A DNA stretch of 63,511 bases, filler included, from Reclinomonas americana ATCC 50394 (taxonomy: Eukaryota): assembly GCA_048213135.1 (NCBI GenBank). It is 11 parts of 4 records of this genome, joined end to end, with 100 filler letters (N's around TTAATTAATTAA, not from the genome) between each part and the next. Parts side by side here need not be neighbours in the genome. Positions count along the whole stretch, not along the records: positions 1 to 3,736 come from PS015253.1; positions 3,837 to 7,350 come from PS015253.1; positions 7,451 to 11,265 come from PS015253.1; positions 11,366 to 24,643 come from PS015253.1; positions 24,744 to 27,718 come from PS015254.1; positions 27,819 to 39,616 come from PS015254.1; positions 39,717 to 49,101 come from PS015254.1; positions 49,202 to 52,723 come from PS015255.1; 3 more parts are not named here. One strand, written 5' to 3'. Positions 1-63,511 of this stretch are shown here, in pieces. The position numbers and the translations under genes were made by a program. The notes under the pieces were generated by a model. The model saw only the letters and a list, made by a program, of their open reading frames with translations. It ran no database searches and was not told where the DNA came from. The number at the start of each line of letters is the position of its first letter. The first letter of the stretch is position 1.

Positions 1-555
1 GGCCTAGGCCAGGGGCATGGGCTCCGCTGTCGCAGTCCCTCGCATCCACAAGCGTAAATATGCACTGTGTGCTCCTGCAGATTATGAGTCGGAAAACAAA
101 GAAAAGCAGAGACGGACGATTCGAATCTGCAGATTCGAAGATGCACGCCTCCTTGTTGCTACTGCAGCGGCTCTGTCGTACATGCGCTCACCGTGTACAG
201 TGTGCAAAACCTACTCAAGCATGTCACCGTTCGAGAAACCAGCTGGTGCTCGTTCCGGTGCTGCTTCCTGCAAACCAAAACGGCATGTAACAGTACAACA
301 ATATATCACACACTGATGCAGCTCAAAATGAATTCGGAGCAAGCTGATGCTGCACACGTCACGCACGGCTTTTGGTTTACACGCACGCACTCAGAGACAT
401 GTCAGATCTTACAGAATATCACCCTCATCGTCATCGTCGCTGTCACTGTCACGTGGCGGGCGCGCCGGTCTGCACACAGTTGTCAGCAAGCATGCATCTG
501 ACTCACGACCCTCCCACGTGCACGTACCCAGCGACTGCACTAGATGGCAACAGAG
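1..555. repeat. Dispersed ~550-bp repeat, copy 1
   Basis: Aligns by eye with 11366-11937: near-identical first ~140 bp (cctaggccaggg..catgggctccgctgtcgcagtccctcg), then shared blocks through cacgtgcacgtacccagcgactg. Both copies begin at a sequence end. Confidence 0.95.
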
Positions 556-3500
556 AGGGCGATCCGGAGGAGGATGCCAGCGCGCTTCTCCCGCTCCTAT
601 CCATATCCTCACTGAAGGACTCGAGCAGACCGAAGTCACCACGCGGTTGCAGCAGCATGGCACGAGGAGATTGTGCGGGTTCGCGACGACGAGGAGGGGT
701 CACTGGGCGTGAATACTCGTGTTCCCAGTCACGCTGCGCCGTCTCCAGAGGCTTGGCCTGAATGGACTTCGGATGCACGCGCTGTGTCGAAAAAGGGCAA
801 GTGAGAAACAAGTGCGCTAGGAGTGTGTGTGTGAGAGAGAGAAAGTGAGAGAAAATGAGAGAGAGAGCGAGAGAGCCTCTGCTCGCTTCCCTCACTCCAT
901 CGGCGACATATGATCCCACTCACCAGTTCACCAGAATCGTCTGACCACACCAGCGCCATGGCACCATTGTTGTGGTGCACGGCGCAGTAATTCGTAGCAG
1001 AGAACAGGGTGAGCAGGCGACCGCCGGCAAAGAACTCCCACCCGTCGAGGACGACCTGTTCTCGTACACGACAGTGAGTACGTAAGATGATGGAATCGAG
1101 AGGAGTGTGTGTGGCACGGACCTGGTGTGCACGAATGATCAAGTCGATGCCATTCCTTACGCAAAACTGGTCCACACGGTCGGGGCCAAACTGTGTGCCC
1201 ATGCAGAGAATGAGATGTCAAACTCCATAGTGGAGAAGGGACTACGACAGCAGAGACTCTTCAGCCTGCTTTCGATATTGACAGTGATAAACTGCACCAT
1301 CTCACTGCCTCTAGATTTGCTGACACCGTCACAAGCTACCACAGAGTGACGTGGGCCCCACGTGGTGAGGTACAGTGCAGTATTCTTGCTCTGTCTCTCT
1401 CTCCCCCCATCTCCATCGATCTCTCTCTCTCTCTCTCTCTCACGCTCACGAACATACGCGAACGAGGCCGTGGTAAACGCTGCGGCTGTACACAACTTGC
1501 AACGACATCTTTCTGACACGTACTTCTGTCTCCACGCTCCTCCCTCGTGCACCATCTCTCCAGTACCCACCTCATAGACTCCCGGTCCGCGTGAATTCTC
1601 CGGCGTCCCCCGAATGTGATCGTGGTCGGTGGGGTCGGACCACAGGATGTCCATGATCAACCGATCTGTGTCGTTCCACAGCGAAATGTCACCCGATGGC
1701 ACCGTCAGTGGCCGCTGCAACTCACGAATCTGTCGCGATGATCACAAGTTGAGTCCACGAGTCACAGGGAGCACTGCTTGCACGCCACATGCAGACCTGA
1801 TCAAGCGAGTGCAGATTCTTGCCAACGCCGCCGTGCAGAACGAGAATGCGCTTTTGCAAAATGCACCCGAGTGGCAAGCAATCAAACACATCATTGATTT
1901 GGTGGAATAGGCGATCGCCAAGTTCGTTGGACTGGAACCGGATGCGGCATTCGCCCTGGAACGACGACTCATTGATGATGCGGTCCTCGTGGTTGCCGCG
2001 GACGAGAATCACACGCCGTGGGTACCGCAGCTTGAGCGCAAACACCAGACACACCACCTATTCCGTGGAATTGGGAGAGAGTGGTCTCTGTGAGGTGAGA
2101 GCGGAACAGAAACAAATGCGTGAGTGTGTGCACACCTCAAGTTGCCAATTGCCGCGGTCCACCCAGTCACCAATGAACACATAATTGCAGTACTGTCGTA
2201 TCGTTCTTTGGTCAGTGCCAAGAAACACGAGCACACTCTCGAAGGGAAATCGAAATGGCATGCCCACCTGAATGTCGCCGGTGCGGTGATTTGGCGACCC
2301 GTACACCTGGAACAAGTCGAGCAGGTCCGGCAGCTGTCCGTGCACATCACCAAAGACCTTGCAGGGCGCCGCAATCTCCGCCAACATTGGCTCACTCATG
2401 AGACAGTGGATCATCGCCAGACACATGTCGATCAGTTCTTCGGGGGTGACCAACTCAAAGTTGCGATACGTCGGTCGCTCCCAGTGGCCCATCAGCAGCT
2501 GGTCGATGACGCGATTGGCCGTTTGTACTGCCACCGGAATGCCACCGTGTGAGGGAAGCCGGTGCAGATCCAATTGCTCGCTGTGCATGTACGTGAGATC
2601 CTGGCCGAGCCGCTGGCCAATGAGCTTCTCTGTGGACGGTCCCGCATGTGGCCGCCGCTCGGCCACACCGTCTTGCATGCGATACACCACACCGGCGGGG
2701 GCATATCGGAGGGTGCCTGCAGCTCGCTCGCTTCGTGACGGAGAGCGCGAGCGTGGGCGGTCTGCTGGCCGGATGAGCACAGACATGGGCGGGGGAGAGA
2801 GGGGCACAATCACGAACCAGTGGGTGGAGGAGCTGATGGAGGCGGTCCGGCTTCCGGTCGCGACTGGAAGTCGCGACGAGTGAGGAGAGTAAGCATCGTG
2901 GGAATTAGGGATGACAAGAGAGACAAACGTTACGCACCAACATAAACCCAATGGTGGGAATCTCCTCCGGCCCCACCTCGTGTATCGTCGCATGCAACCG
3001 GAACACATGCGATGTGCCACGCAAGTAGCCACCGACCACCGCACGCACCAGTTGGTCTTCTGAGAGTGACCCACCCTGCGCAAAAACCCAATCAGTCATA
3101 CACACGCAAATATCACTCGCAAGAGGAGGAGGACTCAACTCGCTGCACTCGCAGTTCATCAAACACTTGCTGCGTTTCACGCAGCAGCAGGTCCTCACTC
3201 GGCCTGCTGACTCCCGAGCTGCGCTTGATCGCCGCCACCAGCCGCTTCAGCTCATCAAAGCCGAACCGACCATTCTTCGTCGATATGTACATGCGGTAAA
3301 TGTACGACAGACGACGCAAGCCGACCACCGACTCGGTGTCGTGAATCGTGCACGGATCGCTCAGCGCCATGCCTGCAACAGACACAAGGTAAAAAGAGAG
3401 AGAGAGCAGTGATGCGGATCAAGGAGCAGCAGCTCACCAAGCAGAAAAGCTTTGAGAGACACAGTGCCCACCTGCAGCAAACAGCGAGTGAGATCGCAGC

Positions 3501-3573
3501 TGCGTGATACAGCAGGATTAACAAGTGCATCAGAGGATACGTGAGACAGAGTTGCATTGCGCTGCACGTGAAA
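503..3573 (-). CDS. PPP-family Ser/Thr phosphatase with N-terminal EF-hand-like region; multi-exon, 5' end in gap
   Basis: Spliced motifs GDVHGQ, GDWVDRG, RGNHE, LHGG, DILWSDP, FGPD, IIRAHQ, LFSATNYC. N-terminal exons carry EF-like segments (GTVSLKAFLLG; YISTKNGRFGFDELKRLV). Confidence 0.9.
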
Positions 3574-3675
3574 CTATCTAGGAGAGATGCGAATGAGCTC
3601 CGTGACAAACAGAGCAGGGCTTCGTACTCTCCACGTGCGCATGGGGTGCGCGATCTAACGCTCTGCCAAACGGTG

Positions 3676-3728
<53 letters not shown>

Positions 3729-3780
3729 CGTCGTCGNNNNNNNNNNNNNNNNNNNNNNNNNNNNNNNNNNNNNNNNNNNN

Positions 3781-3792
3781 TTAATTAATTAA
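3781..3792. other. Artificial assembly linker TTAATTAATTAA inside N runs; also at 7395, 11310, 24688, 27763, 39661, 49146, 52768, 56203 and 61616
   Basis: Identical 12-mer with stops in all six frames, always flanked by ~44 Ns. Confidence 0.97.
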
Positions 3793-3836
3793 NNNNNNNN
3801 NNNNNNNNNNNNNNNNNNNNNNNNNNNNNNNNNNNN

Positions 3837-5037
3837 AGCGCCAACGATGCGGCGGCGGAGATCGCCAAGGCCGATGCGTATCCGCATATTCGACTGTTCA
3901 CGGTCGGGCAGGGCACGAGCTCGGACACGCCGCTGGATCGGCTGAAGACGATTGAGCAGGTGTGGACGCGCGCCAACCACACCAGCGTCGGCTTCAACGA
4001 CTGGGGCTACTTCTCGGCGGTGTGCTGGCTGTTTGGCCGCAACGTCTCCGATGCACTGCCGAGCAAGATCCCGATTGGACTGCTGAGCAACAACTGGGGA
4101 GGTGAGCACCCAGCGCTGCAGAAGACAAGTACTAGTGCGTGAGGATGTGCCACTCACACACACGTACACAGGCACCTCTGTGCAACAGTGGAGCTCGCCC
4201 GAGGCGCTCAAGTCGTGCGGTGCCAGCGGCAGCGGCAACCTGTGGAACGCCATGATTGTGCCGTACACGATTGGTCCGATGGCGCTCCGCGGTGCGACGT
4301 GGTACCAGGGCGAGTCGAATGTCGGCGCCGCCGCCTACTACGAGTGCCAGTTCCCGGCGATGATTGCCGACTGGCGTGCGCGCTTGGCGAACCCGAATCT
4401 GTGGTTCGGCTTTGTGCAGATTGCCGGCTGGGGCGGCTACAGCAACAACGACGCTGCGGGTGACTTGCGTGACGCGCAAATGGTGGCGGCCACCAAGCTG
4501 CCGGCCGTCGGCTACTCGACAGCCATCGATGTCGGCAACTTTGACGACATCCACCCGAAGGACAAGCAGACCGTGGCCAGCCGCCTGGCCCTCAGCGCCC
4601 TGCAAATGGTCTACAACCTGCCGCAAGCGCAGCACTGGCAGTGCCCGCAGTTTGCCAGCGTGACCTCCGGTACTGTCACCACCTCGCTCATCACCGTCAA
4701 CATCCGCATCGCACTGCCGACCGGCGACAAGCTGTCGACCCACGTTCCGCGCGCCGCCCTGGCCGCCGGCTCCAACACCTGCCCTACCGGCAAGGAAGCC
4801 CAATGCGGCTACCCGACCATCTACATCAAGCAGGGTGCATCGATTGTTGCACTCCGCGCCTCGGCCACAATGGGCACCGACGGCCAGTCGCTGGTGTTCA
4901 CCGCCGCCAACCCCGACCCGAAGCTGACCACCAAGGACGTGGTGGCCACGGCGTATGGTCGCGGCAACTGGCCCGTGCTCAGCTTCTGGTCGACTCCGAG
5001 CGAGCAGCCGCTGCTGAGCTGGTACGCCGCTGCGTGA
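3837..5037 (+). CDS. Sialate O-acetylesterase (SASA/SGNH family), 5' end in gap
   Basis: FSAVCWLFG, PIGLLSNNWGG|TSVQQW across intron 4102-4171, WYQGESN, DIHPKDKQ. Stop at 5035-5037. Confidence 0.9.
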
Positions 5038-5129
5038 GCGACTTAAAAGCACAGGTAAAAAAGTGCGAGTGAAAATCCCGAGGAAAGTGCGGATCACGAA
5101 AGTTGTTTGCCCTTTGTTGTGTGAGCACA

Positions 5130-7475
5130 ATGTCGTCCGCTGCCACTCATGGGAAAACAATAGGCAGCTATGTTGCGTTTGAGTATGCGTGTGAGTGAGA
5201 GTGTGTGTGTGAGAGATGAGAGGGAGAGATTGCTGTTGATGTTCTTGTACTTCCAAGGCATTGCCCTCGCACACTCTCTCCTGCTGCTGACTCTCTCTGT
5301 GTGTACAAGTGCGTGTGCGTGTGTGAGAGAGAGAGGAGAGAAGAGAGTGTGTGTGCGTGTGTTTGAAATTCATTTGAGAGGAAGTCTTTTCTCGCGCTCT
5401 CTCTTTTCCTCACACACTCACGCACACACTCTCTCACACACAGACTCTCACACTCACCAGTGCGTGTGCACACTCACGTTATTTTGCGGTTTAGAGCTCA
5501 TGATGATGATGATGTGATTGTGATTGATCTTTGACGATTCTGTGTGTTGTTTAGCAACTTGGTGATGTGCTGGGCAAAGGTGGATTTGGTACGGTGTACA
5601 AGGCGCTGCATAGGGAGACAGGGCGAGTGGTGGCCTGCAAGGTGTGTGTGCACAGAGGGGAGGGTTGGGTTGTGTCAGTTCGCCCTCCTCTCTGCGGTGC
5701 TCATCTTCCTCCTCCCTCTTCTCCTCCTCCTCGTCTTCCCTGTTCTTTGTTTCGGGTCTTTTTCTTGTTTTCATTCTTCTTGTTCACATCTCTTTTCCTC
5801 CTCCTCTACCGCCTCCTGCTCCATCTTTATCTTCTTCTCCAACTTCCTCTCCTTGTTTTTCTGTTTCTCCTCCTTCTCCTTCTTCTTCTTCTTCTTCTTC
5901 TTGTTCTTCTTCTTCAACTTCTTCTTGTTCTTCTTCTTCTTCTTCTTCTCTTATTCTTCTTCTCCTTTCTTCTTCTTCCTCTTCCTCTTCCTCCTCCACC
6001 ACCTTCTCCTGCCTCAGTGAACTGCTGGGACTGTAAGCTGTGTTCAGAGAAGCAAGTCACGACAGCAGGTAGTGAGAGAGCAGAGTATATTTGTGCAATG
6101 TTCTTGACACGCCAGTCTTGCTTCTCACTCGCCTATGATGCTGCAGGAAATCCCCATTTCCAAACTGCGCAGCGCGCAGGAACTCGAGAGCATTCAGGTC
6201 AGCATGCACTGTGTCTCTCATTCCTGTGCACCTCTGCGCTCATGTGCGTCGTGTGCAGGCCGAAATCAACCTGCTGAAGAAGCTCTCGAATCGCTACGTC
6301 GTCGGCTACCTGGAGAACATGTCGGTCGGCAACTACTTTTACATTATCATGGAGTTGCGCTGGTCTTTGTGTGATGTCAGCGACGTGGTCACCATCTAAT
6401 TTCACGGTGCACGCAGATATGTCGAGTTCGGCTCCCTGCTGGACATTGTAAAGAAGTTTGGCACCATTCCTGAAAAACTGTGTGCTCTGTACATCACGCA
6501 AGTGCTGCTCGGTCTCGAGTACCTCCACCACGAAGGTGAGTATGGTGGCAGGCATTGAGTGTGGGCGTGTGCTGCAGTGTTGATTCACATACCACCGTGT
6601 CTGCGTCTATTATGTGCACATTGACTCGCTTGCCCTCTCTACTTTGTGTCTCTTGCACCGCGATTCGTTGCCTAAGTGTGCTCGGTGTGTCTAACCTGCA
6701 CCCGTGCCTTGTGTTCTGCTTTATTTCTGATCTGTACAATTTATTTCGCCTCGGCCTTCCCACGTGTATAATCACCTTTCCCCTTCACCCTCTCTTCTCC
6801 TCTACCAGGCGTCATCCACCGCGACATCAAGGGCGCCAACATCCTCACCACCAAAACCGGTCAAGTGAAGCTGGCCGATTTCGGTGTGGCCGCGGAACTC
6901 AACGAAATCGACCCAGAGTCGGTGGTCGGCACGCCGTACTGGATGGCTCCCGAAATCATCACCCTCAATCCGCCGCAAATCACGTCGGACATTTGGAGTG
7001 TGGGCGCCACCATTGTGGAGCTGATGACGGGCAAGCCTCCGTACTTTGACCTCGCCCCGATGCAGGCGCTCTACCGCATCGTGCAAGACGAGTATCCGCC
7101 CATGCCTGAAGGCATTTCACCGGTACGGCCCGAAAGTCGGGCGGGGGAAGCGGTCGGCTCTGTATCTCACTCGTGCACACAGAATCTGCGCAACTTTCTC
7201 GAGCGGTGCTTCATCAAGGATCCCAACCTGCGACCAAAGGCTCGCGACCTGCTGAAGCATCCGTGGATTCGCCAAAACAAGGTGGAGGCGCCGCCGGCAG
7301 AGGAGTTGCGTCGCCTGTTGGAGTTGCGCCATACAGCTTTGCGACTCACGNNNNNNNNNNNNNNNNNNNNNNNNNNNNNNNNNNNNNNNNNNNNTTAATT
7401 AATTAANNNNNNNNNNNNNNNNNNNNNNNNNNNNNNNNNNNNNNNNNNNNACACGACCAACGACGAAGTAGGACG

Positions 7476-7527
<52 letters not shown>

Positions 7528-10037
7528 GAAAACAGTTGCCTTTTCATGAACTCGCAACTCACTGCGTGTGCAGGTGGTCTCTCCATGGACGAATCCGAGT
7601 CGTCAGACTCGGGAATTGGTGCAGGCGCCTCGAGCAGCTCCGTGCGACGAAGGTTCGATGCTCCACTCCGCACACCACGTCTGCGGTGTTACTGACTGCG
7701 CTCGTCGGACATTAAGTGTTTCGCAACCGCGACCCGAGCTCCTCAAATTTCGCGAGGACGAAGAGGAAGACGATTGGATCGAAGACGATGAGGTGGGTGG
7801 GAGTTCATCGACGTGCTGCTGATTTACAATTGCTGCTCACTCGAGTAACTCCAGGTGGTGGTCAAGGTGAACCCACTCCCACAACCGTCACGCGGCGGCA
7901 TCTCCGACATGGGCGACTCGGACGACGATCTGGACTTTTTCAGCGACGAGGACGACGAGCCGTTTGCCATGGTGCAGAACATTTCCAGAAAACTCGTCCC
8001 ACCCCCATCGCGAACACAACAACAGCACCAGCAGCAGCACCACGATACGGTCAAGGCAGCGAAGCCAGCCAAGGGTACTCACGCACCGTCGGCCTCGGTG
8101 GTTGCGTTCTGCGTGGGAATGCATGTCGTTCATGTGCCTGTCCCTTCTCACACCTGCTTTGCACAGCCCGGTACCGCCACCGGTATCAAGCCGCTGTTGC
8201 GTTCTAGCCGAGGCAATGGAAAGAAAGAACAGCTGCTAACATCTCCTCTCATGTGCGCAGAGCTGAACCGCAACCACCACGACCTCAGTCGCTGAGTCGA
8301 AATGCACTCAACAGTTGCGCTTCTCGTGGTTATTTGCTTTCTGCTGTGGCTGCTGATCACTCACTCGCTGGCAGTGTTTGGCGAGGCTGCGCGCAATGAC
8401 CACAGTCTGGATGCATTCCGTGAGGATGACGACGAGGATTTGTTTGGTACGGTCGACGTGCGCACTCGTCATCTTGGCACACAAGTTCACTGTGGCTCGT
8501 GCAGATTTGAATGATGGGCTGGACACCAAGGACCTGGCTGCACGTTTTCGCATGCGACAGCGCACGGTGAGCTGCTCTCCTACGCTCATTGCTTGTGAGG
8601 CTTTGTGTTTGTGTGTGTGTGACACCCTCTCATCACCAAGGTGGACGAGGAGTCGGCAGATGAGGATCCTTTCGACGACGACGACTGTTTCGTCTGTGTG
8701 CTGGTGCTGTTCTTGAGTGGAATCAACGCTAACGTGTCTCTTTGTGCTATTTCAGTTGAGGAGGATGCGCACGAGCCCAAGAGCACATTCCAGCAGCGAT
8801 TCGGCGAGCAGATCCCGCAACTGTTGAAACAGCTGACCCCCACGACTCCTGCTGAAGAAATCAAGGAGGCGTGCAGGCTGCTGGTGCGTGTAGCGCGTGT
8901 ACCTGAATCAATGCCGCGCTGTGTGTTCCGCGAGCTCATGTGACATTGCAGACGAGTATCTTCAAAGAATTCATCAACGAAAAGTTTCTGGTCACAGCGC
9001 GCAGCGGTATTGTACCGCTGCTCGACTTGCTGGAGCTCGATGACATGTATGTGGTGGAGGCTGTATATCGTCTCATTATTCAGGTTCGTTGGCCTGTGTG
9101 ATTCTGCTGTTGTTATTGTCAGTTCGTACTGATCATGCGTGGCACTCGAGCAGCTGATTGAGGGCTACAAGGAGTTCCTCACCAACATCTCATTGACTGG
9201 CGGTATTCCGCTGCTGATGAAGTTCTGTGCGCGCGGCTACCATCGCGACTTGCGTCGTCAAGCCGCTCGCTTTGCCAACGAGTTGTGCAAGGAACCGTTG
9301 CGTCCCTCCCCTTCATTCCAACCCCCCAATGCTTTCTCTCCTCCTCATAGACTCCACTCGCACAGTGAATTCATCCAGATGCTCATCGCGTGCGGTGGCA
9401 TCACGCACCTCGTCAACCTGTTGGACCACACGCAAGAGTCGTTTGAGGAGTGCCGCGAATTGGTGTACCAGGGCGTCGAGTGCATCAAGAAGATATTTGC
9501 CGCCACTCGCACCTTCAAGCGCGACTACGCCCGTCTGTTTGTGAAGGCTGGCTTGCTGCCGTCGCTGGTCACGGCGTTGCATTACACACTCGTGGAACTG
9601 CGTCGTGTGATGACTAGCGGCCGCGTGGCCGCAGGCGGTTTGACGGCTCCTCGTTTGATTGAGCGCGCCGACGACATGGCGCAGATGCTGGAGACCATTT
9701 CGCAGTACGAGGAGTACGTCAAGCAGCGATTCGCGCAGGACGCAGTGTTGCAGAGTTGAGTTTTCCGCGGGAGATTACATTGTCTTCTTTCTCTCTAACG
9801 CGCTCGCTTGTCTGCGCAGCCATTTTGGACATTTTCGGCTACCTGCCTCGCCACCTGGAGACCACCATGGTGCGAGTGGTGCGCAACCTCACCGACGACG
9901 AATCCATTCGCAACGAACTCGCACGCTTCATTCCGACCCTTGTCGAGTTCCTCTCCCGACGCGGTCCCGATCAGCTGCGCATTCGCAACACCGTCATCCA
10001 CGCCCTCTTCAATCTGTGTCGGTGGAACACGAAGAAT
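5130..10037 (+). CDS. SepA/Cdc15/Cdc7(Sp)/MAP3K-epsilon-type kinase: kinase domain, acidic linker and ARM-like region
   Basis: [68 protein letters not shown], followed by helical ARM-like exons (GGIPLLMKF..., LFNLCR). Confidence 0.9.
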
Positions 10038-10958
10038 TNNNNNNNNNNNNNNNNNNNNNNNNNNNNNNNNNNNNNNNNNNNNNNNNNNNNNNNNNNNNNN
10101 NNNNNNNNNNNNNNNNNNNNNNNNNNNNNNNNNNNNNNNNNNNNNNNNNNNNNNNNNNNNNNNNNNNNNNNNNNNNNNNNNNNNNNNNNNNNNNNNNNNN
10201 NNNNNNNNNNNNNNNNNNNNNNNNNNNNNNNNNNNNNNNNNNNNNNNNNNNNNNNNNNNNNNNNNNNNNNNNNNNNNNNNNNNNNNNNNNNNNNNNNNNN
10301 NNNNNNNNNNNNNNNNNNNNNNNNNNNNNNNNNNNNNNNNNNNNNNNNNNNNNNNNNNNNNNNNNNNNNNNNNNNNNNNNNNNNNNNNNNNNNNNNNNNN
10401 NNNNNNNNNNNNNNNNNNNNNNNNNNNNNNNNNNNNNNNNNNNNNNNNNNNNNNNNNNNNNNNNNNNNNNNNNNNNNNNNNNNNNNNNNNNNNNNNNNNN
10501 NNNNNNNNNNNNNNNNNNNNNNNNNNNNNNNNNNNNNNNNNNNNNNNNNNNNNNNNNNNNNNNNNNNNNNNNNNNNNNNNNNNNNNNNNNNNNNNNNNNN
10601 NNNNNNNNNNNNNNNNNNNNNNNNNNNNNNNNNNNNNNNNNNNNNNNNNNNNNNNNNNNNNNNNNNNNNNNNNNNNNNNNNNNNNNNNNNNNNNNNNNNN
10701 NNNNNNNNNNNNNNNNNNNNNNNNNNNNNNNNNNNNNNNNNNNNNNNNNNNNNNNNNNNNNNNNNNNNNNNNNNNNNNNNNNNNNNNNNNNNNNNNNNNN
10801 NNNNNNNNNNNNNNNNNNNNNNNNNNNNNNNNNNNNNNNNNNNNNNNNNNNNNNNNNNNNNNNNNNNNNNNNNNNNNNNNNNNNNNNNNNNNNNNNNNNN
10901 NNNNNNNNNNNNNNNNNNNNNNNNNNNNNNNNNNNNNNNNNNNNNNNNNNNNNNNNNN

Positions 10959-11265
10959 CCAAACACTTGACACAAAGTCTGAATGTTCTCCGGGGCGATG
11001 AGGATCCGCTCCACCCGCACACGCTCCTCCTCCAGCCACTTGGTGATGCACTTGAGACCGTTCTCTTGCCAGCCCTTGGTGGTGGCCACCCGCAGGAAGA
11101 AGCTGACGCCCTCGTTCTCCCACAAAAAGTGATAGATTTGTGAGGAGCGCGACTGCGACACTTGGCACATGAGCGTCAACGACAACTCGGCGGCCGCCGA
11201 CCCTGAGAACTTGAAGGCGAACTCCATGAGGTGAGGCACAACGCCATACAAGAATGCGGTCTCCG
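10959..11265 (-). CDS. Internal ARM-region exon of the same SepA-like kinase on a flipped contig
   Basis: GVVPHLMEF...LWENEGVSFFL...WQENGLKCITKWL continues the SepA/Cdc15-type C-terminal region. Confidence 0.75.
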
Positions 11266-11365
11266 NNNNNNNNNNNNNNNNNNNNNNNNNNNNNNNNNNN
11301 NNNNNNNNNTTAATTAATTAANNNNNNNNNNNNNNNNNNNNNNNNNNNNNNNNNNNNNNNNNNNN

Positions 11366-11697
11366 GACCTAGGCCAGGGCATGGGCTCCGCTGTCGCAGT
11401 CCCTCGAAACCGCAAGCGTAAATATGCACTGTGTGCTCCTGCAGATTATGAGTCGGAAAACAAAGAAAAGCAGAGACGGACGATTCGAATCTGCAGATTC
11501 GAAGATGCATATGCACGCCCCCATGCTGCAGCAGCGCAGCGCAGCATCTCTGCCGTGCCCGGGCTCATCGTGCACAGTGTGCAAAACCTACTCAAGCATG
11601 CGGCCGTCGAGAAACCAGCCGGTGCAAAACAAAACTGGACAACTATGCATGCATGCATGCAAATCGAAATCGAAATCAAAGCAGCGCACACACACGT

Positions 11698-11747
<50 letters not shown>

Positions 11748-11937
11748 GCACACACACACGCACGCACGCACGCACGCACGCACGCGAATGTGTCAGATCT
11801 TACAGAATACACCCCTCATCGTCTCTGGCACTGTCACTGTCACGCGGCGAACGCGGCGATCTGCACACATGTCAGCAATCATGCCTCACGAGCCTCCCAC
11901 GTGCACGTACCCAGCGACTGTATTCGCTGACAACAGA
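11366..11937. repeat. Dispersed ~550-bp repeat, copy 2, with an internal (CA)n/(CACG)n expansion
   Basis: Similarity to 1-555. Confidence 0.95.
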
Positions 11938-12012
11938 TGACGACGCACCTGCCCATGCTCCTCCCCTTCTCACCACAGAGGGAGGCATCAAAGCACCAAC
12001 TAGTTCTCTCGT

Positions 12013-12417
12013 TTACAGATATGTTTCCGTCTCAATGGTCTTGAGTAGCCGCTCTGCAATCTCACGCACAATGACAGCCTCGTCGCGACGGAAGCTCTCC
12101 AGCAGATCGTAGAGGTCGTTGGCGGCCACAAAACGCTTCGGATCCGGGTGCGCTTGGTAAATGGCAGTCAGCAATGTCAGCAGACCCTTCTTGACAAAGG
12201 AGCGATAGTCGTCGCCATGCTGAGGAAGCAAAACCAATGAGAAGCAATCAGCACGCGTTTCCCCTTCCCGAGCAAGCTCTCACCTCTTCACACAATCGCT
12301 CCAATAGGAGCGGAACAAAGTCAGAAGCACCCAGCGCCTCGGCCACCTTGGGCGAGGCCTTGACAATGTCGACAAACGACTCGAGCATGTCCCTGAACAC
12401 GACGGCTGGGCTGTCGC
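12013..12417 (-). CDS. Terminal exons of the SepA-like kinase on a flipped contig
   Basis: ...KKGLLTLLTAIYQAHPDPKRFVAANDLYDLLESFRRDEAVIVREIAERLL matches the SepA/MAP3K-epsilon C-terminus. Stop at 12013-12015. Confidence 0.8.
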
Positions 12418-13321
12418 CTGCGCGAGGGAGAAGCGGGCGGGGGTGTCAGCAACCAGACAAACGCCGCTTGCCCTTCTTTCTCTCCCCCTTGGACAAANNN
12501 NNNNNNNNNNNNNNNNNNNNNNNNNNNNNNNNNNNNNNNNNNNNNNNNNNNNNNNNNNNNNNNNNNNNNNNNNNNNNNNNNNNNNNNNNNNNNNNNNNNN
12601 NNNNNNNNNNNNNNNNNNNNNNNNNNNNNNNNNNNNNNNNNNNNNNNNNNNNNNNNNNNNNNNNNNNNNNNNNNNNNNNNNNNNNNNNNNNNNNNNNNNN
12701 NNNNNNNNNNNNNNNNNNNNNNNNNNNNNNNNNNNNNNNNNNNNNNNNNNNNNNNNNNNNNNNNNNNNNNNNNNNNNNNNNNNNNNNNNNNNNNNNNNNN
12801 NNNNNNNNNNNNNNNNNNNNNNNNNNNNNNNNNNNNNNNNNNNNNNNNNNNNNNNNNNNNNNNNNNNNNNNNNNNNNNNNNNNNNNNNNNNNNNNNNNNN
12901 NNNNNNNNNNNNNNNNNNNNNNNNNNNNNNNNNNNNNNNNNNNNNNNNNNNNNNNNNNNNNNNNNNNNNNNNNNNNNNNNNNNNNNNNNNNNNNNNNNNN
13001 NNNNNNNNNNNNNNNNNNNNNNNNNNNNNNNNNNNNNNNNNNNNNNNNNNNNNNNNNNNNNNNNNNNNNNNNNNNNNNNNNNNNNNNNNNNNNNNNNNNN
13101 NNNNNNNNNNNNNNNNNNNNNNNNNNNNNNNNNNNNNNNNNNNNNNNNNNNNNNNNNNNNNNNNNNNNNNNNNNNNNNNNNNNNNNNNNNNNNNNNNNNN
13201 NNNNNNNNNNNNNNNNNNNNNNNNNNNNNNNNNNNNNNNNNNNNNNNNNNNNNNNNNNNNNNNNNNNNNNNNNNNNNNNNNNNNNNNNNNNNNNNNNNNN
13301 NNNNNNNNNNNNNNNNNNNNN

Positions 13322-14225
13322 CGATGCTGACGTCAGCTCCATGCAGAACTGCTTCAACCTCGGTGGCAACAACAACGTGTGCGCTACCTGGGCTGGTCCT
13401 TTCTGCACTTGGTAAGCGCATTCATGAGACTCGTGTCGTTCGTCTCGATTTCGATATCTCATGCAAACATTCGTTGCTTTTCTTAGCCACCCGGTCAAGA
13501 ACTGCAACAACAACGGCTCATGTAACGCGGCTGGTGCTTGCGTCTGCAACGCTGGCTACGCCGGTGCCTCGTGCAACAACTGCGCCACCGACTACTACGG
13601 CCCGAACTGCGCCACCCTCTGCCAGGCCGCCGTCACCTGCAACGGCAACGGCACCTGCGACAACAACGGTGCCTGCGCGTGCACTGGCAACTACGCCGGC
13701 GCCGCTTGCAACGTGTGCAAGACCAACTACTACGGTGCGACTTGCGCCACCTTCTGCCAGGCCTCGTCGACCTGCAACGGCAACGGCTCGTGCGACAGCG
13801 CTGGCGCCTGCGTGTGCACTGGCAACTTCACTGGTGCCGCCTGCAACCAGTGCAAGCCGAACTACTTTGGTGCCTCGTGCTCCAAGTACTGCCTGGCCTC
13901 GTCGACCTGCAACGGCAACGGCTCGTGCGACGCCAGCGGCAACTGCGTGTGCAACAGCGGCTTCACTGGCGCTGCCTGCAACGTCGCCACCACCTGCACC
14001 ACCGACAGCAACTGCCTGGCCCAGTCTGTGGGTGCCAAGGCCGGCAACGGTGGCGCCATCGACGGCGGCAAGTGCGTGAGCGGTGCCTGCGTGTGCAACG
14101 CTGGCAACTCTGGCACCAACTGCCAGTGCCGCGCCGACTCGATCCTGTGCCCGGTCGCCGGCCAGGGCATCGCTGTCTTCTCCACCGTTGACGGCTCGAA
14201 GACTGGCTGCGCCAGCACCTGCTAA
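13322..14225 (+). CDS. Cys-rich EGF/laminin-EGF-like repeat protein, 5' end in gap
   Basis: Repeats of CNGNGxC...CxCxxxxxGAACNxC at a 45-aa/135-bp period. One intron near 13412-13485. Confidence 0.9.
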
Positions 14226-14511
14226 AGTTTTGTGAGACGAGAGAACCGAGTCAGATGGTCCGACAAGGCCGCTGATGCGCTCTCTCTCTCCGTGTTTTGT
14301 TGAGGCGTGTGGAACCTATAAAAAACGTTTGCCCCTCAGTTACCCATTGTCTCCAGCTGAGCGCTTCTACACTCCTCCTGTCCCCACCTATCTCTCATCG
14401 TCGATCTCCTTCGGCCACACAGAAACGCAAAGACGCATCTGTAATGCCAAAAGTAACGGGTATTTCCGTCTACAGTCAATCAACACACAGGCGGTTTGGG
14501 CGAAAGTAGAA

Positions 14512-15010
14512 ATGTCTGCGACCACGCGGCAGCCGGCTGGCAACGCGCAATCTTCCAGTGGCGGCCTGGTGAGATCGAAACGACCATCGCAGCCGATCAG
14601 TTTGCACCAAGACGATGATGATGAAGACGATGATGATGACGACGAAGAGGATGACGGCGAAGACGATGTCGAAGACGACTTTGAAGACGAGGACGAGCAG
14701 AAGCAGGCGCCATCATCACTGCGGCAACACAAGACGACAACAGCGACAGCGACAGTGCAGCAGAGGCAGTACCACACCACCGGCGGCAGGGCCGTTACAA
14801 ACGCAGCTGCCGCCATGTCGATGCCGTCGTCGCCGTCGGTGGTGTCGGCGAGTGATGACGACGAGCGGAGTGCTCGCACTGGCAGTGGCCACATGACGCC
14901 GTCGGGAGGTGGTGGCGCGAAGAAGCAGCAATCGCGAGTGATGACAACTGCAATGTCGGGGGGTAGATCGGCGGCTCCGTCGCCCACCGCCGCGAACAGT
15001 CGCAGGAAGG

Positions 15011-15056
<46 letters not shown>

Positions 15057-18000
15057 AGGAGTGGTGGCCAGGCGTGACGGATTCTCATTGCGCGCGCGCA
15101 CAGGCGGAGGAGTCGTCGGCAAATGGGGATGCGAATGGTGGTGGAGGTGGTGGGAAGTTCTGGATGCGAGCGCGCAAGGCGTTTGTTTCGTCGTCGTCGC
15201 TGTCGTCGTCGTCGGCGAGTGCGAGTGGAACGCAGTCGAACTTCTCCACGATGGGAACGAGCAGCGCCACGTCTCGATACAGCACCGATCTCATTCCGTA
15301 CTCGCGTCCGCCCGTCAACACAGAGGAGTCGCGGGAGAATGAGATCACGCTGTTGCGCATTCAGGTGCAGTCGTTGGAGTTGGCCAAGGCCGACATCGAG
15401 AAGGCATACACCGAACTGGCCAAGCAAAAAGCCACGCTCAATCGCAGCAAGTCGGATGTGGGGTTGGCCAATGCGCAGTTGCGCACGCAGTTGGTCGAGG
15501 AGGAGAAGAGGAATGCGGAACTGGCCGTGCGCGTGCGGGAGCTCGAGGTAGAGTCGCTCGCAGAGCAGGCCTCCCGCCCACTGCGCTGCTGCGTGGTGTT
15601 GATTGTCTCCCGTTGCAGGTGGCGCTGGCGAATGCGAATGCGGCCACGGCGGCGGCAACGGCACCAGCCGCGAGCGCATCTGCGGCCGCCGGTAGCAGTG
15701 GTGGTGCGGCTAGCCTGGCGGCGCTTCTTGGTCTGGGGCCGAGTGCAGGTGGGCAGGCCGGTGGGCAGGCCAGTGCCGATGAGTTGCTGAGATTACGCGA
15801 GGAGAACCAAGTTCCGTGTCTGTCTTTGTGAGCAGAGTGCTGTTGATTTTTAGTGCTCACTCTCGTCGTCACAGAAGCTGCAGCGTGCAATGGCCGCGGC
15901 AAAGCAGCAAGCCGACAAGCGTGTGGAGGACCTGGAGAAGCAGCACGAGCAGCGTCTGACCGAAAAGGAACAGGCGCTCTCGGAGATGCGCAACGAGCTT
16001 AGGGAAGCCAAGACCGACAATGAGAAGCTGCGCAAGGCGGTGACGCACGCCGAGGCAGTCGCCGAAGAGATTCGACAGCGCCTCCAGTCGTCGAATTCGG
16101 ACGCCGCCGCCAGTCGAACGCAGGCTCACGCGGAACTCAAGTTGCGTGCCGGCTGCAGCGGGAGTCTTTTTTCTTTGTTGTCTTCTCACACTGCGCTCAA
16201 TGTGCAGAAAAGTGCAAGATCAGCTGGCGCAAACGAATGTTATCCTGGCCAAGCGTGAGCGAGAGCTGGAGAGAATTCGTGCTCGCCACGCGCCGCTGAC
16301 GGCTGCGCGATCGCGGAGCACGTCGCGATCCAATAGTCGTCCCTCGTCGGCCAAGGTTCGTTTTATCCATCACTTACTCACACTCTCCCTTTCGGCTGAC
16401 TAACAGCGTACCACGCACACACACAGCCTCAAGCCACTGCGTCGTCGGCCATGGACGTGACAGATATTTCGAGCGACGAAGGCGACGTGGCCAGCATTAA
16501 TAATGGCGACGTGGTCGATTTCGGAGCGCTGTTGGATGACGACGAGGATCCGGAGATTCGCGAGATTGCTCGTCTGGTGAATGTGCAATCGCGCATGGCG
16601 GCAGAGATTGGCCCCGACTTCCTCCCGCCACACATCTATGAGATCGAGGGTCACAACGGGAGCGGCCTCAGTTACCACACCACACGGCGCGGATCACCGC
16701 CACTGGCGCGACTGATTGTGTCGCCACCGAATGGCACTGGCACAGACGGCAGCGGTGCGAGCAACAGCACACCGGCTTCCCACAGCAGCGCCTTGTCACC
16801 GCCGTCCATGGCCGGACGCGGCGGCATTTCCACGTCGTCGCTGATGCTGAGTCCGCCGTCGGAGGGTGAGAAATCGAGTGCCTCGAGTGCCTCGTCGGGA
16901 CGTGGCTCGGCGCACAAGTACGAGGTCATTGAGGCCGGTGGCGAGACCGTCAGCGTGCCTGTACGACCGCTGCCGGTGCGACGTGCTTTTTCGGCCCGCA
17001 ATGTCTCACCGACTCGCCTCTTCACCAACACCGCCGCCGCCAATGGTATTATCGGCGGCAAGCAGGCGGCTGCGCTGACACGGCGCGAGAGCGCGCTGAT
17101 TGCTGCCTACGGACCCCCTGTCGCTGCATCGCGAACCAACAGTTCCAAGTCAACCAGCACACGGAAAGGTGCCACCCTTCTCCCCGCTCTCCTTTTCTGC
17201 TCGTGTCGCTGACCGCGCCTCGCCAGATTCAACCAGCAGTGATCGATCGTCGTCAACGGGCTCACGGCCGCGGTCCGCTCAGTCGCGAGAGCGCGAGCGC
17301 CACGGCAGCTTGCCTGTGAATCAGGTGGCGGACGTGCCCGCCGGCACGCGTGCCTTGCAGCGGAGAGTCAGCAGCGCCACGGTGCGCTCGTCGGGTGTTC
17401 CGAGTGTGGCCACGGGCGGCACATCAAGTGGTTCGGCGCAGTCCATTCTCTCGAGAGCTCGCGAGGCTGCAGCTTCGGTGCAGACCACGCATGCGCCGCT
17501 GGATGCGCCGACAGTGGAGCCCATTACGCTGCGCACCAGTGTAAATGACCTGGTGCGCATCACCAGCGTGGTGTCGGAATGGTCGCAGAAACGAACAGCG
17601 TCGGTGTTGCAGGCGTTGACTTTGAGAGTTGCGTCGAATCGGTGTGTGGGGCATGGCACAGCGATGACTGACTCTTTGTGTGCAGGGTATCCACACTGTT
17701 AATGACGTGTTGGAGCAGTGGCGGCAGCTGCAGACGTATGGCTTGCGACGCAAAGTTCTGCGTAGTTTGCGTGTGTCGATTGTGGACCGCCTGGACGAAA
17801 AATCGCTGGAGCGTCTGCTTCCGCACCTTGCCATGTTAAGCCCAGATGGCGGCGGGGAATCGGGAGAAGAATGAAACCTCTGGTAGTGGGTGTTACCGAC
17901 GAGGATTTACCGGATGCTTTTGTTTTCTCTCTCTGCCGATATTCGGATGGCTCACAAGGCGCAGGAGTTTTATTGTACACGCTGGAGGGCTGTCATCGCA

Positions 18001-18088
18001 CCAGCAGGTGGCCACTGCCGAGCTCGCGGTGCAGACGATTGGCGTTGGTCGAGATCTCCCAGAGCACTCGTTGCACTGCGAAGGGTGA
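14512..18088 (+). CDS. Large low-complexity/coiled-coil protein with a helical C-terminal domain; 3' end uncertain
   Basis: Exons splice in frame: acidic tract, heptad coiled coils (LLRIQVQSLELAKADIEK...), Ser-rich linker. Confidence 0.7.
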
Positions 18089-18090
18089 GC

Positions 18091-19875
18091 TCACTCATGC
18101 TGGGTGCACTGACAAGGGTGGGAGGTAGACGCACAGTCTTCGCATTCGAGGCTGTCGCCGATGAGTTGCGGAGCGACGGCTGCGGCTGCGCGTGCCGGCG
18201 CCGGTGGGGCTGCAGCGGGAGCTGGGCGGGCACGAGGCCTCGGAGCTGGTGGGTGGGAAGCTGACGCACGGCGTCGGGGTGCTGGTGCGGCGACTGGTCG
18301 AACGCGAGGCACCGGCAGCGGATAGCGTACCATGACGACCGTGCTGCTGACGACGTCTGCGCGTGGAGGCGCATCGTCGCTTTCTTCGGCATCATCTTCT
18401 TCCATGGCCTGTTGCTGCTGCTCACGCTCGAGATGCTGTTGTCTCCGTTGCTGACGACGTTCCTCTGCGCTGCTGACTGCGACGGCTCGCGCGTGCTGTG
18501 CACGACAGTGTCAAGACAGTGCCAGCGCGATCTCTGTGTCTCCTCATCGGTATGATTCTCACCTCTGCATCCACATCACTCTGACCGACGCACGGGCGCG
18601 GCGGCTGTCCACGCGGGCGCGGTTTGGAGAGAACCGACTCCGGCACCAGGTTCATTCGGCAGAGCGGACAAGTGGCATGCCGAGAGTCGACCCACCTGCA
18701 GCACACATTGGTCAGTCGCCGCGCTCATCTCTCTGCAGTGGCACGGCACGCACATGTCGAGACACTCCTGTCGAGTGGAGAGAAAGAGGAGTCAGCAATT
18801 AGGTTGGTGCAGGTGCGCTTTTGCTTGTCATTACCTCGTGGAAGCGGTGCAGGCAGCGTGTCAGCATCACTGTCTCTCCCTTTTCCATGTCGCACAGGCA
18901 CACGGAGCACTGATGATCCGCTTCGCCACTGCTAATGTCGCCTTGCGTGTACCGCGTGACAAACTGTTCGATCTCGGTCTGTATGTGCATGTATCAGTAT
19001 CAATGCTCTACATGTTGTCGAATGCGTAACGTACGTACGACACCGCACCTTGATGGGATCACGTTTCGGCTGCACACGAGCCGCTCCACTGTTCCTTGCT
19101 GGCTGCGCCACCAATTCGACTGCGTCCTCCTCCACCTCCATCGGCACTTCCAGCATTCGTCGTGGATCAACCTCCATTTCCAGTTGCAACTGCTGAGGTC
19201 GCCACGACTGCGCCGCCCGCCTCTCTTGCTGCTCACGATTGCGACGGCGAGCGGCCGATGCCGAGCGTGCGGCAGCCTCGAACGACAAGCGCGACAGCCA
19301 TGCATCCACACGCGTTCGCAGTCGCAACAGGCGTCCGATGGTGTACGACTGCACGCTCGGTAAGCAGTGGGTGGGAGACGGAGGAGGAAGGGAGGGAGGA
19401 AGGAAGGGAGGGGAAAGAGAAAATAGAGGAGACCGCGCCTGCGTGGCAAAGTGATGACAGACGCACCATCGGCATGTACGACCCGTATCGACTGTTGGAC
19501 CGCTGGCACACATCCAGCGCCTCCGTCACGTCGGTGCTCAGCTCGCGAATCGGCGCAATACCCAGTTGCTTGAGGTGAGCAAGCGGCACGACCACCTATG
19601 CATCGCCTCAGCACCACGATCACGAGTTGGAAAATTTAAAGAGAGGAATGGTCACGCAACACTCTGCAAATGCTCGTTGAACTCGTTCTCAGTCATCTGG
19701 CACTCCAACGGCGGCTCCTGTTGGCCCTCTTGCAGGTGCGCTGGCTGGAGGTGCCACAAGCGGCGCTACGGGATTGGTGCGTGAGGGAAGAAGACATCGA
19801 TGCTATTTTCGCACACGATCCATGATCGATCATGCAGCGCACCAGCAAGCGGATCGGAAGCTCTTCTACGTCCAT
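18091..19875 (-). CDS. RING-H2 finger protein (putative E3 ligase)
   Basis: Spliced CSVC...LTRCLHRFHE|ECLDM|WVDSRHATCPLC. Confidence 0.85.
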
Positions 19876-19930
19876 TCAATCCCGGCGAGCCGTGCACGTG
19901 CGCGTGTGTGTCTCAAGTTTATGTCTGCCT

Positions 19931-19961
<31 letters not shown>

Positions 19962-20047
19962 GCACGGCGTGAACAAATGGGCGGTTGGGGTTATAAATGC
20001 ACACAAACAATCCAACTCGTATATTGTGGTCTTTGTTTTTCTCTGTT

Positions 20048-22532
20048 TTACAGCAAGCTCTTCCCGGCCGCCATGTGGTCAAAAATGAGCATGATCACCG
20101 TCTCCAACTCGCCACGGTTGCTGATCAGCCACTCCGAGATGATGGGCGACCGATCGGCAGGGAAACCCATGTCGCACAAGTGACGGATTTGCGCGGCGTA
20201 CTGGTGCGAGTGCCACGACGGAACCGGNNNNNNNNNNNNNNNNNNNNNNNNNNNNNNNNNNNNNNNNNNNNNNNNNNNNNNNNNNNNNNNNNNNNNNNNN
20301 NNNNNNNNNNNNNNNNNNNNNNNNNNNNNNNNNNNNNNNNNNNNNNNNNNNNNNNNNNNNNNNNNNNNNNNNNNNNNNNNNNNNNNNNNNNNNNNNNNNN
20401 NNNNNNNNNNNNNNNNNNNNNNNNNNNNNNNNNNNNNNNNNNNNNNNNNNNNNNNNNNNNNNNNNNNNNNNNNNNNNNNNNNNNNNNNNNNNNNNNNNNN
20501 NNNNNNNNNNNNNNNNNNNNNNNNNNNNNNNNNNNNNNNNNNNNNNNNNNNNNNNNNNNNNNNNNNNNNNNNNNNNNNNNNNNNNNNNNNNNNNNNNNNN
20601 NNNNNNNNNNNNNNNNNNNNNNNNNNNNNNNNNNNNNNNNNNNNNNNNNNNNNNNNNNNNNNNNNNNNNNNNNNNNNNNNNNNNNNNNNNNNNNNNNNNN
20701 NNNNNNNNNNNNNNNNNNNNNNNNNNNNNNNNNNNNNNNNNNNNNNNNNNNNNNNNTGGTGCCGGCACCACCTCAGGCGCCACCACCACCACCACAGGTG
20801 CCGGTGCAGCCGCAGTCGTCGTCGTCGTCGTCGTAGTTGTCGATGACGATGAAGAAGCTCCGCTGTCGAATGGCTCCGGAACAACATCGGGAGACGGCGT
20901 CGTCACACGCGGCTGGTGCGCGTGAATGCGAATGTAGTGGCGGCCACCAAAGGCCTGGCCGTCGGGGGTGTGCAGGCGGAACAGGCTGCGATACTCGCCC
21001 TCCGTCGCCGGTGCACGAGTGTGGATGGTGAAGTCGGCGGACTCGCGCGGACGCAGAGCCACCGGGCACACCACGTGGATGTCGTCGACATTCTCCAACA
21101 GATCGCCACCGACCCACTTGAGGTAGCACATGGCGGGCCACGCACTCTTGGCCTGCGAGAGGAGCAACGAAGAAATGAGTTCGCAATCAGAGGGGAAAAA
21201 AGACTCTTCAAACAAACACACCTCCTTCGGGTTGCCAATGCGCCACGTCTTGGTCATTGGCTTGCCACACGGCACACGCTCACCATCGCGCAGCTGCACA
21301 TCGTCGACAAACTGCGCCAGCGGCAGCGACGGCGACACCACAAACGAAGCAGAATCTGACATGCCCGTCTGCGACGACGACAGAGAACGCTCCATCAGCG
21401 TGCTCACGGCCGGCGCACCCTCCGGTCCATTGTCGACCAGCACCCAGCTGTCCAGCAGACTGCCGCTCATGGCATCCTCGCCCGCGGGAGCAGCAGCGGA
21501 GGACGACGATGATGAGCCAGAAGATGCGAAAGCCTTTTCGCTCTCCTCCTCCTCGTCCAGCACCTCATCGTGCTGCGCAGCCATGGTCTTGTCGAACTCA
21601 AAGCACGACTGGAACATGACGGGCGACTCGGGCGCCTCCACAGCGACCGCAGGCACCACATCGTCCACCTCCACCGCCGGCGGCGAGTTCACCACATCCA
21701 CCACTGGCGGATCCGCAAACGACACTGTGCGTGGCGAGGCAGCAGCCGGCGGCACACGAGCTGCTGCTGCTGCTGCTGCTACCACAGTGTGCGATGAAGA
21801 AGGCTCTGTCGACGCTGTCAGAACAGTCGGCGCCCCCTCGTACACATTCGAGAGTTTGACCGAGCCGTCCGGGAACAAGTCGACCTCCAGGGTCACATCG
21901 CGCCCCGCACGCACCAAGTGCCCCATCCACGGCTCCACCAGACTGGCCACAGCCGGCATCCCGCGCAATCGCTCCAAGAAGCACGCCGATCTCGGCGGCG
22001 ATGGCGGGAAGCGCGCGGCCTGACACGGTGGAGAAGGCGATCTGTTGTGCTGCGCAGCAGCAGCAATAGGCGAGGTCCGCGCACTCGTCGGCACCTTGTC
22101 TGTCACCGAGATCTTGATTAGCTGATCGTCGCTGTGAAGCCGCTTGGCTTCCTCCCACTGCGAGGAATCGACGATTGAGCGACGATCAACACACAACAGG
22201 GAAGCTGGTCTCTCTCACTGTGAGGTGTTTACCTCTGCGTCAGTGGCAAACACCACTGCGTCGCCATCCGAGTCAACGTACGACAGGATAAACTCCTCTG
22301 GCAACGTGTCTTGGAAAAAGATACACAGACGATTCACCAGTTCGTCAAACGAGGAACTGTCGCACACACATACAGAGGGAAAGGGGGGAGAAGGAGAGGA
22401 GAGAAGGGAGCGTGAGTTGGAGGCTGTTTGGAAGAGTCCGCGTGGTGTCCCAAAATACACACGCAACTCTCGAGGAACGCGGAAGCGGCGCACTTCGTTC
22501 TTGCTCGGCACCGAGACCTTCAGAGGCAACAT
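20048..22532 (-). CDS. NBR1: NBR1-like autophagy receptor (PB1, LIR-like, FW, UBA)
   Basis: PB1: LKV..EVRRFRV..LSYVDSDGD. LIR-like: DSWVLV. FW domain: FVDDV..DGE..KTWRIGN..W. UBA: LCDMGF...NRGELETVI. Confidence 0.8.
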
Positions 22533-23221
22533 GTTTTGTGCGTGTGTAGTGTGTGCTCGCACACTTGATTCGAGCAAAAAGCAAAAGACAAAAATACAAA
22601 TCCTCACAAAGCGACTCGACGCATCGATGAAACCGAACATGCAAATTGGAGGCACAATGAGAAGCTCGTCTTCGCGCCAAAGTGCACGCGCAGAGATCCA
22701 AACATCACAGGTGAGAGGGGGTGGAGAGAGACAATGAGCCGCCATCAACAAGTCGACAAGTCGACTCGTCGACGTCGATGTTTTTGTCGTGCATGATGCA
22801 GGCGGAGAACGCGGATCGCGCATACGAGTGACAGGTACCGGTGATCATCATGCACGCAATATGGCCATGAGAGCACAGAGGTTTGCGCTTTTTAATAATC
22901 AACGTCGACTTTTTGCTGCAGATCCACACTTCGACAGCTCGCCGGGAAGCTGCTATGAGGAAAAGGGATGTACTAGATGTGCAACTAGAGCATGCCTTCA
23001 CCGACGCGGACCACCTGTTGCAGCTGCATGACTGAACGTCGCAAGGCTCGATATTGCGAAAATAATGATTGCATTTTCCTTGCACAGATGGCTCCGCTGC
23101 TCACTCCACACGCAAATATGAGTGCCCCACCTGCATACAACAACAACCCGCACAAAAGAAAGAGAAAATATGCGACTTGTCCTGTCAACCGTTGAAACGG
23201 TTGCTTGTCAATACAACAAAA

Positions 23222-24448
23222 ATGTCATTCGACGCCTTCCTCGACGGTCAGTCACACTCCCCTCTCCCCTCTCACACACACACGCTCCCTCTCTCACCAC
23301 ACACCACACAGGCCCCTTTGGCAGCCCACCACGCAAGAAATGGTCATCGCCTTCCTCACCCGGCGGCGGTCGCCTGAAGACCGGCGCCAGTGGCACCGGC
23401 GGCATTCCCTCCTTCATGATGCACCACCACCATCCATCACACCACTCACGCCACGCGAGCATTGGCACCAGCAGCGGTGGCAGCGGTGGTAGTCCCAGTC
23501 ATGAAATGCGTCCACGATCAGCATCGCATCATCATCATCATGCGAGAAATCTCTCTGCGCCGTTCTTCTCCGTCACTGCGGCAGCAACGGCGGCAGCTGG
23601 CGATGTGACGTCACCGCGAGTCGCGTCGCCGTCGCCGTTGTTGCCGGCGACGGCGGCGGCGACGGCGGTGGGGCTGTTGAGTCGAGGCGCGTCATCGTCG
23701 TCGCAATTGTCGCCGGCGAGGGCGGTGGCGGTGATGAATAGTGCATTGTCGCCGCAGAGGTTACGGTAAGGAGGGGGAGGGAAGTTGGGGATAAGGGGAG
23801 ATAAGGGGAAGGGGGGAGGGAGGGAGAAGGGAGAGAGACTGAGAGAGAGAGAGAGAGAGAGACTGACAGCAAGAGAGACTGAGAGAGACAGAAGGANNNN
23901 NNNNNNNNNNNNNNNNNNNNNNNNNNNNNNNNNNNNNNNNNNNNNNNNNNNNNNNNNNNNNNNNNNNNNNNNNNNNNNNNNNNNNNNNNNNNNNNNNNNN
24001 NNNNNNNNNNNNNNNNNNNNNNNNNNNNNNNNNNNNNNNNNNNNNNNNNNNNNNNNNNNNNNNNNNNNNNNNNNNNNNNNNNNNNNNNNNNNNNNNNNNN
24101 NNNNNNNNNNNNNNNNNNNNNNNNNNNNNNNNNNNNNNNNNNNNNNNNNNNNNNNNNNNNNNNNNNNNNNNNNNNNNNNNNNNNNNNNNNNNNNNNNNNN
24201 NNNNNNNNNNNNNNNNNNNNNNNNNNNNNNNNNNNNNNNNNNNNNNNNNNNNNNNNNNNNNNNNNNNNNNNNNNNNNNNNNNNNNNNNNNNNNNNNNNNN
24301 NNNNNNNNNNNNNNNNNNNNNNNNNNNNNNNNNNNNNNNNNNNNNNNNNNNNNNNNNNNNNNNNNNNNNNNNNNNNNNNNNNNNNNNNNNNNNNNNNNNN
24401 NNNNNNNNNNNNNNNNNNNNNNNNNNNNNNNNNNNNNNNNNNNNNNNN

Positions 24449-24484
<36 letters not shown>

Positions 24485-27158
24485 CGGCTCTTGCTCTCAA
24501 TAACGATCTTGTGATGCTGAGAGGGTGTGCTGTGGTGTGACTTGTGACAGCGATTGATATAGAATGAAGAAAGAAAGAGAGAGAGAAGGGAGAGAGGCTC
24601 TTGCTCTCAATAACGATCTTGTGATACTGAGAGGGTGTGCTGTNNNNNNNNNNNNNNNNNNNNNNNNNNNNNNNNNNNNNNNNNNNNTTAATTAATTAAN
24701 NNNNNNNNNNNNNNNNNNNNNNNNNNNNNNNNNNNNNNNNNNNAGACGAGTAGGACAGCAGCGCGGCGCCGGGCGACGACTTGCCCAGGAATTCAGTAAA
24801 CAAGAGGTGCTCGTACATGGTGTCGGATTCGTCTGCACCGGCATAGAGTCAGGCAGCAGCGAATTAGGAAATGCAGAACAATGAGACGTCACCCTTGACT
24901 CCGTCCTGGGGAGCTGCCGCCGAGGGCTTGGCGGCCGCGGCCGTGGATGGTGTCACATCTGCACAAGCATGGATCAGCACGCAGCAGCAGGATGGAAAAC
25001 AGGGTGGCAGAGAAGACGCACCAAAACCACCACCCAAGTCCAACCCGCCGCTCTCCTCGCGCTGCGGGAGGTAGCGATCGCCGCCGAGGCCAGCAGTCAC
25101 GTCGGTCAGCATGGCGCCGGTGGGCGAGGGGCACGAGGAGTTGCTGGGGGAGCCAAAACTGAGGGCCGAGGCGCTGGCGGAGGATGACAGGCCGCTGTGG
25201 AAGGGAGGAGGGCGGTGGTGAGTGAAGAGGGAAAGGGAGAGAAACGCAAGAGAGAGAGAGGAGGGGGGAGAATACAAGAGAAAGAAAGGAAGACGAGGGG
25301 GAGTGAGAATTCGAGAGAGGAGGGGGAAGAGCAAGAAAGGCAGAGAGCTGATAGCGCGAGAGAGAAAGAAGCGACAAAAAAGGAACAAAGAAAGTAAACT
25401 AGAGAGAGCGAGAGAGAAAGAGAAAAACAGAGAGAACGAGCGCCGAAGCTCGATCACTCTGCGAACTGAGCTCAGAACTGAACCCTTATACATGCACCGA
25501 CTGTCTTTCTCACACACCAGCTGCATACGCGACGGCTGTTTTCTGCACTCTCACGCAGAGGGTACAGAAACTCATGCTCCAACAGAACTGTGTCGACAAT
25601 CTCTCTTTCTCCCACGCATTCTCTCGCTTCAACCATCGAATATGCAAAACCACAAGTCGCGCTACGATACACCCTCTCAGCATGCTTGATAACACTGCTG
25701 TCTCTCTTTCTCTCCCTCGCTGTCATGAGTTGCGATGCAGCACGCCCTCTAAATGCTACAGATTGGTCTTGAGACCCAGAGAGTCTCTCTTTCCTTCTCT
25801 CGCTTACTGTCATGAGTTGCGCTAGTATCACAGAGCATGCTAGAGAACACGTTTTCTCCGTCTCGTTCTGTCACAAGTCACGCCACAGCACACCCTCTCA
25901 GTATCACAGATCGTTATTGAGTGCAAGAGCCTCTCTCGCTCTCTCTCTCTTTCTTTCTTTCATTCTATATCAATCGCTGTCACAAGTCACACTNNNNNNN
26001 NNNNNNNNNNNNNNNNNNNNNNNNNNNNNNNNNNNNNNNNNNNNNNNNNNNNNNNNNNNNNNNNNNNNNNNNNNNNNNNNNNNNNNNNNNNNNNNNNNNN
26101 NNNNNNNNNNNNNNNNNNNNNNNNNNNNNNNNNNNNNNNNNNNNNNNNNNNNNNNNNNNNNNNNNNNNNNNNNNNNNNNNNNNNNNNNNNNNNNNNNNNN
26201 NNNNNNNNNNNNNNNNNNNNNNNNNNNNNNNNNNNNNNNNNNNNNNNNNNNNNNNNNNNNNNNNNNNNNNNNNNNNNNNNNNNNNNNNNNNNNNNNNNNN
26301 NNNNNNNNNNNNNNNNTATCCTTCTCCCTAACCCCCAGGTGTGTGGCCTCAAATGGTCACCCGAGGGCTCCTACCTCGCGTCTGGCGGCAACGACAATCG
26401 TCTCATGATCTGGGAGCCGGGTCGTCGGGCCGACCAGCCAGTGTCGCGCTTCACGCACCACACGGCCGCCGTCAAGGCGATTGCGTGGAGTCCGCACAGC
26501 AAGGGTCTGCTGGCGAGTGGTGGCGGCACCGCCGATCGGTGCATTCGGTTCTGGAACACGTCGAACAACACTCATTTGGTGAGGAGAATGTACACGCCAA
26601 GGAGAGTGCAGCAAGGTGTCACTGACATGCTCGATGTGTGTAGGGTGTGGTGGACACTGGCTCGCAAGTCAGCAACCTGCACTGGTCGAGCAACATTGTT
26701 GCGTTGATTTCACTGACTTCCCCACCGTCAGTTGTCGACTCTGCGCTCACTTTCGCTGCAGAACGAACTGGTCTCCACGCACGGTTACTCGCAAAATGCA
26801 ATCATGGTGTGGAGGTGCGGCAAGTATTCCTCCCTCCGCACACCGCACGTGTGGGCGCACGAACTCAACTCTTGTGTGCGCACACCCGTAGCTACCCATC
26901 AATGGAGCCACTGGCCACGCTCACTGGCCACACGTATCGCGTTCTGTATCTGAGCGTGAGTCCCGACGGACAGAACATTGTCACTGGCGCTGGTGGGTTG
27001 CTCGTTTCGAGCTGCTCCTGATATACCTCTTCTCACAACGCGCTTGTGATGTGACAGGCGACGAAACGCTGCGCTTTTGGCACGCCTTCCCACCTCGGCA
27101 GAAGGGACCGACCAGGAGATCCATGGTGGAGGCCTGCCCGACGTCGGACATTCGCTAA
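23222..27158 (+). CDS. FZR1: APC/C coactivator Fzr1/Cdh1 (WD40); C-box exons at 24744-25196 lie on a flipped contig
   Basis: C-box DRYLPQR. VCGLKWS, ASGGNDN, HTAAVKAIAWSPH, ASGGGTADRCIRFW, NELVSTHGYSQN, RVLYL, GDETLRFW. C-terminal IR tail before stop at 27156-27158. Confidence 0.92.
24484..24643. repeat. Intronic tandem repeat (~110-bp period), with a related copy near 25886-25935
   Basis: ggctcttgctctcaataacgatcttgtgat(g/a)ctgagagggtgtgctgt occurs twice; a near-matching reverse complement occurs near 25.9 kb. Confidence 0.8.
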
Positions 27159-27270
27159 TCGGCCGGTATTTTTTGTTTCCCCCCTTCCTACTCCTCCTCC
27201 TCCTCTGCCACCATGCGCTCGCAGAGAGATTCGGAGTGTAATAACCAGGCAATCAATATGTGTACTCGCA

Positions 27271-27516
27271 TCAGTCGAGCCCCACCATATTCTCGATGGC
27301 GCGCACCGTGGCGGCCAGCAGCGCGTGCGTGTTCTTGCTGACCACATCGAGTGCCAGCATCTCAATGCTGCGCCGACCACCAAATGCAGAACGTCGCGGC
27401 GGACGCGCCACCACGTCACCGTCCTCGTCGGCATCCAAAATGCGCTCTTCGACCGGCGGCGGTGAGAAGACCGACAGCGCAGCGTTGATCATTTGCAGTT
27501 CGCGCCACAGAGCCAC
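27271..27516 (-). CDS. Probable 3' exon of an unidentified gene
   Basis: GC3-rich ORF downstream of a CT-rich intron-like tract and a CAG acceptor. Confidence 0.45.
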   Translation of the reverse strand: MALWRELQMINAALSVFSPPPVEERILDADEDGDVVARPPRRSAFGGRRSIEMLALDVVSKNTHALLAATVRAIENMVGLD

Positions 27517-27673
27517 TGCGGCAGGTAGTGATGAAAAGGAGAGAGAGGGGTAGAGAGAGAGAGAGAGAGAGACTGGGAGAGGGAGAGAGAGAAAGACAGA
27601 CAGCCAGGCAGGCAGACAGAAAAGAGACAGAGAGACAGAAGTAGCGAAGGATAAAGAGAGAAAGAGAGAGAGC

Positions 27674-27707
<34 letters not shown>

Positions 27708-27818
27708 GAGACGAGACGNNNNNNNNNNNNNNNNNNNNNNNNNNNNNNNNNNNNNNNNNNNNTTAATTAATTAANNNNNNNNNNNNNNNNNNNNNNNNNN
27801 NNNNNNNNNNNNNNNNNN

Positions 27819-27856
<38 letters not shown>

Positions 27857-27973
27857 ATCAGAGTGCACGGAGCAGTAGAGACAGTATGCAAGACAGTGTA
27901 AGGGATAGGGGAAGAAGAAAGATCGGAGCTACAGTTAGCTGAGAATGCTGTCCCTTCCCCATTACGACTGCAG

Positions 27974-29311
27974 TGTATCTTGCACTCGGCGTGTCGGTGA
28001 TCTCTGCGGCGGTGTACCTGATGTGGCGACTGTGGTCGGATGGATCGGGGACGCGACCGATTGCAGTCATGTGGGCCTCGTGCTTGGTGGCGCTGCTGAG
28101 CTCGATTGTGGCGTGGGTGCCGGTGGCCAAGGGCTTTGCGTTCACGCTGTGGCCGGGACTGGCTGTGTGTGGCGTGGTGTATGTGCTACTGCGCTGGTGG
28201 CCGGTGATGCGCGCGTCGTTTTGCAACGGTGAGGCGTTTGTGGTCGCCAGTGGACTCGGGCAGGTGGTGGTGTCGGCGACGCACAGTGAGTTTGCGCGGC
28301 GGCCGGATCTGTGGTTGGGCGGCGTGTGGGAGGCGCTGTGGAGCACGGTGGAGCACCGGAGGACGGTGGGATTGTGGATCGCCGTGTTTGTCACACTCTC
28401 GCTGTTTGTGTGGCTGATGCGACGACGGCTGCCGCTGCTCGTCGTGCGCAAGATCTTCCACCTGATGGCGGTGTTCATGTTTCTGCCTGTGCTGTGCCGC
28501 TCCTTGCCGCAACATGTTGCGTGCGGCGCTGTGTGCATGCAATGGATCGGCACTCACTTCTTTTCTTGCATGCTTGTCACAGCGGTGGTTCCTCGCCACG
28601 TGCTTTGCGCTGGCCGCCGTGGCGTTTGTCGCCGAGGAATTAGTGCGCGTCTCCTCGTTGCCGGGGTTCTCGCCCTTGCTGAACCGTCTGCTCACGCCAT
28701 TCATGGATGCACGCGACACGGCGGGCATTGCAGGTGCGTCGCTCTGTTCACACACGATATCGCGTGCACGGTTCTCACCCTTCACCCAGTTACGCCCATC
28801 TATCTGCTCGTCGGCTGTGCCATTCCGGTGTGGATCGAGCACTCGTCGGCACCCGAGTCGATCGCCGCCGCCGCCACCGGTGTCATCAGTGTGGGACTCG
28901 GCGATGCCGCGGTGTGTTGTCGCCTGCTTCTGCTCCTCATTCATCCTTCGTGCCCTCTCATTTGCGCATGCACATGTAGGCGGCTGCATTCGGCAAGTAT
29001 CGCGGTCGCACACCGTGGGGCCTCAACAAGACCATCGAGGGCAGCTTTGCCATGGTGGTGACCACCATCTGGGGCTACTTTTTCGTCGAGCTGCTCTCCG
29101 ACAGCGGTCTCGATCCGGTACGTACCCTCCTCCGTGTGCATCCAGTTCAGCAGTGTGCGTGCGTGCGCTCATTCTCTCCCGTCAGTGGCAATACTTTGGC
29201 GTCTTCCTCGTCGCACTGGCATCGGCGGCATTCGAGGCCTTTTGCCGCATGAACGACAACCTTGCCGTGCCACTATTCACGTATGGCGTGCTGAGTGCCA
29301 TCGTGTTGTAA
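27974..29311 (+). CDS. DOLK: Dolichol kinase (CTP_transf_1 family), 5' end in gap
   Basis: Hydrophobic; RKIFHL, FMDARD, TPIYLLVGCAIPVW, GVISVGLGDAAAAAFG, KTIEGS, NDNL. Confidence 0.9.
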
Positions 29312-29363
29312 GCGGGATCTTAGAAGCACATTAAAGAATACTACACAACAATTTTTGACGACT

Positions 29364-31068
29364 CTAGCGGGTGGCCGCGTTGCATACGGTGCGATCGACG
29401 GCACTTTGATGGGGCGTACCGAGTGGACTTCTGTCGCTCGGGCTGCTGAGGCTGCCGTCCGCCTGCAGCGTCATCTTGTGGTCACGCGTGAAGCCGGGGA
29501 ACACGTAGCCGCGATCAATGTACCGCGGCTGGAACCCTGGATGCAGGTAATCGCGCTCCGCCGACTGCTCCCGCTCAATGTACGTCGCCGAGCAGTTGGG
29601 CTGTGTACGCGAGGACGTGAACAGGGGTGTGCGGCACGCAAGAGGAGAGAGCCTGACGAACCGGATTCTCGGACTTCTCCATCCAGTCAATCGAGTGATG
29701 GCACCACATCATGCGGAACGCTCGTAGCTGCACGCCCCCGACCCCCCCCGCAGTGAGGACACNNNNNNNNNNNNNNNNNNNNNNNNNNNNNNNNNNNNNN
29801 NNNNNNNNNNNNNNNNNNNNNNNNNNNNNNNNNNNNNNNNNNNNNNNNNNNNNNNNNNNNNNNNNNNNNNNNNNNNNNNNNNNNNNNNNNNNNNNNNNNN
29901 NNNNNNNNNNNNNNNNNNNNNNNNNNNNNNNNNNNNNNNNNNNNNNNNNNNNNNNNNNNNNNNNNNNNNNNNNNNNNNNNNNNNNNNNNNNNNNNNNNNN
30001 NNNNNNNNNNNNNNGAAGGCCGACTTTCCGCACGAGCTGGAGCGATATCGGAGGTATCGACAGTTTGGTGGCGCGTTCTGGGCGCGTGTGCCGCTGGGCG
30101 AGAGTCGCTTTGATGTGGCGTTGAGGACGCAGCAGGTGAGGGGGCGCTGACGTGTGGCTCTCTCTCTCTCTCTCTCTCTCTCTGTTGGGCTCATGCTGAT
30201 GGAATGCAGAGTTTTTCCACGTTTCGACAGGATGCTGTCGAAGAGAACGTACTGAACCTCATTGTGGTTTCGCATGGCGTGACGGTACGCGCGCTGTGCT
30301 CGTGGGAGCGGTGTTACGCTGGGTGCTNNNNNNNNNNNNNNNNNNNNNNNNNNNNNNNNNNNNNNNNNNNNNNNNNNNNNNNNNNNNNNAGTGTCTCAAA
30401 CCCTCTCCCCTCCAGCACCCCAAAGTCCTGCTCCACCAGCAGCGGATGCTCGTGCACATCCTCCTCCACACTCGGCACAAAGTCGGTGCACTCGCGCTGA
30501 ATCAGCAACGCAGTATCGCGCGCTCGACGAAACGATGAGTGCCAGATCCGAACGCGACCTTGCAGCGCTCCCTGAGCTGCTCACAGACAGACAGTGAGGG
30601 AGTGAGCATGCATGCAGCTTGTTCACACTGCAGTCCACTGAGGCGCACCCTTGAGCGTCTGCAGCTGCGAGGCGAGGAACTTGCCGACCTCCACTGCCAT
30701 GTGCTCGCCTGCACACACAGACACACTCAGTCACTGAGCGACTGCTCTCCTCTTTCTCTCTGTGTCTTGCTCGCACCTTCCGGGGCCAGCGCAATCACAT
30801 TATCAGGCTGCTGCTCATACAACGCCGGGTCCACATTCGCTGATCACATCACACAAATCAGCGCCTGTGCTTTCTCTTTCTCTCTCACAAACACACTCAT
30901 GCGCGGACTCACCCTGTGAGAGTCCATGGCGCACCAACCATAACCTCTGCACCACAGGTGTAACAGTGGAGCAAAAGATCGACAGTCGTCGTGTGGCGCC
31001 AATCGCCGCAAAGAGCGCAAGTGCAAAGGCGGTGGCGATAAAGGCCGCCACTGGACCCGTGTCGCCCA
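29364..31068 (-). CDS. Histidine phosphatase / phosphoglycerate-mutase-like protein; middle exons at 30015-30284 are on a flipped contig
   Basis: LVRHGLSQ, SSFRRARDTA, LVEQDFG, PLGESRFDV, IVVSHGVT|LRAF..W, NPPNC. Confidence 0.88.
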
Positions 31069-31177
31069 TGGAGGAGGCACACAGAGAGAAGCACCAGCCA
31101 CCTGCGGCCACAGACACAATGATCTGCAGCGCATCGGCAGCTGCTGCTCGCATGAAGAACATTCTGATTAGATGGTT

Positions 31178-32184
31178 TCATTCGTTCATTCGCTTGACGG
31201 GTTGTGGGCAATGCCGCACAGCGAGACCCACTTGACCAGTGCGCGTTGCAGGTAGTCGCCAACGGACTGACGTGAGACGTTGGCTTTGCGGTTCACATCG
31301 TCTGCGTTTGTGTACAGTTAGAACGGCAACACAGCAGGTGGCGACGAGATTGTTGTTGAGCTTGCCTTGTACAAACTGGAATAGTTTGTGTCGCAGCTCG
31401 GCTGTTGGTAGGAGTCCTGCGTGTGCGGCAGCCGCCTGTGTTGTTGCGCGGATGTGAGGAAACGGTGGCTGTGTGCAGTGCGATGCGTGGATCGGCGAAT
31501 TACCTCGCTGGAGAATGCAATGTCGTCGAGCGCGGAGGCGTCGGGCACATGCAGTGAGAACGAGTCCGGCGACAGATTCACATTCAACGCCATGACCACG
31601 TTCAGTGGCTCGGGGCGACGCGCCACGGAGCCTGGCGGTGGTGCAGGGAAACTCCGCCAGAAGCGGATCTGGTGGCGATGTCAGTCGAGAGAGTGAGGAA
31701 AAAGAGGGCAAGACGCACGTGGTCGCACCAGCATAATGTGCGTGTTGGGTGCAGATGAGCGCTGGAACGGTGAGCTGAGGCGGAACTTGCGACACTTTTC
31801 GTGCTCCCACAGGAATTGCAGACCACAGCGCGCCTCGGGTGACTGGTCGTAGAACGTCGGGCACGGCTGCAATCACCAAGCTTGGTGAGAAACTCAAATC
31901 ATGCTGCCTCATGACACAGGTGAGCCACACCTTGGACAGGCGCAAAATGTCCACCACCGACTGCAACGAGTTGAAGTCGAGAGCTAGCATGGCGAGCAAC
32001 GTACGGAACGGCTGCAGCGGTTCGCGAACCCACGGCTCATCCATCTGCGATGCACGAGAGAAGAATGAGCTCCAGCACACACACATATACACACATGACA
32101 AGAGACGATCGTGCCTTTCGATTGAACGCAGTCACCACGTCCAACGTCTCCTCGTACAACGCTAGCGAGTTGAAGGCAGTGTAA

Positions 32185-32219
<35 letters not shown>

Positions 32220-35200
32220 CTACTGACAGAGACACGAGACTCAACTTTCCACAATACGTGCAACGACTCGCCCGCCTCGCACGTCAAACTGCAGCTCCGA
32301 ATCCACCGCCGACTTGGCCATGTAGGTGTTTGGTGAGACCAGTCGCCACGACGGAAGCTACATGGTTTTGTGAGCCGGCAGTCCACAAGTGCCGGCGTAG
32401 AATGGACACAACGCAACACTCTGCCCGATCTCCACCACACACTTGGCAATCAGCCGCGGCTCCAAGTCGCTCGCAAAGTAGTGCAACACGCTTTCGAGCG
32501 TCCACTTGCATGATCGCTGTGACGTCTCGCCCTCTGTCCGCGCATGTGAGAAAGGAGAAGCACATTTCTCTCTCTCCCTCTCTCGCCCCTTCGCACTCAC
32601 CCATCTCCTCAATGTCGAGTGATCCCTCGCAGCCCAAGTGTATGCGCACCGAGCTGCAGACGTGATGAGAAGGCGGCGAACGGCGGGCGAGTGCAAAACA
32701 CACGGAACGGGGAGCGTCTCACCAGCGGGGATAGTCGCGGTACACCATGCGAATCTCAAACGTCTCCGACTGGGGCGAGAGCGACACTTGCCACGGACCG
32801 GTGGTCAGGCGCTCGATGCGCTTGGCCGCCGGGTGCGACTTCAAGGCGGGCGGTGGGCGCGCCTTGCTGGTCAACTCGTACAGTACCTCCACAAAGAACA
32901 TTTGCTCAACCACCTGCCACACGATGCAGCGTCAGGAGAACATTGGCAGTCATGCCGTTGTCTGCACAGTACACACCTTGATAAAGGCCACCGGATCCGC
33001 CTGGACAACCTCCGGCAATATCGACTGCTCCGTCTCGCCAAACTGGAAGCCGTTCACGGTGAACGCTCTTCGCTTGGTGCTGTAGGCCACAGTGATGGTG
33101 CGCGTCGGCACCGTGTCTTGTTGCTGGAGACAACAAGACAACAGCAAGTGAGTTGAGATCTAGAGGCTGCACCGACAATCACAACGCCCGGGTAAGGAAC
33201 AAACCGGCTTGAGTACGAGGTGCATCGACACCATGTCGACCAGCTCGACCAAGATGCTGCCGGGACCGACGGCCAGGTGATGCAGCGGGTACTCCGCGAC
33301 GGCTGCAGACAGGAATGAGACTAAATTACACACAGAACAACACGATGCGAGAATGCGAGCTGTTTTGCGTGCCTATTTGAAGGGAGACGCAGGCGGCCAG
33401 CACCTCCTCGAAGCTTCTCCACAACTCCACAAACACATTGTCGATGGTTGTGTCTCCAAAGTTGGAGCCGCGACCGATGAGGCGCTTGCTGCGCAACTTG
33501 CTGCCGGGATCCACGATCTTGATTCGACACCCTGCAGGGCGCATATCACTCAGTCACACGAGGGGAATACTCGCCAACTTCACAATCAGCGAGAAGTGCG
33601 AACCACCAAACGAGAACTCGGGCTGGGTGGTCGACAGGACCGAGACATCGGCCACGTGTTGCACCACATCAAACTGCAATCGCCGAGTCAGAGAACACGC
33701 TCCGCACTGTGGACTTGGACAACACTGACCTCCCAGTCGAGCGCATCCGACACGATGCGCAGCTCGCACGAGTGTGGTGAGCCGCATATGGTGCGCATGG
33801 ACTGCAGTCACCCCCCAACATGAGAAACCCGCCGAGCGCGATTTCATCATCTGGAAGAAACACAAACCGGTCGTGACAGCTTGGCCAGGTCCGGGGCAAG
33901 GGTCACCAGCGCTCCATCACCACGCGGCACAAAGAACATTCCTGCATCCTGCAACTGTGCGTGCAGACTGAAAATTGCCATTTGTCGCCTGTCCGCCAGC
34001 GCAATGTCAGCGAACCGCTCACGAACGACTCAAGAGCGGCATCGTGTGCATGCACGCAACTTCCAGGCCTCAAAGTGGGAGCTGAGGGGCCGCCATGCGT
34101 CGGGGTGGTGTGCCACCACTGCCGCATCGATGCTGCGCTCGGGACGGTGAGCGACGAAATACTCACGTTGGANNNNNNNNNNNNNNNNNNNNNNNNNNNN
34201 NNNNNNNNNNNNNNNNNNNNNNNNNNNNNNNNNNNNNNNNNNNNNNNNNNNNNNNNNNNNNNNNNNNNNNNNNNNNNNNNNNNNNNNNNNNNNNNNNNNN
34301 NNNNNNNNNNNNNNNNNNNNNNNNNNNNNNNNNNNNNNNNNNNNNNNNNNNNNNNNNNNNNNNNNNNNNNNNNNNNNNNNNNNNNNNNNNNNNNNNNNNN
34401 NNNNNNNNNNNNNNNNNNNNNNNNNNNNNNNNNNNNNNNNNNTGCAGACTGAAATTGCCATTTGTCGCCTGTCCGCCAGCGCAATGTCAGCGAACCGCTC
34501 ACGAACGACTCAAGAGCGGCATCGTGTGCATGCACGCAACTTCCAGGCCTCAAAGTGGGAGCTGAGGGGCCGCCATGCGTCGGGGTGGTGTGCCACCACT
34601 GCCGCATCGATGCTGCGCTCGGGACGGTGAGCGACGAAATACTCACGTTGGAGAGCTGGTGGGCAAGCAGTGACGCACGTGAGGATTCTCTCCTGGTCGA
34701 TACGAACGAGCAGCGATCGTTTCTTTCCGGTCACACTCGGCGACAGGAGCGACACCACACCCGTCGTGCCCTCGGGAAGCAATCTGTACGAGATGGATAA
34801 GCGCGCACACCTCTTCGTGATGCGGGAGCTCGCGGAAGAACGCACGTGGTCAGCACATTCTGCAGCACCAGTTCGTACGTGTACATGTCGGCACCGCGCT
34901 CGCACGTGATCATCAGAATCGAGTTGCGCAGACGCGGGGACGACAAGCAGAGAGCCGGCGTGGAGAACTCGTACAGGTCACCTGCACGACACTCAACGTG
35001 TAAGAGGAGGCCAAGTGGCGATTGACACACAGAGGCCGAACCATCCAACACAAACGATTGCGTCAGGTCGGTAAATGTGACGAATCCGGCTCGAATGGCT
35101 TCGTGTCCACACAGCTCCATGACACACTGCGCCAAGGGTGAATACTCTCGTTGCAGCACAGCTCGGCGAAGACACACGGAACTCGTGCCACAATGTCGTC

Positions 35201-37441
35201 CACCGTCGACGTGAAGCCGACCATGTCTGCGTTGAGATCGCTCTCCAACCGTGACAGCCACCCTGCATTGGCAAAAGTGGGTTTCCTGATCTCTCTCTCC
35301 TTCTCCCTCTCTTCCGTGCGCGACACGGGACGCACGTAGGATGCTAGAGTCGAGCGAGTGTCCGAATAACCGCAGTCGGAACTGACCCGACTTCCAGTCC
35401 ACTGTGACGCGCAACACAAACTGCAACGGCAGTGCCACGTCCAAATAGTACTCCTCGTCGGCGTCTGTGGCGCACAGGTCGGTGAGCACGGTGCGAGCGA
35501 GGGGCAGTCACGATGAAGGCGCTAGACACAGACCCTGTTCCACTGACACGTCGTAGCGCGGCTGTCGCTCCCACAACGAGCGGCCGAGCACCGTCAATCG
35601 TGCACAGGCCATTTGCTGCATGCACCGACGCACCACCGACAGGAAGCCGAGTGCCGAGTATTGCTGTCGACGACGGTGAGCAGGAGGAGAAAAGGAAAAG
35701 AAAAGGTGTTGGAGGTGCTGAAGGCGTGCGCACCACCGAGGCCGTGATCGGAGCTCCCTCACGATTGCGCAGCGTCGGACTGTGCGAAATGACCACGTCG
35801 TACAGTTTGACCTGGAAGCTGGCGGGCACAGCCTGAGCCGGGATCCACTTGAGCGGCCGCAGACTAATCAACATTTGGCACGACGGCGCTGTGCGATGCG
35901 AGCAGCGTGAGGAGAGAGACATTGTGAATCAGGGCGACAGAGTACGTACCGATTTTCTGACTTCGTGAATCGATGGCTCGTTGCGGGTTGGGTGCATTGC
36001 TGGCGGAATCGTGAGTGTCTTCCCCCGCGCAGTAAATGCAACGAGCGCGGTTTTCTCACCCCCAGTAGGCCACCGTCAGCTCCGTCTGAGCCACGCGAGT
36101 GTGGAATCCCGAAATGAGTGCCGACCGCTCCAGCTCCTCGGCCTGCTCGCGCAACACCTCGAACGCCGAGCGCGCACAAAACGAGTCTGCGCAGAGAGAT
36201 GAGTGCTCAGCAGCGTAGAAAATCAAAGTCAACCTGTTCACGAAACGGCAGAGGCCGTAAATGTCATCCAGGATGCAGGCCTCGGGCAGTGTGCGAATGC
36301 GCGCATGCAACAATCGAATAATGCGCTCCACGTCGCCAATGGTCGGGTCTGCATGCCATGTTCAGCAACGTACAAGGTACAACAGTAAGCGCGTGCGTGT
36401 ATGACACTGTCAAATACCTGCATGACCAGCGGCACGAAGCAAGAAGCGCAAGTCCAGCAGGCGCCACTTCCACTGCACCGGGCCCTCCGCCAATGTCAGC
36501 GTCACCTGGAACTCGTCTGACACGCCGAGCACAGCTTGGCCGTCGGCTGTGGAATCTCCAGTGTCACTCCAAACAGGCCGCTTCACCAGTATAGCACACG
36601 GACAACGAACCAATCTCGACAATGTCGTAGCGATGAATGCCGGGAATCGAGCGCAACTTGACGCCAATATCCGCCGTGAGCTGTCTCCGCGCCTCGTCCT
36701 TCTCACTCGGTGTCGCACGCTCCGGTCGCACAAAGCACTGGGAGCGTGAAGAAGTGAATTGAGCGGCCATGACAATGAAAGACGAGTGGAGGGCACGTCA
36801 TACCTCAATCGCATACGCCATTTGCGTGTACCGTTTGGCGCCGAGGATCTCAGCCGCGCCCTCGATCTCAATGGGCGGCACCCTGTGCAAGAAGAGCAGT
36901 GAGCTCCCCCTCGTCGCTCTCGCGTGGCATGCCACACACTTGTCTCTGACGTTCTCTCTCTATCTTCTCTCTCTCCCTCTCCGCGCTGACCTGTTCCGCA
37001 CAGTCGTCTGCCCAATGCGCCACAACAAATCGGCGGCATTCTCAAAGCTCGAGATGCCCACTTGCGAGCGTTGCAACACATCCTGCAAACGCACCAGCAC
37101 ACGTCAAATGACAACAACACCTTGTCTCACACACACGCACACACTCATACCTTCGACAGCTGCAACTGCGACTGCGTGCGACACCGCACAATGGCCAACA
37201 CACGCGAAAAGAGCGCCTTGCATCTGCATGCAATCCATGAGAACACACACACTCTCTCAGTCTCTCTCTTTCACACAGTCACTCACCGTTGAAAGTAGTC
37301 ATACAAGTTGAGCTTCTTCTCCTCGCTGGTGGGGCAGGCCTTGAGTGCCTGTCGCAACTCGAGCAACTCACGACTCACGCGTTGCACCACACTGCGCATG
37401 ACCGCGTCCACTCCCACACTCTCATCCATCATCATCATCAT
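31178..37441 (-). CDS. MED14: Mediator subunit 14 (Rgr1), many exons; 3' end approximate
   Basis: N-terminal EEKKLNLYDYFQR..LFSRVLAIVR, PPIEIEGAAEILGAKRY, GVSDEFQVTLTL, WKWRLL, LCHSFC..EVL. Confidence 0.8.
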
Positions 37442-37717
37442 CGTCACAGTTCGTCCACTGGCACTCAGCACCGCCGCGCTTCAAGTGTGCACCCAGCTGC
37501 GTGCGTGCGTGCTCGTGAACAGGTAAGGGTGCACGTGCGAAGTGAGTAAATTTCATCTTCCCGCGTTGCAATTGCAATTGTCTTCCAGCTTCGCGGACCA
37601 TGCATCACTACGTTTTCTCTCGACACTCTTACACATGCCAAGTGAGATGATGATCATCGCATGCATGCAGCTGTATTGGTTGATGTTGTTGATGTTGTTG
37701 TTTTTGTTGCTGTTGAT

Positions 37718-39158
37718 TCACAAGCCGGCCACCGCACGGACGATGTCACTCAGTTCGGAGGCCAGTTGTTGCGCCGTCGGGCGTCGCACTGCTCGGCCGT
37801 CCACGCATCTGCGATGTTGCAGGCGTCAGCATTGTTGGTCACGAGCTCGTGCGCACCAACTTCCAGTATACCTCACACCCAGGCGCACAATGCGCTCGCA
37901 CACTTCACTCGGCCACGAGCGACCGCTCTGCGAGTCGGCCAGTTGCACCGTTGCGGCGCGCATGGCCTGCGCATCGCCGCTCTCCTCCACCTCCTCCAAC
38001 GAGTACACTCGTCGATGCACCTCGGTGATCGGGAGCCCGCTGAACACGTGCAGGAGAACGAGGCCGAGAGAGAACACGTCCGCACTCGGACGCAGCAGCA
38101 CGGCGTGGTCACGTATGGCCTTGGGATCCATGTACTTGCGGTCGACACCAAGTACCGACTGAAAACACAGAATCAATAGAGGATTGAGGAACTCGATACA
38201 CAATTACAGCATGAGTGCGGCCACTCACTCCCTCCGAGCGGAACCAGTGTGCCATTCCCCAGCCAACCAGGACGGCCTTCCCATTGTGATCAAAGAGGAC
38301 ATTGGCCGGATTCACATTTCCATGGATGACTGCGGTGCGGGGATGAGCCGAAAGGAATAAAGACAGCACATCCACACCAATTGCAACCCACACATACCAT
38401 TCTAATTCCACCATGCAACAGAAACATGAAAATGAACAATCACAGGTGAGTACACAGCGTGCACGCAAGGCGCGTAGCACTTTGACTCACGAGTCTGCAT
38501 CATCGGCAAAATGTAAGGGAAAGCGCACAACCCCGATCGTGGAGAAGAATCACGCAACTGGTGCAGCGCAGCCAAAGTCTCGGCACATCGCAACATGCAC
38601 GACATTCTGGCCTCCACGGACATTGCTGGAAGATCGAGCTCCAGGCTGTGTCCGCTGCAGAAGCAATGCGGAGTGAGTTGATACCGCAGCGACAGTCTCC
38701 CTCGCACCAACAATGCTCGGCAGCCCCTCTTCTCTCTCCGCTCCTCGCCAACCTATCGCAACAGCAATTGCTGGGCTGCCTGCACTGCTCATCTCTCACC
38801 CCTCTTTGTCAACGCACCTCCTGGCCTCAAACACAACGCATCGCTTGCCGTCGGCCAACTCCGCGTACCCGATCAACGGTACAACTCCAGCGACAGCCCA
38901 GCTCACCGCCTTCAGCTTCTTCACCTGTCAAGTTCAAACAAGCGCGCGCCATCAGCAAGACACCTCTACCTACCACCACTACTCTTCTCCTCTAACCTCC
39001 TCGGAAAACGATTCAATGGACCACGGCAGCGCGCCGTCAAACACGACCATCGCCACATCTCGCCCGGCCCAGCGCCCTCGAAACACCACATTGGCTCCAT
39101 CCACGCCGCCGAGCCGATTTGCAAAGTTGTTGCTCATCGTTACCACTTGATCCTCAGT
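37718..39158 (-). CDS. IRAK/Pelle/RLK-like kinase-fold protein lacking catalytic residues (pseudokinase)
   Basis: TMSNNFANRLG..VVFRG..VAMV, VVPLIGY, IHGNVNPANVL, VGWGMA, YMDP, ADVFSLGLVLL, C...RRPT. Confidence 0.8.
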
Positions 39159-39178
39159 NNNNNNNNNNNNNNNNNNNN

Positions 39179-39535
39179 ATGACGAAGAGGAGTATCAGTC
39201 GGCCGAAGAAGAGCAAGATGAGTTGGAGGAGCAGCAGCAGAAGACGAGCGAGTGGCAGCAACGAGCGCAACACCATGAGACGGCCGTTGCACAAGCGCAG
39301 CAGCAACTCGAAGCGGTGCAGCGCGAGCTGGAGGAGGAGAAGCGCAAGGTCGACGAATTGCAGAATCGGCTGCAGCACGGGCAGCCTGCTGCACTGCGAG
39401 ACCTCGCAGCCGCTCGTGCTGATCTGGAAGTTGCCTACGATGTTGCGGACGAGCAGCGACAGCGTCAGCGCGACCGTGTGCACCGACTCGAGGCCGATCT
39501 CGCCGCGGCGACGCGCCAGCTTCCACGTGTGGCAG
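39179..39535 (+). CDS. Coiled-coil exon, probably the N-terminal part of the pseudokinase on a flipped contig
   Basis: Glu/Gln-rich heptad ORF next to the kinase 5' gap; ends at a G|GTGTGC donor. Confidence 0.55.
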
Positions 39536-39716
39536 GTGTGCGCGAGCGTGCTGGGAGGGATGAAGTATGTCGGCGAGATGTAACTCACCTGCTTGGCAGA
39601 GTCATTGCTGTGCTTCNNNNNNNNNNNNNNNNNNNNNNNNNNNNNNNNNNNNNNNNNNNNTTAATTAATTAANNNNNNNNNNNNNNNNNNNNNNNNNNNN
39701 NNNNNNNNNNNNNNNN

Positions 39717-40917
39717 GGGGGTGAGGATTTCAAAGTAGCCTGCGGGCGAAGAGAGGAGAAGGTGAGTAAAGGGAAAGGGAAAGGGGGAAGGGAGAGGGAG
39801 AGGGAGAGGGAGAGGGAGAGGGAGAGGGAGAGGGAGAGGGAGAGGGAGAGGGAGAGGGGGAGGAGAGGAGAGGAGGAGAAGAGGGCGGACACGAACAAGT
39901 AGCCGTGGAGCACAAGTGGAAAGACGGAGGTCAACGACCTCGCCATGAGCGAGAAACGGAGGACGACGATGGTGTACAAAAGATGGATACAGTCCGCACC
40001 TGAACCATCGCCGGTCTTGGCCGCACTGATTGCCAGTGCTGCACGCTCCACTGTGCCGATTGTCACAGAACAGAATGACAAGTCGATCTCGCCCTGCACG
40101 GAGACGACGATTCAGTGACACAGAAGAGTCAAGAGCGTATGAGTGTCAGAATGCTTCTGTGTGTCAACAGGGTGTGCATGCATCTTGCTGCGTGTGTAAC
40201 TGCATCTAAGTTACAGTCTGCCGAAAGGAAAGTTGAGGCTGACAGTCTCGTGCGAGGAGTACAGACCAGGAACTTCACGAAACACTGCTCGAGCGTCGGC
40301 GTCTATGCCTGCATCTCTACGTGGTCGCAGTCTGGGTCAAGCCACCCATCTCGCTTATCTCACTTTGCCTATGTGTTACTGACGAAGAGAGGTTGAGACC
40401 TCTGGGTTAAGCAACCCTTCTCGCTCATCTCACTGCGCCTGTGTGCATGATCCTCATGGGCGCCTTGCATCAAGAGACGAAGCACAATACAGATTGAGTG
40501 TCTCCCAGCGTCTGTGCCTGCGCCATTAGAGGTGTACAAGTCAAGCCACCCTGCTTGCTTATTTATCTCGCTGTGCCTGTGTGCGTGACTTCTTCTGAAG
40601 GATGAGACTCGCAGCAACACTGCTCAAGCGTATGTGTCTGCATCTCTCATATCTGATCTCCTACAAGGTGCTGAATCAAGCAACCTGTTGCAACTCGAGA
40701 GACTCTGTTCTCCCTTCCCCCCTTCCCCACCCATGCACACCTGAATAGCATCACTCCGCACACGCTCATGATACGACGAGTGCACCGCCACACGCCCCGG
40801 CTCCAGATAGCTCATGCCCTTCTCCGCCGATGTGAAATACACGAGTTTCCCGTCGCGAATCAGCGCATACCGTCGCTTCCATGTCGTGTATCGACCGCCT
40901 TCTTTCCAGAGAATGCC
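39717..40917 (-). CDS. PH-domain protein fragment
   Basis: GILWKEGGRYTTWKRRYALIRDGKLVYF...|GEIDL...|GYFEILTP. Confidence 0.85.
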
Positions 40918-42299
40918 TGAGGGGAGAGAGACAGAGAGTGAGAGAGTGAGGAGGAGGAGGAGGAGGAGGCAGAGGAGAAGGAGAAGGCAGAGAAGAACGA
41001 AGAGGAAGAGATGAGAAGAAAGAGGAGGAGAATGTGGAGCAAGCGAGGAGAAGGCAGACAAGAAGGCAGAGAAGAGTGAAGAAGAGGAGGAGGAGAGTAG
41101 GAAGAGTGAAGAGGAGGAGGAGGAAGAGGAAGAGAAGAAGAAGGCGGAGAAGAATGCAGAGTGAGGAGGAAGAGTGTGACCAAGGGGGAGAAGGATGCGG
41201 AGAAGAAGGCAGAGAAGAGTGAAGAGGAGGAGGAGGAAGAGGGAGAGAAGATGAAGGAGAGTGAGAAGAATGCAGAGTGTGTTCGGAATAATGAGCGAAA
41301 AAAAGAGTCTGCNNNNNNNNNNNNNNNNNNNNNNNNNNNNNNNNNNNNNNNNNNNNNNNNNNNNNNNNNNNNNNNNNNNNNNNNNNNNNNNNNNNNNNNN
41401 NNNNNNNNNNNNNNNNNNNNNNNNNNNNNNNNNNNNNNNNNNNNNNNNNNNNNNNNNNNNNNNNNNNNNNNNNNNNNNNNNNNNNNNNNNNNNNNNNNNN
41501 NNNNNNNNNNNNNNNNNNNNNNNNNNNNNNNNNNNNNNNNNNNNNNNNNNNNNNNNNNNNNNNNNNNNNNNNNNNNNNNNNNNNNNNNNNNNNNNNNNNN
41601 NNNNNNNNNNNNNNNNNNNNNNNNNNNNNNNNNNNNNNNNNNNNNNNNNNNNNNNNNNNNNNNNNNNNNNNNNNNNNNNNNNNNNNNNNNNNNNNNNNNN
41701 NNNNNNNNNNNNNNNNNNNNNNNNNNNNNNNNNNNNNNNNNNNNNNNNNNNNNNNNNNNNNNNNNNNNNNNNNNNNNNNNNNNNNNNNNNNNNNNNNNNN
41801 NNNNNNNNNNNNNNNNNNNNNNNNNNNNNNNNNNNNNNNNNNNNNNNNNNNNNNNNNNNNNNNNNNNNNNNNNNNNNNNNNNNNNNNNNNNNNNNNNNNN
41901 NNNNNNNNNNNNNNNNNNNNNNNNNNNNNNNNNNNNNNNNNNNNNNNNNNNNNNNNNNNNNNNNNNNNNNNNNNNNNNNNNNNNNNNNNNNNNNNNNNNN
42001 NNNNNNNNNNNNNNNNNNNNNNNNNNNNNNNNNNNNNNNNNNNNNNNNNNNNNNNNNNNNNNNNNNNNNNNNNNNNNNNNNNNNNNNNNNNNNNNNNNNN
42101 NNNNNNNNNNNNNNNNNNNNNNNNNNNNNNNNNNNNNNNNNNNNNNNNNNNNNNNNNNNNNNNNNNNNNNNNNNNNNNNNNNNNNNNNNNNNNNNCGTTG
42201 CCTGAGTGGCCTCATGTGTGTGCACTGATGCACTGTGTCCCTGTCACGTATTACTCCTTATCCGGTCTCGCCCCAACATTGCTGTTGCCCTCGTTCCTG

Positions 42300-43489
42300 T
42301 TGTATCTCCCTCTCATTCTCCCAGCCCTGCACTCCTGATTGCTGCACTCTTCTATCCCTATCTCATCCTTGCACTCTTCTTTGTCTCACTGCTGCTTTCT
42401 CTTCTCCTTTCATGGCTTTACTCCTTGACTCACTCTCATCTTCCTCTGCTTTCGTTCTCATCCTTCCAGCCCTGTACTCCTGATTACTGCTCTCTTCTCT
42501 CTCTCATCCTTGCGCTCTTCTTTGTCTCACTGCTGCTTTCTCTCCTTCTCCTCTTTCATGGCTTTACTCCTTGACTCACTCTCATCCCCCTTCCTCTGCT
42601 TTCGTTCTCATCCTTCCAGCCCTGTACTCCTGATTACTGCTCTCTTCTCTCTCTAATCCTTGCACTCTCCGTCTTCCAGCACTCTTCTTTGTCTCTCTTC
42701 TTTCATTGCATTAATCCTCCCCTTCTCGTAGTTGACTCTGCTTTCTGTTGCATCTCACTCTCATCCTCCCATCCGTTCATTGACCCTTTTCCTGTTGCAA
42801 TTCCCTCTCTACTATCTCTCCCTCGCTCTTTCATTGCAGTCTCCGTCTTTCTTGCCCACTCTCTTCGTCTCTTTGCTGCTTTCTCTCCTTCTCCTCCCTT
42901 CGCTTCCTGCGTTCGTTCGTTTGTTGTGACTCCACAACGTCCCCTCTATCAACCCTCCCAATTCTTCATATCGATGGCTACCCAGCACCCTTCTTTCCAT
43001 CAACATCCTCTCACTCTTTCCCAGCACGCTCTATTCCCCACTGCTGCTTGCTGCTCTCTTATCTCTCTCATCCTTGCACTCTTCTTTGTCTCACTGCTGC
43101 TTTCTCTTCTCCTTTCACGGCTTTACTCCTTGACTCACTCTCATCTTCCTCTGCTTTCGTTCTCATCCTTCCAGCCCTGATTGCTGCTCTCTTCTGTCTC
43201 TCATCCTTGCGCTCTTCTTTGTCTCACTGCTGATTTCTCTCCTTCTCCTCTTTCATGGCTTTACTCCTTGACTAACTCTCATCCTCCCTTCCTCGCATCT
43301 CGTTTTCATCCTTCCAGCCCTGTACTCCTGATTGCTGCACTCTTCTATCCCTATCTCATCCTTGCACTCTTCTTTGTCTCACTGCTGCTTTCTCTTCTCC
43401 TTTCATGGCTTTACTCCTTGACTCACTCTCATCCTCCCTTCCTCTGCTTTCGTTCTCATCCTTCCAGCCCTGTACTCCTGATTACTGCT

Positions 43490-43528
<39 letters not shown>

Positions 43529-43596
43529 CTTCCAGCTTCTTTGTCTCTCTTCTTTCATTGCATTAATCCTCCCCTTCTCGTAGTTGACTCTGCTTT
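42300..43596. repeat. Pyrimidine-rich minisatellite (~120-135-bp unit, several copies) upstream of the LRR exons
   Basis: Recurring ctcatccttgcactcttctttgtctcactgctgctttct...ggctttactccttgactcactctcatc...ccagccctgtactcctgatt. Confidence 0.9.
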
Positions 43597-43753
43597 NNNN
43601 NNNNNNNNNNNNNNNNCTGTTGCATCTCCCTCTCATCCTCCCAGCCCAGCAATGCTACTTGCTGCTCGCTATTTCGCTTGCCTCATTTTTGTGCCTCTTC
43701 CCTTCTTCTATCCATCTTTCTCCCCTCTTTGCCCACTCACCTCCCGCCCACAG

Positions 43754-44777
43754 AAACTCAACATTAGCGACTGCAAGGGCGTGGAGCCGTACACGAGTAT
43801 GCGCCACGTCGATTTGTCGGATAACCAGTTGAAGGTCTGCAGCACTCTCTGTCGCCGCACACACGTCCTCGTGCTCACCCCTCTCCGCAGAACGTGGAAC
43901 CACTGGCCGCCATCACCGGCGCCCTCCTCACGCTCACCCTGGCCAACAATCGCACCCTGTCGACCATTGCACCCATTGCCTCACTCCGTTGCGCCTCCCC
44001 CACCCCTTTCTCCAATCTCATTCTCGTCTTCGGCTCACTGTTTCTCGCAGCACTTCTCGTCGTGCTGGATCTCACCTCGGCATTCGGCAAGGTGGTGGAC
44101 AAGTTCGAGATGGAGTTTGATGCGCCGTCGATGCGCACGCTGGTGCTCTCGCGCAATCGATTCAAGACGCTGGCGATTTCGGGAGTGGCTGCTCTGGAGA
44201 CACTCGTGTGTGATCACAATCACCTCACATCGCTGGGCGGTGTGGCCGGTGCCGGCTCACTACGGGAAATCATTGCGGAGAAGAACCGCTTGAAGACGTT
44301 GGCTGGCATTGAGGCGTACGGCTCACTGGCGCGTCTCGATGTGAGCCTCAATCGCCTCTCGTCGCTCCAGTCGCTGGCCGACGCCGCCGAGGCACTCGGC
44401 AACCTGCGGGAACTGGTGCTGGCCGGTAATCGATTGGCCGACGTCGCACAGCTGGCACACCTGGGTGGTCTGGCGGCACTGCGGGATTTGCACTTGCGGG
44501 GTCTATTCTGTTTACGATCAGAATTCCTCTCCATGCATGCTCTCACCTTTTCCCCTTTGCAGAAAACCCCGGCGAGTTTGAGATTCCGGTCGTGTTGGAG
44601 CGACTGAAGGACTACTTTGTGGCCGAGCCGCGGCTCGTCACCATCGATGCGGAGCCGGTGACACGGCAGCACCGCGAGGAGGCATTTGATATCTACCGGC
44701 AACGGGAAGAGGAGCGCATTGCGAACGAGAAGGCCGCTGCGGAAGCCGCGGCTGCTGCCGAGGCGGCAGAGGAGTAA
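43754..44777 (+). CDS. SDS22-class leucine-rich repeat protein, LRRC23-like; 5' end missing
   Basis: LxxLxLxxNxL repeats, LRR cap (ENP...LVTIDAEPVT) and an acidic tail. Confidence 0.75.
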
Positions 44778-45076
44778 GTGACGGCGGCGGTGCAACACTT
44801 TTTTTGGTCGTCGTCGTCGTCGTCATTGTATGTGTTATTGAACTCCTCTCCTTGATGTGTTGTGTATACATGCTAACCCGCCAATTCCGTTTGTTTCNNN
44901 NNNNNNNNNNNNNNNNNNNNNNNNNNNNNNNNNNNNNNNNNNNNNNNNNNNNNNTTGTTTTTTTCACTTCTATTAACCCCCCACATCGCCCCTTCCCTTC
45001 GAAAGAAAAAAGTGGGGAAACGAGGGGAAGCGAGGACGCCCAGGCGCCTGCCAACTCGCACCTCCTCCGCATCTGC

Positions 45077-48000
45077 TTACTCCTCTTGTCGTTGCCGAGG
45101 TGCTTGCTGAATAATGTCATCCACACGCAAAATCATTTCGGCCGCCTCCTCGGCAGCGATGAGCACGTGGCTCTTGACCTTGTACGACTCGGTGATGCCC
45201 AGCTCACGCACGTCGCCGACCACGCCGGTCCTCATGTCTGCATCAGAAAAGAGAATGAGCATCACAGACGGCCTTGCTTTCTTTCTTGCTCGCTCACACC
45301 AACACCAACGTACCGAGACCCGCCGTCTTCTTGCCCTGGTAGTGCTGCGCCGTCAAGGTGGTCACCAGGTCGGCGGCATCGTAACCCGCATTCTCGGCAA
45401 TGATGGTGGGGATCTGTCGCAGGGCACTGGCAAAGGCGTTCATCGCCAGCTGCTTCTTGCCCGTGGTCTTCTTGGCGGCCTCCTCCACGGCGCGCGCCAT
45501 GAGCGACTCCTGCATCGGGAAAAAGAGAAGAGAGTGAGTGGATTGCGAAAAAGGGGTAGTGAGAAAAGAGCACAAACGCACCGAGCAGCCGCCACCGAGC
45601 ACCGTCTTGGTCTCCTGTGTCGTCTGCGAGACAACGCAGAGGGCGTCGTGCAACGAGCGCTCGGCCTCGTCCAGAATCTGCTTGTTGGCGCCGCGGAGCA
45701 CCACTGTGCACGCCGCACCCGAGGCCACACCGCTGAAGCGGATCAACTGCAACGAATCACGAGTCAGGCACAGGGNNNNNNNNNNNNNNNNNNNNNNNNN
45801 NNNNNNNNNNNNNNNNNNNNNNNNNNNNNNNNNNNNNNNNNNNNNNNNNNNNNNNNNNNNNNNNNNNNNNNNNNNNNNNNNGAAAGATGGAGAGGAGGAG
45901 ATGAACAAGGTGGAAGGGAAGACCATCACAATGGAGTCGTCTTTCTAGAGCATTATAGTGTGCGAATAAAACAGCCACACACTTGATAGAATGGAAGAGA
46001 GAAGGAACACAAACAAGAAAGAAAGCGTACACACTCAAACTAAGACGGCATTGTCTGTTCCAATCACCACAGTGGACAGAAAACAAAGCCACAAAGCCGC
46101 GAACAACGAATGCACAGGCAGAGACAACGCGCAGCTGCTCAAGGAGAATCTGCGCGAACGGAGTTCTGCGTGCCTGATACAATCACTACGACAGAAAAAC
46201 GAAAAGAAAAAGCACACGAATAACGTATGCACTCAAGAAACAACTGTGCGTGTGTGTGAAAGAGAACACACCACATAGACACTCATCGACAACAAGCAGA
46301 GGATAACGAGCCATGCCAAACACGCCATAGACACAAAGAGGGCCATCTCAGTGCGCGTGTATCTGTTGCGAGACATATCACAGAAACTCGACAAACAAGG
46401 AGAGAGCACAACATGGACAACGAGAAAGCTAACAAGCAACAGACCAGAAAGGGCTGTGTGAATGTCTCTCTCTCTCTCTCTCTCTCGCTGTTTTCCTTCC
46501 ACCCTCTCTCTCTCTTTTCCTCCCACCCTCTCTCCCTCTCTCTCTTTTCCTCCCACCCTNNNNNNNNNNNNNNNNNNNNCTCTCCCTTCCTTCCTTTCCC
46601 GTTACGCACCCAAGAACGAATCACGCAGGTTGCCACCGGTCTTCTTGATAATGTGAATCGAGTCGAGGTTCGTGGAGCCCTTGAGGCGGAGCACGGCGTT
46701 GACCGCCAGCTGCGCAAAGTACTCCTTGTCGTGGTGCAGCACCTTGGAGGAGAGCGTGGTGCGCGCAATGTTCAGCAGATCCTCGCGGAACAGCTCCGGA
46801 TCGCCACCGTGATCCTCGGCCGACTCGTCGAGCGCCTCCAGCGCCACATCCGCCGCCATGCGGTAGCCCTGCACAATGGTCTGCGGGTGCACCCTCAACA
46901 GCAGCAGCTTCTCGGCCTCGCGCAGCAGCTCGCCCGTCAGCACGCACACCGACGTCGTGCCGTCGCCCACCTCCTGATCCTGAGTCTTGCTAATGTCTGN
47001 NNNNNNNNNNNNNNNNNNNNNNNNNNNNNNNNNNNNNNNNCGCGAGATCCATGGTTAGTGGTGAAGGGCGGGGAGAGAGGGAGAGGGAAGAGGGAAGAGG
47101 GAGAGGGAAGAGGGAAGAGGGAGAGGGAGAGGGAAGGAGAACCGCAGGATCAAGGGTCAAGGGACACGGTGCGTGTCTCCTCTTGCTGTATCCTCACTCT
47201 CTCTGTGTGTGCGAGGTGCGTGAGAGAGAAGAAGAGGAAGAAAAAAGAAGAACCAGAGGATCAAGGGTCAGGAGTGAAGGTCGGTGTCTCCTCTTGCTTT
47301 CTCCCTCTCCACGCCCTCTGCCTTCCTCTCTCACTCTCTCAGTGCGCGAGATGATGAAGAAGAGAGGAAGCGAGGAAGAAGAACAAAGGATCAAGGGTCA
47401 AGCACATGCTTTCTTTCTCTCTCTCTCTAAGTGCGTGAGAGAGAGAGAAGAGATCCAGATAGAGAGAGAAAGCAAGAGCATGCCCTTGATCCTCTTCCTC
47501 GCTTCCTCTCTTTCTTCTCCCTCCTCTCCTCTCCAGCTCTCCGCCTTCTCTTCTCTCCCTCTCTCTCAGTGCGTGATAGAGAGTAGAGGAAGAAGACCAA
47601 CAAGGATCAAGGGTCTCCTCTCCTTCTCTCTCCTCCATTTCCCCCTTCTCCCCCTCTTTGCCGCCCGGGGTGTGACTCACCGACGAGGACCTTGGCGGCG
47701 GCATTGTCGAGCGGGAGCGACTTGAGAATGGTGGCTCCATCATTGGTGACCATGACCGAGCCACTGCCCATCGACTGAATGATCTTGTCCATGCCCTTCG
47801 GGCCCAACGTCGTCTTCACAACGTCGGCCACAGCCATGGCGCCCACAATGTTGCTCTGAAAACAAGCAAAAGAGAGAGAGAAGAGAGTGAGTGCACATGG
47901 CCACCAAAGCACACAAGACAACTGCTCACACACACGACACACGCAGTGAGCACTGATGCAGCGCACAGTGACGAGTTGCAACGCGCGTGTGCGTGCGTGC

Positions 48001-48357
48001 GCTTGCGTGAGTGCATCAGTGCGTGCGCGTGTGTGGACAAGTCGAGCATGTGTGCCTCCACAAAAAGTATTCACACACAAAGACACTCACCAGCTTGGCG
48101 CGCTCGCCCTTGTCTGCTCAGCATGCAGAGAGTCGCCATTCATGCACACGTACACACAGAGACACACAAGAGAAAAAACGCGCGCGCGCGCGTGTGTGAG
48201 TTTGCTTGATGAGAGATGGCAACAAACACCCTTCACACACACACAACGCTCAATATCTTCAGAGCGACTCTTTCTGTCTCTCTCACACACACACACACGC
48301 GTAGGCAGACAACTCACCCTCGACGGCACCGGCCGCATACACGCTTGATCCGTCCAT
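45077..48357 (-). CDS. CCT2: T-complex protein 1 subunit beta (CCT2)
   Basis: [71 protein letters not shown]. Confidence 0.97.
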
Positions 48358-48464
48358 GGCGTTGTGTGTGTGTAAGTGTGTGAGTGTGGGTTACGTCGCG
48401 AATGTTCGCGGGTGGTAGAGTCACGGTGACCCGCATCGCTCAAGTTCGTTTGTGTGGCTCAGTC
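48358..48464. promoter_or_regulatory. Putative bidirectional promoter/5'UTR interval between CCT2 and COPB2
   Basis: Divergent ATGs at 48357(-) and 48465(+). Confidence 0.6.
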
Positions 48465-48781
48465 ATGGTGCGTTTGCCTTATTGCTCACTTCTGTGCTGC
48501 TGCTGCTGGCCTCACTGGTGCATCTGTGCGTGTGTGCGTGTGCAGCCGCTCAACTTGGATATCAAGGTTTGTTGAAAGACACACTTGTCTCTCTCTCTGT
48601 GTGCGTGTGTGTGCGTTGATCAATGGTGTGTGGCGAGTGGCGCATGTGACTCTGTGTGTGTGTGTGCTGGAAGAGAGGGCGAGGGTGCGGTGTGTGGTGT
48701 GGTGTGAAAGTGGAAATGTCGAGCGCGCGCACTTCACTGGTGACACGCGTTCGCGCGCAAACAATGAACGTCGACGCTCAC

Positions 48782-48839
<58 letters not shown>

Positions 48840-48912
48840 CAGAAGAAGTTCATCAAGCGCAGCGAGCGAGTCAAGTGCATCGATCTGCACCCGAGCGAGC
48901 CATGGCTGATTG
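48465..48912 (+). CDS. COPB2: Coatomer beta' subunit, first three coding exons
   Basis: M|PLNLDIK|KKFIKRSERVKCIDLHPSEPWLI matches the beta'-COP N-terminus. Confidence 0.9.
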
Positions 48913-49010
48913 GTGAGTGTGACTTGCAAAGTCCTCACTCTCTCCTCCCTCACTCCTTTCTCTCTCTCCTCCCTCCCACACGCAAACTACTCCCTCACCA
49001 TTCAGTCTTG

Positions 49011-49049
<39 letters not shown>

Positions 49050-49238
49050 CTCGCTCCTCCTCTCTCTCTCTCTCCCTCCCTCCTCCTCCTCTCTCTCCTC
49101 CNNNNNNNNNNNNNNNNNNNNNNNNNNNNNNNNNNNNNNNNNNNNTTAATTAATTAANNNNNNNNNNNNNNNNNNNNNNNNNNNNNNNNNNNNNNNNNNN
49201 NTGTGTGTGTGTGTGTGTGCGCTTATTCGCATCATCAG

Positions 49239-49725
49239 TGCCGTCTCACATCAAACGCTGGCCACGGGAGGCCATCAATCACTATGGCTTCCAAGTCTTA
49301 CAGGCAGCGCGCAGTGTGATGCAGCTTCTCGGTTCGTATGTGATTGCTGCCACTCCTTTCTCCCATTATCATATACTCAGACCTTTTTTGGGGCACGTGT
49401 AGACTCGGCTGCAGCCTGCAGTGATACTGTCACTGAAGAGCACCACGAGTTGCTGTACAAGTGCACCAGCTTTGTCAAGTATATGCTGGGCGCGACCCTG
49501 AACACAACCGCAGCCAGCTGGTTCGGCCAGCCATGCTCAGACGCCGAGTTTGAGGACTCGATTTCTGTCGTCGACGGGCTGATGGGACGGTTCAGTCGCA
49601 ATTATATGCCTGTGATCCTGGACCTACGGGCATCACTTGAAGATGCTCGGCAACTCCAAGTCAAGCTGATGCGAAATGACCCGTCGCAGGAGATTTCCTG
49701 CCGCGCCCGCGCAGTCGCCCAGTGA
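49239..49725 (+). CDS. 3' exons of an unidentified helical protein
   Basis: Two exons joined by a G|GTTCGT..TAG intron. Stop at 49723-49725. Confidence 0.55.
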
Positions 49726-51418
49726 CTCTCCGTTTCTCTCTCTCTCTTCGATTCTTCTTCGAATTCATGCACTGCAACTTCATTCACTATACGTGAGAGC
49801 AACTCGATGATAAGTCTGTGTTCTGGACGCCTAGTTCTCGCCGTACTTCGTGGGCGGGGAGGGGAGAGGGGACAACGGANNNNNNNNNNNNNNNNNNNNN
49901 NNNNNNNNNNNNNNNNNNNNNNNNNNNNNNNNNNNNNNNNNNNNNNNNNNNNNNNNNNNNNNNNNNNNNNNNNNNNNNNNNNNNNNNNNNNNNNNNNNNN
50001 NNNNNNNNNNNNNNNNNNNNNNNNNNNNNNNNNNNNNNNNNNNNNNNNNNNNNNNNNNNNNNNNNNNNNNNNNNNNNNNNNNNNNNNNNNNNNNNNNNNN
50101 NNNNNNNNNNNNNNNNNNNNNNNNNNNNNNNNNNNNNNNNNNNNNNNNNNNNNNNNNNNNNNNNNNNNNNNNNNNNNNNNNNNNNNNNNNNNNNNNNNNN
50201 NNNNNNNNNNNNNNNNNNNNNNNNNNNNNNNNNNNNNNNNNNNNNNNNNNNNNNNNNNNNNNNNNNNNNNNNNNNNNNNNNNNNNNNNNNNNNNNNNNNN
50301 NNNNNNNNNNNNNNNNNNNNNNNNNNNNNNNNNNNNNNNNNNNGGTGTCGCCTGTTCGTTCCCCCGAGCGCCAGCCTCCCACGACAACAACTTCAGCAGT
50401 TCCGACTCTGACAGCGAGCCTCTTGACGATGAAGAAGGGTTCAACTCCCCTCAGTCTCCTCGCCACCTGTCTCCTGCCTCACCCCAGTCGCACTCGCGTG
50501 ACGATGAGATGTCTCCCTATGCTGCTTCCCCCNNNNNNNNNNNNNNNNNNNNNNNNNNNNNNNNNNNNNNNNGTGGCACGTGGTTGTGCCACCGCGCGGC
50601 GGACGGACACATTTTTGGTCGGCGACACAATGAGATGTGGCGCAAAACAGTACCGCCGACCCGTCGTCTAACCATCGCCGCCAGTGCGAAAAGGGGGGAG
50701 TGCGCGACTCACGTAACATTGGCGTTCGTTGAAGTCGAGAACTGCGATCTCCACCGCAGAAAGCGTGGTTGAACAGTGGATTTTACGCACTTGCACAGAC
50801 GTATAGCGTTTCTTGCGATCGTCGTACAAGGCACAATTTCCCGAATTCGAAGCCGCGGCCCTGTCCGGATATCGATCCATGAAGCATGCAAAGCAGTGGA
50901 GGCGTCGTCGCTGGTGGTGTGTCAGTTACTTACACGGACACTGCAGTTTCTACGTTTGGGTTCCACCACATCCGCGCATGCGCGCACGCAAACCGACTCA
51001 TGATCGCCCCAATCTCCGATCGCATGCACGTCGATATCATGTCCAACTTGTATTGCCCAACTCCCCCACACATGCATATGTCCACTCCTCCTCCTGCAGC
51101 TCAATCACGCCACATGCTCAATTTTGTCGGGTGGCGCGGCGTCTACGATGATTTGCCCTCATCTCCAAAACTGGCAATGCACATTGACGTGTTGCCTCTC
51201 TCTCTCTCTCACACACAGACACACACTGGCACACCGACTCGCACACACACGCATAGACAATCACTCTCTCTCGCACAGTTATTACCGTTCCGTAAACCCA
51301 TGATGAGAAAATTGGTTGATCCGACGATTCTTCGACGACGACACGCACTTAGTCGCGCATTGTGCTCTTGCTCCTGTGTGTCTGTGTGATTGTCAGAGAG
51401 TGTCGTGTGTGTGCGACG

Positions 51419-54400
51419 ATGGCGTCCGCGGTGGCCGCCGGTGACGATGAACCCATCATCACTCCGCCACAGCAGCGACCAAAGGATCGATACACGCGGG
51501 TTGAGTAATCCACAGAGACGCAGACAGACAGACAGACAGACACACTGATCACTCTCTCGCACGTATGTGTGTGTCACCTCTGCCACCACACTGGCATTGC
51601 GCGTCTCTCTGTGCACGCGCGTGTGTGTGTGTGTTTCGTCCCAGTTGATGGCTGATCGCACTCGTTTGCACTTGGGCACGCTTCCTCATTCCCATTCTCT
51701 TGTCTCTCTCACGCACATGTCTCTGTCTCTCTCTCTCTCTCATGTGTTCGAGAGACAAGCACATGCGCACAAAGAAGCGGCTAGTTGCCCGAGTGCGCGC
51801 GCGCGCTTGAATGGTTTTTCTCTTGGTGCTTTACAAGGGCGGCCATCTTCCACCGCCAAACCTTGTTTCTTTTGTGTGCTCTTCTGCTTCTCTGTGAATG
51901 CACGCCACCACTCTATCCCACACTGAGTCGCACGCACATGTGTGTTTTGCGTTCGTGTCTCACATACCACCGAAAGAGACTTGAGGGCTTTTTCCGTTGC
52001 TCTCACACGCGTGACTCTGACACGCTCTCTCTGCTTGTGCGCGTGTGTGTGCGTCTACAGTTGGGGCAGATTGGCGTTGGCGCATACAAGATTGTGTACG
52101 AGGCCGTCAACCACGACACAGGCACGCAAGTGTGTTGGAACGAGCTCAAAATCCCGCACGGCGCTCCTCCGGTCAGTCACACTCTCTCACACACACACGC
52201 ACTTGCTTGCCTCTCTCTCTCACACGCGTCTCTTCTTGCTTGTGTGCACACACAGGACGACCGTCGCAAGATCTTGCGCGAGGTGGGCATCCTGCAGCGC
52301 TTGAATCACGAGCATGTGATTCCGATCTTGGACTGCTGGGAGGACCCTGCCAATGGCGAGCTGGTGTTCATCACAGAGGTCTGTGTGTGTGTCTTGCTTG
52401 CTTATGCAGTGTGTGCGTCTCAAACGAGCGTGTGTGTGTAACAGCTGATGACCTCGGGAACGCTGAAAGAGTTGCGTCTATATTGGAGCGGAATATGGGA
52501 AGCTTTTCACTGTGTGTTGGAGACGCATGTGTGTGTCTGTGTGCCTGTTTTGTGCGTGTGCGTTCCTCCGATGCCCGCTTCGCGTGTCGCCGCCGGTTGT
52601 TCAATTCAACTCCTTTGGCATCTGTGTGTGTGTCGGTCACCCGTTTGTTTTGTGTGTTGTTTTTTTTTCGGGACGGCACTCTTTGTGCACGTGCATCTGC
52701 ATATGCGTGTGTGTGGCGCGGCANNNNNNNNNNNNNNNNNNNNNNNNNNNNNNNNNNNNNNNNNNNNTTAATTAATTAANNNNNNNNNNNNNNNNNNNNN
52801 NNNNNNNNNNNNNNNNNNNNNNNTCGGGGTACGGAACGCGTTCCAGGGCCGCCGGCTTCAGGCCCTCAATGACCTTTTTGAAAATGGCGGCCATGTTGGT
52901 GCACTCGCTGAACGGGTACTCGCCCGTCGCCATCTCCAACACCACCATGCCAAAGGCGTAAACATCCACCTTGGTGGTGTACCGCTCGTTGTACAGCTCG
53001 GGGGCCATGAACTCGGGAGTGCCTGTCGCAAAAATGGCAATGAGATTCGCAATCTACGAAGGCCTTTTCACGGTGCAAGATACTCACCAATGACAGACAT
53101 GGCGTAGCGCTTCTCCTTCATCATGTACGACAGGCCGAGATCGCCAATCTTCAGCTCGCCGCGGGTGCCATTCACGAACAGGTTGTCTGCGCGACGAGTG
53201 AGACATCATTCTCGTGACCTGCACGCATGAAAAGTGCAACACGCACCGGCTTTGATGTCGCGATGAATGATTGGTGGTTCGTGGTTGTGCAGGTACGAGA
53301 GGCCATGCAGAATCTGAATGCACCAGTTCTTGATGATCTTCAGCTTGACCTTCTTCACGCGCTTCAGATATCTGGGTGGCGCGGGAGTTAGTCACCGGAC
53401 GATACAGCAGCGCGCAAGAGACAGGAATGGAAAGCATACAACTGCTTCCACCCCGCGGCTACTGATGCGCACTCTCTGATTTTGCTGCTCGGGAGAAGGA
53501 GAGGGAAGAGGGAGAGGGAAGAGGGAGACGAAGCAGACACGGGACACTCACTGTATGCACAGTCTGACAATTACCAATCGTCACAGATCCTCTCTCCTCT
53601 CTCCTCTTTCTCCCCTCTCCTCTCCCTCTCTGCACCTGNNNNNNNNNNNNNNNNNNNNNNNNNNNNNNNNNNNNNNNNNNNNNNNNNNNNNNNNNNNNNN
53701 NNNNNNNNNNNNNNNNNNNNNNNNNNNNNNNNNNNNNNNNNNNNNNNNNNNNNNNNNNNNNNNNNNNNNNNNNNNNNNNNNNNNNNNNNNNNNNNNNNNN
53801 NNNNNNNNNNNNNNNNNNNNNNNNNNNNNNNNNNNNNNNNNNNNNNNNNNNNNNNNNNNNNNNNNNNNNNNNNNNNNNNNNNNNNNNNNNNNNNNNNNNN
53901 NNNNNNNNNNNNNNNNNNNNNNNNNNNNNNNNNNNNNNNNNNNNNNNNNNNNNNNNNNNNNNNNNNNNNNNNNNNNNNNNNNNNNNNNNNNNNNNNNNNN
54001 NNNNNNNNNNNNNNNNNNNNNNNNNNNNNNNNNNNNNNNNNNNNNNNNNNNNNNNNNNNNNNNNNNNNNNNNNNNNNNNNNNNNNNNNNNNNNNNNNNNN
54101 NNNNNNNNNNNNNNNNNNNNNNNNNNNNNNNNNNNNNNNNNNNNNNNNNNNNNNNNNNNNNNNNNNNNNNNNNNNNNNNNNNNNNNNNNNNNNNNNNNNN
54201 NNTCTGCGCGAATTCATCGAGTTGTGCTTGCTGCCGGAGGAGCAGAGATGGGACGCTGATCAGCTGCTGAACCATCCCTTCTTGGCCGACCCCGAGAGTG
54301 ACGACGGCCGCACCATTGTGTTGGAAGGTGGGTTGTCGGGATCATTATTTTGACGCACCTGGCATTTCGCTCACTCTGTTTGTTTTCGCGTGCAGCCGAC

Positions 54401-56158
54401 AAGTCGATGCTGACCGCCGGCGCTGTGGTCATTCCGCCGCCGTCGCCGTCTGGAAATCACTCGCTGACCGTGGGGAACGTCACCAACAGCTCCTCCTCTG
54501 CTGCCGGGGGCTCGGTGGCCGCCGTTTCTGCACCCGTGTCGGTGAATTCGACAGGGCATCTCCATCCGTCGCCGCCCCAGGTACCGCCAATGCTCGGCTC
54601 CTTGGAAGCTCCCGGCTCTCTGAGCCACTTGCTGGAAGGCGACGAGGAGGAAGAGGCTACCAGCTCAGAGATGATGGAGGGAGCGCAGGCGGTGGTGCTG
54701 AAGGAGGAGGGCGATGTGTTGTACATCAAGCTCACGCTGCAGTCGGAGGACAAGCGGCGTGAGGTCCGCTTCAAGTTCAACCTGTTGAAGGACACGTCGG
54801 ATATGGTGGCGCAAGAAATGTGTCAGGAGCTGGACTTCCCGGCGTCATTCATGGCCTGCGTCAAGCAGGATCTCGACGTGATTGTGAGCAAGAAGAGGAC
54901 GGTCATGGAGGTGGCCTCGCGCACGACACCCACCTCTGATGGCTCGGGCAACTTGATCGCCGATGCCGCAACGTTGCGTACTCTGGTGGATGATTGCTTG
55001 ACAATAAGTCGCTAAATCACTTCTCTCTCTCACAGTACTCCAATGGCCACCAGTCCGCGGGAGAGCCTCGTTGGTATGCTGGTCAAGAGCAAGTTTGACG
55101 GTGGCGGCGATGCACGACACTCGCGCGCCTCGTCTGGTGCGTGATGACACTCGTTTGTAGGAACATGAGTTGAGCGCACGTACTCATTCATTTCTTTTTG
55201 TTGCTCTCCAGGTGCTTCACCGGTGTTCTCTGCGGTCACGACCGTGTTCCCCGATGGTGGATCAAGTGGAGGCGCGGCGGGCGACGACACACGTCAAGTT
55301 TCGTCACGAGTCCACTGTGTTTTTCTTGTCCGTTTCTCGCACACTTCTCACCCCGCGACGCAATCGCAGCCCTCTTCGCCCCTGGTGCACAACTCGCCCC
55401 CCAAGCTGCCCCCGGATCAGCCAGCTCAGGCTCCAGCCAAGCCAGTCGACGTTGCGTACACCCAGAGTGCCTCGAGCTACCACTTGCTGTGTCTCACATT
55501 TTGTGTGTGTGTGTGTGTGTGTGCAGGATTTTGACCTTCTAGTCGGCGGTGTGGTGGCGCCTCCCAACGTGCAGCGTCCGACTGTCGTGGTGCGTCCCGT
55601 TTTGCTTGGCACCAATCTCCGTGTGCAATTTACTTACCCTTGTGTGTGCAGGTTCCCCCATCTCCTCCTCGTGGCGTGGTGGTGACGGCACCAGTGTCAC
55701 AGCCGCTTGTGCCCCTCTCACCACCCACCTCCTCGTCGACCACGCCGTCGCCGACGACTCCTGGTGTGGGTGCGCCGCTCTCACCGAGGACACTGCAGAC
55801 GCCGACTCCTGTGCCAACTCCCACCTCGGCCATTCTGATTCCGCTCACTCCGCCACCAGTGTCGTCGCAACCGTCGTCGCAGTCGACGTCGCCGATGCAC
55901 ACGCCCATTAGTCAGCCGGCATCCATGGTGCCGTCATCTGCCGTCGCTCCGCCGCGGCAGGAGGCTCTCATTGAGGACCTCTTCACGGCACCGGACAGCG
56001 TGGAACCTGCGCCGCGACCAGTCACAGTTCCCGACCCATTCAGTCCGTTTGGCATGCACAACCTGCCGCCGCCCATGGTGCCTGCTTCGCCAGCCTTTGG
56101 CGGCAGTGAGTCGGACTACGATGCGGCGGCTGAGCCCGGTCAGGCGCTTGGTTTCGCG
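51419..56158 (+). CDS. WNK: WNK-family kinase; exons at 52824-53371 are on a flipped contig, 3' end in gap
   Basis: GVGAYKIVY (Lys in subdomain I), [44 protein letters not shown]2/CCT-like [19 protein letters not shown]; Pro-rich tail. Confidence 0.92.
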
Positions 56159-56258
56159 NNNNNNNNNNNNNNNNNNNNNNNNNNNNNNNNNNNNNNNNNN
56201 NNTTAATTAATTAANNNNNNNNNNNNNNNNNNNNNNNNNNNNNNNNNNNNNNNNNNNN

Positions 56259-56432
56259 CCGTACCACACGTCGACGCAGTGCGAGTGGAGACCACGAATG
56301 GGCGACGTGTCGCTGTCGCACCCGCCGCGACTCCGCTTCGAGGCGCCGTACGATCTCGTGGAGCGGGCGGCGGCGGAGATGCAAGTCGACCTCTCCAAGT
56401 ATCTCGCCCACTTGAGTGATGTTGGCCAATGA
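56259..56432 (+). CDS. Probable terminal exon of an unidentified gene
   Basis: Open frame ...FEAPYDLVERAAAEMQVDLSKYL... ending in TGA, followed by an AT-richer UTR-like tract. Confidence 0.4.
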   Translation, partial: PYHTSTQCEWRPRMGDVSLSHPPRLRFEAPYDLVERAAAEMQVDLSKYLAHLSDVGQ

Positions 56433-56638
56433 AATCAAAGAGTGACGACGACGACGATGTTAAACACAGAGTTTGTTTTCCATTTCCGTTTCTCCACCTA
56501 CACACACGACCATCACCAACGTAGCATACACCCTCCTGAAAAAAACTCCTCCAACTGGAGCGAGCGAGAGGGAGAACAGCACACGAGGAAACAACACAAG
56601 AATGCAGTGGGGCAGTAACGATAAAACTACAAAAAGAC

Positions 56639-57420
56639 CTATTTTCTGCCTTGTGACCCGAAGGTGGCTATTTGCTGCAGGGCGGCGGCTTGCAGCGTGT
56701 CATTGGGCACACTTCTCACACCTGCGCGACGAACAACCAGTGAGAAACATGAGCTGATTCTGCAGACACAGACACGCGCGTACCCTTGATGCTCAGGGGC
56801 GAAGTGGCGGAAGGAGGGGGACTGCCTTCGAAGAACGTGCCAAACTGATCCGCAGAACTCGGACCCACGTGTCCGTTGGCGTACCCGTTCACACTCTCCA
56901 CGTACGAGCCACCTGTCGGTGGAGGCACGCTGGCTGTGGTGACCAGCGCCGACGACGCCGACGACGACGAGAACGCAGGTGACGGCACCGACATGGCACC
57001 ATGGGCGTCCATCATGTGTGTCGGCACAGACAGCGATGTCGGCAACGACTGCGTGTGCACATGGAAGGTCGCTGGCACTGCCGCCGCTGCGCTTGCTACG
57101 GTCACGGGAGCGGGAGTAGGTGCCGGTGCTGCCGCCGGTGCCGCAGCAGTCGGTGCAGGAGGAGCAGCGGCAGTAGCAGCAGAAGCAGTAGCCGCCGCCG
57201 CCGCCGCCGGTAATGACGGGCCTGCAGGCGCAGCAGGTGCAGCCGCCATGGTAGTGGTCGTCTCGCGCAACTTGGTCGACTCGACATGCAGCCGGCTCTT
57301 CTCCCCGGTGAAGTAGTGGGCGGCGTGGTCATAAATGTCGACCTCGGCGTCCACCAACTTCATCGCACTCTCCTTGAAGGCTTTTATCGCCTCGGTGGCC
57401 ACCTCCGCGTCAAGCTCACC
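56639..57420 (-). CDS. 3' part of a protein with a helical (possibly BAR-like) segment and an Ala/Pro/Ser-rich tail
   Basis: AIKAFKESAMKLVDAEVDIYDHAAHYF, then low complexity; two small terminal exons with canonical splice sites. Confidence 0.6.
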
Positions 57421-57686
57421 TGCGTGTGCGAGGTGATGAGGACTGNNNNNNNNNNNNNNNNNNNNNNNNNNNNNNNNNNNNNNNNNNNNNNNNNNNNNNN
57501 NNNNNNNNNNNNNNNNNNNNNNNNNNNNNNNNNNNNNNNNNNNNNNNNNNNNNNNNNNNNNNNNNNNNNNNNNNNNNNNNNNNNNNNNNNNNNNNNNNNN
57601 NNNNNNNNNNNNNNNNNNNNNNNNNNNNNNNNNNNNNNNNNNNNNNNNNNNNNNNNNNNNNNNNNNNNNNNNNNNNNNNNNNNNNN

Positions 57687-59115
57687 GGGCGAGGAGACGG
57701 AGGAGGAGGTGAGAGAGACCTTGGGCAGTGCGGCGGCCAGCAAGGCCAGTCGACTCTCCATGCACGCAGCGAAGAAGATCCACTCAGTGTCCTGCGTGTT
57801 GATTGTCAAACGAATGGAGATCTCGGCGACGCCATTGCCACTGGCGCTGCTGGCGTGTGATGGCGGTGTGTATCTTTGTGAGCCTCCTTCCCACTCACCT
57901 GCGCGACGAGCTCACCCCCGTCGCAGACCACTTTGACTTTTCGCATCGTCCGGAGAACATGCTGTGTGCCGACTCGTCAGTGTACTCGTCGTCGCCATCG
58001 CGTGGCGCTCAGCATGTGCACATGTTGATGGCGTGTGATCCCGATGGGCGGTTGCGGCGACGGCGACGACTGATGCGACGCACCCCGGCATCATCATCAT
58101 CGCGAGCTCCGCCTCCACCGACGTCGTCTTCTTCGTCTTCATCGTCGCTCTTGCGTGGACTGCTGTTGGATACGTTGGCGTTGCGGCAGCAGGTGGCGCC
58201 TCGTCTGTACCAGCAGCGGCGTCCTCCTCCTCCTGCTTCACAGCAGCAACAGCAGCAGCAACAACAACAGAGGTCGTTGTTGTCTTCGTTCATGTCGAGC
58301 GTGTCGATTGCGGCGTTGGCGGCTGCGGCACCGGGTGTGCGTGATCGACCGCGCGCACCCTTGTCGTCGTCTTCGTCATTGGATTCAGCAGGGCACAGCG
58401 CTGTGTTGCGTCGTGCGGCCTTTGCTGCGCAGCACGATGATGACGACGATGACGACGACGATGGCGACGATGACGACGACGATGGCGACGATGATCAAGA
58501 AGACGAAGAGGTCGACGGTGGCGAGCAGGAAGGGGAGGAAGAGGAGGAGGAGGAGGAAGCGGCAGTGGATGAGGGCGACGGTGATTCGCCGGCCTCGACA
58601 CGAGCGTTTGTGTGTTCACGGGTGTTGATCAAAGCGCCGGAGACGGGCACTCATCCGCTACGCTCGTGTGTGGTGGCGTTCTCGTGGGATGCACCGCCGG
58701 TGCCTCCGGATCCGGGCGGTCCGCACTTTGAGGAGTTGTCGCACCGCGAGTTGTTAGAGTTGTCGGCGTGGAGTCGAGGCAGAGCGACGACAGCGACGGC
58801 GAGTGATGCGTCGCATGTGCTGGCGGTCGGTGATCAACGAGTGCTATATGTGGATCTCGGCCGCAAGCGTTCGTGTGCGGTCGACTTTCCTCCCGTCGTC
58901 TGCCGCTACGTGTCATTAAGTTGCGTCCTCGGCATTGCCCTTCTCCCCCTTGTTCATCCATCTCACCAACAGACATCACCACAGCACTGCTCGACGCCAG
59001 CACTTCGTCCTCGTCGGCGGCAGCCAGAGCCGAACCACACGTCGATGTGCAATACTTTGCGCTCTTCGGCAACTGCACTGGACCCTATGTATTTGGCGAT
59101 CAGGCGCTGGCATGA
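57687..59115 (+). CDS. Uncharacterised protein, probable galactose-binding-like beta-sandwich split by a low-complexity insert
   Basis: LLACDG|DHF..RPENMLCADSSVYSS ... FVCSRVLIKAP ... VDFPPVVCRYVSL|NI...HVDVQYFALFG. Confidence 0.6.
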
Positions 59116-59370
59116 CACGAGATTGCTAATTCAACGTAAAATGTATACTTCCAACAAATGCCAAACACGAGAGCAGCACCAACGCACACACACACTCACA
59201 CTAAATCACGTGGGCAATCAACACCAACACCAACTACCACTTCCCGAGGTCACACAAGACGGCAGGCATTCTGTGCCTCGCCCTCCAGTCCTCCTGTTGC
59301 GCCACACTCTACCACAAACATACATGCATAGATACATACACACACAGATCCACTCGGTGCACAGAGACTA

Positions 59371-61571
59371 TTACTGATTCTTGCACTCTTGCTTCTCGGG
59401 CGCCTTGAACTGGAAGCCACCCTTCTTGCCACCACCAGAGCCAGCACCGCCTTCACCGTCGTCCTTCTTGGACGGTGGTGGACCGGCCTTGCCGCCACGC
59501 TTGCCCTGCTTGCCCTTCGGAGGCTCGTCATCGCTGCTCTCATCGTCATCGTCGTCGTCGTCATCATCATCATCGTCGCCGCCGCCACCCATCATGCCAC
59601 CCTGCATCAGCTTCAACAACTGCAGCACGTAGCAAGCAAATGGTAAGCGACCAAAGAGGAAAGGGGATCAGTAGCGAAAAGGTGCGAACGCAACTGTCTC
59701 CATGTCCATCTTGTCGTCGTCGGGGCCGGCAAAGTAGTCGACGGCCTTCGGGATGATGCTGTCGCGGAAGAACATGCCAATCTCCAAATCCTCCTGTATC
59801 CTGGCGTGCTTCTGCAGAGGGGAGTGTGAGAAGGCAGCACGCTACTGCGTACTAAATAAAACACCCATTCACGCAACTCCGTCGTCGGAGCCAGAGCCGT
59901 CGTCATCATCATCGTCGTCGTCCTCGTCGTCGCTGTCGTCGAGCGCAGGCGGGTCGAAAAAGTTGAAGAACGAGTCGACCTTGACGTACTGGTCCACCGG
60001 TGCACCGCCACGTCCGCCGCCACGTCCGCCGCGGCCACCACGGCCTCCGCGACGACCAGCCTTGCCTTGGATGCGCTTCTTGGTCAAATCCTGGCCCTTC
60101 CAGTGAATGGGGCAGCTGTTTTCAACAACAACAAGTGAGATACAAACACCAAACAAGATACGGGCACGCTACGTTTCTCTCTCTCTCTCTCTCACCCCTT
60201 GACGTCACGCAGCACTGGTGACTCCTTCTCTTCCGGCACAAAGTTGTACTCCTTGGTCAGCACAGTGTCGGAGAAGAACTCGTTCTCGTTGAAGTGGAAC
60301 TCCAGAGTGAAATCCTGCGCACAACAATAAAACGACATGAGTAACACAGCTAAAATCCCTGCTTTGCAGAAAAAGACGATAGCAACGCACCCGCTGTCCG
60401 GGGACGGAGATGGCGCGAATGTCGCGCAGCGAGCGGAGAGCATCCAGATCGCGCTCCTCAATCAGCTGCTCAAACTCCTCCACATTCATCAGCACACTCA
60501 ACCAGAACTCGGGCACACCGCGGGGCGCGGCAGCCAGCTGCTCGGCAGTCGGAGCCTCGGGCCGTTCTGGTCTGCCCTCATCCTCCTCGTCGCCCTCCTC
60601 CTTCTCCTTCTCACCCTCCTCCTCGTCGTCGTCCTCCTCGGGCTTCGCCTTTTGCGACTCGGGCACCTCAAAGTCCGCATCCGCCGGCTCCACCTCGCCC
60701 GTCACAATGGCCGAGCGGCGAGCAAACAGCGGCGCCATCAGCGCGTGGTACTTGTCCTCCACCGCCTGCAGCTCCTCGTGCTTGCGCAGAATCAAGTCGT
60801 CGACCTGCAGCTGCAACGTCTCCAGCGCCGCAATGCGGTACTTGACGGCCGCCGGCGTCTCCTCGTCGTCGTCCACGTCACCCTCCTGCATGCGGCCCTC
60901 GCCAGACGACGAGCCCGCACCAGCACCACCACGCGACAGCGCGGCCAGCAGCGCCTCCGCCGAGGTGGCCTTGGACAGTGTCCGATCTGCCATGGCCGAC
61001 GACACTGGCGTGTTGGCCGGAGTCGTAATCGACGGTTGCATGCGCGACGCCACCGCCTGCAGACTCTCCGTCACCGTCAGACCTATAAATAGGGGGGTGA
61101 GTGAAAAAAGAAAACAAAGTGGGCCATGTGCACATGCACATGCACGCACATATATTTACAACACTTCCCCCCCGACTTGGAGAACACGCAAAAGAAAGAG
61201 CGCGGCGAATGATGCACACAGCAGAACGCACGACAGGCAGACCATGAGGCAGAGGCAAACAAAACAGATGCGACCAAATGCTCGAACGGGGTTCAAGTCT
61301 GACAGTGAAACTGACCCCCAAAACACGCCGGCGCACACAAAGACACACGCGGAGAGGAAGAGAGAGACAGCAAAGAGAGAGAGAGAGACACACACAGAGG
61401 GAGAGATGAACAAGCAAGTCAAAAGAGAGAGCTGCTCGGAGCCATTTCGCACACGCTCTCTCCTCCTCTCTCACACACACACTCTCTCTCCCTGTTCTCC
61501 TCTCCCTTCCCCACTCACCAAACGCCGGCGACGCAGGCGACTCTGGCACCGCAATGCCCAGCGAGCCCTGT
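59371..61571 (-). CDS. NAP1: Nucleosome assembly protein 1; 5' end in gap
   Basis: GVPEFW, FTLEFHFNENEFF, LTKEY, CPIHWK, DSFFNFF, IIPKAVDYF, acidic tracts and a terminal CKNQ CaaX-like motif. Confidence 0.95.
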
Positions 61572-61671
61572 NNNNNNNNNNNNNNNNNNNNNNNNNNNNN
61601 NNNNNNNNNNNNNNNTTAATTAATTAANNNNNNNNNNNNNNNNNNNNNNNNNNNNNNNNNNNNNNNNNNNN

Positions 61672-62441
61672 GTTGTTGTTGTTGCTGCTGCTGCTGCTGC
61701 TCCAAGTGGTGCAACTGCAACAGCCTCGGCTGCCGTGAGGGCGACGTAGTCTCCGACGTCTGCAGAGCCGCGGCCTGCTGTGCATGTTGCGCCGCCGCCG
61801 CCGCCGCCTGCTGCAGTTGTTGTTGTTGTTGTTGTTGCAGCTTGTACTGCTGGTTCTTCAGCGACTGCGTGACCGACGGCGGGATCGGCAAAGGGAACGC
61901 CAGCGGCGGGAGAGGCGGCAATGCTGTCGGCGTGCTGGTGAGCGGCGCCGAGGGCATGCGGTTGCCGCGCGACTCGGGAGACATGATATGATCGTCCTGC
62001 TGCATGCGCTCGGTGAGCACCGCCGATGCCAGCGGGCGCTCCGTGTTCGCGGCCACCGCACGCCGACGATTCGGCGGCTGGCGTTGTTGCTGCCGGCGCT
62101 GGTTCAGCTGCTGTTGTTGTCGGCGTCGCGATGCAGAACGACCTTGGCTTTGCGCGACCAGCTCATGGTCGTCATCGTCAATCTCCAAACTCGCCACCTC
62201 GTCCTCATCCTCGTCTTCCGCCTCCTCCTCTTCGTCCTCGTCGACAACGAGAGCATCCTCATCGTCATCATCATCGTCGTCGTCATCCTCTTCCGGTTCC
62301 GGAAAGTCATGGTCGGCCACCAACTGCCGTGCAACTGCCGCCAGGGCGACTGCCGCCCGGTGGCTGCTGGCCCGTCGGCTGCGGCGCGGTGCCAAATCCA
62401 CTTCGTCAGTGAGTGGCGTGCCGTCGTACGACACAAGTGGT
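61672..62441 (-). CDS. Low-complexity (acidic, Gln-rich) coding fragment, possibly part of the adjacent Myb gene on a flipped contig
   Basis: Uninterrupted ~770-nt ORF between gaps. Confidence 0.55.
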
Positions 62442-63121
62442 NNNNNNNNNNNNNNNNNNNNNNNNNNNNNNNNNNNNNNNNNNNNNNNNNNNNNNNNNNN
62501 NNNNNNNNNNNNNNNNNNNNNNNNNNNNNNNNNNNNNNNNNNNNNNNNNNNNNNNNNNNNNNNNNNNNNNNNNNNNNNNNNNNNNNNNNNNNNNNNNNNN
62601 NNNNNNNNNNNNNNNNNNNNNNNNNNNNNNNNNNNNNNNNNNNNNNNNNNNNNNNNNNNNNNNNNNNNNNNNNNNNNNNNNNNNNNNNNNNNNNNNNNNN
62701 NNNNNNNNNNNNNNNNNNNNNNNNNNNNNNNNNNNNNNNNNNNNNNNNNNNNNNNNNNNNNNNNNNNNNNNNNNNNNNNNNNNNNNNNNNNNNNNNNNNN
62801 NNNNNNNNNNNNNNNNNNNNNNNNNNNNNNNNNNNNNNNNNNNNNNNNNNNNNNNNNNNNNNNNNNNNNNNNNNNNNNNNNNNNNNNNNNNNNNNNNNNN
62901 NNNNNNNNNNNNNNNNNNNNNNNNNNNNNNNNNNNNNNNNNNNNNNNNNNNNNNNNNNNNNNNNNNNNNNNNNNNNNNNNNNNNNNNNNNNNNNNNNNNN
63001 NNNNNNNNNNNNNNNNNNNNNNNNNNNNNNNNNNNNNNNNNNNNNNNNNNNNNNNNNNNNNNGTGTGTGTGTTTGTTTTTCTGCATCCTGTTCCCGCCTC
63101 TATGGTTTCCTCATTGGTGAA

Positions 63122-63511
63122 GCGCGCGCAGTGGAGCATCATGCAGCGGGCCATGGACGGCCGCACATCCAACGCCATCAAGAACCGCTGGAATTCGACA
63201 CTGAAGCGCCGTGTGGCGCGTGGCGAGTTCGACTATCTCGACTTGTCGTACGCCGGAGCGTGCCAGCGCATCCCCACACTTCCTGATTTGGTCAAGGCCG
63301 TGCAGGAATCGCCGCGTGGAAGCGGCGGCGCCAGTGCGGCTGCTGTGGCCGCTGCTGGACTGCTGTCGACGCCCATGAGCGCCGGTTCGCTGACCCCGTC
63401 GGGTCGTTCAGCGTCATCAGCGCGCCGTCGTCGGCCGCCACGGCGAAGCCGCCAGTCCAAGATGGACATTGACGACGACGATTCAACTGCCGACGAAGAC
63501 TGCAACTCCTC
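63122..63511 (+). CDS. Myb-family transcription factor exon (R3-type repeat)
   Basis: QWSIMQRAMDGRTSNAIKNRWNSTLKRR. Confidence 0.88.

Follow-up and report, generated by a model that had tools for sequence, protein, structure and literature searches.

A second, frequent 5' splice site type in Reclinomonas americana, probably read in a register shifted by one base

To our knowledge, humans read donors in a shifted register only in rare, exceptional cases. The mode itself is experimentally established in human cells, according to passages of PMC4856993. In the literature, no report of a donor class as frequent as the one described here was found.

The window, a stretch of 63,511 nucleotides joined from parts of several records, comes from the GC-rich DNA of a eukaryote. 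The usual donor here is G/GTGCGT or G/GTGAGT, with an exonic G required at -1 (a slash marks the splice boundary). A second donor type reads H/GTTGCGT, more rarely GTTGAGT, GTTCCGT or GTTTCGT, and corresponds to the local donor consensus displaced one base intronward (GTT-class); the form common to both types is the heptamer G-[G/T]-T-G-C-G-T. Introns of this class are probably normal spliceosomal GT-AG introns whose 5' splice sites form a second, frequent type, read in a +1 shifted register.

Frequency and hallmarks of the GTT-class donors

For the analysis, proteins were aligned to the DNA with a purpose-written spliced aligner in which any GT/GC..AG intron is permitted, no donor motif is used and GC donors cost the same as GT donors. 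All junctions, and with them the cut sites, were deduced from protein homology or reading frames. The earlier note had listed 28 heptamers (GTTGCGT or GTTGCGC, GTTGAGT, GTTCCGT and GTTTCGT) as donors, and a check against the sequence found every coordinate and strand correct. As donors, seven are backed by homology and two by Pfam (one of these in part), 17 are consistent in reading frame only, and the heptamers at 38558 and 58920 are unsupported. The ordinary donors used for comparison are:

5642, 6198, 6536, 7123, 8884, 9084, 26579, 26815, 26993, 52172, 52379, + strand: ordinary donors pinned by homology
53246, 53087, 38228, 47680, 45581, 45313, - strand: ordinary donors pinned by homology
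6536..6808, + strand: ordinary control intron g/GTGAGT, 29 of 30 orthologs

In agreement with the claim that the class exceeds chance, the GTTnnG pattern is found in 7 of 24 homology-pinned introns, a set biased towards flagged genes as these were partly chosen for carrying such sites, compared with 183 of 7159 GT sites in total (2.6%; p = 1.7e-6). The unflagged CCT gene has no GTT-class donor in its three introns, and the class accounts for 17 of the 116 introns in the parser output. Assuming 26 true members among about 120 introns, the share is about one in five, near the one in four or five estimated before. A second donor class exists and is frequent, and about a fifth of the introns appear to belong to it.

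G is absent from -1 at all 28 GTT-class sites (A 16, U 7, C 5) and present at 16 of 17 ordinary donors (p = 2.6e-11), although the 28 had been selected by motif and statistics over all of them describe a biased sample. GTTGCGT occurs 22 times in the window, only once directly after a G. T occupies +3 in all seven pinned donors of the shifted type, where 23% would be expected; the parser used 17 of 183 sites with T at +3 versus 3 of 84, 6 of 185 and 14 of 358 decoys with A, C and G, and the parse score gain was 171 for the T class versus 4, 55 and 47 for these decoys. GGTGCGT serves as a donor at 9 of 26 copies and GTTGCGT at 7 of 22, H-GTGCGT at only 1 of 72. GTTGCGT or GTTGCGC makes up 20 of the 28 sites, and GCGT prevails over GAGT by 20 to 3.

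Another same-phase GT with G at +5 that could use the same acceptor is absent at 19 of 25 sites, one of any kind at 10 of 25, and no alternative has G at -1. Lengths (median 65 nt) and branch-site motifs match those of ordinary introns, CTNAY being located 8-35 nt before the AG in 20 of 25 GTT-class and 12 of 16 ordinary introns, versus 415 of 2555 YAG sites overall.

Introns placed by homology or domains, and candidates from the reading frame

The junctions placed by homology or Pfam lie in a SepA/MAP3K-epsilon-like kinase gene (5172-9819, + strand), a Fzr1/Cdh1 gene, a WNK gene and genes with NAP and PB1 domains:

5172..5554, + strand: GTT-class intron t/GTTGCGT..TTTAG, phase 0, SepA/MAP3K-epsilon-like kinase; motif-blind spliced alignment
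6354..6416, + strand: GTT-class intron a/GTTGCGC..CGCAG, 63 nt, phase 2, joins FYIIM-E-YVEFGSL; 28 of 30 orthologs
8687..8755, + strand: GTT-class intron t/GTTTCGT..TTTCAG, 69 nt, phase 1; spliced alignment
9297..9365, + strand: GTT-class intron c/GTTGCGT..GCACAG, 69 nt, phase 2, ARM-repeat region; 18 of 30 orthologs
9755..9819, + strand: GTT-class intron a/GTTGAGT..GCGCAG, 65 nt, phase 1; 8 of 30 orthologs
26698..26761, + strand: GTT-class intron t/GTTGCGT..GCTGCAG, 64 nt, phase 0, Fzr1/Cdh1 WD40 gene; homology
52471..52477, + strand: GTT-class donor a/GTTGCGT after the 26-nt WNK micro-exon 52445-52470; homology
53372..53385, - strand: acceptor ..cccag/ partnering donor 52471, located on the adjacent contig in reverse orientation; WNK ortholog alignment
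59794..59877, - strand: GTT-class intron a/GTTGCGT, 84 nt, phase 0, within the NAP domain; Pfam, full support
22357..22467, - strand: GTT-class intron a/GTTGCGT, 111 nt, phase 2, stop-free, within the PB1 domain; Pfam, partial support

Among the joins named in the earlier note, GSY/QLG, IME/YVE, SNI/NELVSTHG and TLKE/YLK were recovered. The solutions at 5172, 8687 and 9755 represent pluralities of 8-11 of 30 orthologs in motif-blind spliced alignment: the 5172 donor was given by 11, with every rival solution below 3; the 8687 donor was the commonest solution with 11 (7 of 24 at a lower penalty); and at 9755 rival solutions reached at most 3 orthologs each. Reading through leads to a stop after 8 codons at 5172 and 1 codon past the donor at 9755, both without a same-phase alternative donor, and the 9755 donor was also picked by the parser without a donor motif. 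Reading through 6354..6416 gives a 21-residue insert with a stop in tblastn, while 9297..9365 is stop-free in frame and would add a 22-residue insert relative to all four orthologs displayed.

In the Fzr1/Cdh1 gene, the join NLHWSSNI/NELVSTHGY is gapless in 30 of 30 Fzr1 homologs, and the N of NELVSTHG excludes one-base moves of the boundary. The WNK intron at 52471 extends off the contig end, and 29 of 30 WNK orthologs join its donor to acceptor 53372 on the following contig, which is reversed (../eYLKRVK); with distant STE kinases, this join was given by 11 of 40. The window strings together several contigs, not all in the same orientation, and the earlier note had read across their joins unremarked. 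The NAP profile runs across 59877-59794, the upstream exon matching up to position 235, 8 residues before its end, and the following exon covering 244 to 265/266; a stop follows 2 codons past the donor, which has no other same-phase GT and was chosen by the motif-free parser. Past 22357..22467, the exon begins at position 22 of 84 in the PB1 profile (join EVRRFRVPR-D-SSFDELVNRL), and the upstream exon by itself has no Pfam match.

At the 17 sites consistent in reading frame, a YAG acceptor that restores the frame lies 56-84 nt downstream. These candidates, referred to below by their donor position (first coordinate on the + strand, last on the - strand), are:

8196..8260, + strand: candidate GTT-class intron t/GTTGCGT, 65 nt, unconserved linker of the SepA-like gene; frame-consistent
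8314..8374, + strand: candidate GTT-class intron a/GTTGCGC, 61 nt, linker of the SepA-like gene
15811..15874, + strand: candidate GTT-class intron a/GTTCCGT, 64 nt, phase 0, coiled-coil gene
16141..16207, + strand: candidate GTT-class intron a/GTTGCGT, 67 nt, phase 2, coiled-coil gene
17628..17685, + strand: candidate GTT-class intron a/GTTGCGT, 58 nt, phase 0
28516..28582, + strand: candidate GTT-class intron t/GTTGCGT, 67 nt, phase 0, multi-pass membrane protein gene
43988..44050, + strand: candidate GTT-class intron c/GTTGCGC, 63 nt, phase 1, LRR gene
54973..55035, + strand: candidate GTT-class intron c/GTTGCGT, 63 nt, phase 2, WNK C-terminal region
55298..55369, + strand: weak candidate GTT-class intron a/GTTTCGT, 72 nt, low-complexity region
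55451..55526, + strand: weak candidate GTT-class intron c/GTTGCGT, about 76 nt, low-complexity region, acceptor uncertain
3076..3139, - strand: candidate GTT-class intron a/GTTGAGT..TTGCGCAG, 64 nt, phase 0, N-terminal part of a PPP-type phosphatase gene
19596..19660, - strand: candidate GTT-class intron t/GTTGCGT, 65 nt, phase 0
32162..32245, - strand: candidate GTT-class intron a/GTTGAGT, about 84 nt, phase 1, acceptor uncertain
32358..32417, - strand: candidate GTT-class intron t/GTTGCGT, 60 nt, phase 0
35127..35182, - strand: candidate GTT-class intron a/GTTCCGT, 56 nt, phase 0
36187..36246, - strand: candidate GTT-class intron c/GTTTCGT, 60 nt, phase 1, joins DDIYGLC-H-SFCARSAFEVL
59620..59694, - strand: candidate GTT-class intron a/GTTGCGT, 75 nt, phase 0, tail of the NAP gene

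Open reading frames upstream of the donors extend over 223 (54973), 191 (28516), 176 (17628), 156 (15811), 129 (32417), 113 (35182), 95 (16141) and 93 codons (3139). Beyond the donor, a stop is met after 1 codon at 32245, 2 at 19660, 6 at 15811, 8 at 3139 and 59694, and 14 at 54973, and same-phase GT alternatives are absent at 15811, 19660, 36246, 43988, 54973 and 59694. Splicing leads to an ORF of 127 codons at 15811 (ELLRLREENQ/KLQRAMAAAKQQ), 120 at 19660 and 131 at 35182, and restores one of 62 codons at 17628 through the acceptor TGTGCAG; further joins are AHAEL-K-KVQDQLAQTNVILAKRERELE at 16141, LPQH/RWFLATCFALAAV at 28516 and APIASL-P-LLVVLDLTSAFGK at 43988. Coding scores on the two sides are highest among all sites at 59694 (0.64, 0.84) and amount to 0.30 and 0.39 per codon at 43988 and 0.37 and 0.28 at 36246; they are positive on either side of 28516, and the ORF upstream of 54973 scores 0.46 per codon.

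The parser chose the donors at 28516, 32417, 35182, 36246 and 54973, in its motif-free form that at 59694, and in all modes, including a 14-bit handicap, that at 3139; the 16141 donor was taken with another acceptor. Several candidates connect in frame: 8196 (phase 2, with a CTNAY motif in its intron) leads into phase 1 at 8314, which also fits the exon downstream; the join at 32417 runs to the 32245 donor, whose phase matches the exon starting after 32417-32358; and at 55298, where all three frames are open, a phase-0 join leads to 55451. The join LC/HSFC at 36246 is frame-consistent, and a Pfam search gave no match for the MED14 label attached to this gene before.

Pairing with U1 and alternative readings

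In the shifted register, the 5' end of U1 snRNA would pair identically with the common heptamer in both donor types, and the cut would fall 5' of the first GT within it; given the same pairing and this cut, the helix of GTT-class donors would lie one base deeper in the intron. Intronic G+1 would replace exonic G-1 opposite C9, U+3 would pair with A7, G+6 with C4 and U+7 with A3. As A prevails at -1 and G does not occur there, this position would face U10 of U1. A later step would then fix the cut at GU; in other organisms, this step is carried out by U6/U5.

Pairs were counted with AUACUUACCUG, the 5' end of standard U1 as given in passages of PMC4856993. For GTT sites, the mean number of pairs is 4.1 in the canonical register, 6.5 in the shifted one and 6.6 with a bulged U, compared with 8.1 for ordinary donors; duplex energies range from +0.5 to -4.6 kcal/mol for shifted GTT sites versus -4.5 to -13.3 kcal/mol for ordinary donors. 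The dominance of GCGT over the better-pairing GAGT is not explained by standard U1, and the absence of -1 G, which is capable of wobble pairing, is not required by the shifted model. No snRNA genes were found within the window. The earlier note had proposed that a permissive U1/U6 or dedicated variant snRNAs may read the class.

The weakness of the shifted helix with standard U1 keeps an altered or second U1 a live option, although we consider it rather unlikely that the donors are read without a register shift by a sole U1 with a changed 5' end or by a variant complementary to GUUGCGU. Such a U1 would suit the poor standard pairing, the prevalence of a single sequence and the preference at +5 for C, which mismatches U1 position 5, over A, and human cells possess variant U1 snRNAs according to PMC3561869 and PMC10870369. 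A fully complementary variant, however, does not account for the missing -1 G, nor for GGTGCGT and GTTGCGT being used at equal rates; one snRNA and one heptamer would be the simpler explanation. We regard it as improbable that normal U1 binds in the canonical register with one U (+2 or +3) bulged: the pair count is on par with the shifted register, and bulging at +2/+3 has been validated in human cells according to passages of PMC4856993, yet the bulged base need not be U, while the use of A, C or G at +3 does not rise above background and the pinned donors of the shifted type all have T. With a bulge, -1 would still lie opposite C9, and G would therefore be expected there as in ordinary donors. 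Judged from these sequence features, the loss of -1 G, the obligatory +3 T and the equal usage of the two heptamers fit a +1 shifted register better than a bulge.

That the true donor is a GC three bases downstream (GTT/GCGT), giving GC-AG introns and one more codon per exon, is scarcely credible. This alternative is in frame at all GTTGCG sites, and one of the 30 WNK orthologs does not give the 52471 join; the P0251 alignment has one extra residue at this junction. However, the equal-cost aligner chose GT at 6354 (28 of 30), 26698 (30 of 30), 52471 (29 of 30) and 9297 (18 of 30), the extra residue breaks the gapless IIME-YVE and SSNI-NELV alignments, and the reading is inapplicable to GTTGAGT. 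The view that the class is unreal, made of chance heptamers at mis-modelled junctions or of assembly or sequencing errors (a surplus T, or a G miscalled as T), is very improbable and largely refuted by the present evidence. The assembly is broken into pieces and contains gaps, contigs in reverse orientation and at least one duplication, the coding-drop test was weak, and the excess over base composition is modest, with 22 copies of GTTGCGT versus about 7 expected from base frequencies and GTTGCGC (21 copies, 3 of them claimed) likewise above expectation. Against this, seven sites are placed exactly by homology, and branch motifs and intron lengths match those of real introns. A T inserted into ordinary donors would have retained the -1 G, and a G+1 misread as T would make the exon one base longer and break the frame, for example of NELVSTHG.

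Further heptamers in the window

Two claimed donors and one unclaimed heptamer complete the set:

58920..58926, + strand: claimed donor heptamer a/GTTGCGT, unsupported, no coherent join
38552..38558, - strand: claimed donor heptamer a/GTTGCGT, unsupported, no coherent join
34534..34540, - strand: possible additional GTT-class donor a/GTTGCGTGCA; ORF

At 58920, the 372-codon upstream ORF matches no family and its coding score is near zero, the region's coding strand is ambiguous, and no convincing acceptor was found downstream. For 38558, in no phase does a coding-like upstream exon join the kinase exon that starts near 38401. The possible donor at 34534..34540 follows an ORF of 145 codons (phase 2), with a stop after 10 codons. 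A second copy lies at 34054-34060 on the other side of an assembly gap, and the two flanks are 99.5% identical over 211 nt.

Donors placed by homology

The window comprises 63,511 bases, including 7,689 N, with a G+C content of 57% among the called bases. It is a chain of small contigs joined about every 3.5 kb by a linker in which TTAATTAATTAA stands between two runs of 44 N, with additional gaps of 20-920 N.

Linkers in the window
3737-3836, 7351-7450, 11266-11365, 24644-24743 and 27719-27818: N44-TTAATTAATTAA-N44
39617-39716, 49102-49201, 52724-52823, 56159-56258 and 61572-61671: N44-TTAATTAATTAA-N44

Single genes are split over adjoining contigs in either orientation, as seen for the WNK and SepA-like genes and probably for Fzr1. 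The WNK gene lies on the plus strand up to 52471 and then on the minus strand from 53371, and the SepA-like gene likewise switches to a flipped contig after 10038. As parts of a gene lie on flipped neighbouring contigs, gene models must span flipped joins. A repeat of ~260 nt, 86.5% identical, opens two different contigs (3-249 and 11368-11625), perhaps as a dispersed or mobile element. Pfam, run on the 150 longest of 449 open frames of at least 70 aa, identified a PPP phosphatase, a SASA esterase, a kinase with ARM repeats, EGF repeats, a PB1 protein, a Cdc20/Fizzy WD40 protein, a further kinase, an LRR protein, a CCT chaperonin subunit, a WNK-like kinase with an OSR1_C domain and a NAP protein. 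An Rfam search of the window for RNA genes returned no family at threshold.

The earlier note had described a second class of 5' splice sites, displaced by one base from the normal donor, at 28 positions. On checking the window sequence, all 28 heptamers of this GTT class were present at their places and strands, namely 17 GTTGCGT, 3 GTTGCGC, 3 GTTGAGT, 2 GTTCCGT and 3 GTTTCGT. GTTGCGT has 22 copies in the window, counting both strands, of which 17 are claimed donors, and GTTGCGC has 21, of which 3 are claimed. One unclaimed GTTGCGT, at 7305-7311, belongs to the final exon of the kinase gene on its contig, where it is read as normal coding sequence; hence, the heptamer by itself does not make a donor. 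Two stretches of 211 nt flanking the gap at 34173-34442 (~33962-34172 and 34443-34652) share 99.5% identity, probably because of a duplication in the assembly, and in both copies there is an unclaimed a/GTTGCGTGCA (slash, splice position), possibly a further GTT-class donor.

Introns were placed with a protein-to-DNA spliced aligner using BLOSUM62, any GT or GC donor, any AG acceptor and a flat intron penalty. Without any further splice signal, the aligner cannot prefer GTTGCGT to other GTs. The homolog sets consisted of MAP3K-epsilon/SepA orthologs (best 76% identity), Fzr1/Cdh1 homologs (best 75%), WNK orthologs (63-75%) and archaeal thermosome loci standing in for CCT. In these four sets no match was close enough for a near relative, and an initial search using the ARM exon gave no match. 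The thermosomes share 40-48% identity with the CCT exon of the window, far below the 62% of a CCT exon at L001:339-725, on a 1788-nt contig in an uncultured Bacteriovorax genome bin; this contig looks like eukaryotic DNA binned with the bacterium.

Donors placed by homology, with the number of supporting homologs
SepA-like gene, 30 orthologs, plus strand, GTT donors: 5172 (11/30), 6354 (28/30), 8687 (11/30), 9297 (18/30), 9755 (8/30)
SepA-like gene, 30 orthologs, plus strand, ordinary donors: 5642 GTGTGT (24), 6198 GTCAGC (24), 6536 GTGAGT (29), 7123 GTACGG (29), 8884 GTGCGT (14), 9084 GTTCGT (20)
Fzr1, 30 homologs, plus strand, GTT donor: 26698, 64-nt intron (30/30)
Fzr1, 30 homologs, plus strand, ordinary donors: 26579 GTGAGG, 26815 GTGCGG, 26993 GTGGGT (30/30 each)
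WNK, 30 orthologs, plus strand, GTT donor: 52471 (29/30)
WNK, 30 orthologs, ordinary donors: plus strand, 52379 GTCTGT (29), 52172 GTCAGT (24); minus strand, 53246 GTGCGT (29), 53087 GTGAGT (30)
Third kinase, 40 STE kinases, minus strand: no GTT donor; ordinary donor 38228 GTGAGT (24/40)
CCT, 24 thermosomes, minus strand: no GTT donor; ordinary donors 47680 GTGAGT (24), 45581 GTGCGT (16), 45313 GTACGT (23)

At the GTT sites of the SepA-like gene, every rival solution was chosen by fewer than 4 of the 30 orthologs. For Fzr1, the join SNI/NELVSTHG, which had been put forward as pinned by conserved protein sequence, is gapless in 30/30 homologs, as in NLHWSSNI/NELVSTHGY against NLVWSKNV/NELVSTHGY in the homolog P0130. 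The two WNK contigs were joined in proper orientation before aligning. Here the donor at 52471 comes after a micro-exon of 26 nt in the kinase domain (52445-52470, plus strand; LMTSGTLK and 2 nt), placed by 29/30 orthologs, and the acceptor lies on the next contig, giving the join ../eYLKRVK; with distant STE kinases the identical solution was obtained as a mere plurality (11/40). In the CCT gene just three introns were pinned because gaps take up its middle, and the flipped C-terminal SepA-like pieces and the N-terminal Fzr1 contig yielded nothing robust with the aligner. In total 24 introns were pinned, including 7 of the GTT class. Among all 7159 GT sites of the window, 183 fit the pattern GTT-N-[ACT]-G-[TC], which places the class well above its base rate, as the earlier claim implied (binomial tail 1.7e-6), in a pinned set that is biased, three of its genes having been picked for carrying flagged sites.

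Remaining sites and statistical controls

Domain continuity bears on two of the other 21 sites. At 59877 (minus strand), the match to Pfam NAP reaches profile position 235 in the exon that ends at 59878, leaving 8 residues over, and the exon beyond the putative 84-nt intron resumes at 244 and ends at 265 of 266; a stop appears 2 codons into the read-through, with no alternative same-phase GT. The support at 22467 (minus strand) is partial, as the exon beyond the 111-nt intron begins at position 22 of 84 of the PB1 profile and the upstream exon taken alone has no Pfam match. Among 14 flanking exons submitted to Pfam, usable coordinates were obtained only for NAP and PB1, the other 10 being blank or noise. 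At 17 further sites an open frame upstream is followed by a YAG acceptor 56-84 nt on and an open frame downstream, including the phase-compatible chains 8196 to 8314 (plus), 32417 to 32245 (minus) and 55298 to 55451 (plus). A coherent join was sought at 38558 (minus) and 58920 (plus) and not found. Of the 28 donors asserted in the earlier note, seven thus stand by homology and one or two by domain continuity, 17 are plausible and two lack support.

A frame-restoring YAG acceptor within the window is present at 25 of the 28 sites, and that of 52471 lies on the next contig. When phases were fixed and every same-phase GT or GC able to use the given acceptor was listed, 19/25 sites lacked a second GT with G at +5, and 10/25 lacked any second GT; none of the alternatives over the 25 sites has a G at -1. 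The GTT-class introns have a median length of 65 nt, with 23/25 within 56-84 nt. A CTNAY motif 8-35 nt upstream of the 3' AG was observed in 20/25 of them, in 12/16 pinned ordinary introns and in 415 of all 2555 YAGs (16%), a comparison that is not fully blind as the motif was picked once sequences had been seen.

The window was further analysed with an exon-chain parser based on codon usage and an acceptor score, in which two donor classes were rewarded alike: G at +5, or GT-X-N-N-G-[TC], with one run per X.

Use of GT-X-N-N-G-[TC] donors by the parser
X = T: 17/183 donors used, parse-score gain 171
X = A: 3/84 donors used, parse-score gain 4
X = C: 6/185 donors used, parse-score gain 55
X = G: 14/358 donors used, parse-score gain 47

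Compared with the three pooled decoys, T is preferred (Fisher p = 0.006), and three GTT donors were kept despite a 14-bit penalty. GGTGCGT was used as a donor in 9/26 copies and GTTGCGT in 7/22, [ACT]GTGCGT in 1/72 and five control heptamers in 0/41. As the donor score contains no -1 term, this split by preceding base is a genuine result. Many of the 72 [ACT]GTGCGT copies lie within GT/GC-rich intronic repeats. A motif-free parser (codon usage and bare GT/GC..AG) was too coarse, missing known short exons and over-using GC donors; it nonetheless picked 9755 (plus), 59694 and 59877 (both minus). A coding-drop score above 15 was reached by 9/21 GTTGCGT and 11/25 G/GTGCGT copies, with the controls no higher than the 25% background; the score is noisy (median for any GT 8.7), and the likeness of the two heptamers is suggestive only. 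The GTT class makes up 17/116 introns in the parser, 7/24 pinned introns and, if the plausible sites are real, ~26/~120, which puts it at roughly 15-30% of the introns in the window.

Base preferences and U1 register

The pinned ordinary donors follow G/GT-[GCAT]-N-G-N, 16/17 of them having G at -1; ordinary donors in the window depend on this G. At -1 the GTT class has A in 16, U in 7, C in 5 and G in 0 of the 28 sites (Fisher p = 2.6e-11 against the ordinary donors). Only 1 of the 22 GTTGCGT copies in the window is preceded by G, a count independent of the choice of sites. All seven pinned donors without G at +5 have T at +3, against an expectation of 23% for an indifferent base. Aligned on their common TGCGT, both classes read G-[G/T]-T-G-C-G-T; a G in second place puts the cut after the first G, whereas a T there puts it in front of that G.

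The U1 5' end, AUAC-psi-psi-ACCUG, places +5G opposite C4 and +6U opposite A3 (Tan et al. 2016, PMC4856993). Pairs were counted on the assumption of a human-type U1 5' end, from which the host's own U1 may differ.

Mean number of pairs with U1
Canonical register: GTT class 4.1, ordinary 8.1
Shifted-by-one register: GTT class 6.5, ordinary 5.1
Bulged U at +3: GTT class 6.6, ordinary 6.5

Over the 28 sites more pairs would form in the shifted than in the canonical register, and -1 behaves like the usual -2, the position facing U10, which is G in 1/17 ordinary donors. In the shifted register -1, most commonly A, would lie opposite U10 and +3 would have to pair with A7. Registers with a bulge at +2/+3, reportedly the subject of work by Roca and colleagues in Genes Dev in 2012, resemble the GTT class in having an extra U after GU and the remaining consensus one base downstream. 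Unlike the GTT class, they keep -1 opposite C9 and thereby predict a G, which is seen there in 0/28 sites vs 16/17 ordinary donors. In addition, nothing requires a bulged base to be U, and U alone was found, which argues against a bulge and for the shifted register. The best reading is hence a U1 helix shifted by +1, in which the cut would stay at the only GU. Behind such donors may lie a U1 with a changed 5' end, or an additional U1: the predicted helices with standard U1 are weak (+0.5 to -4.6 kcal/mol, ordinary donors -4.5 to -13.3), and GCGT outnumbers GAGT by 20 to 3 among GTT sites though GAGT pairs better, both of which misfit a standard U1. Which snRNA acts and how U6 handles the displaced donor we can only infer.

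Other readings of the boundary were also considered. A GC donor three bases on is in frame at all GTTGCG sites, and the aligner, which was allowed GC, chose the GT boundary in 28/30 (6354), 30/30 (26698), 29/30 (52471) and 18/30 (9297) homologs. Moving both boundaries by one base would turn the N of NELVSTHG at 26698 into D, and N is matched in both homolog alignments shown. A T wrongly inserted by sequencing would leave a G at -1, which is not seen, and a G at +1 misread as T would break the frame. The minor-intron 5' consensus has T at +2 followed by ATCCTT, and this motif occurs in 0/28 sites. U12-type and GC-AG introns are likewise minority classes with a distinct 5' end, and the GTT class fits neither. 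For introners (transposon-derived introns), an all-vs-all blastn of the 25 GTT-class introns gave just microsatellite-type matches of 12-16 nt; with no common sequence beyond such fragments, the introns are not mobile-element copies.

Taken over the whole lineage, it seems possible, if still short of probable, that about one fifth of introns are spliced through a U1 helix displaced by one base, with a code of the heptamer G-[G/U]-U-G-C-G-U cut before the first GU. This would be a natural, genome-wide uncoupling of the U1 register from the cleavage site, which an altered or second U1 may support.

Relation to known donor classes

The GTT-class introns share with the ordinary U2-type introns of the window their GT..YAG ends, a length of ~65 nt, CTNAY before the AG and the occurrence in all three phases. 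They differ at the 5' end: in ordinary introns both -1 (16/17) and +5 are G, and the GTT class lacks the -1 G and carries its G at +6. By their GT..AG ends and branch motif, the GTT sites would be classed as U2-type GT-AG spliceosomal introns.

Work on the shifted register reportedly began with Roca and Krainer in 2009, and the human shifted class is said to comprise just some tens of sites. The human +1 shifted sites are alike in that a GU donor without canonical complementarity matches U1 one position over, and in that the cut stays at the GU, so that U1 register and cleavage site are uncoupled. Such sites are described in PMC4856993 and PMC9311317, and the model oligo 'Shifted +1' of PMC4856993 likewise carries A at -1 and G at +6. 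According to the figures given there, validated non-canonical registers in human amount, all together, to 3119/201,541 sites (1.5%). The human shifted sites are rare and experimentally tested; the class predicted here from sequence is frequent in the window, and its tight consensus, GTTGCGT, is one of its own that derives from the local GC-rich donor. A donor of the shifted register, known elsewhere as a rarity, seems here to form a second consensus that is both major and sharply delimited. In the relevant part of a tunicate preprint a shifted register is merely suggested as possible. A lexical search of open-access papers by motif string and by concept found no frequent shifted class in any lineage; the motif strings matched primers and unrelated items only.

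In organisms examined to date, shifted or bulged registers explain ~1 percent of donors and have been studied minigene by minigene. A major shifted class, if true, would provide hundreds to thousands of natural test cases for what sets the cleavage site once U1 has left, for how U6 accommodates a displaced donor and for the extent to which the U1 5' end or the U1 gene family can evolve. Gene finders with a single donor matrix would mis-model ~1/5 of the introns in this lineage, either breaking frames or reading through the many stop-free introns of 60-70 nt. Stop-free introns of 3n length were observed at 7123-7182 and 9297-9365 (plus strand) and 22357-22467 (minus strand). ORF scans pass through them, and stop-free introns read through in this way appear in Pfam/PDB alignments as inserts of 20-37 residues.

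Follow-up and report, generated by a model that had tools for sequence, protein, structure and literature searches.

Between positions 5130 and 10017 of the window, by which we mean the whole 63.5-kb stretch of DNA analysed here, lies a gene for a Cdc15/SepH/MAP3K-epsilon-like kinase. The gene runs over two contigs (linker at 7351-7450) and contains at least 18 short introns, in which two classes of donor occur side by side (Table 1). Normal donors carry G at intron position +5; shifted donors are defined by the lack of a +5G together with T at +3 and G at +6. All nine donors that an earlier note had listed for this gene are present on the plus strand, at 5172 and 8196 (both T/GTTGCGT; a slash outside square brackets marks the cut), 5642, 6198, 6354, 6536, 8687, 9084, 9297 and 9755. 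A first search with kinase exons for near homologues returned only fragments of 58-186 residues with a best identity of 70%; the spliced model of the gene was aligned with 20 and 16 full-length homologues.

Table 1 Genes and donors discussed in the text, with positions counted from the first letter of the window.
Feature	Position	Strand	Remarks
Cdc15/SepH/MAP3K-epsilon-like kinase gene	5130..10017	+	Pfam Pkinase and Arm matches; kinase domain and armadillo region
Shifted donor T/GTTGCGT, intron 5172-5554	5172..5178	+	junction GSY/QLGD exact against 20 homologues
Normal donor G/GTGTGT	5642..5647	+	junction exact against 20 homologues
Normal donor G/GTCAGC	6198..6203	+	junction exact against 20 homologues
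Shifted donor A/GTTGCGC, intron 6354-6416 (63 nt)	6354..6360	+	in-frame stop in intron
Normal donor G/GTGAGT	6536..6541	+	junction exact against 20 homologues
Normal donor G/GTACGG	7123..7128	+	junction exact against 20 homologues
Shifted-type donor after G, G/GTTGCGT, intron 66 nt	8101..8107	+	predicted; sole -1 G exception in the automated set
Shifted donor T/GTTGCGT, intron 65 nt	8196..8202	+	predicted; read-through gives a frameshift
Shifted donor A/GTTGCGC, intron 61 nt	8314..8320	+	predicted; read-through gives a frameshift
Shifted donor T/GTTTCGT, intron 69 nt	8687..8693	+	no frame-compatible alternative GT of any kind
Normal donor G/GTGCGT	8884..8889	+	gap-free junction in 16 homologues
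Normal donor G/GTTCGT	9084..9089	+	gap-free junction in 15 of 16 homologues
Shifted donor C/GTTGCGT, intron 69 nt	9297..9303	+	flanks contiguous in homologue alignment except a one-residue gap 3 residues downstream
Shifted donor A/GTTGAGT, intron 65 nt	9755..9761	+	gap-free junction in 16 of 16 homologues; read-through gives a stop and a frameshift
Predicted shifted donor T/GTTCCGC	12310..12316	-	false
Shifted donor A/GTTGCGT, nucleosome-assembly-protein (NAP) gene	59871..59877	-	in-frame stop, no +5G alternative

At the shifted donor at 5172, the sole gap column near the junction is an insertion in one homologue, and the junction at 6354, IIM(E)/YVE, is gap-free within four residues in all 20 homologues. 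The junction at 8687 lies in an acidic stretch and aligns without gaps in most homologues, retention of the 9297 intron would add 23 residues that are present in no homologue, and within 60 nt of the donor at 8314 no +5G alternative fits the reading frame. The intron at 8101 has no in-frame stop and a length that is a multiple of three, so it is not forced by the reading frame, and the region is unconserved. At 9084, the T at +3 is accompanied by a G at +5, which places this donor in the normal class. Judged by these protein alignments, the predicted cleavage directly before GTT is confirmed at 5172, 6354 and 9755, with agreement within one residue at 9297. A cut after the G (AG/TT) was considered and rejected. 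For it, the acceptor would have to lie one base away from its predicted place and the intron ends would be non-canonical. At 5172 such a cut would also give E where the homologues have Q, N, S or I; at 6354 it is compatible at the protein level, the next exon base allowing a synonymous codon.

Single sites were followed up elsewhere in the window as well. The exons flanking the shifted donor at 59877 match positions 174-235 and 239-265 of the Pfam NAP profile, and both are found in order in alignments with NAP1L1 from the PDB, where the junction falls into a variable acidic loop with an approximate fit. The shifted donor predicted at 12316 was discarded: the predicted intron removes 6-8 residues that are present in homologues, and the real donor, G/GTGAGA, lies 33 nt downstream. 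For the donor at 26698, a homologue search with the CDC20 exon returned giant multi-WD40 proteins and no CDC20 orthologues among the best 150 matches.

For the whole window we built a gene finder in which donor scoring was limited to positions +3 to +8, and the -1 base was never scored. A motif-blind version (any GT, any AG, penalty -8) gave 14 +5G, 5 shifted and 26 other introns after strand filtering; because these were too few usable introns, signals were added to the finder. It then predicted 171 introns, of which one at a contig edge was excluded. The other 170, all predicted and all from this single window, comprise 123 +5G donors (A 15, C 22, G 70 and T 16 at position -1), 28 shifted donors (A 14, C 6, G 1, T 7) and 19 others (A 3, C 7, G 5, T 4). 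The 28 shifted donors reported previously, with A in 16, T in 7 and C in 5 cases, were thus closely reproduced. Shifted donors account for about 17-23% of introns (28/170 predicted, 14/65 high-confidence). This genome has two kinds of ordinary GT-AG donor, about 80% of the form (A)G/GTG[C/T]GT and about 17-23% of the form (A)/GTTGCGT.

A two-class mixture fitted on positions +3 to +8 only recovered the two classes unaided, in proportions of 82% and 18%. The larger class reads GT-G(.64)-[C.36/T.34]-G(.87)-T(.59) and the smaller one GT-T(.92)-G(.72)-C(.85)-G(.91)-T(.74), in line with the consensus sequences of the predicted +5G (GTG[C/T]GT) and shifted (GTTGCGT) donors. In these matrices TGCGT at +3 to +7 of the shifted class equals +2 to +6 of the normal class, so that the intron-side consensus recurs one base downstream. 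The resulting octamers, A-G-G-T-G-C-G-T (normal) and A-G-T-T-G-C-G-T (shifted), differ in a single base, and the cut lies before the first GT in both. The shifted class is also the tighter one (+4G.72-.93 and +5C.85 vs. +3G.61-.64 and +4C.36 in the normal class). The earlier view that its two middle bases are degenerate was wrong: with these positions left unscored, G was found at +4 in 15 and C at +5 in 18 of 23 shifted donors. Exact copies of GTTGCGT are found 22 times in the window, compared with 11.7 +/- 3.3 in shuffled sequences; a count of 22 was reached in one of 100 shuffles. On the coding strand, 14 of these copies coincide with predicted donors, and homology adds the one at 5172 as a fifteenth.

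In other respects shifted and normal introns are alike in length (median 64.5 nt vs. 69 nt), branch-like motif and CAG acceptor; among the 28 shifted introns, 26 end in a CAG acceptor and 23 have CTVAY close to the 3′ end (median 16 nt). An origin of the shifted introns from introners or repeats was rejected, as blastn-short detected no similarity among the 28. A stop codon or frameshift forces 21 of them and the other seven are not forced; a frame-compatible +5G donor within 60 nt is absent for 14 and some +5G alternative exists for the other 14.

The class of a donor tracks the last exon base, as the earlier note had claimed: in a contingency table over the predicted introns of the window, G occupies -1 in 70 of 123 +5G donors and in 1 of 28 shifted donors (Fisher p = 7.3e-8), and the two classes also differ in A at -1 (Fisher p = 3.3e-5). 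The difference in G persisted in the high-confidence set (37/46 vs. 0/14, p = 5e-8), in a rule-based pass (63/115 vs. 2/23 shifted, p = 5e-5) and for core GTTG[C/A]G donors (1/21, p = 5e-6). Exceptions named before are present in the sequence, namely T/GTGCGT near 18751, C/GTGCGT at 35335, A/GTGAGT at 38228 and C/GTGAGT at 38490 on the minus strand, and G/GTTGCGT at 8101 and G/GTTGAGT at 51500 on the plus strand. The G-K-T frame proposed as common to both classes is confined to +5G donors preceded by G, which make up 57% of the whole set and 80% of the high-confidence one. The excess of A before shifted sites does mirror the -2 A of canonical donors, with frequencies in the high-confidence set of 0.57 at the shifted -1 and 0.50 at the normal -2. 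When the exon bases of shifted donors were scored against the normal-class matrix, a one-base shift gained 16.7 nats over all donors and 23.9 nats over the high-confidence ones. This gain came almost wholly from -1 (-2 adds +0.5 nats, -3 adds -1.8 nats); -1 alone is the informative exon-side position for the shift, and -2 and -3 contribute nothing.

The A at -1 of shifted donors is selected for. Given intron phase and codon position, A would be expected in 4.7 cases and was found in 14 (p = 6e-5), and G would be expected in 9.2 cases and was found in one (p = 2e-4). Among phase-0 shifted introns, A occupies -1 in 7 of 14, compared with 9% A at third codon positions (p = 8e-5), an enrichment that is conservative because the codon score of the finder disfavours such sites. 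We also compared the donors with 156 decoys, which are unused copies of the broad motif. A precedes 52% of the donors and 24% of the decoys; the contrast is modest for G, which precedes 29 of the 156 (19%). Unused GTTGCG[C/T] copies have G at -1 in 1 of 25 cases, and several of these copies are likely real donors missed by the finder.

A minority of introns with a second, tightly conserved donor consensus recalls U12-type introns, whose donor reads [A/G]TATCCTT and whose branch site resembles TCCTTAAC and lies near the acceptor. Here, in contrast, the donor is GTTGCGT, and the branch-like motif, its distance to the acceptor and the CAG acceptor are those of the majority class; none of the 28 donors matches [A/G]TATCCTT, and assignment to the U12 type was rejected. 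In the two-class model of U5/exon and U6/intron donors, a donor lacking +5G is expected to lean more heavily on -1G. The -1G/+5G trade-off (PMC8283771) likewise tells two donor classes apart by the last exon base and +5. The present pattern, which the earlier note had described as different from this trade-off, runs opposite to it: -1G is all but absent where +5G is missing (1/28), so that shifted donors go without both Gs. Within the +5G class, -1G showed no compensation with +3G, +6T or the complete hexamer (p from 0.26 to 0.85).

The human shifted U1 register covers somewhere between a few dozen and a few hundred sites, each of which had to be proved separately. In this register U1 binds one base downstream while the cut is kept at the GU (Roca and Krainer 2009; described in PMC4856993, PMC11162779, PMC9311317), as demonstrated in human cells (PMC4856993, PMC11162779), and PMC11162779 puts all non-canonical registers together at ~1.5% of the 5′ splice sites in human. 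The donors described here share with these sites a U1-complementary block one base downstream, a cut at the GU, G and U at +6 and +7 instead of +5 and +6, and a preference for A at -1 that is also seen in the test oligonucleotide ‘Shifted +1’, ACA/GUCAAGUAUA (PMC4856993, Table 2). Unlike the rare atypical human sites, they form one class (28/170 predicted, 14/65 high-confidence introns) with its own tight consensus and weak predicted pairing to standard U1, and they are known here from sequence alone. A cut-to-downstream-GU distance that is off by one base has also been described for the non-canonical U6 register of the STAT3 tandem donor (PMC11162779); there, the GU is one base closer (+4/+5) at a single site, whereas here it is one base further away (+6/+7) throughout a class.

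We lean, by a small margin over even, towards the interpretation that the shifted class is the same block bound one base further from the cut and that its reader is most likely the U1 5′ end. As the -1 A resembles the normal -2 A and +3 to +7 correspond to the normal +2 to +6, a one-base downstream shift fits and a bulged T does not. The first recogniser of the donor, most likely the 5′ end of the U1 snRNA, would bind the same block in both classes, with the block of the shifted class displaced downstream by one base relative to the cut. In this register, U1 C9 would pair with +1G, U10 with -1A, and C4 and A3 with +6G and +7U, and C8 opposite +2U would be a tolerated mismatch. The cut would be set later, at the GU, by the catalytic core, and the contact of U6 with the downstream GU at +6/+7 instead of +5/+6 would have to span one extra base. 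We infer U1, and then U6, as the readers of the shifted block; the register of Roca and Krainer (2009) would here be used as a routine alternative and not as a rarity.

The earlier note had suggested that recognition is anchored on pairing with U1, and duplex energies give the shift at most weak backing. Nearest-neighbour energies were calculated for the standard U1 5′ end AUACUUACCUG (unmodified oligonucleotide U1-1, Table 2 of PMC4856993), which may differ from the U1 of this organism. With this sequence, shifted donors averaged -0.09 kcal/mol in the canonical and -0.54 in the shifted register, and normal donors averaged -4.6. The shifted register was better for 13 of the 28 shifted donors and the canonical one for a single donor, with 14 ties at zero. 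Pairing of the shifted donors is near zero because the mismatches +2U x C8 and +5C x U5 split the helix into two-base pieces. An Rfam scan of the window yielded nothing at gathering thresholds and, at E ≤ 1, weak miRNA-like hairpin matches only and no snRNA.

Near-nil pairing of standard U1 in either register, together with the tighter constraint on the shifted class, would also be expected if a second U1-type snRNA variant read the GTT class. Complementarity of the variant's 5′ end to A-G-U-U-G-C-G-U could come, for instance, from a different base where pairing with +1G usually takes place, and there would be two readers instead of one flexible one. Variant U1 genes have been described in other organisms (PMC3561869, PMC10870369), but a single flexible U1 is the simpler assumption, with a precedent from experiments, and the two classes share intron length, branch-like motif and acceptor; we hold such a variant to be improbable.

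Less probable still, and in our estimate distinctly unlikely, is a bulged-nucleotide register, in which GTTGCGT is GTGCGT plus one T that bulges out at +2/+3 while U1 pairing at -1, +1 and +2 is kept. A single T inserted in an intron has no reading-frame cost, the extra base needs accommodating at the U6 stage anyway, and bulged and asymmetric-loop registers, in which one base likewise appears inserted between +2 and +5, are documented in human (Roca et al. 2012; Tan et al. 2016, PMC4856993). In those registers, however, normal exon-side pairing is kept. The -1 base would stay paired with U1 C9 and G would be expected there as in normal donors (57-80%; 70 of 123), whereas the preference has moved from G to A, with G in 1 of 28 shifted donors (0 of 14 high-confidence) and A three-fold over expectation.

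That the shifted donors are miscalls by eye or by the gene finder, with a -1 bias reflecting local composition around GTTGCG, appears very improbable: the introns are predicted, one shifted donor (12316) is false, seven of 28 are unforced, 14 have a +5G alternative within 60 nt and G is likewise rare before unused GTTGCG[C/T] copies (1/25), but homology places the cut before GTT at 5172, 6354 and 9755, 21 introns are forced, -1 was unscored and A there in phase 0 disfavoured by the codon score, A is more than twice as frequent before donors as before decoys, and most exact GTTGCGT copies are donors by prediction (14 of 22) or by homology (5172).

The one-base downstream binding of U1 that we favour has been published before as a mechanism of rare sites in human (Roca and Krainer 2009); new here are the tight consensus and how common such donors are, at about 17-23% of introns. 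Literature searches on shifted register, splice sites and snRNA gave no lineage with frequent shifted donors among the matches listed. The term GTTNNGT had no match, GTTGCGT combined with splice site and intron led to unrelated primers or sites among the matches listed, and one-nucleotide shift with U1 snRNA and donor gave nothing relevant. A bolder reading, which we consider rather unlikely, is that of a genome-wide two-register system, in which U1 and U6 helices would form one base off the cut in about one intron in five or six, or of a dedicated A/GUUGCGU U1 variant.

For annotation, splice models trained on GTNNGT miss these donors or misplace them by one base, which leads to broken reading frames when genes of this organism, or of any relative, are predicted. 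If about one sixth of introns use the shifted register, they would provide a natural large sample for the choice of the cut independent of U1 pairing, and could show how U6 copes with one extra base. If the two-register or U1-variant reading is true, the site of the cut would be decoupled, as a matter of routine, from the register in which the snRNA helices form, and the shifted donors would represent a distinct heritable class of major-type introns in a deep-branching protist and not scattered weak sites.

The 63,511-base window strings together 31 contigs from a fragmented assembly of a eukaryote, with runs of N and N44-TTAATTAATTAA-N44 linkers between them. We predicted its genes with a purpose-built gene finder that scored codons by log-odds learned from the window itself and combined these with GT...AG introns, a length prior and an acceptor matrix covering intron positions -22 to -3. 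Its donor score was a two-class mixture on intron positions +3 to +8; the last exon bases were never scored. Taking the better strand per locus, we obtained 32 gene pieces and 171 introns, of which 170 were scored after dropping one that touched a contig edge. Introns across the window are mostly 56–76 nt long.

The two mixture classes differ by a displacement. The first, with 82% of donors, reads GT-G(.64)-[C.36/T.34]-G(.87)-T(.59) and the second, with 18%, GT-T(.92)-G(.72)-C(.85)-G(.91)-T(.74); the second is the first with the T-G-C-G-T block one base further downstream. Both middle positions show a strong GC preference, stronger in the shifted class, so that their earlier description as degenerate was wrong.

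Donor class was linked to the last exon base (-1), as the earlier note had proposed from a tally of 28 shifted sites (16 after A, seven after T, five after C, plus two exceptions after G) that our independent procedure closely matched; its other named exceptions were likewise all found in the sequence. Among the 170 predicted introns, the 123 donors with G at +5 followed A in 15, C in 22, G in 70 and T in 16 cases, and the 28 shifted donors (no +5G, T at +3, G at +6) followed A in 14, C in six, G in one and T in seven; the remaining 19 followed A (3), C (7), G (5) or T (4). Fisher tests of class against -1 base gave p = 7.3e-8 for G and 3.3e-5 for A. We then defined a high-confidence subset of 65 introns (46 +5G, 14 shifted, five other) by a length of 50–130 nt, positive coding scores of both flanking exons, a stop or frameshift upon read-through and a YAG acceptor. 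Here, G preceded 37 of 46 +5G donors, and the 14 shifted donors followed A (8), C (2) or T (4), never G (p = 4.7e-8). In a stricter subset (n = 31), 22 of 23 +5G donors followed G and the six shifted donors A (5) or T (1). An earlier rule-based pass, which gave both classes an equal flat bonus and left the middle bases unscored, placed G at -1 in 63/115 +5G and 2/23 shifted donors (p = 4.8e-5). Restriction to the 21 core GTTG[C/A]G donors, without one false call at 12316, yielded A 11, T 5, C 4 and G 1 (p = 5.4e-6).

This bias exceeds what coding sequence would give. In seven Pfam-supported reading frames only 2–10% of third codon positions are A (19% in an eighth frame without a Pfam match). 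From intron phase and codon position, about 4.7 A and 9.2 G were expected before the shifted donors, against 14 A (p = 5.9e-5) and one G (p = 2.2e-4) observed. Among phase-0 shifted introns A stood at -1 in 7/14, with 9% A at third codon positions (p = 8e-5), a conservative test because such codons are penalised by the codon score of the finder. We also compared 183 copies of GTT-N-[ACT]-G-Y on both strands, 27 of them predicted donors and 156 unused: A and G at -1 made up 24% and 19% in unused copies and 52% and 4% in donors, a clear contrast for A and a modest one for G. There are 22 copies of the heptamer GTTGCGT, compared with 11.7 ± 3.3 in shuffled sequences (22 was reached in 1 of 100 shuffles); 14 copies are predicted donors and the copy at 5172 is a fifteenth. 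A point of caution is that among 25 unused copies of GTTGCG[C/T], G stands at -1 only once. Several of these, situated on the coding strand either at the edge of a gene or within a predicted intron, may be real donors missed by the finder; the one at 5172 is a real donor by homology.

The Cdc15/SepH/MAP3K-epsilon-like gene (5130–10017, plus strand), in which Pfam recognises a kinase domain as well as an armadillo region, provided the closest check of individual junctions. Of the named proteins, Andalucia godoyi MAP3K-epsilon comes closest to one of its exons (76% identity); the collection searched contains nothing near-identical and hence no close relative of the organism. At least 18 introns interrupt the gene, compared with nine listed previously, all of whose donors were found in place. 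Its C-terminal part is encoded in the other orientation, which means that at least one contig has been flipped with respect to the gene start at 5130.

Table: Coordinates of shifted-donor junctions, related sites and other features of the window
Feature	Position (strand)	Donor or junction	Observation
Shifted junction, kinase gene	5171/5555	T|GTTGCGT; GSY|QLGD	Exact vs 20 homologues
Shifted junction, kinase gene	6353/6417	A|GTTGCGC; IIM(E)|YVE	Exact vs 20 homologues
Shifted junction, kinase gene	8686/8756	T|GTTTCGT	Acidic low-complexity stretch; merely compatible with homologues
Shifted junction, kinase gene	9296/9366	C|GTTGCGT	One-residue gap three residues downstream (16 homologues)
Shifted junction, kinase gene	9754/9820	A|GTTGAGT	No gap; armadillo region, 16 homologues
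Predicted shifted donors, examples	5172, 6354, 8196, 8314, 9297, 9755, 16141, 26698, 54973, 59694, 59877
Unused copies, possible missed donors besides 5172	34540, 38558, 22467, 39271	GTTGCG[C/T]
Linkers	3737-3836, 7351-7450, 11266-11365 and eight more		7351-7450 inside kinase gene, gene on both sides
First kinase-gene introns	5172-5554, 5642-6146		Long: 383 nt, 505 nt
Microsatellite-rich kinase-gene stretches	5172-5554, 5642-6146, 7478-7573		Abundant (GT)n, (GA)n, (CTT)n
C-terminal part of kinase gene	11800-12417 (-)
Contig that may carry another kinase-gene piece	10959-11265 (-)
Dispersed repeat, ~250-270 bases	1-270, 11366-11620 (+)		Opens two contigs; first ~140 aligned columns near-identical, mean column identity 81% over 472
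Long hairpin-forming inverted repeats	53490-53631, 47342-47529		Weak, far-below-threshold matches to several unrelated miRNA families, both strands; probably just palindromic repeats
CCT/TCP-1 chaperonin subunit gene	45062-47852 (-)		Over several contigs; Cpn60_TCP1 (Pfam) profile positions 1-49, 51-178, 325-378, 382-443 on separate exons
Exon with repeated EGF, laminin-EGF and Delta/Serrate-ligand-like domains	13428-14222 (+)		Content unusual for a protist with a jakobid best kinase match

When the spliced kinase model was aligned to full-length homologues, all six junctions in the kinase domain, two of them at shifted donors, were exact against 20 of them, the only gap column near any of these being an insertion in one homologue. 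Retention of the intron at 9296/9366 would add 23 residues absent from every homologue. In a NAP gene, Pfam profile positions 174–235 and 239–265 are covered by the exons flanking the shifted donor at 59877; these exons are in the right order relative to PDB NAP1L1, with the junction spanning a variable acidic loop. More generally, removal is obligatory for 21 of the 28 shifted introns, which would otherwise introduce a stop in frame or shift the frame through their length. For 14 there is no frame-compatible +5G donor within 60 nt, even when every AG up to 60 nt from the acceptor is allowed as its partner, and four lack any alternative GT. One call failed: at 12316 (T|GTTCCGC) homologues continue the exon for another 33 nt, up to an ordinary G|GTGAGA donor, which makes the rarer variants GTTCCG, GTTTCG and GTTGTG less trustworthy than GTTGCG. 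Within this one window, the shifted-donor pattern is real and statistically strong for predicted introns, which include at least one false call.

Two gene structures could be read differently. One kinase-gene intron has two frame-compatible models, the finder's 7642–7738 (C|GTGCGA donor, GAG acceptor, 97 nt) and 7653–7716 (G|GTTCGA, CTGAC branch-like motif, AAG acceptor, 64 nt), the latter looking more typical by eye; both have +5G donors, so class counts stay the same and the -1 base changes. At 38495–38621 (minus strand) the finder's model has a 4-nt micro-exon flanked by introns on both sides exactly where A|GTTGCGT occurs (38558), which suggests another structure with one extra shifted donor.

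Beyond the donor, shifted introns look like the majority class (shifted and +5G, respectively: median length 64.5 and 69 nt; C at acceptor position -3 in 26/28 and 105/123; CTVAY within 45 nt of the 3' end in 23/28 and 70/123). They share no sequence that we could find beyond the donor and are thus not copies of a mobile intron, and none resembles the U12-type donor consensus.

Moving the cut behind the G (AG|TT) would require non-canonical ends at both intron sides; the residue that it creates at 5172 occurs in 0/20 homologues, and at 6354 both cuts are the same at the protein level. The consensus octamers, A-G-G-T-G-C-G-T (normal) and A-G-T-T-G-C-G-T (shifted), are both cut before the first GT. 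Turning one class into the other by a single base change would move the reading frame and is expected to be rare. In one of two possible readings the whole block is displaced by one, with -1 standing in for -2, where normal donors favour A; the data fit this reading. The A before shifted sites does mirror the -2 A, as had been noticed: in the high-confidence sets, A makes up 0.57 at the shifted -1 and 0.50 at the normal -2. Moving the shifted exon bases by one under the normal-class matrix gained 16.7 nats (all) or 23.9 nats (high-confidence), almost wholly from -1 (-2, +0.5; -3, -1.8 nats).

Duplex energies in both registers, a comparison suggested in the earlier note, were computed with the standard U1 5' end AUACUUACCUG (unmodified oligonucleotide U1-1 of Table 2 in PMC4856993), which may differ from the organism's own U1. 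The +5G donors averaged -4.62 kcal/mol in the canonical and -0.16 in the shifted register, the canonical being better in 119/123; shifted donors averaged -0.09 and -0.54 kcal/mol, the shifted register being better in 13/28 and the canonical in one. The direction agrees with a shift, but the energies are small and 14/28 tie at zero. Only two-base helices form in shifted donors because +2U x C8 and +5C x U5 are mismatched. Such weak pairing suggests either that U1-particle proteins carry much of the recognition or that the organism's U1, or a variant, differs from the standard. An additional U1 that is altered at position 8, or whose 5' end is complementary to AGUUGCGU, seems unlikely to us; the GC preference at the middle positions is not accounted for by standard U1. 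Still less probable is a bulged T that lets U1 retain its usual -1 contact, which predicts G at -1 as in normal donors (57–80%), against 0.00 in the high-confidence shifted set. The exon-side evidence favours the whole-block shift over the bulge, with an inferred role of U1.

The mechanism proposed in the earlier note is essentially a published one. Roca and Krainer reportedly showed a shifted U1 register at atypical human sites in 2009. As described in PMC4856993, PMC9311317 and PMC11162779, U1 pairs one base downstream at these sites and the cut is kept at GU. According to PMC11162779, U1 marks the region roughly, U5 and U6 set the cut, and a non-canonical U6 register, for which the paper claims the first evidence, has the downstream GU one base nearer the cut, whereas the GU of our shifted class lies one base further (+6/+7). 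As had been claimed, the pattern differs from the -1G/+5G trade-off, which predicts the opposite; within the +5G class, -1G showed no compensation with +3G, +6T or the full hexamer (p = 0.26 to 0.85). All non-canonical registers together account for ~1.5% of human 5' splice sites according to PMC11162779, compared with ~17% of predicted introns for the shifted class here. The literature searched yielded no lineage described as using shifted donors frequently. What appears to be new is the sharpness of the consensus A|GTTGCGT and this scale, which reaches 22–23% in the high-confidence set. The shifted-donor class is of real interest for splicing specialists and carries practical weight for annotating this genome.
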